From: Neocallimastix sp. 'constans'
Taxonomy: Eukaryota
DNA length: 64,000 nucleotides
Reading direction: 5' to 3'
Assembly: GCA_050613775.1 (NCBI GenBank)
Contig: JBODTK010000121.1
Location: forward strand, 310,001 to 374,000
In this document: positions 1 through 64,000 of the stretch, one piece after another
Layout: each line of letters opens with the position of its first letter
How positions within the stretch are numbered: the stretch's first letter is position 1
Position numbers and translations under genes: made by a program
The notes under the pieces: model-generated
The model's database searches: none
Told to the model about the DNA's origin: nothing
What the model saw: the letters and a program-made list of their open reading frames with translations, nothing else

Positions 1-2126
1 TTTATAAATTTTAATTTTTAAAATTTTTAAATTATTATAAATCATTATTTATTTATTTATTTATTTATTTTCCTATTTATTTATTTTTCTATTAATTATT
101 TTTTTTTATAGTTTTAATAGGTTTTTTTTTTTACCTTATATTTGTATAAATAATAATAATAACAATAATATATTAATTAAACTACATAATTCAATCTTAT
201 ACTCACTTTTTTTTATATTTATATATTGTATATTATTTTATATTTATATTTATATTTTATATTTTATATTATATAATTTTTTTTCTAATATAATCTAAAC
301 TTAATTTTATTAATTCAAAATAAATCGTAATTTAAAAAAAAAAATTTTTTTTTTATATAACATTATTTAAAATTAAATAAAAATAACAAATTTTTACAAA
401 AATAAAAATATTTAATTAAAATTTATATTATTATAAAAAAAAATTAAAAATGAAAATAAAAATAAAAAATAAATAAAAAATAAATAAAATTATCATACGT
501 GAGTCTCGAATTTTTAATTAATTATATCCTTATTAATATTATTCTATTTTTGATAAATATACTAAAAATATAAAAAAAATTTATGTCTTAAATAAAATCG
601 TAAATGGTATACATTAAAATATTAAAGATAAAAATTAAAAAAAAAAAAAAAAAAAAATCCAGATCTATCTGTAAAATATATGGATCAATATAATTCATTT
701 ATTTACTTATTTTTGTAACTATATATATAATTTAATTTATTATATATATATATTGGAAAATTATTTTAATTAATAGTATACTATTAATAATAATCATTTA
801 AAATTTTTTAATCCTAGTTCACTTTTATTTAATATTTAAATTAATTTAAGTAATAATTTTTATTATTATCAGGGGTGATATATGTCAATGGAGATATATA
901 TAGGAATATTAGGGAATACAGCCCCAGGCAGAAATGTGTAACGACGTGTAAAGGGGCGATGCTGTACTAGTATGCCAGTATATCGTATTAAACAGTTGCA
1001 TTTGTTATGACCATAATGGGAGATGTGTACCCAATTTTTTATATTTTTAGTATATATATCTAAATTATTTATTATCAGGGAATATTTATTTTATAAATAT
1101 ATTTTAATAAGAAAAGATGTCTTTTAAAAATTAAATATTTTATATTAGATAATATTTTATTATTGTTTTTTTTTTTTTTTTATTAATTTATATATTGGAA
1201 ATGAAATGATTTAACAATAAAATATAACAGTTATAAATATACAGTATACATTTATATATATATATATATATAAATTTTTTCAATTTTATTAAATGAAACA
1301 AAATTATTTTTTTTTTTTTTTATTTATATTATTTTAATATCATTAAATTTATTCTATAAAGATTAAATAAAAGTAATATATAAAGGAACCAGTAGAATGA
1401 ATTAAAAATATATATATATATATATTTAAGATTATTAATTTTTTATTTATTAATCTTTATATTTATTTATTCATTTTAAATTTTAATTTTATTTATTAGA
1501 AATTTTATATTTTTTGTTGTTTTAATTTTTATTTTACTTTTTTTTTTTTTTTTTAACATCTAATTATATTATATATTGCTTAAAATAAAATCTTAAATAT
1601 TATAAAATTCTATTTCATTTTTATTTTTTATTCTTAAAGTTTATTCTTAAAGTTTTTTTTTTTTTTTTTTTATTTTTTTTATTTTTTATTTTTTTTATTT
1701 TTTTCATTTTTTTTTTATTTTTATGATTTTATTTTATTTAATTTTTTTATTTATTTATTTTTAATTTTTTATTTATTTTAAATTTTTTTATATATTTTAA
1801 AAATAAAACATAATAAAAATAAAATAAGAGATAAAAATTAAAAATCCATATTTTAATTTGTTTTAATTTTTAATCTAATTTTTATTCTTATTATTTATAT
1901 ATATATATATTTTTTTTTTAATTTTTTATATTTTATTTTATATATATAATAATTTTTAATAAATATTTTTTATTTATTAATAAAAGAAAATATAAATAAA
2001 GAAAAAAAATTTTCATATTAGAATATTTAATAAATAAATTAAAAAAAAAAATCTAAATAGATAAATTTTATCATAAATTATTTATATCTATTAAATAATA
2101 TCAATATATATATATATTTTATATTT

Positions 2127-3533
2127 TTATGGATGATAATCAAATGACTTTGAAATTTTGCCATTAAAATATGGTTTATATTCTGACTTTCCTAAACTAT
2201 TTTTATAAATGACGTTATTATTTGAATTTTTTATCATATTCATGTAATATGATGAATTATAGGAATTATCATTCTTTTGATTAATAATATGCTTTGAGTA
2301 TTTTTCATTATTATAATACATTGAATTATTATTTGACATTGAATTATTATTATTATTATTATTATTATTAGCTGAATTAATTACAAATGGATTTTGATAG
2401 CTTTCACTACCCTTATTATTCATTATATTTTCATTAAATAATAATCCAGTATTACTATTATTATAAGTAATTGATGAATTCATAGTTGTTGAACTTATAC
2501 CATATGAATTTGAAAATTCATTTTCAGAGTAATTTAATGATTTATATTCATGATTATAACTATCATTATAATAAGTTTTTGATTTAATGTGAGACTTACT
2601 AGTAGTGGACACAGTCATAAGTCTTTTATTACTACGCTCAGCATAACGTCTAATCAAAATTTGGTCAATGAACATAAAGGTATAATTTAAGTTACAAGCT
2701 ACTCTTCTAAGACTTTCTAATGAAAAATCAACAGTATAATCACAGAAATCTTTCTTACATTTTCTGACATTAATATAAAGGAAGAAGAATATAAAGGGTA
2801 AATAAATAGTAGAGGCAGCCATAGAAAGAACAATACGGAATTCAGAAATTCTTTGGAATTTTTCCAAAAAGTTGTGTCTTCCAGAGTTTTTGAATTCTTT
2901 AAGTCTATTGAAAAGACAAGTTTTTAAGGCGTAGATAACAGATACATCATATATACAACTTGTTACTTGCATTATAGCAACAATTGACCACCATCTAATC
3001 TTGAAATCTACAGTTTTAGGATTTGGAATCATTTTTTCTTTATCAGCATATTCTAAATCAACATCGTAATAATAACAGAACATACCTACTACTTTAGATA
3101 AGTTATAGATTAAACATGTAATGTATACATATTTTAATTTTCCATTACTATTTGTTACAGCCTTAGTTCTAAGTAATGGATACCAATCACCTATTATTTC
3201 TCCAAGTGTAAAAACAATATTACTTAAACCATATGAAACATACCAAATTGTCATACTACATGGCCAAGAATAGTTCACTTTATCTGTTGGTAAAATATAT
3301 TGCAATTGATAGAAAATATCACCAAAATATCTAACAATAAAGTGAGCAATTAAAATTAAAATAATAGGTTTTTTCCAATTTTGACTATTTAAGGCTATAA
3401 TAACAATAACCCATGCGAAAAGATCACTTCTAAGATGAGGTGTTGCAATTTTTTGATAAGTATCATATTTATTCCATTCTGTATTATAAAAATTAATTTT
3501 ATCTGCTTCCATATAATCAAGAATAGCTTGCAT
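2127..3533 (-). CDS. Multi-pass (about 7 TM) membrane protein, GPCR-like, with Asn/Ser-rich C-terminal tail
   Basis: 468-aa intronless ORF with about seven hydrophobic segments (e.g. DLFAWVIVIIAL, PIILILIAHFIVRYFGDIF, GEIIGDWYPLLRTKAV, WWSIVAIMQVTSCIYD, FRIVLSMAASTIYLPFIFFF, NLNYTFMFIDQILI) then a low-complexity tail. The GPCR label is inferred from topology only. Confidence 0.75.
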   Translation of the reverse strand: MQAILDYMEADKINFYNTEWNKYDTYQKIATPHLRSDLFAWVIVIIALNSQNWKKPIILILIAHFIVRYFGDIFYQLQYILPTDKVNYSWPCSMTIWYVSYGLSNIVFTLGEIIGDWYPLLRTKAVTNSNGKLKYVYITCLIYNLSKVVGMFCYYYDVDLEYADKEKMIPNPKTVDFKIRWWSIVAIMQVTSCIYDVSVIYALKTCLFNRLKEFKNSGRHNFLEKFQRISEFRIVLSMAASTIYLPFIFFFLYINVRKCKKDFCDYTVDFSLESLRRVACNLNYTFMFIDQILIRRYAERSNKRLMTVSTTSKSHIKSKTYYNDSYNHEYKSLNYSENEFSNSYGISSTTMNSSITYNNSNTGLLFNENIMNNKGSESYQNPFVINSANNNNNNNNNSMSNNNSMYYNNEKYSKHIINQKNDNSYNSSYYMNMIKNSNNNVIYKNSLGKSEYKPYFNGKISKSFDYHP

Positions 3534-6500
3534 TTTTATATATATATATATTTTTTTTCTTATATTATTATTTAAATTATTCTATCTATTATTATTTAAA
3601 TTATTCTATCTATATTTTTTAATTCTATTTTTTTTTTTTTTTTATTTTAATTTATTAAGTTTCTATTAATATTTTATATTTTATTTTTCTATTATAAAAG
3701 GTAAAATAATAATAATAATAATAGAAAGAAGAGAATTATACACATACAAAAATAAAATAAAATAAAATAAAATAAAAAAAAAAAGAAAGAAAAAACTTTT
3801 ATTTTTATATATTTATTATTTTTATAAAAATTTTTAGAATCAATAAATAAAAATATTCATCTAAGTAACTAGAAATATTACTGCTATATTATTGATTTTA
3901 ATTTATCATAAAACATATTTTTAATAAATATTCATAACTAGTCAATTTTATTCTTTAATCTTATTTATTATTTTATTTCATTTTGTTTAATTTAAATATG
4001 TTTTAAGATTAATTTTTTTTTTTTTCTAGATAACAAAAACATATATATATATATTAAAATATATTTTAAACAGCATAATTTTTATTACAAAATTTTTTAA
4101 TTATTATTATTTAAGATTCATATTAATTTTGTTTTATATTACATATCAAATATTACCTAGATCAATAATAAAAAAAAAAGATTAAATAATAAAAAATTAA
4201 TAAATATATATTATCAAATAATTTTATTATTAATTAATTTATTGAAATAACATTAATTAATATTTTTTTTTTTAAATTTTATCTAATTAAAAAAAAAGTA
4301 TAAAATAATAAATTAATATAACTTTTATATTTATTTAAAATTGAAATTAATAGCTAATTATAAATCTAATAATTTTAATAATTGATAAAATTTAATATAA
4401 ATTAAAGCATAGTCTTTTCATTTTTTTGTAATAAGAAAAAACAAAAAAAAAAAAAACAAAAAAAAAAATGAAAAGTTCATTAAATAGAATTTAAATTAAA
4501 TATATATTGATATACATAAATTTTAATATATACTATAATTTATGTATATATCAACATTTCTGTAATTGCGGTATTTCCTAAATTATAAATTGTGCTACAA
4601 TAAAAAATAAACAAATATTATTACGTTATGTATCACATATCAATATAGATTTTAATATAAATCATTATGAATTAAATTTAATAATAGTTTATTATTGTTT
4701 TTTTTTTTTTTTTTTTTTTTTTTTGGAATTATATTTCTTATCTTTTATATTAAAATTAATAAAAATTTTAAGTTAAAATAAAGAGATAATTAATTAATTT
4801 TTTTTTGTTATTATTAAATGTATTATATTTTTGTCATGAAAAAAAAATTGTTCGTTTCATTTTAATTTATTTTATTTAATATACATACAATTTTCTAGAT
4901 TTTTTTTTTTTTTTGTTTAAATCACATAATAAATAAATAATTCTTTTTTATTTAATTTTTAAATTAATAATATTTTTTTAATATTATTTTATTACATTGT
5001 CTTATCATTACTTACTAGACCTTTTTTAATTTTTAATTCTTTTTATATATATTTTTTTTTTAATTTTTTTATAATTATTTTGTTTTAAAATCTTTAAATT
5101 ATTTTTAATTATTTAATTATTTAAATATTACTTTATATTACATTAATATATTATCCATATAATCAATATTTATATATATATTTTAATATAATTGAAAAAA
5201 TACAATTAAATATAAATAATTATAAAATAGAGTATTAGTTGAAACTAATAAACATAAAAAAAATTATAATAATAATAATAATAATAAAATAAAATAAAAT
5301 AATGACATATTTGATTATATATTATATAAATATATATTTGTTTAATACTATATATAATTCATAACTAATTTAAATTTATGCTTTTTTTTTTTTTTTTTTT
5401 TTTTTGATAACAAAAAGTAACAGAAATATAGAAATAAAAAATAATTTATATAACATCTTTGGAAATAATATATTTTAAGCCCTTCATAATTAAAAAAAAA
5501 TAAAGATATGTTTTACATATATTAAAAAAAAATATTTTAAATATATAATTATAATATAAATAAAGATGGCATATATCTTAACGTTGTACAAGCATATTAC
5601 TTATACACTTGTTATAATTATGTTTTATAATAATTTTGTTTCATTTTTAATTTCTTGTTTTCAATTAAATATTTTAATTAAATAGTGAGTTTTTTTATAT
5701 AAAATAGTTATTTTTCCCCTTTATGGCTATTTTTGAGGAGATTTTTTAACATCTATTTTCATAAAAATGAAAAATTCAATCTATATTAATACTATGTTAT
5801 AATATTCATAACTACATAAAAAAAACATATTAATTTTATTCTATTATTATTTTAATAATTTTTAATGAAAATCCAATCTTTTCTTCAAAAAAAATAAATA
5901 AATAAAATTTATTCTATTATTATTTTAATAATTTTTAATGAAAATCCAATCTTTTTTTCAAAAAAAAAAAAAAATAAAATAAAATAAAAATGAACATTTC
6001 AAAAAACAAATAAATATATATATATTAAAATTTTTAATATTGCCGCAATTAATACTTTTTTCTTAAAAAAAAAAAAAAAATTATTAATATCATGAATTGT
6101 TTTAGAATATAAAAAAAAAATTATTTTCATATATTTTTATTTTATTTTATTTATTATTAAATTAATAATATATTAAAGTTCCATATGAAATATTAAATAA
6201 ATAATAACAAATAGAAATAATATATGAAATTTTAAAATTTTCTTTAAAATAAGATCATCAAAAAGGAAAAAAATTAAAATAGCATATATTATACTAAAAA
6301 AAAAAAAGAAATATATAAAATACAATTTAATAAAAAAAAAAAAATTGTACTTATAGTACAAAAGTACAAAACATTAAAAAAGAATTGATTTATTTAGTTT
6401 TCTTTTTTATATTCATATTTTTGTTTATTTTTATTTTTATTTTTATTGTTTATTTATTTATTTGATATTAAAAAAAAAAAAAAAAACGTGAAATCATTAA

Positions 6501-7812
6501 TTGAATTATATTTAATGAATAAGACATAAAACTTTATTAAGTTTTTTTTTTTTTTTTTTTTTTTAACAAAAATATTATAAATTAATTATAGAAGTTAATT
6601 TTTATTTAATTTAAATAATTTTCTTTTAATGTATAATATTTAAATATTGTAATTAATAATATTTGAAAATAATATATATAATATTAATAAAGCATAGTAA
6701 ATTTTGTGGATTGAGGTTAATTTTTATTTTATTTTTACCATCTGAAAATTAGTTTATACATGTAAAATCTAGAACAAAGATATAAAGCAAGGAAAAAAGT
6801 AATTAGAAATGTATTCACAAATTTTTAAAAAATTAATAAAAAAATAAAAAAAAAAAAAATAAATTAATTATTAGTATTGTTACCATTATTATTTTTTTTT
6901 ATCTTTATTTTTTTATATCTTTTTACATTTCATTTTATTACGTTTTTTTTTTTAATTTATAACAATAACTATAAAGAAATATTTTTATAATTATTAGTAT
7001 TATTATAATTTTCTTTTAATTTATATAATGATAGATATGGTTACCATTAATATTGTTTTATTTTTTTTTTTTTTTTTTTTTTTTTGTTTCTCAATTTTTT
7101 TTTTAATTCATATAATTCTTTTTAAGAAATATTATATATATTATATTTTTTTTTTTTAATTTATATTATCCATATAAAGAAATATTATTACTATTATTAA
7201 AAAATAATTTACAAAATAAAATTATCAAAACCTAATTCATCAAATAGTAATGATTCAAATAATATTTTCATCATTACACGTGATAAGATTTCACATAAAT
7301 CTTCTTCTGAACAAATAGATAATAATTACATGGTCAATTAAATAATATTAATGTTATACATAAAAATATTGAAGCTTTTAATAAAATTATGGAATATAAA
7401 AATTTTTCATAAATGGTTAATTATTTTACTAGAATTAATATATATACATTTACATTTGAAATGATAATAAATATATAAATAAATAAATAAATAATAATAT
7501 TAATAATAAATAATGAATAATAATAAATAAATAGTAATAATAAATAGTAAATAATAATAATAAATAAATAATAATTAATATTATATCAAGGATTTAGGGT
7601 TCTATATAAATATAACTAAATTCAAAACACTTTTGATTCGACCCCATTGATATATCAAAATTTCTTGGTATTCCCTTATGAGTTTTACTGGAAATTTAGA
7701 GTAACGATGTTTAAAAATACAATTATTTTTTTTTTTTTTTATTTTATTTTTTTTTATTATCTTTTATTTTTTTATTATTTTTTTTATTTTTTTATTTTAT
7801 TTTGTTTTTTTT

Positions 7813-7849
<37 letters not shown>

Positions 7850-8256
7850 TTTATTTTAATTTTTTTTTATTATCTTTTATTTTTTTATTATTATTATTTT
7901 TTTTATTTTATTTTTTATTTTCATTTGTTTTCACTTATTTTCTTTTATTTTTTCACAATATGGATTCCGGGTTTAATTAAAAGAGACATTTATACGAGTC
8001 AAGTTCAATTAACGGTTTGGTTCAATGTTGATCTTGAATAATTGTATCATTGCCTCATCTCCAAGATGGTTCAAGATGACTATTGAAAGATAACATTCAT
8101 TAATTGTGCTATTATAGTAAAGAAACTTTCTAAATTAGCTTTACCTAGAGATAAAGAGTATCGACACCAAAATGTTTTTAAGGCAATTAAGTTAAATTAG
8201 TTACTACCATACTTAATGGAAATCTTATTTAATTTTTCTTTAGTTCTCATATTTTC

Positions 8257-8342
<86 letters not shown>

Positions 8343-8414
8343 TCTATAAAATATACTTGATTTTTATATATATATATATATCTTGAAAGCTATAATAATA
8401 ATAATAATAATAAC

Positions 8415-8461
<47 letters not shown>

Positions 8462-8880
8462 TTATACATTCAAATTTTTAAATGAAAATTTTAAACTCCC
8501 AGTGAATATCATTATAGTTTAATAGTGTATGAAATATTAAAATCGATTGCTAAATCTTAATAAATCAAAAGATATTTATTAACTTTATAGAAAAAGACTA
8601 ATATAATCATAATTTAAATATGGTAAATAAGTTTACTACCCTTAATGGAAAAAAATAAAAAATTCAATATCAAAATTCTGTTTGATAAACATGATATAAC
8701 CTTTAGTGAAAAAATATAGTCAATTCATTTTACAATTGAACAACATTAGTTTATTTAATTCATAAGTCTTTTGTAATTCTTTAAAAATATAAAGAAAATC
8801 ATTTATAATAATTCATTATGCATTATATATATATATATCTCCTCACACACTTACTTTACTACATAATATATTCAAGCTTT

Positions 8881-8913
<33 letters not shown>

Positions 8914-9513
8914 CCATAATATCAAAATTAATTTTTATTTTTATTAAAATACTTAAATGATTTTTATTATTACCATTTATTTTAATTTGTTATTTTAATA
9001 TTAGATTTTAACATTATCTTGTTAGTTTTTGTTTATATAAAATGAATAAATAAATAATAAAAAAATAAAATATACATTATTTGTGAAAATTTTATTAATT
9101 ATTTCTATTTCTTACATTATTATATTAAATTTTGATAACTTTTTGTTACTTAATATACAAAAAAATTATAATAATAAACTCTTAATGATATATAATGAAA
9201 ATATTTGTAATAACAAATATCAAGTTATATTTTATCCAATAAATAAATTAAACATTTTATATTATTATTATATATATATATATGTTTTTTTTTTTTTTTT
9301 TTTTTTTTTTTTGTTAGTTGAATAAAAATTTGTTAGAATAGAGTTATAAACAATTAATAAATGAATAAATATTTATAAATATTGTTACTCTTTCTATTGT
9401 TAACATTATTAATTATAACTTTTTAAAAATTATATATTATTCAAAAATTAATATTTTTTTTTATTAAGTGATATTGGTTTATACATTTATTATTTATTTT
9501 TTTCGATCTTTTT

Positions 9514-9546
<33 letters not shown>

Positions 9547-9761
9547 TTTATTTAAATAAAAAATATATATTAATATATTTATAAATAAATAAAATTATAA
9601 TAAATCATAATAGATTCTATATTTTCAATGAAATAAATTGAATTATTCATATTTTGTTATTTTGAATTAAAAAGCCAAATGTCATTTCTTTATACTTATT
9701 ATTATTATTATTATTTTAATATATTATAATAATATAATGTAATAAATAATTATTCATAGTT

Positions 9762-10366
9762 TTACATTGAAACTATGTACTCAATTTTATTACAATATTT
9801 ATTTTCAAAATTATTATTATTACAATAGACATCAAAATTTTTCTTTCTACAAACTTCTTGATAAGTCTTGTAATAGCATGGTCTACATTCTTTTATATTT
9901 TCATTATTTTTTGTTACTTCATGGAAACATTGTTTGACATATATTTTTTCCCAATTACCATTCTTAACTTTATACTGAGTTTTATTTTTTTCTGTTTTAG
10001 TTTCTATCACTGTATTTTGTATTTTATTATTAATATTATTATTATATTTATTATTTTATAAAAAAAAATAATAGGAAGAAAATATATAAATATAATAAAT
10101 TTAATAATATATTTTATAAATTTTTATTATTATTATTTTTTTAATTATTAATTCTAATTAATAATTTCTAAAATTGAATTTCAAATCTAAAAAGTCTATT
10201 TATTATAATAATATATATATATAAAATTACATGTTGCGTTTGCGCAATATACTTTATAATTATTATCTTCACAAATATCTGTTGTTATCTTTTGTGAAGT
10301 AATACGTTCATAACTGTTAAATATACAGTAACATAAAAATAATAGAACTAAATATAAGAATTTCAT
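9762..10366 (-). CDS. Small secreted cysteine-rich protein, two exons (10366-10231 and 10009-9762), about 127 aa
   Basis: ATG at 10366 gives signal-peptide-like MKFLYLVLLFLCYCIFNS...YCANAT. Donor GTAATT at 10230 and acceptor CAG at 10012-10010; the phase-1 join (T+TG) runs in frame into the 9762..10010 ORF (IETKTEK...). Internal repeat DICEDNNYKVYC / EVCRKKNFDVYC. Confidence 0.7.
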
Positions 10367-11140
10367 TTTTCAAGTTTCTTAAATTATGATTTTACTTTTT
10401 TATTTTATTTATTATTATTATTATTAATTATTTTTTTTTTAATACTATTTTTTTTAAAAAAATTTATTTTTATATTAATTAGTTATATTAATATTTTTAA
10501 TTATAAATATATAAATAAATATATAAAAATTTTAAAGATTTTTAATATTTATTAAAATTTATATATATAAATAAATAAAAAATTTATAAAAAAAAAAAAT
10601 TAGTTAATAATATTATAAAATTCTTTAATTAAAGGTTCAAAAAAAAAAAAAAAAAAAAAAAAAAATAGTCAATGTTGCTATTAAGTCTTAATTTAAAAAT
10701 ATTATTTCTCTAATATTTAATTTATAAGATAAGAAACACTTATTTTATATATATTCTATATAAATTTTGGAATATTTTAAGTATATAAAGACCCTTTAAA
10801 AAAAAAAAAATAAAATAAAATAAAAATTTTTGAAATATTATATTATTTAATTATTTAATTATTAAAATTAATGTTTTATCAAAAATTAACAAGTTTCAAA
10901 ATAAAAAAAAAAAATTAATATATACTTTTTTATTTAAAATTCAAAATTATTAAAACTATTATTCTATAAAAAATCTTTATTTATCTTATTATTATATTAT
11001 TATGTGGCAAATCCTTTGTACAATAAACAAATAATTATCAATTATCAATTATTACCATTATTAAATTGATAATTTTGCATTAATGTATTAAATTTATACG
11101 TAATATAACATACATTAATGTATTTATTTTATTTTATTTT

Positions 11141-11171
<31 letters not shown>

Positions 11172-11269
11172 AACTAGGAATAAACTTTATTTAATAATAT
11201 TTATTAAAAAAATACATATGAAAACAAAATACATGAATTTTTATAAATTAAAATTAAAAAACTACATTT

Positions 11270-12978
11270 TTAGGACGAAATGGCCCCTAGTTCTTCCCAT
11301 TCATAGATCATAATACTTTCTAGATAAAAACTTTCATTTTAATCGGTATCATAATTTTTTCTTTTCCTTAATCGTTTCAACATCGATGTTCTTGATAACA
11401 GTAGATAATACAAATTGATCATAGGTGTAAAATCACTAATCACAATAGGAGTAACATTAGTAAGGAATTCCCCAAGCCCCACAAAACATGAAATGAGAAA
11501 AAAAAAAAAAAAAAAACTCTCAAAGGTGATTAAAAGATATTATTAATAAATCATCTTCTTTTCCATGAACCAATCTTTAAGACCTAAATATACTGCACTT
11601 CAGCCAAGAAGGAGACAGAGTACATAAAAATTAATATTATCATCAAAATCTTCCTCTTTATCATAAGAAATATTCAGTGATTTCTCATGAACAATTCGAG
11701 AAAAATTAATAAAAATTTCATGGACAAATTGAATTAATTGTTGCCTATATTCTTCAAATTTAGGACATAAAAGTATTTACTGTGTAAAACCAAATATACT
11801 GTATGAATAACATGATACCGTTGGTATATTTTTGACTAAATGAGAAATAATACAAGAAGGTTCTTTCCACTTTTTAGAGCATCAAATCATCGCCTTAGCA
11901 CAAAAACTAGCTAGAGGAGATGTAAATAAATTCCTTAGACATATTTTATATAGTATTTATTTCTTTTTTATTTTTAAAGCCAAAACTGTAAAACAAACCT
12001 CGATTAAAAGTAGAATGAGCTTTTTCAATGTTCTTTTTTTATTTAATTCTAGAAAAGGAATATAATATGAAAGAACTGAACTAAGAACAAAGAAAACTAG
12101 AATACGAGTTTTTAATTTTTAAAGTAGAAAAGTATGTTCCTATTGGTTAAATATCTAAAGAAAGAGTTAACCGTATAATTTATTTTTACAGTTTATCTTA
12201 ACACTAATTAGAATTAATTCAATGATTCATTTGAAAGGTATTTCAAGATATGTACATTGATTAGTGTTCGGTTGATAGTTCATGCCAAGCATAAATATAG
12301 GATTTTCATAATATCATGAAGGTATAAAGTTCTTAGGATTAGCAACAAGTGTAGTACATTTACTAATTCCAAAGTTCACATTCATTTTTGATAACCCAAT
12401 CATGAGCTTTATTTACAAAGGTTTTTAAGAGAGGATTTTGTATGGGCCAACAAAACAATGTCAGCATTTACCGATGGAATGAATCAAATTTTTAAATTTA
12501 ATTATCTTAGTATTCCTCTTAATATTAATGAAGTGATCAGAAAGAGTCCTGTATTCTTTGGAGAAATCACAGAATATTTGAAGAATGGATAAATCACTTT
12601 TAAGTTTAAAATTTTTAAACCTTTTATAAAAAAATTATTAATCACAATTCTAAGAATAAGATTCTTTAAGTTGCTATTTAGTCATGTTGAAATTGGCAAT
12701 AGTATTAGAAGGGTTATTCATATGATTCATGAGCCAATTAATAAAACCAAAATCAATTTTCGATTTATCTCAAAAGTCTTTGTTTACTGATAGTATATAT
12801 CTATATTCTAAATTATCATTAATGAATTGGCATGAATTGTGGATACCAATATTTAAGCTACCCATACCAGGGATTTTCATGTCTGTATATGATAATAGTT
12901 AACTCTTTGGATGAAATAGTTTTCCTTATTATTATAATGTTTTTTTAACCTTTCCTTAAATAATTTTGTTACAATTTG

Positions 12979-13015
<37 letters not shown>

Positions 13016-13130
13016 TTAAGAATTCTCATAGTCTACTTTCAGTCCAAGATTCAAAGTCATGAATGAAAATTAAAATCAAATTTTTTATTATCAGAATCAA
13101 TATGTCTCAGACTTCTAGGGTCAATAGTTT
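11270..13130 (-). mobile_element. Decayed non-LTR retrotransposon (LINE) remnant
   Basis: Minus-strand translation around 12230-12470 gives, across frameshifts and stops, ADIVLLAHTKSSLKNL..AHDWVIKNE.NFGISKCTTLV..NPIFMLGMNYQPNTNQCTYLEIPF, matching LINE RT domains 5-7 (ADD..., KC, YLG). Boundaries approximate. Confidence 0.7.
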
Positions 13131-13413
13131 TAAATAAAAGCTAAGCTATTTTAATAATAAAAAAAAAATTAACATAAAAATAAATTAAAAAATTATTAAA
13201 TGAATTCAAAAAAAAAAAAAAAAAAAAAAAAAAAGAAATAAATAAATTCTTTGCAGTGGTTTTTTCTTTCGAGATACTTTATATATATATGTATATAGTG
13301 TGTATTTATTTCACAAAAATTCAAATTGTAATTTAACAGTTTTAATTGTAAAAAAAATTTTGTATAAAATTAAGTTTTAATTTTTTATGATTCTCTAGGA
13401 GATACGTCCCTGA

Positions 13414-13449
<36 letters not shown>

Positions 13450-14057
13450 TTTTAGTAATAATAGTTTTATTATTTTTTTTTTTTTTTAATTTTTTTTATA
13501 TATTTTATATAAATTTTATTTATTTATTTAAAATTTTTCTTTACAATAAAAAAAAAAAAACTAATAAGCAAACCAACAAAAAATAATAAATCAATAAAAA
13601 AAAAAAAAAAAAAACTAGTAAATAAAATAAAATACAAAAAATTATTATTATTTCTTTTATAATAAATATTTATATATATATTTATTATATCGAAATTGAA
13701 AGGATGATGAAATTATAAATATTAATAAAATTATAAATTAATATATATATACATAATATTAATATATTATTATTATTATTTTTTTTTTTTTTTTTTTTTT
13801 ATAAAATTTCTTTAAAATAATTTAAAATATTTATTATGAAATTATATATATATTTAGCCAAGATAGAATTTTTAAAATGTCTTTTTTTTTTTTTATATAT
13901 ATATATATATATAATTAAAAAATTTTCTTTTTCTTTTTTTTTTTATTTTTATTAATGTAACTTCATAAAGTATAAAGAAGATATTATCTCCATTAAATTT
14001 TAATTTCAATACTCAAGATTCGCTCTTCTTATATATCTCAGTATTAATGTTATTAAA

Positions 14058-21700
<7,643 letters not shown>

Positions 21701-24105
21701 TTTTACTATTATTGTTACTTCTATTAGGCAGTAAAATTAAACTTTTTTTTATGCCTTTTTTTTAAAAAAAAAAAAAAATAAATTTAATATCCTAAATTTA
21801 TTTAGTGATTTTATTAAACTATAAATGTATTATTTTGTTATTCACTCGTTAATTATATTTTCTTATAAAAAAAATAATTAAATAAATTATTATTAATGGT
21901 TATAAACTATGTTTAATTATATATTATAAATTTAATTTGAATTATAAATTTAAATTAAGTCAAAATTTCAAATGTTGCAATTTAAAATTAAAAATAAAAG
22001 AATTACATTCTTTCATATCATATAAATTTTATTCATATAACATAAAAATATTAATTGTATTATAAATAAAAAGTTTTTTAGTTTCACTCAAAGGCAAATA
22101 TATCAATGATATCAAACTTACAAATAATATAAAACAAAGAATTATTAAAAATTTTAAACTTTTGAACGAAACAAAAGAAAGAAAAGGTAATAAATATAAT
22201 AGAAAGTATAATTTTACAATAATAATTAAATAAAACTATAAAAAAAAATTTTTTTAATTAAAAAAATTTTTTTTAAATTAATAATAATAATTTATGAATA
22301 TTTTACTATTTATTTTAATTTAGATAATATATACTAATTAATTAATTTTAATTAATTTAAAAAAATATTTAATTCTAAAAAAATATATATAATGTTAAAT
22401 AATATATATTAATATATATTATTACTAAATTTAAAATAACTACTTATTATTATTGCTTGGTCATTATATATTGTATTTCCGAACTTTTCAATTTTTAATT
22501 ATAATTAAATAAACTTTCTATCTTAATTGTACGGTACATTAGTCATTAAACTTAAGATCTGAAATTTAATTATTCAAAAATTTATCTCTTTTTTTAAATG
22601 TTAAATATATTGTATGAAATAAAATTATAATTTTTGGTATTTTAATAATAAATCTGATATATATATAATAATACAATTATACTACTTAAAAAAAATTAAT
22701 AATAAACAAAAATGTATATATATATAAATTTTATTTATATATTATAAAAGTGAAAGTTTAAAAAGTAAAAGTAAATGAACAAAAGTAAAGGAAATTTTAT
22801 TATAAAAGTTAAATTAGAATAACCTTAGTTTTGTAAACTATAAAATATCACAACATATGGGAAATAATTTTTTAAAATTAATAGTAATTATAAAATATAA
22901 AATAGTTAATATATATTATAAAATAACTATTAAAATGCAATCATGAAAAAATAAATAAATAAACTATAATAGATTTATATATATATATTTTTATATTTCA
23001 CTCTTTTTATTAAATTAATATTACTAAAAATAGTTAAAATTAAATTATTTGAATAAGGAAAAAAAAATTAATATTTAACAAAATTTTAAATTAAATTCAA
23101 TTTTTCGTATTACAATTATAAAAAAAAAAAAAAAAAAAAGAGTTTACTCTATCAAAAAAAACAGAAATTAATAAAAATAATGAAACAAATAAATATAAAA
23201 TTTCTTATTAAATATTCATAATTTATTATATTAACATTTTTATATTTTTAATATATTAATAATTATATAATTTTTTTATTGAATTCATAAATTTATTACC
23301 ATTTTTTTATCCCTACAAATATTACGTAATTTTTATTATTTTAAAGATTAATAAATAATAAAATATGATATATAATTGCAATTATTTAAAAACAAACCAT
23401 CGAATTAAAATTTAATTGATTATATTATTTTTTTTTTAAAATTAAAGCAGCTTTATATTCTTCAAAGATTGCAAAAATAAAAATAAATAAATAAATAATA
23501 TCTATTATTTTAATATAATATATATAACAAAATAAAAAATGATATAAATTTTTTTTTTAGTATGGTAATAAATTTTAAAAATAGCCTAAAATTGAAGTTC
23601 TAACCTTTTATTTTATTTGCATATATCAATATCCAATAACATTACATTTGAATATAAAATATTCATTTTAAATAAATTTTGAAAATCTATTTTTTTTTTA
23701 ATTTCCATGTGTCTACCGAATCTAGTGCATTTCGCAATCGTGTATTTCTCAATGTGGCATATTTTCGTACGTGGCTTGTTTTTTTTATAATTAAATAAAT
23801 AATAAATATTATTTTTTTATATATAATTTACTAATATTCAATTGTAAAAATAATTTTTAATTATTCTTTTTTAATAGAATATATTATTATTTCTTTTGAA
23901 ATAGTTATTTAATAATATTTAATTGAAAAATATATTAATATTTCTTTTAAAATAATAATTATTTGTAAATTTATTTATGATTGTAGAGAATGAATGTGTA
24001 TCATTTCGCAGGGGAGTGTGCATTTCGAAGTGTGGCTTAAATGTTTATAAATTAATTGCCACATTATATAATTTTTTTAACCAATAAATAAATAATTAAA
24101 TAAAT

Positions 24106-24980
24106 TGTTAGAATATAAAGAATTAATGTAGAAATATATTAAATTAAATTTATTATATTAATATTCGTTATATAATTTATCTCATTATATTTGAAATACA
24201 TCTTTAATTAATTGTAATAAAAGTTCATTATATTTGGCACTAGCCACAATTAGTATAAATAAAATGTAATTTTTCTAAATTTGTTAACATTGTAATTACC
24301 TATTAAAATATTTTTAATAAATAAAGTTTATATTAAAACCAAATATTATTTTATTCTTAACGATAGATTAAGAGTCTCAATTTTGTTGCAACTAAAAATG
24401 AATGCTATTAATTATTTAATTACTACTGATGAACGCCTCAACAGAACCAACTATGAAGATTGGTATCCTACTGTAAGATCTATCATGAAGGCCAAGGAAA
24501 TTTGGAAATACATTGAAAAAGATCTAATTACTACTATGGAAGAAAAAGTCAAAAACAAAACTATGACTGAAGAACTGTTTGAAAAGGCGAAAATTGAAGA
24601 TTCAAAGGCACAAGCTTTTCTTTTGACAAGCATTATAAAAGAAGTTAAGTGAAAAATTTGGAACGCAAAAACATCATACGAAATGATGTGCAAAATCAAA
24701 GAATATTATGACAAGGAAAGGTCTAAGGATATTAGTCACTACCTTCGAAAACTGCAATCTCTGAAATCGAAAAGTATTGATGAGTCTTCTGAAATATTAA
24801 GAGATTACAGAAATATTTGAAATACTTGATGATAAAAATTATAAATTAGGAACAATGAAGAAAATGAAATACATCTATTACGCATATTACTTAATGAAGT
24901 TAGGTATTGACTAAAATTAAATTCCAAAACAGAAATTGATGTTTTCATCAATGATATAAAAGAACAAATTAATGTCTTAC
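24106..24980 (+). mobile_element. Truncated Ty1/copia remnant: probable 5' LTR (~24106-24362) and pseudogenised gag
   Basis: TGTTAG start; ORF from ATG 24398 LNRTNYEDWYPTVRSIMKAKEIWKYIE...DSKAQAFLLTSI...AKTSYEMMCKIKEYY resembles copia gag N-terminus/UBN2; contains stops and ends abruptly at 24980. Confidence 0.7.
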
Positions 24981-25461
24981 TGTAACAAATCTTAATGTTA
25001 CTTAAGATTGTTATAAGGTTTTTTACACAAAAGGTTCTCGACACTAAATTAATTCAAAATATGTTTTATTAAAATAAGTTTTTTTTTTTATTAGTAAAAA
25101 ATGTAAATTATTATTTTATTAATTAATCATTGTAATATTTTAAATTACTTTAAAATTAATTAATAAAAGCACAAGTAAAAATATTTTATTATGAAATTTT
25201 ACACCTATTTATAGTTTTTCAGGAAAATTAATTATTTTAAGTTATCAGTTGTTATTAGTAATTATTAGAAATAAAAGAAAATTAAAGAAAATTAAAGAAA
25301 ACAAGTTTTCTTTCTAGAAAATGAATCTTAGATAAAAAATGATAAAAAATATTAATAAAATAGATTTTTCTAGTTTTATCGGTTCAATTGTTTAACCGAT
25401 AAACACTAGTAATTTCTTTAATATTCTAGTTATAATAAATATAAAGTTATATAAAATTTGG

Positions 25462-25530
25462 AAAAAGTTGGTGTCGAACCTAAGGGTTCAGCCCGATTGT
25501 TATGGCAACTTACCATTGAACCATAGTTAC
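25462..25530 (-). ncRNA. Putative RNA polymerase III unit (type-2 internal promoter), tRNA-like but not a canonical tRNA
   Basis: Minus strand GTAACTATGGTTCAATGGTAAGTTGCCATAACAATCGGGCTGAACCCTTAGGTTCGACACCAACTTTTT has A box TGGTTCAATGG at +8, B box GGTTCGACACC and a T5 terminator. No acceptor stem or proper T stem can be formed. Confidence 0.6.
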
Positions 25531-26567
25531 TAATTTACTAATTTCTGGTAAAGAATGAATTAATAACCTTTATTTTATTATTAATAATTCTTTACTGAAT
25601 TGTACTTTCCTATATTCTTGATAACCTAAACTTAATAATAAAATTTAATTTATTTTGATATAAATTAATTTTAACTTGTAAATAATGTAAATAAATTTTA
25701 ATTAATTATTTTATTGTTATATTATTAAATATATGTATATTAAAATACAATTGTAAATATTAAAATTATACTTTCAAGATACTAAACTATTAAAACTATT
25801 AATTAAATATTATTATAAAAATTATTATAAAATTATTAAAATTATTAATTAAATATTATTCTAAAAATTATTATAAATTATTAATATTATAAAATTATTA
25901 AAATTATTAAATATTAGTATAAAAATTTATATATTGTAACTATTAAATATTATTATAAAATTATTAAGATTATTAATTAAATTTATTATTAAAAATTATT
26001 ATTAAAAATTTTTACTTATTATAAAAATTATTATTTAAATATTATCAAATTTATTAATTAAATATTATAAAAATTTTATTTTATTTTGAAAATAATTACA
26101 AGTATTATTTAAAATAATTAAAGATTATTAAATTTATTATATTAATCTTTAAAAACAATTTATTTTACTTAAAAATATCAAAGAAAATAGTAAAAACTAT
26201 TTTCTATATATTTATTTTATAATTATTTTTAATTAAATTATATTTGAATATTATATTATTATATTTATAAAAATTAAAACAAAAATGAATTATTGATATA
26301 AAATTAATTCAATAATTCTATAAAATTACTTAAATTATAAACAATTAATTATACTTTAAATTTATAAAAAAATATAAATATTGTAACAATTTCTTAAAAA
26401 TTAAATATGTGTACTTTAAATAATAAAATTTTATATTAATAAAAAAAAATAAATAACTTTTAATAAAGAATTATTTTTTTTTTTTTTTTAAAATCAAAGC
26501 AGGGTAATACCCGTCCCCCCCTGCTTGATTTTAAATATCTAAGTGTCAACCCCGAGTCTACCAAAAT

Positions 26568-26585
26568 TGGTGGAGATATCGGGGA
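26568..26585 (+). promoter_or_regulatory. Primer binding site of E1, complementary to tRNA-Ala 3' end (same sequence in E2 at 35167-35184)
   Basis: TGGTGGAGATATCGGGGA; reverse complement ...CCCCGATATCTCCACCA resembles eukaryotic tRNA-Ala 3' ends. Confidence 0.8.
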
Positions 26586-27175
26586 AGAAGAAGAAGAAGA
26601 AGAAGAAGAAGTAGAAGAAGAAGAAGAAGAAGTAGAAGAAGAAGAAGAAGAAGTAGAAGAAGAAGTAGAAGAAGAAGAAGAAGAAGAAGTAGAAGAAGAA
26701 GAAGAAGAAGAAGAAGTAGAAGAAGAAGAAGAAGTAGAAGAAGAAGAAGAAGAAGAAGTAGAAGAAGAAGAAGAAGAAGTAGAAGAAGAAGAAGAAGAAG
26801 AAGTAGAAGAAGAAGTAGAAGAAGAAGGAGAAGAAGAAGAAGTAGAAGATGAAGAAGAAGAAGAAGTAGAAGAAGAAGAAGAAGAAGTAGAAGAAGAAGA
26901 AGAAGAAGAAGTAGAAGAAGAAGTAGAAGAAGAAGAAGAAGAAGAAGAAGTAGAAGAAGAAGAAGAAGAAGAAGAAGAAGAAGAAGAAGAAAACCAAGAA
27001 GAAAACCAAGAAGAAGACCAAGAAGAAGACCAAAAAGAAAACCAAGAAGAAGACCAAGAAGAAGACCAAGAAGAAAACCAAGAAGAAGACCAAGAAGAAG
27101 ACCAAGAAGAAGACCAAGAAGAAGACCAAGAAGAAGACCAAGAAGAAGAGACCAAGAAGGAGAAGACCAAGAAGG
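26584..27175 (+). repeat. Purine-rich (GAA)n microsatellite with GTA interruptions, grading into a 12-nt GAAGAAGACCAA repeat
   Basis: Direct reading; lies immediately after the PBS in the E1 leader. Confidence 0.95.
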
Positions 27176-27266
27176 AAATTGGAACTACTAGGACTTATTT
27201 TTTTTTTGGAATTATGAGAATAATTTTTTTAAATTAAATTTAATAGAATTAAATTAAATTAAATTA

Positions 27267-27313
<47 letters not shown>

Positions 27314-27878
27314 CACACTTTTACAATCATCATCATCAAATTTTTTTTTATTGTTATCGGTTTTGTGTTGTTGTTGTGGTTGGTGTTGTTGTTGTGATTG
27401 TTGTTGTTGTGGTAGTAATAAAAATTAACATCAGTTTTATTTGGTCTTCGCGTGCTCCAAATAAAACTATATACTGAGTTTACTGCGTACTAAGCAGTTA
27501 TAGATAATTCTATAATTGCGAGTGGTTTAATCAGGTGTTTGGAGAGGGGCCGGTTACGAACTAATCGAACCCCGATTAGATATAGCGGTAAATACTGTTG
27601 GGAAGCAGAAATTACCCTATAGATCACCCATTATACGTTCAACACGGTTTGGGTGCTCCTCCACTTGACTCAGGCAAATTCACTTAGTATACCGAAATAC
27701 TAAGGTCCCTCTGCGTGGTCGGCAGTTGTAATAGATAGCGGTTTTTCAAGTTGTATTAGGTTTGTTAATTTACCTTGTTTTTAATTAAGTTTATTTGTTT
27801 TTTTTAAGTTGTAATTATATAAACTTAATAATAATTGTAATTGTAATTGTAAATATTGTAATAATAACCGATAACAAA

Positions 27879-27909
<31 letters not shown>

Positions 27910-28280
27910 AATATTAATTTTTGTGTTTTTAAATATTTTTAATTGCTATATTAATAAACTTTTTTTTTGTAAATAATTGTACATATTTTTTTTATTTAAG
28001 TAAAGATAAACGAAAGGGGTTATTAGCTTGAAAGAATAGTGAACACTCCAACTAGTTTATTAATTTATATTTATTCTAGTGTCCAGGAGGGGGAGTACGG
28101 GTGTATATAGCAAAATTAAATATACACTAGCCGGAAACGTCTCACTAGAGATATAAATTACTTAAATATATAATTTTAATTGTAAATAAATAAATAAATA
28201 AAAATATAGCAATTAAATAATTAATAAAACAATTTTTTTTTTATTTTTTTTTTATAAAGTGTGTTTTTTTTTTTTTTAAA

Positions 28281-28510
28281 ATGAGTTCAATTAATTTTAA
28301 AGATTTAAAAAAGGAACTTAAGGATATTGAAAAAATATCCAAAGAAAATTTAGATGTTAAAACTTGGAAGTATGATTTAGAGCTTTGGATAAAGCTTGAA
28401 CATGTTGAAGACTCCAAGATTATATTTTATGCCTGTGTTTTAACCTCAATTGGTGAAACCAGGAAAGTCATCCAAGAATTAATGGATGATAATAATAAAG
28501 ATGATGATAG

Positions 28511-28544
<34 letters not shown>

Positions 28545-29228
28545 AATTATAAGGATATTAATGATGAAGATGAGGATGATGATAATGAAGAAGATAAAGA
28601 AATTGATAAAAAGAATAAGGCTTATCCTTCCCTTAATAGAATTGTAAAAGCTATAGAAGAATTTTATGGCATTAGGGAGGATCAAAATAATTTATTAAGA
28701 GAGCTACGTGCTCTAAGAATTAAGAGGAATGAAAGAATCAAAGATTTTAATATTAAGTATAAAACTTTATATTTAAAATTAAATAAAAAGAAAAGAAGTC
28801 AGATAAGTGTTTTAGATTACACAGACTCCATTGAAAACAATGTTGAAGCCTGGAAACGTCTAACCTTATTTGATAACATTTCTCTGTCAAAAGCCTTTAA
28901 AATTGCTGAAAAAGCAGATAGGTTAAATTATATGGGTAGTAATCAAAGAAGACATCCTTCTACCCCTTCACCTTCTGCAAATATATCTTCTTTTAATAAT
29001 AGAGTTAATTTTCATCCTCCTATTAAAAATAAATTAGAACAAAAAGTTAATATTAAACCTAAAGAAGATAATGACATAGAGGAATTAACAAGAAAAATGA
29101 GAAGTTTAACAATAAAGGCTTGTTATTTCTGTAAAGAACCAGGTCATTATCAAAACAATTGCCCAAAGTTGAGAGCAATTGTTGAGAAAAATAGGAAGGA
29201 AATTAGAAACAATAAACGTTTAAATTGA
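28281..29228 (+). CDS. gag: E1 Gag with acidic insert and CCHC zinc knuckle
   Basis: 315 aa; CYFCKEPGHYQNNC; ends at T TTA AAT slippery site. Confidence 0.9.
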
Positions 29229-32200
29229 GTAATGGGATAAGAAGCTCTCCCATACTTAATAAAGCAGCTTCAATTAAATATCAAAAAGAAATTAAAAATT
29301 CTCGTCTTTCTAATATTGAAGAAATTCCTGCTAATAAAAGGGTGGTTAATAAAAAGAAAGTTGATTATTTAGTAGGAGCATCTAAACGTAAAATTTATGA
29401 TGTTAATAATGATGAAGGTAGTGCAGAGAAAAGGATTCATAAGTCGTTGAAGGAGAATCCTAAACCTATAATAACTCCTGCATTACGAAAACAGAAAGAA
29501 CGAGAAGTAAAAGAAAATAATATAAGTAATAAAATTGTTAAACAAATTAAACCATCTATTCTAGCTCAACCACGAATTGAAAAAGAAAAAGAGATTGAAA
29601 GACAAATTCGTGATAATGAAAGAGCTAGTAATAGTAATACTAATTATAGTAATAATCATAGTAATGATAATAGTAATGATAATATTAATAATAATTCATT
29701 AGTGAATGATGAATTTATTATAAATAATGTAAATAATGATAAAAGAAAGAATAAAAATTTAATGAAAGAAAATAATGATAATAATAAAAGTATTGTGAAG
29801 GAGAATAATAAAGTAATTGATTTAACATAGGTGTTAATTAGTAAAGATAAAGATACTCAAAAAGAAAATAAAAGTTCTAGAGTATCTAGGAAAATTAAGA
29901 TGCAATCGGGGGAAGAAGAATATGATATTCTTAAAGATTTAAATTCTGCCCATTGCAATATTACTTTTGGACAGTTATTGGATGCTGCTCCAAAATTAAG
30001 ATATAAGGTGTCACAGGGTATTAAATTGGATAGGGACCAATCTAATATCTCTGGGGTGTTGGATAATGTGTCAGCCACGACTGTGGTCGTTAATAACATA
30101 GACCACACTTATAAAAGTAAAGGTAACGAACCATGTGAAGAGGATATTGCCATGGTTGATGTTACAGTTGAAGGTGTTTCGGGGAAGGCTTTAATTGATT
30201 CATGTAGTAATTTAAGTATAATTACTCAACAATTTTTAGATAAGCTTCCGTCCGAATATGAACCTATTGATATTAGTCGTGGCAGAATTAGGTTGGCAAC
30301 TAAGAATGATGATTACTCGGAAGGTTATATCATTCGGGTGCCAGTAAAGATTAATAATCTTGTATTAATGGTTAATTGTAGAATAGTAGAAAAGGAGGAT
30401 CCTTTTTACGATATTCTAATTAACTTAAAAACCCAAATTGATTATAATTTGTTTATCCACCCCATTTTATATAGTTTGTGTCAAATTACTCCTGAGGGAG
30501 TAATTGACGTTATTGCACCTATTAATAATGATTATGAAGATGAAGAAAAGTTGTTGTGTATGATTAAGGCTTTGGATGAGGATTCCAAAAAGAATGATTT
30601 AAAGAAAATTGAAGGATTATCCCCAAAGCAATATATTCATCATGAAATTTTCCTAAATACTTTAAACAAAAAATATAAAGATGAAATAATTAAAATTCTG
30701 GAGGAGAACTTAGAAATAGTTGCTACTTCTTCAGAAGAATTAACACCTTCTGATCTTCCTCCACATAAGATTAATTTAATTCCTGGTGCGAAACCAGTTA
30801 AGCAAAGGTGCTATAGATTAGTTAAATTTAAGTCGGATATACTTAAGGAGGAATTAATTAAATTAATTAATAAGAAATTAATTGAACCTTCTTGTTCCGA
30901 ATGGTCATCGCCAATAGTGTTAGTACCGAAGAAGAACGGTAAATGGCGATTATGTATTGATTATCGTAAGGTTAATGATTTAACAGTTAAAGATTCTTAT
31001 TCATTACCTTACATTGATGAGATATTTGATAGTTTAGATGGGGCACAGATTTTTACAACAATGGATCTTTACTCTGGTTATCATCAAATTTTGATGGATG
31101 AGGAAAGTGTAGAAATTACCACCTTCACCACAAAATTTGGTAACTACCAATTCAAGGTTATGCCTTTTGGTTTAACCGGAGCCCCAGCTACATTTCAAAG
31201 GGAAATGAATAGGATTCTTTTCCCATTTATAGGAAAGTTTGTTTTTAACTTTATAGATGATATTTTAATATACTCTAAGAGTATAGAAGAACATATAAGC
31301 CACATTAGGCAAGTGTTGGAAGTATTTCGCCAACACAAGTTAAAAATTAACATTGAAAAATGTGCCTTTATGCAGACTGAAGTAGAAGTCTTAGGTCATA
31401 AGGCATCAGTGAAAGGTTTAAGTCCCCAGGATAGCAAAATTAAGGCTATCAAGGAGTGGGTAGCACCTGTTGATGTTCATGAATTACGATCTTTTCTTGG
31501 AGCAGTAGGATATTATAGAAACTTTATTGATAAATATGCCCAAATCTCTGCTCCTTTATGTAAATTATTAAGAAAGAATGTTAAATATAAATGGAATAAT
31601 GAACATCAACAAAGTTTTGATCTGTTAAAAGAAAAGTTAATAAATGCTCCAATTTTAAAATATCCAAGTTTTAATCAAAGGTTTATAATTAGAACGGATG
31701 CTTCCTATGAAGGTATTGGAGGAGTATTACTCCAAGAAGATTTAGAAACCAAAAAGGAACATCCAGTTCATTATATAAGTAGAAGTTTAAGTAAAGCCGA
31801 GAAAAATTATGGCATTACTGACTTGGAAGGAGCTGCATTAATTTATTGTATTACTAAGTTGAAATCTTATATATTAGGAAATCCTAATAAAACAGTAGTT
31901 ATAACAGATCATAAACTTTTAATCAGTTTCTTTAAAAATAAGGAACCTAATAATGCTAGGCAAGCAAGGTGGTGCTTAACTGTTAGTACCCTTGGTGTTG
32001 AAATTCAATATCAAATGGGTAAGAAAAATGTGTTAGCCGATGCATTATCTAGGATGAAGAAAAGAGCTGATTCTGTGGTATTGGCAACTAAGTTAACTTC
32101 AAAGGAAGAAGAAGAGTTGCTTTCAAAAACTATTAAAGACTTTATAAATGAAAAATTTGTTACGATAGATGGTGAAGATTACTTTGTTGATGGTAATGAC

Positions 32201-33274
32201 TATCGTAAATTAATTACTGATCAAACGGAAAAAGTAAAACTTATTTTAGAAGCCCATAAGATAGGTCATGAGGGATATTATAAGACTTATCAAAGGCTTC
32301 GTAAAAGTTTTTATTGGAATAATATGGTGATGGATATTAAAAGAGTGGTGCAAAGTTGTGACAAGTGTCAGTTGAATAGGTCACAACCATATCCAGAACC
32401 TACAGAAAATATTCCAACTAAAGTAGAAGGTCCTTTTATACATTTGGGTTTAGATATTATTGGACCTTTGATTAAAACGAAGAATAATAATCAATATATT
32501 ATGGTTGTGGTGGATTACTTCACCAAATGGGTTGAAGCAGAACCCACGGAAAATATAACATCACAGGATGTGATTAAGTTCTTAATTAATGTGTTTGCTC
32601 GTCATGGTGTTCCACAGGTAATAACAACTGACAATGGTGTTCAGTTCACCTCGGACATGACGAAAATATTTTTAGATCTCTATGATGTATATGTGAAGTT
32701 TATTTCCACATATCATCCTGAAAGTAATGGACTTACGGAAAACCGTAATAAAGAGATCGGCAAGTTATTGAGGTTGTTGGGTTCTAAGAATAAGGATTGG
32801 GATGAAGTTTTACCATCCGCCTTATGGGCTCTTAGAACTACCAAAAATAAGGTAACAAAACATTCAAGTTTTGAGTTGGTTTATGGTAGGGAGGATCAGC
32901 AGCCTTTTGATATTGCTGCTAGACCTACCAAGGATATTAATAAGTCATCGGATGAAGTGTTGTTAGAAAAATTTATAAATCATTACCGATGGACTTTAGA
33001 AGCAGCCGAAAATGTTAAAAATGCAAATAAGTATTGGGCTGCTAGAAGAGAGGAAAAGAATAGTTTGAATGAGGGAAAAAGAATTAGGGAAGGTGATTTA
33101 GTTCTAGTTAGAAATTTTTCAAGAACTAAACTAGAACCTTATTTTGTTGGTCCTCTTAAAGTTATAAAAAAACAATTTAATACGGTTACCTTGGCTGATC
33201 CAAATTCTGGAATTCAAATGAATAGGAATGTTCATTTGAAGAATATAGTCAAGTATAACTCAGCTTCGATGTAG
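29225..33274 (+). CDS. pol: E1 Pol (protease, RT, RNase H, integrase) in -1 frame to gag, interrupted by in-frame TAG at 29828-29830
   Basis: ALIDSCS (protease), FIDDILIYS (RT), TDASYEGIGGVL and TDH (RNase H), HHCC zinc finger, LDIIG/TDNG/E integrase core; no chromodomain. Confidence 0.92.
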
Positions 33275-34805
33275 CTTGAGTTTTAGAGGGGGCATCATGG
33301 TAAAGAATGAATTAATAACCTTTATTTTATTATTAATAATTCTTTACTAAATTGTACTTTCCTATATTCTTGATAACCTAAACTTAATAATAAAATTTAA
33401 TTTATTTTGATATAAATTAATTTTAACTTGTAAATAATGTAAATAAATTTTAATTATTTTATTGTTATATTATTAAATATATGTATATTAAAATACAATT
33501 GTAAATATTAAAATTATACTTTTAAGATACTAAACTATTAAAACTATTAATTAAATATTATTATAAAAATTATTATAAAATTATTAAAATTATTAATTAA
33601 ATATTATTCTAAAAATTATTATAAATTATTAATATTATAAAATTATTAAAATTATTAAATATTATTATAAAAATTTATTTATTATAACTATTAAATATTA
33701 TTATAAAATTATTAAGATTATTAATTAAATTTATTATTAAAAATTATTATTAAAAATTTTTACTTATTATAAAAATTATTATTTAAATATTATCAAATTT
33801 ATTAATTAAATATTATAAAAATTTTATTTTATTTTGAAAATAATTACAAGTATTATTTAAAATAATTAAAGATTATTAAATTTATTATATTAATCTTTAA
33901 AAACAATTTATTTAACTTAAAAATATCAAAGAAAATAGTAAAAACTATTTTCTATATATTTATTTTATAATTATTTTTAATTAAATTATATTTGAATATT
34001 ATATTATTATATTTATAAAAATTAAAACAAAAATGAATTATTGATATAAAATTAATTCAATAATTCTATAAAATTACTTAAATTATAAACAATTAATTAT
34101 ACTTTAAATTTATAAAAAAATATAAATATTGTAACAATTTCTTAAAAATTAAATATGTGTACTTTAAATAATAAAATTTTATATTAATAAAAAAAAATAA
34201 ATAACTTTTAATAAAGAATTATTTTTTTTTTTTTTTTTAAAATCAAAGCAGGGTAATACCCGTCCCCCCCTGCTTGATTTTAAATATCTAAGTGTCAACC
34301 CCGAGTCTACCATTTTTGATAAGAATGTACTAAATAATGCATTCTTAATTAAATCTACGATTTATTTCTAATACATTATGTGTACATTATTATTTTTGTA
34401 CTTTAATAAATTTTTAAATCCAAAGATCAAAAATTAAATCAAAAATTATATTAAACTTTATATTTTTATATTAAATCTTATATTAATAGTAATATTTTTA
34501 TATATTTAAAACTTATATTAGCAATATTAATAATAAATCTTATTTTTTTTTATATTAATAATGAAAATTTATATTAATAATATTTTTATATATTGATAAT
34601 TAAAAATTTATATATTATATTTTAACTTTTTATTATAAAATTTTATATCGAAATGTTTTATTTTATATTGAAAAATATTTTATTTTATTAAAAACCTTTA
34701 TATTAGAATAGTATTTTTATTTTTATTTGAATATTTTAACAGATTGTAATAAAAATTATAGCCAATTAAATAAATTCTTATTAGTAATATTTTAAATATT
34801 TTTAA

Positions 34806-34846
<41 letters not shown>

Positions 34847-36196
34847 TTTTATTAATATTATAAATGTATTTTATTTATATTGTTATAATTAAATTTTATA
34901 TAATTAATTATAAAAATCAATTTAAATTTAATAGTTTTTATAAAAAAAAAAAATAAATAAAATGTAATTTAGTGGCAAGAACAACTTTTATGCCTTGAAA
35001 AAAGTATAAATAGTTGTAAATTTTGCTACTAATTTTTAAATATCATCAAATAAAATCAAATAAATTTAATAAAATAAATAAATAAAATAAATAAATAAAT
35101 AAATAAATAAAATTTGTGTTTCTTTACTTTATTTTTATTTAATTCTCTAAAACCTTAACATTTATATGGTGGAGATATCGGGGAATTAAATAGAAATAAT
35201 AGTAAATAACATAGATTTTTTTTAATTTTTTTTTTATTTTATATTGATAAACAAGTAAGTCGTTAATCCTTTGATTAACCTATGGCGCTTGTTTGATATA
35301 TATATATAAAAAAAAAAAAAAAAAAAAAAATTTTTTTTAAATAAGTAAAATTAAGATTCTAAAAAAAAAAAAAAAAGATTGTAAATTATAACAAGGAGCG
35401 GATAGAGCTCATACACAGTGTATTTCCAGAAAACAACAAAATATCTATTATTCATAGTAGGTTATTGGATAATAGTTATTTTGGGAATTAATTGGAAAGT
35501 AGACGAAGGTATTTGGTTACCGACCCGGTAATAATAGTTCAGCCTTCAACGTTTCAACACACGAAGGTGCGGGTACTTTCCAAGCACTGGCGAATAAGGA
35601 GCTTACGTCACCGAAGGCGTAAGATTGTTTTTTTTTATATTTTTTTTATTTTTCTTTGTGCTAGTTATAAGGCACTTTATTATATAAAGTATCAGACTTT
35701 GGCTAACTTCGACATTTAAATTTTTTTTTTATTTTTTTTTATTACTGGTACTTTATTTGTTATATAATTCCTGTAATAGAATCTTAATTTACTTTGAAAA
35801 TATTGTGTTTTTAGTTAATTTTTATTAGTTAATAAAAATATTATTGAATACTTTTAAATTTTTTTTTATTCCGTACATAGATTATCGGATTAAGTTTATC
35901 CTACATAGTAATTGGGCTAGTAGGCTCTGAACTGCTATATTTTATATTGAATATAGTAATCGTGGCACACACGTGGCATGACACCATTAGGTAAGCTGCA
36001 CGTCAGACAGTGTGTACTATCAGATTGTACGACAATAAAGATTATTTTTTGTGTTTAATAATTATAATTAATAATTTTATTAGCTATAACAATACAATAT
36101 TTATCGTTTAAAAAGAAAAATTTTTGAAAGGTGAAAATAATAAATAAAACTTTGCTTCTAAATTTATTACTACAAATATACTAAATTACAAAATTC

Positions 36197-36466
36197 AAGT
36201 GGTCGATAAAGATTTCGAGCTTGAAAAATATTCTATTAAGTTGTCGATAAAGATTTCGAATTTAAAATTATTCTATTAAGTTGTCGATAAAGATTTCGAA
36301 CTTAAAATTATTCCATTGAGTTGTCGATAAAGATTTCGAACTTAAAAATTATTCTATTGAGTTGTCGATAAAGATTTCGAACTTAAAAATTATTCTTAAT
36401 AAAGTAGTCGAAAAGAACCTCGTGCTTTATAATTTCTACTAAGTTGTCGATAAGGATTTCGAGCTT
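36197..36466 (+). repeat. Seven tandem ~40-bp units (AAGTTGTCGATAAAGATTTCGAACTTAAAATTATTCTATT) in the E2 leader
   Basis: Units start near 36197, 36238, 36278, 36318, 36359, 36402 and 36441; each is an imperfect inverted repeat. Confidence 0.9.
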
Positions 36467-36641
36467 ATATCTACTAAAGAAAGCAAATAAAATTATTATT
36501 TTCAAAAGTTACTAAAATATATTGTTTTAAAAATTGATTCTATATTAAATTACCTATTAAATTATATTTTTAAAGTTGTATTTCCAAATTGATTCTTATT
36601 TAATCACCTCATTAATATACAACAAGAAATATTTAAACAAA

Positions 36642-37553
36642 ATGTCCAAGGAAACAACTTTGAGCTTTAAAGAATTGAAAAAAGAATTAAGAGATATTGT
36701 GAAACTTAGCAAGGACAATTTAGATATTAAGTCCTGGGCTACTGAATTAAAACTTTGGATCAAGATACAAGGTATTACAGATCCAGAAACAATATTTAAT
36801 GCTTGTTTACTTACCAGCTCTGGTGAAGTACAACGCGTTATTGAAGATTTGGGAGAAGATAGTGATGATGAAAGTGATGATTCATCAGATGAAGAAGAAG
36901 AAGATGATGAAGAAGAAAATGTTGATGATGATATTAAATTTCCTTCTCTTGGAAAAATTATTTCAAGTCTTGAAAATTTTTACGGTATTAAAGAAGATCA
37001 AAATTTACTTCTTAAAGAACTTCGTGCAATGCGAATTAAAAGAAACGAAAAGATTAAAGACTTTAATGTAAGATATAGAACTTTGTACACTAAACTTGAT
37101 AAAAAGAGAAGAAAGCGCATTGGTGTACTAGATTATATTGATTCTATTTAAAATAATTATGAAGCCTGGAAGAAATTATCCCTTAAAGATGATATAAGTA
37201 TGGAGAAAGCTTTCAAAATTGCCGAGAAAGTAGATAGACTTTCTGTAAGGAACAATAATATTAATACCTATAATGTTAATAATTCCCAACATAATCAAAA
37301 TAATCAAAACAGTACTACTTCAAGACTTTATCCTAAAAGAAGAAACGAAACTTTCCAAACAAGTCAAACAAATAATAAACTGAAACCTCAAGATATTATA
37401 GAAGAATCAACCCAGAAAATGAGAAATTTATCTGTTAAAACTTGCTTCTTCTGTAAGGAAGAAGGTCATTACTCATACTATTGCCCTCAATTAAATAAGA
37501 TTATGGAAAAAAATAAAAAAGAAATATATTCCAAAAAGTCTTTAAACTTCTAA
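36642..37553 (+). pseudogene. gag: E2 gag with premature TAA at 37149-37151
   Basis: MSKETTLSFKELKKEL... aligns with E1 gag; ATT TAA AAT corresponds to E1 ATT GAA AAC; CFFCKEEGHYSYYC knuckle lies downstream in the same frame. Confidence 0.88.
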
Positions 37554-40500
37554 ATGGGAGCAGAAGCACTCCCAATGACAAAACAATAGCTTCATTAAAT
37601 AATTTACAAAAGAATCTAATTATCAAGAATACTCCAATTGATAATAATTCCTTCAAAGAAGAATCTGATTTTAGTGACACAACTGAAAGTGAGGATGATA
37701 TCATTATAAATGCTATAAAAAGAAAAATGAATAATAATAACAGAGAAAAAGAAGAAAATAATTCCAAGAAAGTACATAAAAGTTTAAAAGATAATCCACG
37801 TCCTTTCGCAACTCCTGCTTTAAGAAAGAAGAAAGAAAATGAGCTACATAATAAACCAAATAAAGTTTATAAAAATCAAATACTTCCTTCAATTTTAACT
37901 CAACCAAATATTAACAAAGAAAAACAAAAAGAAAAGGAATTAAGAAATATAACAAGAGTAAGAGAAAGTAAAGAAGAAAACAACAATTATTCATCAAAAG
38001 GAAAGGAAAAAGTTGAATCTGAAGATATACTTGTAATCGATAATGAAATAGAAGATCTAGAAATGAATAAAGATAATCAACAAAATAAAACTAATACTTT
38101 GGAAAAATTAATTTCAACAAAAACTAAAGAAACTAATAATGAAAATACTCAGTTAGTAAAAAGGAATATCAAAATGATGAATAATAAAGAACCTTACAAT
38201 ATTATGGATGATTTAAATAATCTTAAATCCAGTATTACGATAGGTCAACTCTTGAATGCATGTCCGAAAATTCGTTCACAATTAACTCAAGGTTTAAAGT
38301 TAGAAAAATCTAAAATAATTGGAACTGTAGACAATGTAATAGCACGAACTTTATTAGTGAATAACTATGATCATAGCTACATAAGTAAAAGTAATGAAGT
38401 AGCCGAAGAAGACTTAGCAATGGTTGATGCAAGTGTTGACGGAGTACTAGGAAAACTTTTAATTGATTCTTGTAGTAACCTAAGCATCGTTACTAAGCAG
38501 TATTTTGATAAATTACCTGGTGAATATGAAACAGTTGGAAAAAGTCGTGGAAGAATCCAACTAGCAACACAAGATGAAGAATACTCGGAAGGAATTATTG
38601 TTCGATTACCAGTAAAAATTAATAATTATGAATTTAATGCGGACTTTAGAATTATTGAGAAAGAAGACTCATTTTATGATATGTTAATAAACTTTAAAAC
38701 TCAAATCGATCATTGTTTATTTATTCATCCGACCTTAAACAATTTATGTAAACTTTTGTCAGAAAGTGAATACGAAGAAATAGCTAAAATAAATAATCAA
38801 TATTATGATGAAGAAAGTATAATTTGCACTATTAGAAAAGTTAAAGAAACGAATAATGAAAAGGAAATTATAAAGGAATTAACTCCAAAGGAATTTATTG
38901 AGAGTGATTGTAAAATGTTCCTTATGGAGCAGATTACAATTACGAAAATAAAAAAAAAAAAACAACACTATCAATAACAATACTCAAATGAAATTTATTT
39001 TTTAAAAAAAATTCTTTTATTAATCACTTTATTATAAAAATTCTTTTTATTAGTTATTAACTGCAAAATAGTTAATAACAACTACATTTTCTTTAATAGA
39101 ATAATTTTACATGTATTTATATTTTTTCTTAATTATATTATAATATACTATTTCTATTTATTTAAATATATATTCAATATAAAATAAACAAAAACTAATC
39201 TAAAATTAAATAAAGTTATAAAAAACTAAAACTAATTCAATAAGCTTTTTATTCAATTTGTTTTGACTCAAATTGAATAAGTTCTTATTTATTATTTATT
39301 TATTATTCTTTTATTATTAATACTATTAATTATATATTACTATTTAATTTTTATGATTATTAAACTAAACTAAAATTAAACTAAACTAAAATTAAACTAA
39401 ACTAAAATTAAACTAAACTAAAATTATTAATATATTTTATTACTAAATTTTAGGTTATTTAAAAATTAATTTTATATTTTTAAATTTATATATTATATGA
39501 AATATAAATTTATTATTAATTTTCATAAATCAATTAATTTCATAAATTAATATATTTTACATAATTTAATGCATTAGCATTATTTTGTAAACGTGAATTA
39601 CATTAAATAATTTAATGTACAAAATAAATTAATTAATGTACTAAAGATATTGATCATATCTTTACAGTGATGAATTTTTAAGTACCTTAAATAAAGATTA
39701 TAAAGAACAAATTATTAAAATTCTCAAAGAAATGATTGACATAGTTGCCACTTCAACAGAAGAACTAACTCCTTCTAAACTTTCACCACATAAGATCCGT
39801 TTAAAAGCAAATTCAAAGCCAGTAAAATTAAGAAGTTATAGGTTAACTAAATTAAAATCAGATATCTTAAAAGAAGAACTTACAAAACTTATTAAGAAAG
39901 GATTGATAGAACCATCCTGTTCAGAATGGTCATCTCCAGTAGTACTTATTCTAAAACACAATGGAAAGTGGCGCTTGTGCATTGACTACCGAAAAGTCAA
40001 TGATATGACAGAAAAAGATTCTTATTCAGTTCCATATATAGATGAAATTTTTGATAGTCTCGGAGGAGCTAAAATATTTACAACTCTTGATTTATTTTTT
40101 GGTTTTCACCAAATCTTAATGGATGAAGAAAGCGTTGAAGTAACCACTTTCACTACTAAGTTTGGAAATTATCAATTTAAGGTTATGCCTTTTGGACTTA
40201 CTGGAGCTCCCTCAACCTTCCAAAGAGAAATGAATAAAATTTTATTCCCTTTTATTGGTGAATTTGTTTACGTATTTATTGATGATGTTTTGATCTATTC
40301 AAAAAGTATCGAAGAACATTTAATTCATATTAAACATGTATTAGAAGTATTTAAAGAAAACAAGTTAAAAATTAATATTGAAAAGTGCCATTTTCTTCAA
40401 ACTGAAGTTGATGTATTAGGTCACAAACTTACTACTAAAGGATTAAGTCCCATGGAAAGTAAAATAACAGCTATTAAGAAGAGGGAAGCCCCTTCATCAA

Positions 40501-42305
40501 TTCATGAATTAAGATCATTTCTAGGAGCAATAGGATATTATCGTGACTTTATTCCTAAATATGCTCAAATTACCTCACTTTTATGTAAATTATTGGAAAA
40601 TAATACTAAATATGAATGGAATAAAGAACAACAAGAAAGCTTTGAACTCCTAAAAGAAAAATTAATCAATGCACCTATTCTAAAATTTCCGTCATTTGAC
40701 AAACCTTTTATCATTAGAACTGATGCTTCGTATAATGGAATTGGTGGAGTTCTTTTACAAAAAGAAGAAGAAACCGGTAAGGAGCACCCAATACACTTTA
40801 TAAGTAGAAGTTTAAAGAAAGCTGAAAAGAATTATGGTATTACCGATTTGGAAGGAACCGCTTTGTTTTACTGTATGACTAAATTTAAATCTTATATTGA
40901 AGGAAATCCATTACCTACAACTATTTACACAGATCATAAACCATTAGTTGGTTTATTTAAGAATAAAGAACCTTTGAATGCAAGGCAAACAAGATGGTGT
41001 CTAACCGCTAGTATGCTTGGAATTAATATAAAATATGAATCAGGCAAAAAGAATGTGTTAGCTGATGCTCTTTCAAGAATGAAAAGTAAGGAAGAGAGAA
41101 AGATATTATTAACAAAAATTACTAATGGAAATAATGAAGAATTATTATCTAAGGTTATAAAGGAATTTATTAATGAAAAGTTTACTGTTATTGATGGTGA
41201 AGATTACTTTATCGACAATGGAAATTATAGAAAATTAATAACGGACGAAAATGAAAGGTTTAAATTAATTTTAGAAGCTCATAATATTGGCCACGAAGGA
41301 TATTACAAAACATATCAAAGACTTAAGAAAAACTTTTATTGGAATCATATGATTAAAGATATCAAAAGAATTGTTAGTAATTGTGAAAAATGCCAGTTAA
41401 ATCGTCCTCAACCATATCCAGAACCAACCGAAAACCATCCAACTAAAGTGGAGGGTCCCTTTGTGCATTTAGGATTAGATATTATAGGACCGTTACCAAA
41501 AACAAGAAATAATAATCAATATATTATAGTAACTGTTGATTACTTTACCAAATGGGTTGAAGCCGAACCCACTGAAAACATAACTTCCTCTGATATAATT
41601 AAATTTTTAATAAACGTTTTTGCAAGACATGGTGTACCTCAAGTTATTACTACTGATAATGGAGTCCAATTCACTTCTGATATGACTAAAATCTTTCTTG
41701 ATCTTTATGATGTATATGTTAAATTTGTAGCTACTTACCACCCTGAATCAAATGGCCTTACTGAAAATCGAAATAAAGAAATTGGAAAATTACTCCGTTT
41801 ATTAGGAAGGAAAAATCAAGATTGGGATGAAGTTTTACCTTCTGCTTTATGGGCACTTCGAACTACCAAAAATACAGCTACTGGACATTCTAGTTTTGAA
41901 TTAGTATATGGAAGAGAAGACCAACAGCCTTATGATATAGCCATAAGAACAATTGAAAATGCAGGTAAATCATATGATGAAATTTTAATGGAAAAATTTG
42001 TTCGTCATTATCAATGGACTAGAGAAGCATGCGAAAATGTGAAGAATGCTAACAAGTATTGGGCAACAAGACGAGAAGAACAAATAAGTATGAAAAAAGG
42101 AAAAGAATTAAAGGCTGGTGATCTTGTTCTTGTTAGAAACTTTAGCCGCACTAAGCTAGAACCATATTACAATGGACCATTTAAAATTTTAAAAATTCAA
42201 TTCAACACGGCAACCCTAATCGATCAGAAGACTGGAAAGCAACTCGATAGGAATGTTCACTTTAAAAATTTAGTAAAGTTTAACTCCGCTTACAGAGAAG
42301 CTTGA
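37541..42305 (+). pseudogene. pol: E2 pol, split by a nested solo LTR
   Basis: -1 frame open from the TTTAAAC slippery site; LLIDSCS protease. Removing 38909-39666 and one GTGAT restores EFIESD-EFLSTLNKDYKEQIIKILKEMID, colinear with E1. Confidence 0.9.
38909..39666. mobile_element. Nested 758-bp solo LTR with 5-bp target site duplication GTGAT
   Basis: TGTAAA...TTTACA termini; GTGAT at 38904-38908 and 39667-39671. Confidence 0.9.
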
Positions 42306-42812
42306 GTCTTCGTCGGGGCATCTTGATAAGAATGTACTAAATAATGCATTCTTAATTAAATCTATGATTTATTTCTAATACATTATGTGTACATTATTAT
42401 TTTTGTACTTTAATAAATTTTTAAATCCAAAGATCAAAAATTAAATCAAAAATTATATTAAACTTTATATTTTTATATTAAATCTTATATTAATAGTAAT
42501 ATTTTTATATATTTAAAACTTATATTAGCAATATTAATAATAAATCTTATTTTTTTTTATATTAATAATGAAAATTTATATTAATAATATTTTTATATAT
42601 TGATAATTAAAAATTTATATATTATATTTTAACTTTTTATTATAAAATTTTATATCGAAATGTTTTATTTTATATTGAAAAATATTTTATTTTATTAAAA
42701 ACCTTTATATTAGAATAGTATTTTTATTTTTATTTGAATATTTTAACAGATTGTAATAAAAATTATAGCCAATTAAATAAATTCTTATTAGTAATATTTT
42801 AGATATTTTTAA

Positions 42813-42853
<41 letters not shown>

Positions 42854-43170
42854 TTTTATTAATATTATAAATGTATTTTATTTATATTGTTATAATTAAA
42901 TTTTATATAATTAATTATAAAAATCAATTTAAATTTAATAGTTTTTATAAAAAAAAAAAATAAATAAAATGTAATTTAGTGGCAAGAACAACTTTTATGC
43001 CTTGAAAAAAGTATAAATAGTTGTAAATTTTGCTACTAATTTTTAAATATCATCAAATAAAATCAAATAAATTTAATAAAATAAATAAATAAAATAAATA
43101 AATAAATAAATAAATAAAATTTGTGTTTCTTTACTTTATTTTTATTTAATTCTCTAAAACCTTAACATTT

Positions 43171-46100
43171 TGATACGAGATATTTAATAAGAATGTAAAG
43201 TGATATAATTATTATTTTAAATTGTTAAAGTTTTGTGATAATTTGGTCTTAACGATTAGGTCAAGATGCCAAATTATAGTAATTAATTAATAATTAAATT
43301 TTATTCTTATTTAAAACATATTGTTATTAGTAAATTTTATAATTAAGTTTTTATCTAAAATATAAATTTTATTTAATCTTAATAATATTTTATTACATTA
43401 TTTTATATAATTATTACTATAATTTAAATTACAATAATCCTACAAAGAATTAATCAAAAGATTTAAACATGTATTTATATAAAATAATTAATTTTTAAAA
43501 TATTAATTATTAATATGAATATGTAAATAATATTAATATAAGTTTGATATTGATAATATAAAATAAGATAATAATATAAATATTTAATATAAATAAAATA
43601 TAAGAATCTAATATAGCTAAATATTATATTTTATAATTAAAATATAATATGTAGAAATTAATTTAATGACAATCACGTGTATACATTATTTAATATATAT
43701 TAATTTCAATATGTTAATAATATTTAGTAATTAGTTGGCCTAGACTAATTCCTAAATATTTTAATAAAGTTAATTTAATAATAATTATTATATTATTATT
43801 ATTTATTAATATTGAAATTCAAATAACTGAATTATCGAAATTGAAATTGAATTGAAATTCAGTTATTATCTTAACATAAATATTATTGTAAATAATTTTA
43901 TTATTAATATTTTCTAAATAAGTTAAAATTAATATTTAATAAGATATAATATTATAAAATTATTTTATTATTTTATTATTAATATAAGTTTATTATAAAA
44001 ATATATATAATATAATTAATTATGTAAAAGTACAAATTTTAAATAATAATAATATAGAGAATAATAAGATAAAAATTAGGAAGTTTTAATTATAAAAAAA
44101 AATGTTGTGTTTTTATTTTTATTGAAATGTATTAATTGAGAATGAATAATAGTGAATAATTATTTTAATAAATAAATATAATAAAGTGAATAATTTTAAT
44201 AAATAAACATAATAAAATGAACATTATATTCTAAAATAATAATTTGAGTGTATTATATAAATATATAATAATTATTATACTATTTCATAAATACGATATT
44301 TCTTGATTAATTCCCTCTTGCTTTTCCCATATTTTATGATACTTTTTAAATTAATTGTATCAACCATTTTTGGTGGAGAATCCGGGCGTGACAATAGCAA
44401 AATAATATGAAAATAATATTAATAAAATAATACATCTATATAATAAATATATAATAAATATTATTTAGTATATATATAAAAAGAATTTAATTAGTTTAAA
44501 TTAGTTACTAATATTTATAATAGTAATAGTTATAATAATATTAAATTGAATTAGAAAATTGTAATAAAAAAAATATATAAGTATAAATAAAATTTTAAAG
44601 ATGAATGTTTTTAAGATATTAAGTACGTTACCATTATTAGAAAATTATAATAATGATATCAATGAATGGATAGAAGAATTAACAGAGTCATTTGAATTAT
44701 GGGATATAAAAGAACAAGAAAGAAGATTTATTTTATGTAAAGAATGTGTAAATAAAGAAATTAGGTATGTTCTTGATGAATTAAAGGAAGAAAAAAATCA
44801 GGTTCCTAGCTTAAAAGAAATAAAAATAGCCTTAGAAGAATATCTAGAGATAACACCAAGCGTAAAATATTGGAACTTAATTAATTTGAAAATTAATTCA
44901 AATGAATCAATTAGTAATTTTAATTATAAATACTTAAGAAAATATAATGATATTGATAATAAAATAAAGAAATTAATTACTGTTAATAATTATGTTAATT
45001 CAATAAAGTCTAGAATATATCCTTGTTTAAGAATATTAGAAGAAGAAATCGAAGATATAAACGAAGCTCTCAAATATGCAGAAAAAGTTGAAAGAATTGA
45101 AAAGAAATTAAATTTAAATTTATATAATATTTATAAGAATAATAAACAAAAATGGAATAATAATAATTTCAAAATGAATAAATTAAATAGTAATATAAAC
45201 AATAAGAATAATAAAATTATGTGCTTTAGATGTTATGAGTTAGGTCATAAAGCTGTTAATTGTAGACACACATTTAAAGAATTAGCGGAATTAGAAAGAA
45301 CTGGAATTTTGGAAATAAATAAAAGAAGAAATTTTATACCTGGAAACCATAATAATTATAATTATAAATTTAATTCATATGATAGAAATAAAAGCTATAA
45401 TAATTATTATCGTAGAAATTATAATTTAAATAGTAATATTGCTGAAAATCATCATAATATGATTAGTTTTAGTAAAAAGCATAATGGAAATAAAGAAATT
45501 TATAGAAATAATTATAATTTAAATAATAATTTTGGTAATAATAATTCTAATAATTTAAATAATTATCTAAATAAAAGTAATTATGATTTAAATAAAAATT
45601 TTAGTACCAATAACAATAACAGTAGTTTAAATGAGAATATGAATACAAAAAAAAATAGAATATACAATAATCATGGTATAAATTATAATATGCAAAGAAA
45701 TAAAGATGTAAATATTGGAAATGAAATTAATTTCAACAATAATTTAAATAACAATTGTGTAGAAAATACGTTTAATTCAAATATAGATAATACTCAAGAT
45801 AATATAATTGGAAATAATATAAATAAAAACAATAATGAATATAATAGAAATATAAATTCAGTAGGAAATAATAGTGGTTTTAATAATAACAATACTAATA
45901 ACAATGATAATTATACAAATAACGAAAATAAAAATGTTATTAATATTAACGAAATGAATTATAATAAAAACAAAAATAATAATAACAATAATAATAATAA
46001 CAATAATAATAATAATAATAAAAATAATAAAAATAATAGAAATAAAAAAAAAAAAAAATAAATAAATAATTTAATTATGATGAAGTATTAATAAATAAAT

Positions 46101-46197
46101 AATTATATATATATAACAATAATTTAAATTAAATTAATTCGAAATTTCAAGATTTCGAATTTCAAAAATTAAAATAATCATTAATTCAAAAATTTAA

Positions 46198-46233
<36 letters not shown>

Positions 46234-46813
46234 TTTAATAAATCTAATAATAAATTTTAATAAACAAATTAAAAAAAAAAAAAAAAAAATTTATTATATT
46301 GTTATATAGAGACTTCAGGGGACGAAGTCTAATTTAAGTGGGGGCGTCTTGATACGTAACCACTATAAATATGATATTTAGGTAGATTCTTTAGGTTAAA
46401 GAAATACTTAAATATTATTGGTCAGCAATAATTTTATAACAATATATAATTTTATAATAATAATTATTAAACGGAGAATTCTTTTATTTATAAGTATATA
46501 CTTATGAAAAATTAATTCACATAAATAGCTATTTTTATATTTTATTTTAGTATAGTTAAAAAGAGATATTATATATATTTGAGATAATTAATTATAATAT
46601 TTATATAAGAAAGTAATAATAATAATTGATGTAATAATTAATAATTAATAATAAATAAAGAGTACATTAAAAAGATATATTTATTACTTTATTTTGTATT
46701 ATTGTATGTGTTATTTCTATTTAATATTAGAATATATTATTTTGTCATAATTCCTTATTGTCATTGCCCATAAATAAATATTAATTTAGATACATAAGTA
46801 AAATATCGTATCA
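43171..46813 (+). mobile_element. E3: gag-only non-autonomous LTR element with non-matching LTRs
   Basis: 5' LTR-like 43171-~44362 (TGATAC...GTATCA), PBS TGGTGGAGAATCCGGGCG at 44371 (tRNA-Ala-like), single gag ORF, PPT GTGGGGGCGTCT, 464-bp 3' LTR 46350-46813 (TGATACG...CGTATCA). Confidence 0.85.
44601..46061 (+). CDS. gag: E3 Gag-like protein with CCHC knuckle and long Asn-rich tail
   Basis: 486-aa intact ORF; CFRCYELGHKAVNCRHTFKELAELE resembles E4 CFKCNQIGHVIRQCPYSYKELAEME. Confidence 0.85.
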   Translation: MNVFKILSTLPLLENYNNDINEWIEELTESFELWDIKEQERRFILCKECVNKEIRYVLDELKEEKNQVPSLKEIKIALEEYLEITPSVKYWNLINLKINSNESISNFNYKYLRKYNDIDNKIKKLITVNNYVNSIKSRIYPCLRILEEEIEDINEALKYAEKVERIEKKLNLNLYNIYKNNKQKWNNNNFKMNKLNSNINNKNNKIMCFRCYELGHKAVNCRHTFKELAELERTGILEINKRRNFIPGNHNNYNYKFNSYDRNKSYNNYYRRNYNLNSNIAENHHNMISFSKKHNGNKEIYRNNYNLNNNFGNNNSNNLNNYLNKSNYDLNKNFSTNNNNSSLNENMNTKKNRIYNNHGINYNMQRNKDVNIGNEINFNNNLNNNCVENTFNSNIDNTQDNIIGNNINKNNNEYNRNINSVGNNSGFNNNNTNNNDNYTNNENKNVININEMNYNKNKNNNNNNNNNNNNNNNKNNKNNRNKKKKK

Positions 46814-46974
46814 ATTTTGTTACGGAACTAGCCAAAATACAATAAACTAATGATTTAAATTATACAATTCGAAATTATAATTAAATTTAATAACTTTATA
46901 TGTTAATTAATTTAAACTATTTTTATAATTTCATAATTTTATTTTTAATTTAAAATAATTATATAAATTATCAA

Positions 46975-47226
46975 ATTAAATTGATTAATAACTAATTATT
47001 AAATAATTATTATTTTATTAAATTGATTAATGACTAATTATTAAATAATTATTATTTTATTAAATTGATTAATGACTAATTATTAAATAATTATTATTTT
47101 ATTAAATTGATTAATGACTAATTATTAAATAATTATTATTTTATTAAATTGATTAATGACTAATTATTAAATAATTATTATTTTATTAAATTGATTAATG
47201 ACTAATTATTAAATAATTATTATTTT
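46975..47226 (+). repeat. 42-bp tandem repeat inside the E4 LTR (6 copies in 5' LTR, 5 copies at 52691-52900 in 3' LTR)
   Basis: Unit ATTAAATTGATTAATGACTAATTATTAAATAATTATTATTTT counted directly. Confidence 0.9.
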
Positions 47227-47771
47227 ATATTAATTAAATTGATTTATTATTATATTTAATTATTATTTATATTAAAATGTTTTAAGAATTATAATATCGA
47301 AAATGTTATCAATAATTTTATTGTTAAATTTATTAATTTTATCATTATTAATATTTTGTCATTAAAAATAATATTAATTATATTAATATTAATATTTTTA
47401 TTATTAAAATAACTTTTAAAAATATTATTAAAATCACATGTAATAATTAATTCTAATAAGAATTAAAATAATTATAAAATTCATGTAGTAAAAAAAAAAT
47501 ATAAAAGAAAAAGAAAATACTTAATAAAAAATTTAAGAGTTAATAAAAGATAAAAAAAAATCTAATTATTAAGAATATATTATTTTTGAAAATAAAAATT
47601 TAAATTATTCGAAATCCTGCAACATTTGGCGAGCTATGCAGGACTCAATCAAAAATAATATGAAAATTGATAATTAAAAATAAAATATTGAGTTAAAAAT
47701 AATTAATTGTTTTAAAAAAAAAAAAAAAAAAATTTTTTAAAAAAAAAAAAGTGAAAAGAGAAGAGTAGAAA

Positions 47772-48621
47772 ATGAAGATTTTGGAATTAGAAGAGCTACT
47801 TCCTAGATTGGACGAAAACTTGAAGGAACTCTTGGGGAGACGAGTTTATTCGAATAATGAAACTAGCCAACATTACTAGTCCTTCTAGTATTCATACTTG
47901 GGCCATGGAATGCACAGAAGGGAAACTCAGAGGAGTTTTACAGGAGCTTGTGACTACTGATCAAGAAGGAAATGAAGTCTACCCATCGTTTCAAGAAATA
48001 AAGAAAGCGTTAGAAGACGCAATGGAAATAACCCCTCAAGAGAAGTGCAAAAGACTTCAGAAGATGGTTATTCAAAAAGGAGAGTCTATTAAAAATTTTA
48101 ATTGGAGATATAAAAAGCTATACAATAATCTTAGTAAACTTTATCAGACCTTTATAACCGTAGACGACTATATCGATTCCATAGCTTACAGACCTTACGC
48201 AAGAGCTCAAGTAATAACGCAAAGGTGTGAAGATCTTGAAGAGGCATTCGAAGAAGCAGAACTCGCTGAGAGAGCCGAAGAAAGAAGGAATAAAAGAAAT
48301 GAAACTATCATGACAGCCGTATATACTAATCAAAGTTCTAGGCTAGATAAATTTATAAACAAAAATCATCCATTCAAACAATTTGGAATCAATAATCATC
48401 AACAGAATGATAATATAAACTATTATGGTAAAAACAGTAAAGCAAATCAAAAATTTAAAATTAATTCTGTAATTTCCAAGAAACCATCAAAGGAGTTAAA
48501 ATGCTTTAAATGTAACCAAATTGGACATGTAATTAGACAGTGTCCATATAGTTATAAAGAGTTAGCCGAAATGGAAGAATCTGGAAAGTTGACAACTGAA
48601 AATAACTCTTTAAACTATTAA
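47772..48621 (+). pseudogene. gag: E4 gag with apparent frameshift near 47828
   Basis: ATG 47772 MKILELEELLPRLDENLKEL switches frame to SWGDEFIRIMKLANI... (ORF 47857-48621), as judged by alignment to E3 gag; CCHC knuckle present. Confidence 0.75.
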
Positions 48622-51600
48622 TGGGAAGAAGGAAAACTTCCACTAATCAAACCAATAATTTAAAACTAGACGTAATAGCCGTAGCCGCAAGAAACGCAAA
48701 AGATAAGCAGAAATATCAACCTTATGAGAAATTACAAAAAATAACAACCTTAAGGGATAATCCAATTCCAATACCAGTTCCAACAAATAGGAAAGAAAAT
48801 AATTTAAAAAGAACCAACAATAAAATAGTGATAGAAGAAAAACAAAATGATTCTAATACAAATGAAAATACTGAAAAATTGAAAGAAATTGATCTATCAG
48901 TAATTGCTCAACCTTCAATAAACAAATCAAAAAAGGACTCGAAAGAACAAAGAAATAAAGATATATATCAAGAAGCAAAAGTAATGAATGAATCCAACTT
49001 AAATAAAAAAGACTCTTTCTCAAAAGGTAAACCAAATTCTAAGAAAAAACATATAGCAATGTTAGAACCGTAACATGAATATGATATAAATACAGATTTA
49101 AATTCAATAACAGCGAACATTACATTTGCACAGTTGTTGGATATTAGTCCAAAACTACGCTCTCAATTAACTAAAGCTTTAAAGTTAAAAAATGTCCAAT
49201 GTGATGATAAAATGGAAGAAGTCATTTTATCAGCCATATCCAAAGATGACATTGCAACATGTGAATGTTATATCAACGGTAGAAAGGGTAGTGCATTTTT
49301 AGACACGTGTGCAAGTATTAATATAATTTCAAGAAAATTTTTAAAGAATTTAGGAACTTTGAAACCTTTTGGTTACACTACTAATAATATCATACAAATC
49401 ACTACAAAAACTAGCATTTCTTCTGAACTTTACTTATTAAAAGTTGAAATTGGAAAATTATGTATTCAAGACATATTCAGAGTAATTGATTATGAACAAG
49501 ACTTATTTGATGTACTTATAGGCTACAAAACTTTAAAAAAAAATAATTTATTTATAAATCCAATCAATAATTATTTATGTCAAATGAATGAAAATGAAAG
49601 TTTTAAGAAAATAGTATTATTATCAAATGATACAAATGATTCAAACTGTATCGAAAAAGATTATGAAGACAACTTTGACAATGATTCTATGCTATTTTGT
49701 TTTATCAATAAAATTAATACGTCTAATGAAGTCAATAAAAAATCAGTAACTAACACTAAAATTGATGAACCTATAACAATGGAAATGAAAAATGATGATA
49801 CAGAATCCAAACAAGATAATGAGGAAAACAATATAGGAACAAAAAACATTCCTAATGAAAAAAGAAACTTGGTTATGCAAATAATAAATGAGAGCCCATC
49901 GTTTATTAGGAAAAAATTTAAAAAATTATTGAAAAACAACATAGAAATCTTAGCTATCAAAATTGATGAATTGGGAAGAACAAAGCTACTACCACACTCT
50001 ATTCAAATTAAAGAAAATACAACTCCAATAAAACAAAAATGTTACAGACTATCAAAGATTCAAGCGCAAGCACTTAAGAAAGAAATTATAAAATTACTAC
50101 GAAATAAATTAATAGAGCCTTCCTGTTCTCCATGGTCCTCACCTGTAATTCTTGTTCTAAAGAAAAATAATAAATGGAGAATGTGTATCGACTTCAGGAA
50201 ATTGAATAATGTTACCATAAAAGACGCCTATTCATTGCCATTAATAGATGATATTCTATTTTCTATAGGGAAAAATGTAAAGATTTTTACGACACTTGAT
50301 TTATTCTCCGGGTTTCATCAAATCCCGATGAACCTTGAAGACATCCCAAAAACTTCTTTCACTACGATGTATGGGAATTACCAATTTAAAGTTATGCCTT
50401 TCGGACTCTGCAACGCCCCAGGAACCTTTCAACGCGAAATGAATAGGATATTCCTTCCTCTAATTGGAAAATGCATGTTTATTTACATTGATGATTTGAT
50501 TATATTCTCTACCAGTCTCGAAGATCATATTTCAGATCTTAATAAAGTTTTTCAAATTATAAAAGAAAACGGTCTAAAAATCAATCTTGAAAAATTCAAG
50601 TTTTTTAAAGAATCCGTCGAATTATTAGGTCACACTGTCTCAATCAATGGAGTCTCTCCTATTCCTTCAAAGACCAAGGTAATTTTTGAATGGCTTCCAC
50701 CGTCAAACATTAACCAGTTACAATCCTTCTTAGGAGCCGTAGGATATTACCGAAAGTTTATTTTTAATTTCGCATCAATCGCTAAACCTCTTTTTAAACT
50801 TTTAAAGAAAGGAGTGAAGTTTTCATGGGGGGAGAAAGAAAAAGAAAGTTTTGAAGAATTAAAAAACTGTTTGATTACTGCACCTATTTTATCGATGCCC
50901 GATTTTGATAAACAATTTATCATACGAACCGACGCCTCGTTTGATGGAATAGGCGGAGTACTGTTACAAAAGGACGATGCTGGAAATGAGAAACCTATTC
51001 ATTTTATAAGCCGTTCTTTGAAGCCAGCAGAAAAAAATTATGGAATCACTGACTTGGAAGGAACAGCCGCTTTTTATTGTGTTAAAAAATTTAAACCTTA
51101 TATTTCTGGAAACAAACAAGAAACGTTACTCTTCACCGACCACAAGCCATTAATAGGACTTTTTAAAAATAAGGAAACAATGAACTCTCGACAAACAAGA
51201 TGGGTTTTACTTCTCTCTATGTTAAAGGTAAATATAATTTACGAACCAGGGAAGAAAAATGTCATAGCAGACGCGTTATCCAGGATGAGAATGAAAAATG
51301 AAGAAGTAGTAGCAACCTTATTGTCTGACTTGAACATTAATATTAACAACAAACTAATTAGTAAATTCAATGATAAATTTATCAAGGTTAATAACGAGGA
51401 ATATTTTGTTAATCAAGGATCTCTAAGAAAAGTTATAAAAGAAGATAAACAAAAAATTAAATTAATTCTCGAGGCACACAGGATTGGACATGAAGGGGTT
51501 TTCAAGACTTATAACCGACTGAAGAAAGACTATTACTGGGTAAACATGATATTAGATGTTAAGTATTTTGTTAGTACATGCAAAAAATGTCAGTTATTTA

Positions 51601-52520
51601 AACCGCAGACTTTTAATACTCAAACGGAGAATATTCCCACAAAACCGGGCTTACCTTTCACTGTAGTAGGATTGGATATCGTAGGGCCATTACCGGTGTC
51701 AGAAAAAGGAAATCAGTATATTATAGTCTTAGTAGACTACTTAACAAAGTGGGTAGAAGCTGAGCCCACTGGTACCATTGATTCAAATGATGTAATATTT
51801 TTCTTAACTAAGGTGTTTTCGAGACACGGTATACCAGAAATTTTAATAACAGACAATGGTTCTCAATTCCGTTCAGACAAAACTAAAGCCTTCCTAGATC
51901 TTTATGGAGTCTATGTAAAATATATTTCTGTTTATCATCCTGAATCAAATGGAATGGTAGAAAACAGAAATAAAGAGATTGGGAAATACCTTAGGATATT
52001 ATGCAATAATAATACACATAAATGGGACGAAATACTTCCTAGTGCTCTTTGGGCCCTCAGAACCTGTAAAAATGAGTCAACTAAGTTCTCCAGCTTCGAA
52101 CTTTTGTACGGTCGTCGAGACTTCCAACCCTTTGAGCTAACTATCAATTTAGACAGGAAAGAAGAATATGAGAGTGAAGAAGAATACCTTATTAGGAAGT
52201 TTACTAGACATCACTTATGGATTAAAGAAGCTATAGAAAATATTCAAACTGCCAATAAGTTATGGGAAGACAGAAGAAACCAAATGAAGCGATTAAAAGC
52301 AGAATATAAACCAGGAGAACTAGTTTTGATTAGAACAATTAATAGGAAAAAACTTGAACCTTTCTTTGTAGGACCTCTAAAAATAGTAAAGCAACAATAT
52401 AATACAGTAACTTTATGCGACCCCATCACTAATGAAATTGCGAATAGAAATGTGCATCTGAAAAATATAGTTCCGTACAAATTATGCGAAATTGAAACTT
52501 CTGGGACGAAGTCCAATTAA
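48609..52520 (+). CDS. pol: E4 Pol in -1 frame to gag, interrupted by in-frame TAA at 49071-49073
   Basis: AFLDTCAS protease, YIDDLIIFS RT, TDASFDGIGGVL RNase H, HHCC plus LDIVG/TDNG/E integrase; no chromodomain. Confidence 0.92.
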
Positions 52521-55401
52521 AAAGGGGGCGTCATGTTACGGAACTAGCCAAAATACAATAAACTAATGATTTAAATTATACAATTCGAAATTATAATTAA
52601 ATTTAATAACTTTATATGTTAATTAATTTAAACTATTTTTATAATTTCATAATTTTATTTTTAATTTAAAATAATTATATAAATTATCAAATTAAATTGA
52701 TTAATGACTAATTATTAAATTATTATTATTTTATTAAATTGATTAATGACTAATTATTAAATAATTATTATTTTATTAAATTGATTAATGACTAATTATT
52801 AAATAATTATTATTTTATTAAATTGATTAATGACTAATTATTAAATAATTATTATTTTATTAAATTGATTAATGACTAATTATTAAATAATTATTATTTT
52901 ATATTAATTAAACTGATTTATTATTATATTTAATTATTATTTATATTAAAATGTTTTAAGAATTATATTATCGAAAATATTATCAATAATTTTATTGTTA
53001 AATTTATTAATTTTATCATTATTAATATTTTGTCATTAAAAATAATATTAATTATATTAATATTAATATTTTTATTATTAAAATAACTTTTAAAAATATT
53101 ATTAAAATCACATGTAATAATTAATTCTAATAAGAATTAAAATAATTATAAAATTCATGTAGTAAAAAAAAAATATAAAAGAAAAAGAAAATACTTAATA
53201 AAAAATTTAAGAGTTAATAAAAGATAAAAAAAAGAAAATCTAATTATTAAGAATATATTATTTTTGAAAATAAAAATTTAAATTATTCGAAATCCTGCAA
53301 CAATTTGTTGTAAGAATCTATAATTATTTTTAACAAAATAATTATATTTTCTTAGTTAGGTTATAATTAATATAACTTTTATTAAACTCATATGTCATTT
53401 ATACAATTAATTATAATTAATAATTTATTTAATTATATATTAAAATTTTATTTAGTTTAATATTAAAAATTTATTTAATTAAATAATATTTATACATTTA
53501 AAATAATATTAAATTTATTTAATTATTCACTTAATTATTAAATTTATTAGTTTTAGTTTTCTCTCACTTATTAAATCATAAACTAAAACACTATTCTGTA
53601 TTTTATCATGTATTCTGTATTCTATCATGTATTCTGTATTGTATTAATCATGTATTTTATTATTAATGTATTGTTTTATATTTTTTATGTAAAGTTCTAT
53701 AAAATAGAACTAAATAGATTAAATTTTAAATTTTATGATCGAAATAATTTTCATTGTTTTATTCTTTTATTTTCGATCATTATATTAGATTAAGTAATCG
53801 GTTAATTAAGGTTTTTCCAATTACTTCTTAAAAGTAATCGGTTTTACTTAATTAACGCGACGATCGATATGGATAGAATATCGATCAAAAAACTTATCTA
53901 GGTTTTTCTTCTAGTCTTTTCCTAGATAAGAGATTTGTTAAGATTAGAACCCCTTTTGATTTTAACCTTATTTTGAAAAAAAAGTATAAATAAGGCTCTT
54001 GAGTTCTCTTTGAGAAATCAAGAGTTATTATTATAACAATTATAATATAATAATAATAACAATAAGTTTTAACATTTAAAATTTTTAATAAAAAATAAAA
54101 CAAATTATTTTAATAAAACAAATTTTATAATTAAAACTTTTCCTTATCAATTTTAGTGTTTCGTCTATTATAATTCGTTATAATAAACTCGATAATTAGA
54201 AAGAACCATAGGTAAGTATGATTCTTTTCTAAACCTTTAATATTAGCAGTTAGAGCTAATATTAATGATTAATAATTTAATTATAATTTTTTAATTAAAT
54301 TATTACAATAATAACTCTTCTTAGTATAGTTTAATAGAATAGTTAATTAATTTAATAATATAATTAATTTCTAGAATCAAGTAGTACAAAATAATTTAGT
54401 GTAGTACAATAAAAATTTTTATGATTGAAAATAAATAAAATAATATAAATTATATAGAATAATCTAGAAATTAAAAAAATAAATTAATATATAGTAAATA
54501 AATTAAATATTAAAATATAAGTAGATAATATTAGTAAATCAGATCAAAAATCATTAATTAATAATTTAGTATAGAAATTATAAGAATAAATTAATATAAA
54601 CCATAAATTAAATATTAAAAAATAAGTAAATAGTAATAATTAATTGGATAAATAATTAAAATCATAAAAAATTAAAAGAATAGATATATAGTAATAAATA
54701 ATAATAAATAATAATAAATAATAATAAATAATAATAAATAATAATAAAATAATAATAAATAATAATAAATAATAATAAATAATAATAAATAATACTAAAT
54801 AATACTAAATAATAATAAATAATAATAAATAATAATAAATAATAATAAATAATGATAGTAAATAATAAATGATAAATGATAAATGATAAATGATAAATAA
54901 TAAAAAAAATTAAACAACAATAAATAGCAATAATAAAATAAATAATAACAATAAGAACACATAAATACACTAACATATGTTTACATGATTTTAGGGAAAT
55001 AGAACTGGAAGAAGTAGGCCAAGGAAACAATATAGAAGAACCAAGACTTAGTACAGACCTTAGAAGCAGAAGTGTGTTAGCATCTAGGTAACAGTTTCCG
55101 GATTAAGTTTATCTGTCACAGGCAGCGATCTGGGCAGCTCTGGACTGGCCTATCCGATGTGTGGTAGGTTGCAATCGTGGTGTACGCGGGAACATGACAC
55201 CAGTAATAGGCAAGCTGCTCCCGTCATTAAGTACATACTACTGTTTACTGCTAACGTGCTTCTGGAAAATCGTCTGGAAATGCTTGAGTATTTTCTTATT
55301 CAACTGTTTTCTTTCGCCAAAACTTCCTAACTATGACCTTATAATCATAATAAACATATATATATATTTCATAGTTAATATAATTTATAATTTAGGTAAA
55401 A

Positions 55402-56145
55402 ATGGAATCCAATAGTAATAACGCCCAAATTCCAAGTGAGGTTGAATCCTCAAAGCTTATAACAGCTTTAACAGAATTTATTCCTACCTTCTTTTCCGCC
55501 GACGTAGTGTTATCCAAGGACTTAGCTGATAACAACAAACTTAACGTTAATGAGCTCCTGGAACAGAGTGAATTGTTTTTTAAAAAACATCCCAACTCTT
55601 TTTCCACGGACGACTTAAAAATTTCTTATGTTATCAGCATGTTACATGGACCTCCAAAGAAATGGGGACTTTCATTGAAGGCTGATGGAACTTTAAATTC
55701 GTTAAGCTATGACACCTTTAAAGATATTTTGATAAGCAATTTTGGGGATACTAAAGAACAGAAGGATGTTCTTATTGAACAACTTCTAAACTTAAAACAA
55801 CTTCATTTAGGAAGAGCCGCATTATATACTATTGAATTTCGAAGGTTAGCTGGACGTATTGGATGGCCGGACGATGTATTCATTGACCTAATCAAAAGAG
55901 GTCTTCTTGAGGATGTTAAAACAGAGTTCAATAAATTAGACAAACCTAAAAGTTTATTTGAGGCAACAAATTCTATTATCAATATTGATAGAAAATGTTT
56001 ACTTAAGCAAAAAGTAAAGACCAATGACTACAAGCCAAAGAGTAGTAAATCTTTCAAACGAAAAAGAAACGAAACTAACATGACCGAAAACAAATTTAAA
56101 CGCAATAAGCGCCATAAGGGACGAGACAATGGAAGTATTTTATAA
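55402..56145 (+). CDS. gag: E5 Gag (retrotransposon capsid-type, basic C-terminus, no CCHC knuckle)
   Basis: 247 aa; FSTDDLKISYVISMLHGPPKKW...YTIEFRRLAGRIGW. Confidence 0.85.
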   Translation: MESNSNNAQIPSEVESSKLITALTEFIPTFFSADVVLSKDLADNNKLNVNELLEQSELFFKKHPNSFSTDDLKISYVISMLHGPPKKWGLSLKADGTLNSLSYDTFKDILISNFGDTKEQKDVLIEQLLNLKQLHLGRAALYTIEFRRLAGRIGWPDDVFIDLIKRGLLEDVKTEFNKLDKPKSLFEATNSIINIDRKCLLKQKVKTNDYKPKSSKSFKRKRNETNMTENKFKRNKRHKGRDNGSIL

Positions 56146-56175
56146 GCAAATTACACCCCAAGTCATAATAATAAA

Positions 56176-59100
56176 ATGACTACAACTTTCTTGTTAACCG
56201 TTAATAACAAAAAGATTAAAACCAGAATCCTTATTGACTCGGGCTCTGCTAGAAGTTATCTCTGCAAAAGCTTCGTAACAGCAAACAAAATTCCTTATTC
56301 AAACCTCTCAAATACGATCAATGTAAAACTTCCTAATGAAAAGAATATGGCTATAAAACAAGTTACAAAACGTCTTAAGCTTACTTTCATGGACCATACG
56401 GAAACATTTGAATTCTTTATAGCCAATTTACAACTTCAAGACGTATCTGCAATCCTTGGAAGAGATTGGTTAAGCCTTCATTCACCCTACATTGATTACA
56501 AAAATAATAAAATTTACTTCTTGGAAAGCTACTGTAAAAACCATTGCCCTTCTGCTAAGGGTAATAGGTTTGTTTTCCATTCATCAGATATTACTGCTTC
56601 TCTCTTACCCAATAATGAACAGAAGGAAGAAATTCCTCTTGACTCAATAATTCCAGATTCCATACCTGAAGACGAACTTAGCGATATGAACATTTGCGCT
56701 GCTTTAGTTCACAATAGTGAAATTAAGAATACCAAAAGAAATAAAAAAACAATTAAAAAATATTATTATGACCTTTGTATTGTATTTGAAAAGAAAGAAG
56801 CTGATAAACTCCCTCCACACCGTGTTTATGATATATCCATTGATTTAGTTCCCTGTGCTCAACTTTATTTTGGACCAATTTATTCGTTGACTGTTGAAGA
56901 AAAGAAGGCACTTCTTGAATACATTAAGGAAAACCTTGCTAAAGGATTCATTAGAAAATCAAAATCTCCTGCTGGTGCCCCGGTGCTATTTGTTAGAAAA
57001 CGTGACGGTTCTCTTAGACTTTGTGTTGACTATAGAAAGCTCAATTCTATCACCATTAGAAACAGTTATCCAATTCCTAGGATATCTGATTTGATAGAAT
57101 CATTTAAAGGTGCTATTATTTTCTCTCGGCTTGACTTAAGATCTGCCTATAACTTAGTTCGTGTCAAGAAAGGCCATGAATACCTTACTGCTTTTCGTAC
57201 TCCTTTTGGTCATTTTGAATACCGTGTAATGCCTTTTGGTTTACGTAATGCACCTTCGGTTTTTCAACGCTTTATCCAAGACATTTTTTCTGATGATATT
57301 GGCTTGTTTCTCTTTGTCTACTTAGATGACATTATAATATATTCGAAAAACCTTACTGAACATATTAAACATGTTCATCATGTCCTTTCCTTGTTAGTCA
57401 AAAATGGTCTCTATGTAAAACTTGAAAAATGTGAATTTCACGTTCCTGAAACTACTTTTTTAGGGTTTGTTGTATCAATAAATGGCCTTTCTATGGATAA
57501 AAACAAAGTAAAATCAATTCTTGAATGGCCTACTCCAAAAAACATGAATGAACTTCAAAGTTTCCTCGGACTCTGTAACTACTATAGGAAATTCATAAAG
57601 AATTTCGCCATAATTATGGAACCCTTAAGAATACTCCTCAAGAAGAATAACGAGTTCAAATGGAATGATGATGCTGAGAATGCCTTCAAAAAATTAAAAC
57701 TTGCTTTTACCACAGACGAAATCCTTATCTACCCCGATCCAGATAAGGAATTCACTGTTGAAACTGATGCCAGTGATTTTGCTGTGGGTTGCATTCTTTC
57801 TCAAGTCAGTGACAAGGATAACGAACTTCACCCTGTCGCTTTTCATTCTAGGTCTTTGTCATCTTCTGAATTAAATTATACAATATATGACAAGGAACTA
57901 CTCGCTATTATCACCGCTTTTGAAACCTGGCGTCACCACCTTGAAGGGGCTAAGTTTCCTGTTCAAATCATTACCGATCACAGGAATTTATTATATTTTA
58001 AAAAGCCTCAACATTTAAACCAACGCCAGATAAGATGGAGCCTCTTTCTTTCTAAGTTTGACTTTAGGATTTCGTTCAGACCTGGATCAAGGTGTGGTAA
58101 ACCAGATTCGTTGTCGAGACGTCCGGATTATAATTCCGTGGTTTCCCTCCACAACAAAGACAGTCCTTTATTGGATGATAATGCCTTTTGTTGTGCAAAC
58201 ACTATTATCAGTAGCTTGATTGATACCCAACCGACTGACAAATTTTGTGGATCAAGGAGTAGTGAACCAGATTCGTCGTCGAGACGTCCGGATTATAATT
58301 CCGTGGTTTCCCTCCACAACAAAGACAGTCCTTTATTGGATGATAATGCCTTATGTTGTGCAAACACTGATAATATTAGTAGTTTGATTGATGCCCAAAC
58401 GGCTGACACATATTGCAAATCTATTTTAGAAAAGATTAAAACTAAGTCAAACACAGTTAAAAGTTCTTTATTTTCTTTAAATGAAGGGGTCTTACATTTC
58501 CAAAACAGAATCATCGTCCCATCCACTTTAAGAGCAAGAATTTTGAAATCTTTTCATGATTCACCCACCAACGGACACCAAGGTATTGACAAAACTCTTG
58601 ATAAAATCAAGAGATACTACTGGTGGCCTAATATGAAGAAAGATATTCATAATTATGTACTTTCTTGTTCAACTTGTGCTAGGTGTAAAATTCGTAGACA
58701 TAAACCCTACGGAAAAATTCAACCGTTGCCTGTTCCCAATAAACCATGGGAAATTATTGGGGTTGATTTTATAGTTTCGTTACCTAGTTCACAAGATTGC
58801 ACATGTATTATGGTGGTTTCGGATCACTTAACAAAGATGATCCATTTAGTTCCTTGCTCCGACGTCCCTTCCGCTGACCTGACCGCCAAGATGCTCCTTT
58901 ACAACGTTTTTCGGTATCATGGATTCCCTAAAATCATTGTCTCTGATCATGGCTCCCAGTTCTCTTCTGAATTTTGGACCTCACTCTGCTCAGCTCTAAA
59001 TACTAAGCCAAGACTCGCTACTGCTCATCACCAACAAACAAATAGTCAAGTCGAAAGGGCTAATTCCGTAATCGAACAATATTTACGATGCTACTGTTCT

Positions 59101-59601
59101 ACTGCCCAAAATGAATGGTGCTTTTATCTACCTCTTTGTGAAATGGCTTATAACAACTCATTTCACAAATCTATAAACATGTCGCCTTTCTGTGCAAATT
59201 ATGGTTTTAATCCAGTATGCAATATTGACTCTCCTCCTGTTCTTTTAAAAGATAATGCCTCTGTACTTACTAGGGATTGGTCTGCCCATTTTGATGCCCT
59301 TAAAAAGCACCTTATCAAAGCTAAAGAAGATTTCAAAAAGTTTGGTGACTCTAGGAAAGCTTCTGGTCCTACTTTCCATGTTAACGACATGGTTTGGTTG
59401 AAAAGGTATTACTTCTCCAATGAACCTGCAAAAAAGCTTTCTAACCAGTATCTTGGACCCTTTAAGGTCATAGAAGTGAGGGAAAGAATGAACTACCGGC
59501 TTGAATTACCAGAAAATCTTCATTTACACCCGGTATTTCATATCTCGCAGTTGGAGCCTTATACTGAAAGAGACATAGGATTAAAGGAACCATCACCATA
59601 A
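56176..59601 (+). CDS. pol: E5 Pol (PR, RT, RNase H, IN) in the same frame as gag after a TAA; carries a 55-aa internal duplication
   Basis: LIDSGSA, YLDD, ETDASDFAVG, HHCC, VDFI/SDHG/E and GPF motifs. Confidence 0.93.
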   Translation: MTTTFLLTVNNKKIKTRILIDSGSARSYLCKSFVTANKIPYSNLSNTINVKLPNEKNMAIKQVTKRLKLTFMDHTETFEFFIANLQLQDVSAILGRDWLSLHSPYIDYKNNKIYFLESYCKNHCPSAKGNRFVFHSSDITASLLPNNEQKEEIPLDSIIPDSIPEDELSDMNICAALVHNSEIKNTKRNKKTIKKYYYDLCIVFEKKEADKLPPHRVYDISIDLVPCAQLYFGPIYSLTVEEKKALLEYIKENLAKGFIRKSKSPAGAPVLFVRKRDGSLRLCVDYRKLNSITIRNSYPIPRISDLIESFKGAIIFSRLDLRSAYNLVRVKKGHEYLTAFRTPFGHFEYRVMPFGLRNAPSVFQRFIQDIFSDDIGLFLFVYLDDIIIYSKNLTEHIKHVHHVLSLLVKNGLYVKLEKCEFHVPETTFLGFVVSINGLSMDKNKVKSILEWPTPKNMNELQSFLGLCNYYRKFIKNFAIIMEPLRILLKKNNEFKWNDDAENAFKKLKLAFTTDEILIYPDPDKEFTVETDASDFAVGCILSQVSDKDNELHPVAFHSRSLSSSELNYTIYDKELLAIITAFETWRHHLEGAKFPVQIITDHRNLLYFKKPQHLNQRQIRWSLFLSKFDFRISFRPGSRCGKPDSLSRRPDYNSVVSLHNKDSPLLDDNAFCCANTIISSLIDTQPTDKFCGSRSSEPDSSSRRPDYNSVVSLHNKDSPLLDDNALCCANTDNISSLIDAQTADTYCKSILEKIKTKSNTVKSSLFSLNEGVLHFQNRIIVPSTLRARILKSFHDSPTNGHQGIDKTLDKIKRYYWWPNMKKDIHNYVLSCSTCARCKIRRHKPYGKIQPLPVPNKPWEIIGVDFIVSLPSSQDCTCIMVVSDHLTKMIHLVPCSDVPSADLTAKMLLYNVFRYHGFPKIIVSDHGSQFSSEFWTSLCSALNTKPRLATAHHQQTNSQVERANSVIEQYLRCYCSTAQNEWCFYLPLCEMAYNNSFHKSINMSPFCANYGFNPVCNIDSPPVLLKDNASVLTRDWSAHFDALKKHLIKAKEDFKKFGDSRKASGPTFHVNDMVWLKRYYFSNEPAKKLSNQYLGPFKVIEVRERMNYRLELPENLHLHPVFHISQLEPYTERDIGLKEPSP

Positions 59602-60612
59602 AGGGAGCAATGTAAGAATCTATAATTATTTTTAACAAAATAATTATATTTTCTTAGTTAGGTTATAATTAATATAACTTTTATTTAACTCATATTTCAT
59701 TTATACAATTAATTATAATTAATAATTTATTTAATTATATATTAAAATTTTATTTAGTTTAATATTAAAAATTTATTTAATTAAATAATTTTTATACATT
59801 TAAAATAATATTAAATTTATTTAATTATTCACTTAATTATTAAATTTATTAGTTTTAGTTTTCTCTCACTTATTAAATCATAAACTAAAACACTATTCTG
59901 TATTTTATCATGTATTCTGTATTCTATCATGTATTCTGTATTGTATTAATCATGTATTTTATTATTAATGTATTGTTTTATATTTTTTATGTAAAGTTCT
60001 ATAAAATAGAACTAAATAGATTAAATTTTAAATTTTATGATCGAAATAATTTTCATTGTTTTATTCTTTTATTTTCGATCATTATATTAGATTAAGTAAT
60101 CGGTTAATTAAGGTTTTTCCAATTACTTCTTAAAAGTAATCGGTTTTACTTAATTAACGCGACGATCGATATGGATAGAATATCGATCAAAAAACTTATC
60201 TAGGTTTTTCTTCTAGTCTTTTCCTAGATAAGAGATTTGTTAAGATTAGAACCCCTTTTGATTTTAACCTTATTTTGAAAAAAAAGTATAAATAAGGCTC
60301 TTGAGTTCTCTTTGAGAAATCAAGAGTTATTATTATAATAATTATAATATAATAATAATAACAATAAGTTTTAACATTTAAAATTTTTAATAAAAAATAA
60401 AACAAATTATTTTAATAAAACAAATTTTATAATTAAAACTTTTCCTTATCAATTTTAGTGTTTCGTCTATTATAATTCGTTATAATAAACTCGATAATTA
60501 GAAAGAACCATAGGTAAGTATGATTCTTTTCTAAACCTTTAATATTAGCAGTTAGAGCTAATATTAATGATTAATAATTTAATTATAATTTTTTAATTAA
60601 ATTATTACAATT

Positions 60613-61454
60613 TGGTAAAGAACGAACATATAATAATTATTAATTAGAAATTCAACTTACTTTAGAATCCATTATATTATTCTTTACTTAATATTACTTT
60701 ATTATATTTTCTATACTAAAATATTTTCTAAATATATATATATTTTTTTTTATATTTTTATTAAAAGTTTCTAAAATATTATCAATAATTCTATATTTTT
60801 ATTATTAATATCAATATCTATAATTTAACCTTAAATTTTATTATTTTATTAAAGTGTTTATTATCAATATTAATATTTTATTTTTATTTTCAAATATATT
60901 ATTATATTATTATTATATTGTATTAATATTAAAATTGTATTCTTTTTAGTATTTTATTTTATTTTTAAATTGATTATTTAATATTTTTATTCCCCACAAA
61001 TAAAATCAATTCTTAATTGATTGATAATAAATATTAAATATATTATAGTTTTTAAATTTATTTTATATAAAATATAAGAATATTATATTAATAGTCTTGA
61101 TTAAAATAACTTTATTTTTCTGTAAAATCTTTTTAAATTTTGTTTGTTTCTTTTTGTATATATTAAATAATTTAGTTTTAGTATATGAAAAATAATATAA
61201 AATTATATAAACAAAATTTATTAAAATAAAAATATTTATGAATTAATTAATTTAAATTAATATAAAATTGAAGTAATTAGTAATAGTAGATTATTTTTTT
61301 TAAATATGATAACAAAATGTAGAAAGGCTTTACATATTTATTTTTTTTTCAAAAAGTATAAATAAGTGAAGTTTTTCAAGAATTAAAATGTAGACAGAAA
61401 AATATTAAAAATAAATAATTAAATAAAAATTCTAATAAAACCCGAACCATAACA
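60613..61454 (+). mobile_element. Solo LTR, distantly related to the E1 LTR
   Basis: Starts TGGTAAAGAACGAA (E1: TGGTAAAGAATGAA), shares ATTCTTTACT, ends AACCCGAACCATAACA (E1: AACCCCGAGTCTACCA); no PBS follows. Confidence 0.75.
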
Positions 61455-61458
61455 AATT

Positions 61459-61925
61459 TGATACGTAACCACTATAAAAATGGTATTTAGGTAGATTCTT
61501 TAGCTTAAAGAAATACTTAAATATTATTGGTCAATAATAATTTTATAATAATATATATAATTTTAGAATAATAATTATTATACGGAGAATTCTTTTATTT
61601 ATAAGTTTATACTTATGATAAATTAATTCACATAAATAACTATTTTATATTTTATTTTAGTATAGTTAAAAAGAGATATTATATATATTTGAGATAATTA
61701 ATTATAATATTTATATAAGAGAGTAATAATAATAATAATTTATGTAATAATTAATAATTAATAATAAATAAAGAGAACATTAAAAAGATATAATATTACT
61801 TTATTTTGTATTATTGTATGTGTTATTTCTATTTAATATTAGAATATATTATTTTGTCATAATTCCTTATTGTCATTGCCCATAAATAAATATTAATTTA
61901 GATATATAAATAAAATACCGTATCA
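61459..61925 (+). mobile_element. Solo LTR of the E3 3'-LTR family, flanked by AATT on both sides
   Basis: Highly similar to 46350-46813; AATT at 61455-61458 and 61926-61929. Confidence 0.93.
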
Positions 61926-61929
61926 AATT

Positions 61930-62399
61930 TAATACGTGACCACTATAAAAATGGTATTTAGGTAGATTCTTTAGGTTAAAGAAATACTTAAATATTATTG
62001 GTCAATAATAATTTTATAATAATATATATAATTTTAGAATAATAATTATTAAACGGAGAATTCTTTTATTTATAAGTTTATACTAACGATGATAAATTAA
62101 TTCACATAAATAGCTATTTTTATATTTTATTTTAGTATAGTTAAAAGAGATATTATATATATTTGAGATAATTAATTATAATATTTATATAAAAGAGTAA
62201 TAATAATAATAATTGATGTAATAATTAATAATTAATAATAAATAAAGAGAACATTAAAAAGATATAATATTACTTTATTTTGTATTATTGTATGTGTTAT
62301 TTCTATTTAATATTAGAATATATTATTTTGTCATAATTCCTTATTGTCATTGCCCATAAATAAATATTAATTTAGATACATAAATAAAATATCGTATCA
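61930..62399 (+). mobile_element. Second solo LTR of the E3 3'-LTR family (5' TG mutated to TA)
   Basis: Highly similar to 61459-61925 and 46350-46813; followed by AATT. Confidence 0.93.
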
Positions 62400-62405
62400 A
62401 ATTTT

Positions 62406-63383
62406 TGTAAGAATCTATAATTATTTTTAACAAAATAATTATATTTTCTTAGTTAGGTTATAATTAATATAACTTTTATTTAACTCATATTTCATTTATA
62501 CACCTAATTATAATTAATAATTTATTTAATTATATATTAAAATTTTATTTAGTCTAATATTAAAAATTTATTTAATTAAATATTTTTTATACATTTAAAA
62601 TAATATTAAATTTATTTAATTATTCACTTAATTATTAAATTTATTAGTTTTAGTTTTCTCTCACTTATTAAATCATAAACTAAAACACTATTCTGTATTC
62701 TATCATGTATTCCGTATTGTATTAATCATGTATTTTATTATTAATGTATTGTTTTATATTTTTTATGTAAAGTTCTATAAAATAGAACTAAATAGATTAA
62801 ATTTTAAATTTTATGATCGAAATAATTTTCATTGTTTTATTCTTTTATTTTCGATCATTATATTAGATTAAGTAATCGGTTAATTAAGGTTTTTCCAATT
62901 ACTTCTTGAAAGTAATCGGTTTTACTTAATTAACTCGATGATCGATATGGATAGAATATCGATCAAAAAACTTATCTAGGTTTTTCTTCTAGTCTTTTCC
63001 TAGATAAGAGATTTGTTAAGATTAGAACCCCTTTTGATTTTAACCTTATTTTGAAAAAAAAGTATAAATAAGGCTCTTGAGTTCTCTTTGAGAAATCAAG
63101 AGTTATTATTATAACAATTATAATATAATAATAATAACAATAGTTTTAACATTTAAAATTTTTAATAAATAATAAAACAAATTATTTTAATAAAACAAAT
63201 TTATAATCAAAACTTTTCCTTATCAATTTTAGTGTTTCGTCTATTATAATTCGTTATAATAAACTCGATAATTAGAAAGAACCATAGGTAAGTATGATTC
63301 TTTTCTAAACCTTTAATATTAGCAGTTAGAGCTAATATTAATGATTAATAATTTAATTATAATTTTTTAATTAAATTATTACA
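62406..63383 (+). mobile_element. Solo LTR of the E5 family
   Basis: Colinear with 53309-54307 with a few substitutions and one fewer internal TATTCTGTATT-type repeat. Confidence 0.95.
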
Positions 63384-63387
63384 ATTT

Positions 63388-64000
63388 TGTTACGATACAA
63401 ATAATAAATAAAAAATAAATAAAAAATTAAATAAACTATTAAGATTAATTAATAAATAAATAAGAATAAAATACTAAAGTATTAAAATATATAATAAGGA
63501 AATTAAATAATGTATAAATAATTAAATTATTTAAAATAATGTATTAATTGTATTTATTTAATATTGTAATAGTAAACAATTAGATATTTTATTATAAATA
63601 ATTAAAATTATATTTATTATTATTTTATATTTTTATTATAAAATTTTTATTATACTTTATTATATTTTTATTATTATCTTATATTAAATATTATATTAAA
63701 ATTATATTTTATTATATTTATTATTATAAAATTATTATATTTTTGTTATTATATTTTTATATTTTTATTTTTATTTTTACTCCAATCAAATAAATGTTTT
63801 AATGATATAAAAAGAACAAAGTAAAAAAATACTTTAGTTCTTCCTCTTCTTTCAACTTTATTTTTATATTTTTCTTTTAATTTTTCGAGAATGAAATAGT
63901 AAATATTTAGTATTAGTATTAATAAATAATTAAATAAATAATTATATAAAATTAAATTTTTCTATAGTTAAATTGATTAGTTTTGTTTTTGTGTTTTATT
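63388..64000 (+). mobile_element. Start of another LTR-like unit, cut by window end
   Basis: TGTTACG start after ATTT spacer, same junction pattern as all other units; sequence differs from the E4 LTR after the first 7 nt. Confidence 0.6.

Follow-up and report, generated by a model that had tools for sequence, protein, structure and literature searches.

A high-copy LTR with an A-box/B-box cassette as a likely landing pad for stacked Ty3-type retrotransposons in an anaerobic gut fungus

Introduction

What brings retrotransposons with different primers to the same few bases of a genome, one beside another and facing the same way? The question is raised by a 64-kb stretch of anaerobic gut fungus DNA (at its full length, the window), which a sequence-only reading had described as a stack of LTR elements built by repeated insertion at one point beside an RNA polymerase III (Pol III)-type promoter. 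LTR elements that target Pol III genes are known from yeasts (PMC5911963, PMC4600332) and social amoebae (PMC5006619). The ten-unit head-to-tail stack is real. Judged by sequence, its anchor belongs to no host Pol III gene but to a further LTR, of high copy number (H-LTR), whose U3 end it forms; this LTR is likely to serve as a mobile landing site for elements homing on the Pol III machinery.

Results

At least ten Ty3-type LTR units, drawn from about eight LTR families, abut from position 25546 to position 64000, where the window ends, with no host DNA between them, just as the sequence-only reading had it. In order from E1 to U11 the spacers are TTTT, TTT, ATTT, ATTTGT, ATT, AATT, AATT, AATTTT and ATTT, exactly as first read. 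The claim of a single orientation holds for nine units, all on the plus strand with transcription pointing away from the A-box/B-box cassette; it does not extend to U11 (63388..64000), the next LTR-like unit, which is cut by the window end and whose strand is not fixed by the analysis. Where units interrupt one another they do so by 1-2 bp at most, and the TG...CA ends of the LTRs are intact at each junction (the start TG of S3 is mutated to TA).

E1 (25546..34312, plus strand) has LTRs of 1018/1015 bp, a tRNA-type PBS, gag, and a pol with a nonsense codon. E2 (34317..43167, plus) has LTRs of 844 bp, a PBS identical to that of E1, a stop in gag and a frameshift in pol. E4 (46818..53302, plus) has LTRs of 807/769 bp, a tRNA-type PBS differing from that of E1 and E2, and an in-frame pol stop, and E5 (53309..60609, plus) is a self-priming, Tf1/Tj1-like element with LTRs of 999 bp and a nonsense codon. 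E3 (43171..46813, plus) had been taken for one element and turned out to be a composite, in which a 1192-bp 5' LTR with PBS, a gag-like ORF (its only coding sequence), a PPT and an unpaired 464-bp 3' LTR follow one another; the 3' LTR matches S2 and S3 at 94-95%. The remaining units are solo LTRs: S1 (60613..61454, plus), a family of its own; S2 (61459..61925, plus) and S3 (61930..62399, plus), of the E3 3'-LTR family; and S4 (62406..63383, plus), of the E5 family. The target-site duplication (TSD) is AATT for S1, S2 and S3 and the 5-bp ATTTT for S4. Full elements are all proximal to the cassette and solos all distal, an arrangement with a chance of 1 in 126.

Exact 4- or 5-bp direct repeats flank 7 of the 9 complete units, the TSDs of E1 (1 mismatch in 4) and E5 (1 mismatch in 6) being inexact. 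The chance expectation was p=0.025 per unit and P(>=7 of 9)=2e-10, from tests that are not fully independent because adjoining units have spacers in common. When the stack was unwound from the anchor side, a reconstruction that assumes polar order, all TSDs started at 25540-25542, within a common target at 25540..25545. This chain supports the shared positional target that had been proposed: separate insertions, made again and again at a single point, by lineages that differ in their primers.

It is highly improbable that the assembly produced the array by joining repeat contigs end to end. Such an artefact would suit the finding that no contig bridges the anchor and E1 among 32 of 2376 short-read contig pieces listed, but mis-joins would not be expected to give exact TSDs at 7 of 9 units, LTRs with both termini intact at each junction, or lesions and LTR differences peculiar to single copies, and an LTR-LTR junction is seen in short-read contigs of a public run (X1) too. 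The absence of a bridging contig, like the zero depth of runs X1 and X8 at 25461-25471, proves nothing alone.

The stack had also been read as a polarised insertion record that LTR divergence could date. What stands of this is the arrangement, with full elements first and solos last, and one step of the order: the E5 duplication takes in the TG of S1, so E5 inserted after S1. The dating failed. LTR pairs differ by 6/1014 (E1), 2/844 (E2), 4/765 (E4) and 4/999 (E5) substitutions, which gives no age gradient across the four paired-LTR elements (0.24-0.59%, chi2 p=0.69), and E1, nearest to the anchor and supposedly the newest, is nominally the most diverged and carries a TSD mismatch. In TSD parsimony the polar order cost 2 and the reverse order 3 when a 6-bp TSD was allowed for E5; with TSDs of 4-5 bp the costs were 4 and 3, and when the E5 TSD was held to exactly 5 bp the polar order was infeasible. 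Random orders tied with the polar order in 757 of 1500 cases. LTR dating and TSD ordering were both set aside as uninformative; parsimony fixes the insertion order no further than 'E5 after S1'.

Flat LTR ages and an order that TSDs do not fix would also fit a reading in which the anchor served only the first insertion and later ones targeted AT-rich LTR-LTR junctions, at any junction and without time order; a second LTR-LTR junction in X1, whose anchor is not seen, points the same way. We regard this as quite unlikely, given the perfect segregation of solos from full elements, spacers that remain 3-6 nt long and unwind to a single 3-bp window of TSD starts, and the finding of no insertion ahead of any of the 5 internal 3' LTRs. 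PPT and LTR remain joined at all five; what is targeted is therefore not the LTR sequence as such.

E1, E2, E4 and E5 are Ty3/gypsy elements (Metaviridae) with paired LTRs ending in TG...CA, a PBS and a PPT, and the domain order RT - RNase H - integrase was found in 4/4 pol ORFs. Across RT-RNase H the pol of E1, E2 and E4 is only 37-38% identical to that of E5, and the sole resolution in a midpoint-rooted RT-RNase H tree (43/44 sequences, without named reference elements) sets E5 apart from the other three. By sequence, the PBSs and the self-primer are as previously described. The tRNA-type PBSs in the stack putatively correspond to tRNA-Ala and tRNA-Arg. The PBS of E5 is complementary over 12 nt to 54020-54031 in its own LTR, just 3' of a TATA motif, and can pair with the 5' end of the RNA made from the element, as in Tf1/Tj1 self-priming. 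Pfam found no chromodomain in the four integrases, and E5 is not a chromovirus with a chromodomain; its protein terminates after an SH3-like domain. Among the relatives listed, PF00385 occurs in 0/19 of those closest to E5 vs 83/101 of the others. The best PDB match of the E5 integrase is Ty3 Gag-Pol (7Q5B, E=2e-50).

All four coding units carry lesions. Programmed read-through at the E1 and E5 stops was rejected because sister proteins have K and S at those positions, and the E5 nonsense codon is not present in sister copies. Alignment searches returned distant elements only (31-49% identity, 78 + 4 loci), uninformative for targeting; E1 and E5 pol gave zero matches to viral contigs, and close relatives with flanking DNA were absent from the viral, metagenome and GTDB contig collections searched. 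The E2/E5 leader motif gave 18 gapped-pattern matches in viral loci, none alignable beyond chance.

On the strand opposite to E1, as had been noted, lie an A-box-like motif (25513..25523, minus; +1 G equivalent at 25530) and, 43 nt from the A-box start, a B-box-like motif (25470..25480, minus), the sole such motif in the window. The A-box/B-box pair, starting at 25523 (A-box) and 25480 (B-box), is the only one in 64 kb, and 0 of 200 shuffled windows yielded any. Counted from the +1 G equivalent, the edge of E1 lies 16 bp upstream and the TSDs 10-15 bp, which bears out the earlier comparison with the distances of Ty3 and DGLT-A (10-16 bp here). Elements lie on the upstream side of an A/B-box unit, no further than ~20 bp from it, at one locus. 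ARAGORN found no tRNA in the anchor, Rfam assigned it no family, and the cassette was not seen to fold as a tRNA (z -0.2 to -1.1) or to form a cloverleaf with acceptor stem and anticodon arm; together these rule out a host tRNA gene or known ncRNA. A TTTTT run at 25462-25466 that might pass for a terminator is a variant of the window copy, other copies having a differing base within the run. Scans for the anchor motif found 0 metagenome contigs and 0 viral contigs, and matches in 4 GTDB genomes, over a 20-mer only and not in tRNA genes, were taken as chance.

The idea of a Pol III-type promoter at the anchor thus holds for the A/B boxes and not for a host gene. The cassette lies at the U3 end of H-LTR (24981..25545, minus), a high-copy LTR of another element, ~575 bp long by its inferred left boundary. 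The window copy lacks its first ~12 bases, which are displaced or deleted. TGTAAC at 24981 mirrors the GTTACA terminus of other H copies, and the gag-like frame of a decayed Ty1/copia gag remnant (24398..24980, plus), broken off at the H-LTR start, ends there. The remnant has weak copia/Ty5 gag matches and a DUF4219 match (E=9e-6) below the curated cut-off; homologues, sought to fix the H-LTR boundary, were not found. The TATA motif of H-LTR is on the minus strand only.

When the segment 25340-25660 was compared with public runs, the anchor was high copy in 4/4 (contig depth 1670-4107 vs 27-53 for diverged copies). Runs X3 and X8 are possibly from one campaign and X1 is possibly the source sample, so the runs are not counted as independent studies. 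Other anchor copies extend to the LTR terminus: in X1 a contig of depth 1929 has its end at GTTACA, precisely 18 nt beyond 25540, and a PPT-like purine tract lies past the H-LTR end in X3, in a loose end only. In X3 the main contig breaks off 6 nt beyond 25540. From that offset an X8 loose-end consensus (4 contigs, agreement 0.69), mixed and only tentatively parsed, shows an LTR-start-like motif; the offset is that of E1 and the target sequence is different, which hints at a second H copy with an LTR at this place. In X1 an LTR end adjoins an E1-type LTR start, a junction absent from the window. In the runs, most H copies seem to carry no insertion. The window copy reads ATTTC vs GTTATG in the common form at the target, and is several percent diverged overall.

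These data bear on two further readings. If the stack were a retrotransposon pile of the usual heterochromatic or centromeric kind, the A/B boxes would be nearby by chance; the lesions fit this, as does the position of the stack inside an LTR that itself lies inside a copia remnant. Random piling should yield nesting and mixed orientation, however, where we see interruptions of at most 1-2 bp and nine co-oriented units, and 0/4 integrases have a chromodomain, leaving this reading very unlikely. Alternatively, the H-LTR end might be targeted by way of a DNA structure or of a DNA-binding protein other than the Pol III factors, with the A/B likeness as a tRNA-derived relic. The cassette contains two short palindromes, is several percent off the common form and does not fold as a tRNA, all in keeping with that view, but both boxes are intact at canonical spacing, the +1 G is present and the insertion distance is the same as in three known Pol III-targeting systems; we think it unlikely.

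Discussion

We lean towards the view that the stack probably arose by Pol III tethering of the Ty3/Tj1 kind, common to two deep lineages, with a mobile promoter like that of Helenus as its target. We infer tethering of the integrases by Pol III factors. TFIIIC/TFIIIB would bind the A/B cassette in the U3 end of H-LTR, and the integrases tethered by them would likely make successive landings at one 6-bp spot. Each newcomer would insert between the cassette and the preceding unit, so that the internal promoter survives and the target is regenerated, while older units would decay to solo LTRs or recombine (E3). The H-LTR family would meanwhile spread target sites through the genome. More tentatively, the Pol III-promoter LTR of a mobile element may be a portable, self-regenerating target for a guild of unrelated Ty3 lineages, both tRNA-primed and self-priming.

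Tethering is supported by the TSD chain, the lone A/B pair, the DGLT-A/Tj1-like distance, the uninterrupted PPT-LTR junctions of the internal 3' LTRs, the chromodomain-less integrases and the distal solos. The high copy number of the anchor in all four runs, its LTR context, the X8 hint and the LTR-LTR junction in X1 also appear to support it. Against it are the flat LTR ages, the divergence and TSD mismatch of E1 and the ties in TSD parsimony, as well as the sequence difference of the window copy at the target and the apparently empty state of most H copies. The unbridged anchor-E1 junction among the contigs listed and the opposite orientation of Tj1 also count against it.

The known systems, as the portions of the cited papers considered here describe them, each resemble the stack in part. 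Ty3 of Saccharomyces cerevisiae shares a Ty3-type pol and insertion a few bases from the Pol III start, but is a single family that uses host genes in both orientations, whereas the stack has about eight families at one site in one orientation and a target in a mobile LTR (PMC5911963). Tj1 of Schizosaccharomyces japonicus is self-priming, makes a 5-bp TSD and inserts in fixed orientation, upstream of the mature tRNA end at a distance of 5-11 bp; E5 and S4 are like it in priming and TSD length, and stack units are inserted in the opposite orientation (PMC4600332). The stack distance fits DGLT-A, a chromodomain-less Ty3 element found ~15 bp upstream of dictyostelid tRNA genes (PMC5006619). Another dictyostelid element, TRE5-A, arranges its copies in unnested tandems and makes use of A/B-box loci other than tRNA genes, as in the stack, and a G 7 bp before the A-box is present both at those loci and in the anchor; unlike the stack units, it is a non-LTR element with a distance of ~50 bp (PMC5391098). 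Neither a ten-unit multi-family LTR stack nor an A/B target within an LTR is described in those portions for DGLT-A or TRE5-A (PMC5006619, PMC5391098).

The H element carries a tRNA-like A/B-box cassette inside its LTR, as Helenus does. Helenus/Cassandra elements (TRIMp3) are alike in having conserved A/B boxes without a tRNA fold, leave many solo LTRs and occur in fungi, where they have a PBS, a PPT and a 5-bp TSD (PMC10886601). Their LTRs of <=323 bp, in whole elements of 311-1263 bp, are shorter than H-LTR as measured from its inferred boundary; fungal Helenus is copia-driven and reported from Pucciniales and Agaricomycetes, and H-LTR differs in its TATA motif and apparent E5-like PPT junction (PMC10886601). 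The parts of that paper considered do not describe Helenus as an integration target (PMC10886601).

Pol III targeting likely extends here to an early-diverging fungal phylum, the host being probably a member of the Neocallimastigomycota, and is likely shared by two deep Ty3 lineages. It is likely directed at the LTR of another transposon instead of a host gene. Site-specific native integrases would be of interest for engineering anaerobic gut fungi. Several integrases that converge on one 3-bp window in one orientation would lend themselves to a search for what determines targeting, a question still open for Tj1 (PMC4600332). If our reading is true, tRNA-bearing LTRs of the Helenus type would gain a role beyond their own transcription, and one transposon family would decide the landing sites of others. 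Single-orientation stacks of 40 kb would then be seeded and record the order of invasion. H-LTR would be a sink sparing host tRNA genes, which would help explain how retrotransposons build up in large AT-rich genomes while sparing genes.

Target-site duplications and composition of the stack

Ten abutting units run from 25546 to the end of the window, as seen by self-comparison and end mapping, which also confirmed exactly the short spacers that the sequence-only reading had placed between them. Exact flanking repeats were found at seven of the nine complete units (4 bp each, 5 bp at the solo LTR S4), with a chance probability of 2e-10 given local composition, although spacers are common to neighbours and the tests are not fully independent. 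The flanks of E1 (TTTC/TTTT) and E5 (ATTTGT/ATTTGG) are inexact. The exact repeats rule out a cDNA concatemer or a mis-join as the source of the units; each unit is therefore its own integration event. When the stack is unwound from the side of the anchor, the minus-strand A-box/B-box motif adjoining E1, all duplications start at 25540-25542. LTR sequence itself is not the target, since nothing has inserted in front of any of the five internal 3' LTRs.

The units nearest the anchor, E1-E5, had been read as elements. This holds for E1, E2, E4 and E5, which have paired LTRs, a PBS, a PPT and pol in the Ty3 order, but E3 is a composite in which the 5' and 3' LTRs resemble one another only at their termini and the sole coding content is a gag-like ORF. 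The E3 3' LTR groups with the solo LTRs S2 and S3 (94-95%), and E3 likely arose by deletion between neighbouring units. S4 is a solo LTR of the E5 family (97%). Eight LTR families are represented: E1, E2, the two E3 types, E4, E5/S4, the solo LTR S1 and U11, the unit cut by the window end. Pol identity is 76% between E1 and E2, 48-56% between E4 and these two, and 37-38% between E5 and these three over RT-RNase H. E5 is self-priming and lacks a chromodomain; by hand count among the relatives listed, PF00385, which we take to be the chromo domain, occurs in none of the 19 closest E5 relatives versus 83 of 101 others. All four coding units carry lesions: nonsense codons absent from sister proteins in E1 and E5, one in-frame stop in E4, and a stop plus a frameshift in E2.

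The window is very AT-rich. Named relatives of E1 pol are mostly gene models labelled Orpsp1, presumably Orpinomyces (best 75% identical), which makes an anaerobic gut fungus (Neocallimastigomycota) the likely host. Faecal metagenomes are among the best-matching runs.

Features within the elements

A leader motif of about 140 nt is common to E2 (35886-36019) and E5 (55099-55240) at 65% identity (z=12 versus shuffles), despite just ~38% identity between their pols. Thirteen of 45 predicted pairs are changed on both sides in these two sequences, each sequence folds weakly when taken alone (z -1.9 and -0.04), and Rfam gave no match; the motif is possibly a shared cis-acting RNA element or a capture. 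GC-richer leader islands in E1 (27500-27760) and E2 (35390-35625) are weakly similar (z=2.2, equalled by 6 of 200 shuffles). Repeats include a GAA-type tract of about 600 nt immediately 3' of the E1 PBS (26586-27170), yielding four low-complexity ORFs, tandem repeats of ~41 nt in the E2 leader (36197-36467), and tandem 42-nt repeats in the E4 LTRs (46883-47392 and 52599-53066), which differ by one unit. Between its RNase H and integrase, E5 carries a duplication of 165 bp that keeps the reading frame (58083-58415); 1399-aa sister proteins are collinear across it, which makes it a family trait. In the tRNA-primed elements, an LTR-PBS gap of 2-8 nt (26564, 35161, 44363, 47625) and a 5-nt spacer (CATCA, CATCT, CGTCT or CGTCA) between the G-tract and the 3' LTR (33293, 42319, 46345, 52529) suggest cDNA overhangs longer than the usual two bases.

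The anchor lies in a high-copy LTR

A Pol III-type promoter had been proposed beside E1. The window does contain an A-box/B-box pair, and just one: it lies on the minus strand, its boxes are 43 nt apart, and a G precedes the A-box by 7 bp. None of 200 shuffled sequences contained such a pair. However, it is not a tRNA but part of a high-copy LTR. The anchor matched no tRNA or Rfam family and folded no better than shuffles. Contigs from four of 24 public runs, aligned to 25340-25660, reveal an anchor present in many copies, with depths of 1670-4107 versus 27-53 for diverged copies, depth being a rough guide. Beyond 25540, other copies of the anchor read GTTATGAG... in all four runs. In three of the four this continuation reaches GTTAC(A), where the main contig of run X1 terminates exactly, as expected of an element end. 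TGTAAC at 24981 mirrors this end, and a decayed copia gag is cut short there. A loose end in run X3 (reversed) reads purine tract, CAA, TGTAAC and resembles the E5 PPT junction, and a TATA motif of the kind present in E1, E2, E5 and S1 is confined to the minus strand. Together these features identify the anchor as the U3 end of a ~575-bp LTR on the minus strand (24981..25545, the H-LTR), whose left boundary is inferred.

In X1, contig depth over the H-LTR downstream of the A/B cassette (25340-25450) is roughly double that over the cassette itself, so H subfamilies with a diverged cassette or none may exist. The copia remnant is preceded by two short patches of higher GC content (23700-24040), which contain related motifs and are possibly ends of another mobile element.

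Other copies in public runs

The main X3 contig ends 6 nt beyond 25540, which is the offset of E1. From position 8, the loose-end consensus of run X8 (agreement 0.69 over four contigs) runs GATAAAGAAC, resembling the way the E1, E2 and S1 LTRs begin; this parse of a mixed consensus hints at another H copy in which an LTR has entered at the E1 offset but in a different target sequence. One X1 contig has LTR-end-like sequence (…CCGAACCTTAAC) immediately 5' of an E1-type start, a junction not present in the window, and head-to-tail junctions are therefore likely at other sites. Weighing against these hints, no contig spanned the anchor and E1 among those listed, which comprised 24 loose ends out of 126 and 32 of the 2376 pieces, cover in X1 and X8 is zero at 25461-25471, and most H copies appear empty.

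Order of insertion

Insertion order is the weak part of the case. The proposed polarised record, with the newest unit beside the anchor, agrees with the five full units all preceding the four solos (1 in 126 by chance) and with inclusion of the TG of S1 in the E5 duplication, but LTR divergence is flat (6/1014, 2/844, 4/765 and 4/999 substitutions per pair; heterogeneity p=0.69) and many orders tie. With a 6-bp duplication allowed for E5, the mismatch cost is 2 for the polar order and 3 for the reverse, a cost of 2 being equalled by 757 of 1500 random orders. With duplications of 4-5 bp the costs are 4 and 3, and under a strict 5 bp the polar order is infeasible.

Proposed mechanism and relation to known systems

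The geometry, the duplications, the orientation of nine units and the LTR context of the cassette were shown, and we lean towards Pol III-type tethering at the cassette as the process that built the stack. By extension from Ty3 and TRE5-A, TFIIIC would bind the cassette and then position TFIIIB, and integrase would cut at the start site. Being internal, the promoter would survive insertion, so that the next element would enter between it and the previous one; interiors of older units would be lost through LTR recombination. Ty3 integration is tethered through TFIIIB (PMC5911963), and for TRE5-A, A/B loci outside a tRNA context serve as targets and tandems arise without nesting (PMC5391098). 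DGLT-A, as described, agrees with the stack in insertion distance and chromodomain loss (PMC5006619). Tj1 agrees in self-priming, 5-bp duplication and fixed orientation, but that orientation is opposite (PMC4600332).

LTRs carrying tRNA-like cassettes are known as Helenus (PMC10886601). Fungal Helenus are described there as shorter than H, copia-driven and from Pucciniales and Agaricomycetes, and H was not assigned to Helenus; the Helenus consensus sequences may include a related LTR. The available text of bioRxiv 2022.12.06.519325 yielded nothing on retrotransposon stacks. A literature search that covered few subscription journals turned up no account of Pol III targeting in gut fungi, of a ten-unit multi-family LTR stack or of an LTR-borne A/B box as a target. 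The stack is a real and unusually clean structure, and what is seen at this locus would represent a variant of Pol III-type targeting whose target is itself mobile.

Follow-up and report, generated by a model that had tools for sequence, protein, structure and literature searches.

The 5' leaders of two Ty3/gypsy LTR retrotransposons, E2 and E5, each contain a module of about 150 nt (module B; cores of 142-150 nt) placed between the primer site and gag. The module folds through helices P1, P2b/c, P3, P4 and P5, is held by purifying selection and is shared across lineages. On comparison with catalogued families it appears to be an uncatalogued RNA fold common to two distant retrotransposon lineages. 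Its function is tentatively read as that of a portable translation element, which would recruit initiation factors or ribosomes of the host and bring them to the start codon of gag.

Host elements and anatomy of module B

The window, that is the whole 64,000-nt stretch of DNA analysed, has a G+C content of 20% and contains a run of Ty3/gypsy LTR retrotransposons with the domain order RT, RNase H, integrase (Pfam). From 25546 to 63800 several LTR elements stand head to tail in one orientation with few bases between their LTRs (34312/34316; 53307/53309), an arrangement that suggests targeted tandem insertion. The parts of the two elements that carry module B are as follows.

34316-35163, + strand: 5' LTR of E2; the 3' LTR at 42323-43170 is 99.8% identical
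35167, + strand: tRNA-type primer site of E2, after the 5' LTR
36032-36641, + strand: AUG-free spacer from module B to E2 gag (0 AUG in 610 nt)
36642-42305, + strand: gag and pol of E2, in the Ty3/gypsy order RT-RNase H-integrase; frames interrupted in the window copy
53309-54307, + strand: 5' LTR of E5; the 3' LTR, from 59611, is 99.6% identical
55402-59601, + strand: gag-pol of E5, with Ty3 capsid, Retrotrans_gag, protease, RT, RNase H, integrase and a Tf2-like SH3 domain

The original prediction described E2 and E5 as very unlike in Gag, Pol, LTR and priming, and this is what was found. Pol identity is 76% between E1 and E2, 56% between E2 and E4, and 31% between E2 and E5, while the Gag proteins of E2 and E5 are unalignable (E 0.12). 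A Pfam zinc knuckle is present on the E1/E2/E4 side only, and is lacking from E5 Gag. Against the tRNA-type primer site of E2, positions 54020-54032 within the E5 LTR are an exact 13-nt complement of 54307-54319, directly behind the LTR, which is the self-priming layout of Tf1-like elements. The Gag relatives that bear names are from Orpinomyces (2 of 10 matches named) and Neocallimastix (1 of 27), and together with the feces and gut metagenomes in which parts of the E2 leader occur they make an anaerobic gut fungus the most likely host. E5 has a stop at 56143-56145, between gag and pol, where a metagenomic relative (L005) has a single frame of 1401 aa; a 165-nt tandem duplication in E5 pol (58083-58415) is also found in L005. 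In E1 a long GAA-rich purine tract, open in several frames, occupies 26584-27190, directly after the primer site.

Under the register originally proposed, module B consists of four helices that meet at a single junction. Its parts, with E2 coordinates unless marked, are listed below.

35872-36031, + strand: module B, E2 copy (core 35880-36021 plus an outer closing helix)
55066-55263, + strand: module B, E5 copy (core 55093-55242, enclosed in a long outer helix with imperfect pairing)
35880-35882, + strand: 5' strand of P1, paired with 36019-36021; closes the junction; two of three pairs double-changed in E5
35885-35930, + strand: P2 arm (P2a, internal loop, P2b, P2c)
35885-35889 with 35926-35930, + strand: P2a, whose register has an alternative
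35890-35899 opposite 35925, + strand: invariant 10 x 1 internal loop of P2
35900-35904 with 35920-35924 and 35906-35909 with 35916-35919, + strand: P2b and P2c, with five of nine pairs double-changed
35934-35957, + strand: P3 hairpin, 8 bp and an 8-nt loop in both lineages
35958-35964, + strand: conserved junction strand AAYCGUG; 35960 is T or C among E2-family copies
35965-36015, + strand: P4-P6 arm
35965-35970 with 36010-36015, + strand: P4
36004-36009, + strand: 6-nt bulge in the P4-P6 arm
35971-35975 with 35999-36003, + strand: P5
35979-35982 and 35993-35996, + strand: conserved 4 x 4 loop UGAC/AAGC beyond P5, invariant between the copies
Tip of the P4-P6 arm, + strand: P6 hairpin with a variable loop
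35978-35980 (E2) and 55194-55196 (E5), + strand: conserved AUG within the module, opening ORFs of 26 aa (E2) and 73 aa (E5) out of the gag frame
35990-35996 (E2) and 55209-55215 (E5), + strand: conserved G/GYAAGC word that resembles a 5' splice site, the slash marking the would-be cut

The three hairpin loops all vary between the E2 and E5 lineages. A peptide from the module's AUG, which starts with MTP in all three copies, was rejected as a candidate product: the lengths differ (26 and 73 aa), and a variant in one public run (X4) appears to stop after three codons.

Covariation, selection and distribution

The six short words that the E2 and E5 leaders had been said to share were all found, in the order and at the places described. 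Global alignment of the two cores scores 29, against -31.7 +/- 5.5 in 3000 dinucleotide shuffles, none of which (0/3000) scores as high, and no indel occurs across the first 63 core columns. The stems are kept although their bases differ, as predicted: the 41 modelled pairs comprise 16 double changes, 2 single changes, 1 broken pair and 22 unchanged. For the 33 pairs that can be aligned the figures are 12, 1, 1 and 19, and sliding the partner by 1-3 columns leaves 0-1 double changes, a control that leans toward the structure, as the covariation controls generally do, because the structure was hand-drawn from the same two sequences. P3, misregistered by MAFFT, was aligned by structure, which gives 4 double, 1 single and 3 unchanged among its 8 pairs. 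Junction and internal-loop positions are identical between E2 and E5 at 37 of 42 sites, compared with 40 of 66 paired positions (Fisher p 0.002). RNAalifold, which was not given the hand-drawn structure, recovered P1, P2b, P2c, P4, P5 and P6.

The stems listed in the original prediction covary, but the list was incomplete, since two further covarying helices are formed by 35906-35909/35916-35919 and by 35880-35882/36019-36021. Its TCGGA/TCTGA helix (CGGA:UCUG, P2a) is the least secure, with one double change in its favour, while RNAalifold and the minimum free energy (MFE) fold favour AGUUUA:UGRACU. This rival register (AGUUUA:UGRACU with GAUU:AAUC) is energetically preferred but has no double changes; the T35960C variant places a mismatch in GAUU:AAUC, and would mildly favour the four-way model over it. 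In neither copy does the MFE fold contain the covarying P4/P5 arm, whose pair probabilities are about 0.01-0.02, and the folding z-scores are weak for the cores alone (-1.8 and 0.1), reaching -3.1 and -2.0 with flanks. From the P4/P5 probabilities and the weak z-scores it is likely that the fold needs tertiary contacts or a partner, or that it switches. A pseudoknot scan of the conserved unpaired strands gave only candidates of 3-5 bp that do not vary among copies. On the + strand, G-U pairs number 3-5 per copy and A-C pairs no more than one, which fits a sense-strand RNA.

Variation among E2-family copies from four public runs provides data independent of the hand-drawn structure. Eight of the variant positions listed fall within 35872-36031: three are A>G changes that retain their pair solely as G-U, two make up one P3 double change (35939/35952), two are unpaired, and one lies in the outer helix, where the pair is broken unless its partner changed too. 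A variant at 35859 is outside the module. These E2-family variants retain the core pairs. L003, a relative of E2 found in a metagenome, departs from E2 at 24% of the four-fold sites in pol and at 14-31% of leader spacer positions, but its module B core does so at 4 of 142 positions, where the four-fold sites would predict 34 (p 2e-12). Module B is under purifying selection in the E2 lineage. No substitution was found inside the E5 module among the public-run contigs compared.

The claim of a selected, structured RNA is thus borne out by the compensatory changes and by the E2-L003 conservation. A chance likeness, or a functionless decayed coding remnant, draws some support from the sampling of two lineages and from the weak core z-scores; this reading is largely refuted, and carries next to no weight, given the shuffle result, the 16 double changes, the conservation between E2 and L003, stops in all six frames and differences spread across all codon phases.

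An unfiltered covariance-model search across the entire window found the two copies only (170 and 190 bits; next best 10.2 bits), so that E1, as had been stated, is without module B, as are E3 and E4. A pattern scan of metagenomes gave 32 matches, three of them real, namely L003 (E2-type) and L005 and L014 (E5-type), a count that is too low because the pattern required AATCGTG and an AACCGTG variant would escape it. The module is sampled from two lineages only, further copies all being of the two known types. Among viral contigs, four patterns gave 0, 16, 6 and 103 matches, none of the 125 containing the full module (the best, at 17.3 bits, was the pattern hairpin alone), and three protein-led scans of viral contigs found no relative. 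None of 22 pattern matches in prokaryote genomes was real; blastn of the E2 copy against phages returned 4 records covering a 24-nt AT-rich piece (E 0.5), and the E5 copy had no match among plasmids. Part of the E2 leader occurs in 20 of the 24 runs listed, six of them RNA, and the runs include feces and gut metagenomes. In one RNA run overlapping contigs span module B, which speaks for presence alone, strand, ends and level not being readable from contigs. Over 55095-55156 a contig of 267 nt in run X1 differs from E5 in 9 places, a hint of a third module B family, and a loose end at 35989 in E2-family contigs of run X4 may hint at a further one.

It had also been proposed that the RNA is modular and was exchanged between lineages. 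Here the structured and selected RNA stands, but the presence pattern is explained equally well by retention from an old ancestor and two or more losses (E1, E4), transfer counting as one gain plus one move. Three observations tip the balance slightly towards transfer: indels are almost absent, the variable columns of module B keep 47-61% identity compared with four-fold sites saturated at 27%, and a second leader RNA (module A, below) has drifted much further even between the close pair E1 and E2. Exchange is a plausible alternative to ancient retention with losses.

Leader context and known RNA families

The leaders of E1, E2 and E5 are 1.1-1.7 kb long and contain structured modules; those of E3 and E4 measure 150-200 nt and are without module B. 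The distance from module B to gag shows a fourfold spread, at 611 nt in E2, 536 nt in L003 and 150 nt in E5. No AUG occurs behind the module in the 610 nt of E2 (10.1 expected) or the 537 nt of L003 (8.8 expected); none of 84 control windows of 600 nt is AUG-free, and three LTRs tested are not depleted. The AUG-free stretch in E2 and L003 may be a sign of ribosome scanning. The depletion is nevertheless a trait of the E1/E2 lineage and not of module B, as E1 has no AUG in 27425-28280 without the module, and in E2 the depletion starts upstream of it. From the predicted RNA start of E5 to gag there are 14 AUGs, 10 before module B, 2 inside and 2 behind. Two short upstream ORFs lie between the E5 module and gag, and the module's own AUG opens the 73-aa ORF, which runs across the start of gag in a different frame. 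Branch-point-like and acceptor-like words at 54968-54994 and 55374-55395, just before module B and gag of E5, may mark possible leader introns, and a candidate intron ending at ~54994 could remove most of the upstream AUGs. A predicted E2 intron from 35255 to ~35779 found no support in run X15.

The leaders contain other features of note. Behind the E2 primer site (35250-35297) is a small hairpin whose internal loop is kept in L003 through compensating ends, with a donor-like GTAAGT word, and at 36197-36467 the E2 spacer before gag holds a tandem unit of ~41 nt that is also present in L003. Module A (35395-35625 in E2, 27425-27770 in E1) is a second, larger structured leader RNA, 94% identical between E2 and L003. 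It terminates in a hairpin whose ACCGAA loop is invariant and whose stem covaries, and has no Rfam match. In other families, loose ends of runs X4 and X15 show a further small conserved hairpin after the 3' part of module A. At the place that module B holds in E2, E1 has a GC-richer folded segment of its own (module C, 28000-28160), 120 nt before gag and likewise without an Rfam match.

The Rfam comparison called for by the original prediction (Rfam 15, 4227 models) gave no match in the window at the gathering threshold, and at E up to 10 the two leaders, L003 and each module alone returned only noise of 10-20 bits, far below threshold. No description of the module B RNA was found in the literature covered, subscription journals being mostly outside that coverage; the main text of a fungal motif survey (15 fungal motifs; PMC5640933) does not contain the word 'retrotransposon'. 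A likeness to words of U6, of the constitutive transport element (CTE) and of picornavirus IRESs was rejected, with no Rfam support.

Module B resembles the retroviral packaging signal Psi in its site between primer site and gag, and the CTE in its conserved internal loops, which in the CTE are read by a host factor. Unlike these it is common to elements with unalignable Gags and has no conserved kissing loop: its three hairpin loops differ between E2 and E5, where a dimer initiation signal would keep a self-complementary one. The ENE triple-helix element has a U-rich internal loop on both strands, while the loops of module B are 10 x 1 and 4 x 4, with no U runs on both sides.

Hammerhead ribozymes have CUGANGA and GAAA core words at a three-way junction, and neither word occurs in E2, E5 or L003. 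Hairpin ribozymes have loop A and loop B core words on adjacent arms; AGAA is absent from E2 and L003 and present twice in the E5 stretch, and the loop B word is absent. HDV-like, twister, twister-sister, pistol, hatchet and lariat-capping ribozymes are families present in Rfam, and in the comparison by profile none of them matches module B. Hairpin, twister-sister and VS ribozymes combine a multi-way junction, conserved internal loops on separate arms and variable tips. Module B resembles this junction, loop and tip layout and is close in size to the larger of them, but differs in core sequence and in loop-junction distances, and has no Rfam match.

Ribozymes of the hammerhead type ride on plant LTR-type retrozymes, as described in PMC11722881, and fungal genomes carry HDV-like variants according to PMC5640933. 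Both are, like module B, RNA modules in retroelements or fungal genomes; module B, in contrast, lies in the internal leader of autonomous gag-pol elements and not in the LTR, is without the hammerhead words and has no HDV match. IRESs, in the account of PMC7354566, move as modules between viral genera and families and occur in retroviruses too. The viral IRESs treated there (picornavirus types I, II and V; HCV-like type IV) share with module B the nature of a structured 5'-leader RNA with a covarying core and unrelated coding neighbours, and initiation may lie well downstream of the element, as is proposed for module B. The same source gives type I/II/V picornavirus-like IRESs a core of ~450 nt and an apical tetraloop domain, compared with ~150 nt in module B, where no apical tetraloop is conserved and all hairpin loops vary. 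The Yn-Xm-AUG motif of types I, II and V is not common to the module B copies, there being no AUG at that place in E2 and L003; in E5 the motif is nearly matched (9 pyrimidines, 17 nt, then AUG 55333 of a 3-aa ORF). By size and by the Yn-Xm-AUG feature, module B is not a member of the type I/II/V IRESs.

Possible functions of module B

A translation element is placed first because of the AUG-free scan stretch in E2 and L003, the ten E5 AUGs before the module and the leader-length pattern. Module B would act on the sense RNA, as its leader position suggests and as the wobble pairs, which fit the + strand alone, and the three A>G variants that pair as G-U would have it. The invariant junctions and internal loops would pack into a compact core that hinges at the 6-nt bulge. 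The partner of module B is likely to be a host factor, or there is none, because the Gags of E2 and E5 are unrelated and E5 Gag has no Pfam zinc knuckle; the mobile IRES modules of PMC7354566 provide a precedent. Ribosomes loaded at or just behind the module would then scan the AUG-poor spacer to gag (land-and-scan), and the module's AUG and the alternative helix may tune how often loading occurs, and with it translation versus packaging. Structured modules occur in the three elements with leaders above 1 kb, module B is not found in the two short-leader elements, and the E5 AUGs ahead of the module would make a poor leader for cap scanning. Several observations weigh against this reading, namely that the AUG depletion is shared by E1 and begins upstream of the module in E2, that the distance from module to gag varies, that E5 has two upstream ORFs behind the module and an ORF overlapping the gag start, that a possible E5 intron would lessen the need for internal entry, and that no Rfam IRES family matches. 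Variable tips around an invariant core would, moreover, suit ribozymes or aptamers at least equally.

A new class of self-cleaving or catalytic ribozyme, in which the junction and the two internal loops dock and partial cleavage leaves an mRNA pool beside an intact genomic pool, is a somewhat improbable reading. Such an RNA would be self-contained and portable at ~150 nt, with variable hairpin tips, and would account for the excess identity of junction and internal-loop positions and for a covarying fold that is not the MFE, as for a fold held by tertiary contacts. LTR retrozymes are known to carry ribozymes (PMC11722881), and separate RNA pools are described for BARE in PMC3735527. Neither a match to an Rfam ribozyme nor the hammerhead or hairpin core words were found, and overlapping contigs of one RNA run cover the module unbroken, which is a weak objection since RNA ends cannot be seen in contigs and the run may include DNA. 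Intact RNA between the primer site and gag is needed as the template for reverse transcription, so a cut there would break it. In the more specific form of a four-way-junction ribozyme traded among gut-fungus LTR retrotransposon lineages, which would cut or re-cap part of the transcripts in the leader to yield mRNA and genomic RNA, the proposal is improbable. A packaging or dimerisation signal with a Psi-like conformational switch, marking genomic RNA for the particle, would occupy its classic site between primer site and gag, and the invariant segments can form alternative helices in both copies (UCGUG:CAUGA; AGUUUA:UGRACU). This too is unlikely, given that the Gags are unalignable with a zinc knuckle on the E1/E2/E4 side alone, that E1 has a Gag close to that of E2 but no module B, and that the copies have no conserved hairpin loop of palindromic or complementary sequence.

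Simple retroviruses carry export elements whose internal loops are conserved and to which host factors bind, and by this likeness module B might be a nuclear RNA-fate element, either an export signal for unspliced genomic RNA or a 5' splice site (G/GYAAGC) that is shown or hidden to control splicing or polyadenylation. The donor-like word has GU in E2 and L003 and GC in E5, the GC form breaking the sole broken pair of the model, and branch-point-like and acceptor-like words flank the E5 copy. The idea is likewise unlikely, as one RNA-run contig is unspliced across the E2 donor-like site with no joint from that site within 35380-36190, a six-letter donor likeness may be chance, and E2 and L003 have no acceptor near gag in common. 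A ligand-sensing, riboswitch-like RNA or a fold that blocks exonucleases and so keeps a shortened transcript stable would agree with the invariant junction core and the alternative helices, but is very improbable, with no Rfam riboswitch or xrRNA match and no evident ligand logic for gag.

Translation of gag through long leaders, and the division of RNA between translation and packaging, are known for few LTR retrotransposons, to follow the account in PMC3735527. Module B offers a compact, covariation-backed and directly testable RNA common to lineages whose Pol proteins are 31% identical, and the further uncatalogued leader modules (A and C) suggest a mix-and-match set of leader RNAs. If cleavage holds true it would represent a new ribozyme class; if ribosome recruitment holds true, module B would count as a new IRES-like fold from fungi and could serve as a part in the engineering of anaerobic fungi.

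Follow-up and report, generated by a model that had tools for sequence, protein, structure and literature searches.

A GC-rich island lies just upstream of gag in one of the retrotransposons of the DNA analysed here. Is this island a structured RNA, and if so, what might it do for the element that carries it? The preliminary description regarded it as one copy of a structured RNA (module B), closed by a long stem, and proposed a role in translation initiation.

The whole stretch analysed (64,000 nt; hereafter the window) is very AT-rich and contains four Ty3/gypsy LTR retrotransposons with pol genes, which we numbered E1, E2, E4 and E5 to match the labels of the preliminary description. Twenty sequencing runs, mostly of gut or feces samples, contain the stretch, so that the host is probably an anaerobic gut fungus. 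E5, in whose leader the island lies, spans 53309-60609; its two LTRs differ at 4 of 999 bases, and one of the 12 long relatives of its Gag, named as an Orpinomyces protein, points to such a host as well. From its sequence, E5 looks like an element of the Tf1/Tf2-type self-priming layout: 12 nt of its primer site are complementary to a putative 5' end predicted 35 nt after TATAAA. The primer site of E2, at about 35167, is of the tRNA type and starts with TGG; it is presumably one for tRNA-Ala. The reverse transcriptases (RT) of E5 and E2 are 38% identical and fall in separate, well-supported clades of a 26-row tree, in which E1 and E4 join E2; the Gags of E5 and E2 fail to align (E 0.25). The features of both elements are listed in Table 1.

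Table 1. Positions in the window of the features discussed; helices P0/P1 to P7 belong to the predicted fold and follow E5 numbering.
Feature	Position	Strand	Remarks
Element E2	34316-43167	+	gag ATG 36642; CCHC motif in Gag
E2 rod, module at tip	35798-36102	+	Predicted, z -4.9; kept in L121
Module B core, E2 copy	35872-36031	+	Homologous to E5 core; folding z -3.07
E5 5' LTR	53309-54307	+	3' LTR 59611-60609
TATAAA in E5 5' LTR	53985	+	Sequence
Putative transcript start and self-primer, E5	54020-54031	+	Start predicted from sequence
Donor-like AG/GTAAGT in E5 5' LTR	54211/54212	+	Sequence
E5 primer-binding site	54308-54319	+	Complementary to 54020-54031
E5 rod, module at tip	54975-55359	+	Predicted, z -4.3; encloses 6 of 14 upstream AUGs
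16-bp closing helix	55067-55264	+	Contains the 12-bp stem; specific to E5 family
Module B core, E5 copy	55087-55249	+	163 nt; helices P0/P1-P7
P0/P1	55088-95/55240-48	+	Fold model
P2 (uncertain)	55101-04/55173-76	+	Fold model
P3	55106-22/55129-46	+	Fold model; U/CUC internal loop
P4	55148-54/55163-69	+	Fold model
P5	55177-85/55231-38	+	Fold model
P6	55186-94/55216-24	+	Fold model; conserved UGAC(A)/YAAGC internal loop between P6 and P7
P7	55200-01/55209-10	+	Fold model
Stretch from rod end to E5 gag	55360-55401	+	AU-rich (GC 0.10), AUG-free; candidate splice acceptors 55374, 55395
E5 gag and pol	55402-59601	+	Ty3 capsid, protease, RT, RNase H, integrase, Tf2-like SH3

Several further features of these elements were seen. 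The stop codon at 56143-56145 between gag and pol is private to the E5 copy of the window; a metagenomic copy, L122, has a single ORF of about 1400 codons with no stop there, and a C at 56144 in all four runs lets the two genes be read through as one ORF. In the window's E2 copy, a stop codon falls within gag, and pol is interrupted by an AT-rich stretch. The elements stand head to tail (25546-63800) with few bases between neighbouring LTRs (34312/34316 and 53305/53309), which suggests insertion targeted beside existing elements. In E1, the 3' part of the sequence at the LTR end is similar to the complement of the adjoining primer site, and GAA runs come after that site (26584-27170). The E2 leader has tandem units of about 35 nt after module B (36197-36467), and the E5 leader has A-rich tandem units of 10 and 7 nt (54690-54900) and 29 AATAAA.

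The observation made in the preliminary description is real. The stem reported there, in which 55071-55082 pairs with 55249-55260 (12 bp, of which three are tandem G-U), extends to 16 bp (55067-55082/55249-55264). Long-range helices of at least 15 bp arose in 1 of 200 dinucleotide shuffles and those of at least 12 bp in 15 of 200; that is, the 12-bp stem alone is within chance, and the full helix is beyond it. In L122, which belongs to the E5 family, a C at 55075 makes a C-G pair from a U-G pair of this stem. The stem is specific to the family, since another sequence closes the E2 copy. The GC content of the island is 0.46 (55034-55289), compared to 0.117 at 54001-55000, and the stem ends at 55260, preceding the gag ATG at 55402 by 141 nt, in agreement with the A-rich leader and the distance of about 140 nt described before. 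The conserved blocks said to be common to E5 and E2 were also found: 55099-55240 aligns locally with 35886-36019 at a score of 76 (mean of 1000 shuffles 23.8, maximum 44). Of 155 aligned bases of the two copies, 99 are identical. The statement that G-U pairs place the structure on the plus strand stood in part. The E2 flanks favour the plus strand (-33.5 versus -14.5 kcal/mol on the minus strand), and natural variants of module B give G-U pairs on it; the E5 module (z -1.64 plus, -1.86 minus) and the E5 flanks (-53.0 plus, -51.3 kcal/mol minus) do not tell the strands apart. The folding energy of the E5 module by itself (z -1.64) is unremarkable.

The evidence for structure comes from comparison. 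We drew the fold model from the copies in E5, E2 and three metagenomic loci (L121, L122 and L123). It runs from P1 through a 5-nt linker to P2, which closes a junction of P3 and P4, then through P5, P6 and P7, and returns through one U to the other strand of P1. In the predicted fold, two three-way junctions are thus nested; the bases at the junctions are invariant, and the terminal loops are free. The E5 copy was detected (76.6 bits, E 4e-18) by a covariance model for which only E2 and L121 were used, its structure having been drawn with knowledge of both families. Pairing is possible in 161 of the 165 cells of the fitted alignment, and two-sided changes with pairing kept occur at 17 of the 55 modelled pairs, compared to at most 2 such changes when the partners were slid as a control; this covariation comes from two independent lineages in an alignment fitted to a structure drawn from both. 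Joint folding of the two copies independently bore out part of the model: on a plain MAFFT alignment, RNAalifold recovered P3, P5 and P6 with nine two-sided changes, and showed three more in a helix that we judged spurious. Its pairing of GGAU with the 5' strand of P4 and its helix at columns 101-106 were rejected as artefacts of a 2-nt misalignment.

Contigs from three of four runs carry E2-type variants, with 14 substitutions and 2 insertions on the E2 module. Pairing is kept by 9 of the 11 substitutions at paired positions: five do so through G-U, and four form two compensatory pairs, 35939/35952 (in one contig) and 35983/35992 (phase inferred from depth). Three substitutions and both insertions lie in the P7 loop. 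Of the two pair-breaking variants, 35969 A>C is in P5, its partner being too near the contig end to be seen, and 35960 T>C in P2 is common (7900 of 12792 depth in run X3). P2, the helix that makes both junctions, has no covariation; because its breaking variant is common and its support is conservation, we treat it as uncertain. In single-sequence folding, the pair probabilities of P2, P5 and P6 were at most 0.02, and other pairings were preferred by 5-11 kcal/mol. Since thermodynamics by itself disfavours these helices, P5 and P6 stand on covariation and P2 on conservation. Conservation is as high at unpaired bases (30 of 45) as at paired bases (69 of 110) and the terminal loops are variable, which suggests a tertiary fold or a contact with protein. 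To judge from these substitutions, the structure of module B is under selection, and we infer that the fold forms in vivo. A conserved peptide starting at the core AUG was rejected, as the frames differ (73 versus 26 codons) and one contig has no AUG there.

Such a compact fold raises the possibility of a catalytic RNA. Module B might cleave itself and so process the leader: it has invariant junction bases, in the fold model its two nested three-way junctions follow the order of helices II-VI of the Neurospora VS ribozyme and the last arm has a conserved internal loop (as excerpts of PMC4536322 describe the VS core), and other retrotransposons contain ribozymes (PMC8501958). However, there is no conserved substrate stem-loop or kissing loop, the P4 loops differ and the loop-loop pairing that the copies share is at most 3 bp, and Rfam gave no ribozyme match. 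A cut between the primer site and gag would moreover split the genome, and contigs of RNA-type runs span the module unbroken, although this last point is weak. We consider a ribozyme improbable.

The 12-bp stem turned out to be the top of a longer hairpin, hereafter the rod, at whose tip the module would be held (Table 1). L121 has a corresponding rod (predicted, z -7.2). When the module was removed, the flanks out-paired 500 of 500 shuffles in each of E5, E2 and L121, the E5 duplex reaching the -53.0 kcal/mol given above. The flank sequences of E5 and E2 are unrelated, each family having built its rod from its own sequence. Comparison of the E2 rod with that of L121 gave five changes that are one-sided and compatible with pairing, and one that is two-sided.

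How widely is module B shared? A pattern scan of metagenomes, which would miss diverged copies, gave four stretches, of which one (L124) was a chance match and three were real: L121, a relative in the E2 family, and L122 and L123, two near-identical copies of the E5 family. Both of these carry module B. The E5 module was covered in four of four runs with no listed difference. In run X8 its depth was 4.8, compared to 10.1 over gag, a weak hint that some E5 copies may have another leader. Within the window, the covariance model matched two of the four elements, E5 and E2; module B is absent from E1 and E4. In L146, whose RT is 76% identical to that of E5, the 238 nt before gag, where E5 has the 3' half of the module, are AT-only. 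Module B is absent over 647 nt of L227, the hairpin before gag in L225 is a different one, and the leader of L147 is too short to judge. The covariance model gave no match in 45 Ty3-type loci of other hosts, nor in 11 additional loci that it searched without filters. Pattern scans of viral contigs gave at least 120 (about 170 estimated), 21 and 99 matches, all by chance: the best alignment score among the matches listed was 46, compared to 76 between E5 and E2, and the covariance model rejected the remainder. Protein scans of viral contigs found no relative, and prokaryote genomes gave no pattern match and no covariance-model match (0 of 2 and 0 of 151 genomes). Rfam 15 had no match in the window, the best E values of 5.2 (E5) and 0.35 (E2) being all far below gathering, and no description of this RNA was found in the main texts of the mostly open-access literature searched. 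Module B is thus a real structured RNA, apparently uncatalogued and common to distant fungal retrotransposons. Its patchy spread suggests exchange between lineages or repeated loss.

Over the E2-type module (35850-36050), the summed contig depth in run X3 was about 9,000-13,000, which is not a copy number, and in run X1 the depth was about 670, compared to 65-115 on the left flank. Such depth would mean that many elements or subfamilies carry the module. Two prokaryote genome bins contained fungal-type Ty3/gypsy contigs (L146, L147, L173 and L224-L227), probably through binning contamination.

We then considered how ribosomes might reach gag in such leaders. In non-coding DNA of the host, ATG occurs near the expected rate. 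The putative E5 leader (1382 nt) has 14 upstream AUGs, eight before the rod, six inside it and none after it; the 10 AUGs ahead of the module, compared to 13.7 expected, show no depletion. The stretch from the rod end to gag, of GC 0.10-0.22, is AUG-free in all three leaders (42 nt in E5, 541 nt in E2 and 463 nt in L121; expected 0.6, 9.1 and 8.1 AUGs). Upstream of the rod, E2 has 2 AUGs versus 15.0 expected and L121 has 2 versus 15.5. These last values agree with ribosomes that scan from the 5' end, and less with internal entry at the module. Beyond the rod, ribosomes probably resume; in E2, they probably also scan as far as the rod.

These counts bear on the possibility that module B is an IRES or translation enhancer, which would recruit the 40S subunit or initiation factors so that ribosomes enter downstream of the rod and reach the gag AUG by scanning. 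IRES modules move between unrelated viruses, and a target in the host machinery would explain sharing across lineages; the many AUGs of the E5 leader and the AUG-free paths also agree with this idea. Some Drosophila LTR elements have IRESs (excerpts of PMC3383448). On the other hand, AUGs are as scarce before the rod as after it in E2 and L121, E1, E4 and L146 do without module B, and the core AUG of E5 opens a frame of 73 codons that runs across the gag start in another reading frame. The start codon of type IV and intergenic IRESs directly follows the structure. This is not the case here: the spacers, unconserved, are about 140 nt (E5) and 610 nt (E2), an in-frame stop at 55393-55395 precedes the E5 ATG, and no Rfam IRES matched. 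An IRES is rather unlikely in our judgement, but it is a close rival of the explanation that we prefer below. The earlier proposal that a leader of more than 1 kb fits a role in translation initiation is therefore partly sustained: a link to translation is plausible, and the many upstream AUGs of E5 and the AUG-free path to gag agree with it, while the AUG-poor upstream parts of E2 and L121 and the unconserved spacing do not.

The proposal that the module is of special use to a self-priming element, whose capped 5' end is cut off for priming, fails. Module B is also carried by the tRNA-primed E2, and it is the element's own RT that removes the self-primer in Tf2 (excerpts of PMC5341516), so translation would already have taken place by then.

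Splicing offers another way past the E5 leader. The donor-like site at 54212 and the candidate acceptors 55374/55395 bracket the primer site, the module and all 14 AUGs. No host intron consensus could be derived from the window, and no joint from 54212 to an acceptor was found in the contigs of four runs, three of them RNA-type, a weak result as only contigs were searched. In RNA run X2, one contig tracks the LTR (54007-54217) to the donor-like site and then diverges for 96 unlisted bases. Module and rod together might accordingly control RNA processing, by hiding or presenting splice signals and thus setting the ratio of spliced to unspliced RNA, or by holding U1 against premature polyadenylation. 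A donor-like G/GYAAGC is kept in the core at 55210 and 35991 with only U/C variation, the perfect AG/GTAAGT of E5 stands just before the first upstream AUG, branch-point-like CTAAC lies in paired arms at 55251 and 55327, the 3' arm of the rod has a pyrimidine tract, and the AATAAA signals of the E5 leader are numerous. The loop of the constitutive export element CTE likewise has a 5' splice site beside it (excerpts of PMC4338338). Nevertheless, the U/C change is equally explained by the pairing 35983/35992, E2 and L121 have no common acceptor near gag, the contigs contain no matching joint, and a 160-nt double-junction fold seems more than such a task needs. We regard this possibility as improbable, to about the same degree as the ribozyme.

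Retroviral packaging signals sit between the primer site and gag, as module B does. Module B might therefore be a packaging or dimerisation signal recognised by Gag. It might otherwise be a switch that responds to a ligand, or act as DNA, for instance as an internal promoter. An invariant alternative hairpin, UCGUG/CAUGA, competes with P5/P6, and Tf2 uses a downstream start site (excerpts of PMC5341516). However, the Gags of E5 and E2 are unrelated, a conserved self-complementary loop of the kind that serves retroviral dimerisation is absent since the E5 and E2 loops differ, one divergent contig reads CAAGAC instead of CATGAC and disrupts the alternative hairpin, and covariation argues for RNA. 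This group of possibilities is the least probable of those considered.

The explanation that we prefer, tentatively and at somewhat less than even chances, is that module B is a handle by which a host factor routes the full-length RNA to export or packaging, while ribosomes bypass the hairpin. Module B, with its two nested junctions, would be held at the tip of the rod, and a host factor would bind it and route genomic RNA to nuclear export or particle assembly. Ribosomes would reach gag by passing over the rod through shunting; alternatively, in E5, a spliced mRNA without the whole leader region would serve gag translation. The module would have moved between element lineages by recombination. 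Because the two Gags are unrelated, the partner would be a host factor, for instance one for export or localisation, and not Gag. The homology, the compensatory changes, the position between primer site and gag, the complementary flanks and the AUG-free path all agree with a host-factor handle. In particular, two lineages as distant as E5 and E2 share the module while E1 and E4 do not, each family built a rod around it from unrelated sequence, and the E2 leader is AUG-poor on both sides. The leaders of CaMV and RTBV and the export elements that bind NXF1/Mex67, which are compared below, are precedents. Against it, the AUG-free paths are equally compatible with an IRES, the covariation comes from two lineages, P2, P5 and P6 are disfavoured in single-sequence folding and two variants break pairs, and the contigs of three RNA-type runs do not support the proposed splice. 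The absence of a take-off uORF from E2, the absence of the CTE motif AAGACA and the coat-protein partner of the CaMV signal, all described below, also count against it.

Other structured RNAs were seen in these leaders. Module A (35481-35640 and 27474-27760 of the window, and L121:611-735) is common to E2, L121 and E1, and combines a conserved GTTCAACAC/GTTTCAACAC block with a hairpin that covaries and whose loop reads ACCGAA, besides pseudoknot options found by eye; it has no Rfam match, and such a second GC island is absent from E5. E1 has a different structured island (27993-28168, z -3.86) with a long closing stem about 115 nt before the gag ATG, and this island may take the place of module B in function. 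L225, a Tf-like element, has a 90-nt hairpin (L225:1-95, z -5.1) about 115 nt before gag, whose TGACACC...GG...AGC GTCA echoes the P6/P7 loop and is unscored by the covariance model.

Two lineages with unrelated Gags and different priming keep this fold, and so it must act on the host or alone. We give a chance of one in three, or slightly less, to a bolder reading, in which module B belongs to a new class of autonomous RNA machines, as a fungal IRES or as a ribozyme of VS shape, and is a cassette swapped among gut-fungal retrotransposons as one of several interchangeable leader modules. Complex folds backed by covariation are rarely reported in the leaders of LTR retrotransposons, and none was found for anaerobic gut fungi in the literature searched. 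For the question of how LTR elements divide one RNA between translation and packaging, module B is a well-defined test case. Should it prove to be an IRES, an export element or a ribozyme, it could also become a control part in a group of fungi for which genetic tools are few.

Finally, we compared module B with known systems, as excerpts of the cited sources describe them. In CaMV and RTBV, ribosomes shunt over a large leader stem-loop with a packaging signal on top, and the apical signal of CaMV binds the element's own coat protein rather than a host factor (PMC5902531). These pararetroviruses, and also prototype foamy virus, likewise have a long leader rich in short uORFs, with a big stem-loop, an AU-rich, AUG-free landing stretch and a conserved apical element. 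A large, stable stem-loop is predicted in all three of our leaders, and a UA-rich landing stretch extends to the first long ORF in 3 of 3. The take-off uORF expected just before the basal helix is absent from E2, whose nearest uORF ends at 35296, 500 nt away; in E5 the uORFs end 62 nt before the rod or inside its basal arm (54977-54988 and 54985-55002), and in L121 one uORF, without counterpart in E2, ends at the rod base. Moreover, the apical element here is multi-junction and shared despite unrelated Gags, whereas that of CaMV is purine-rich and specific to the coat protein.

Known export elements include structured RNAs of 150-175 nt to which the host receptor NXF1/Mex67 binds (PMC7551171), and the CTE carries its motif AAGACA in an internal loop (PMC4330393). 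The CTEs of MPMV/SRV and of NXF1 intron 10 are like module B in their size of about 160 nt and in the logic of a host factor (PMC7551171, PMC4330393), and also in having a conserved internal loop that a 5' splice-site-like sequence adjoins (PMC4338338). In contrast to the CTE, module B has no AAGACA (none in E5, E2 or L121) and no two-fold symmetry; it is branched and lies in the 5' leader of fungal elements. With the VS ribozyme the likeness is one of layout: stem-loop I and the kissing loop have no counterpart, and the helix order holds in a model where P2 lacks covariation and has one breaking variant. The IRESs of Idefix and gypsy in Drosophila likewise lie in a long 5' leader before gag (PMC3383448), and the likeness is one of position. 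E5 shares with Tf1/Tf2-type elements a primer site complementary to its putative 5' end, the single gag-pol ORF of its family, a Ty3 capsid and a Tf2-like SH3, but differs in that its leader is about 1.4 kb long and contains a structured module, which also occurs in the tRNA-primed E2. By the features tested, module B thus stands outside the shunt, CTE, VS and dimerisation-signal families, and it may nevertheless work like one of them.
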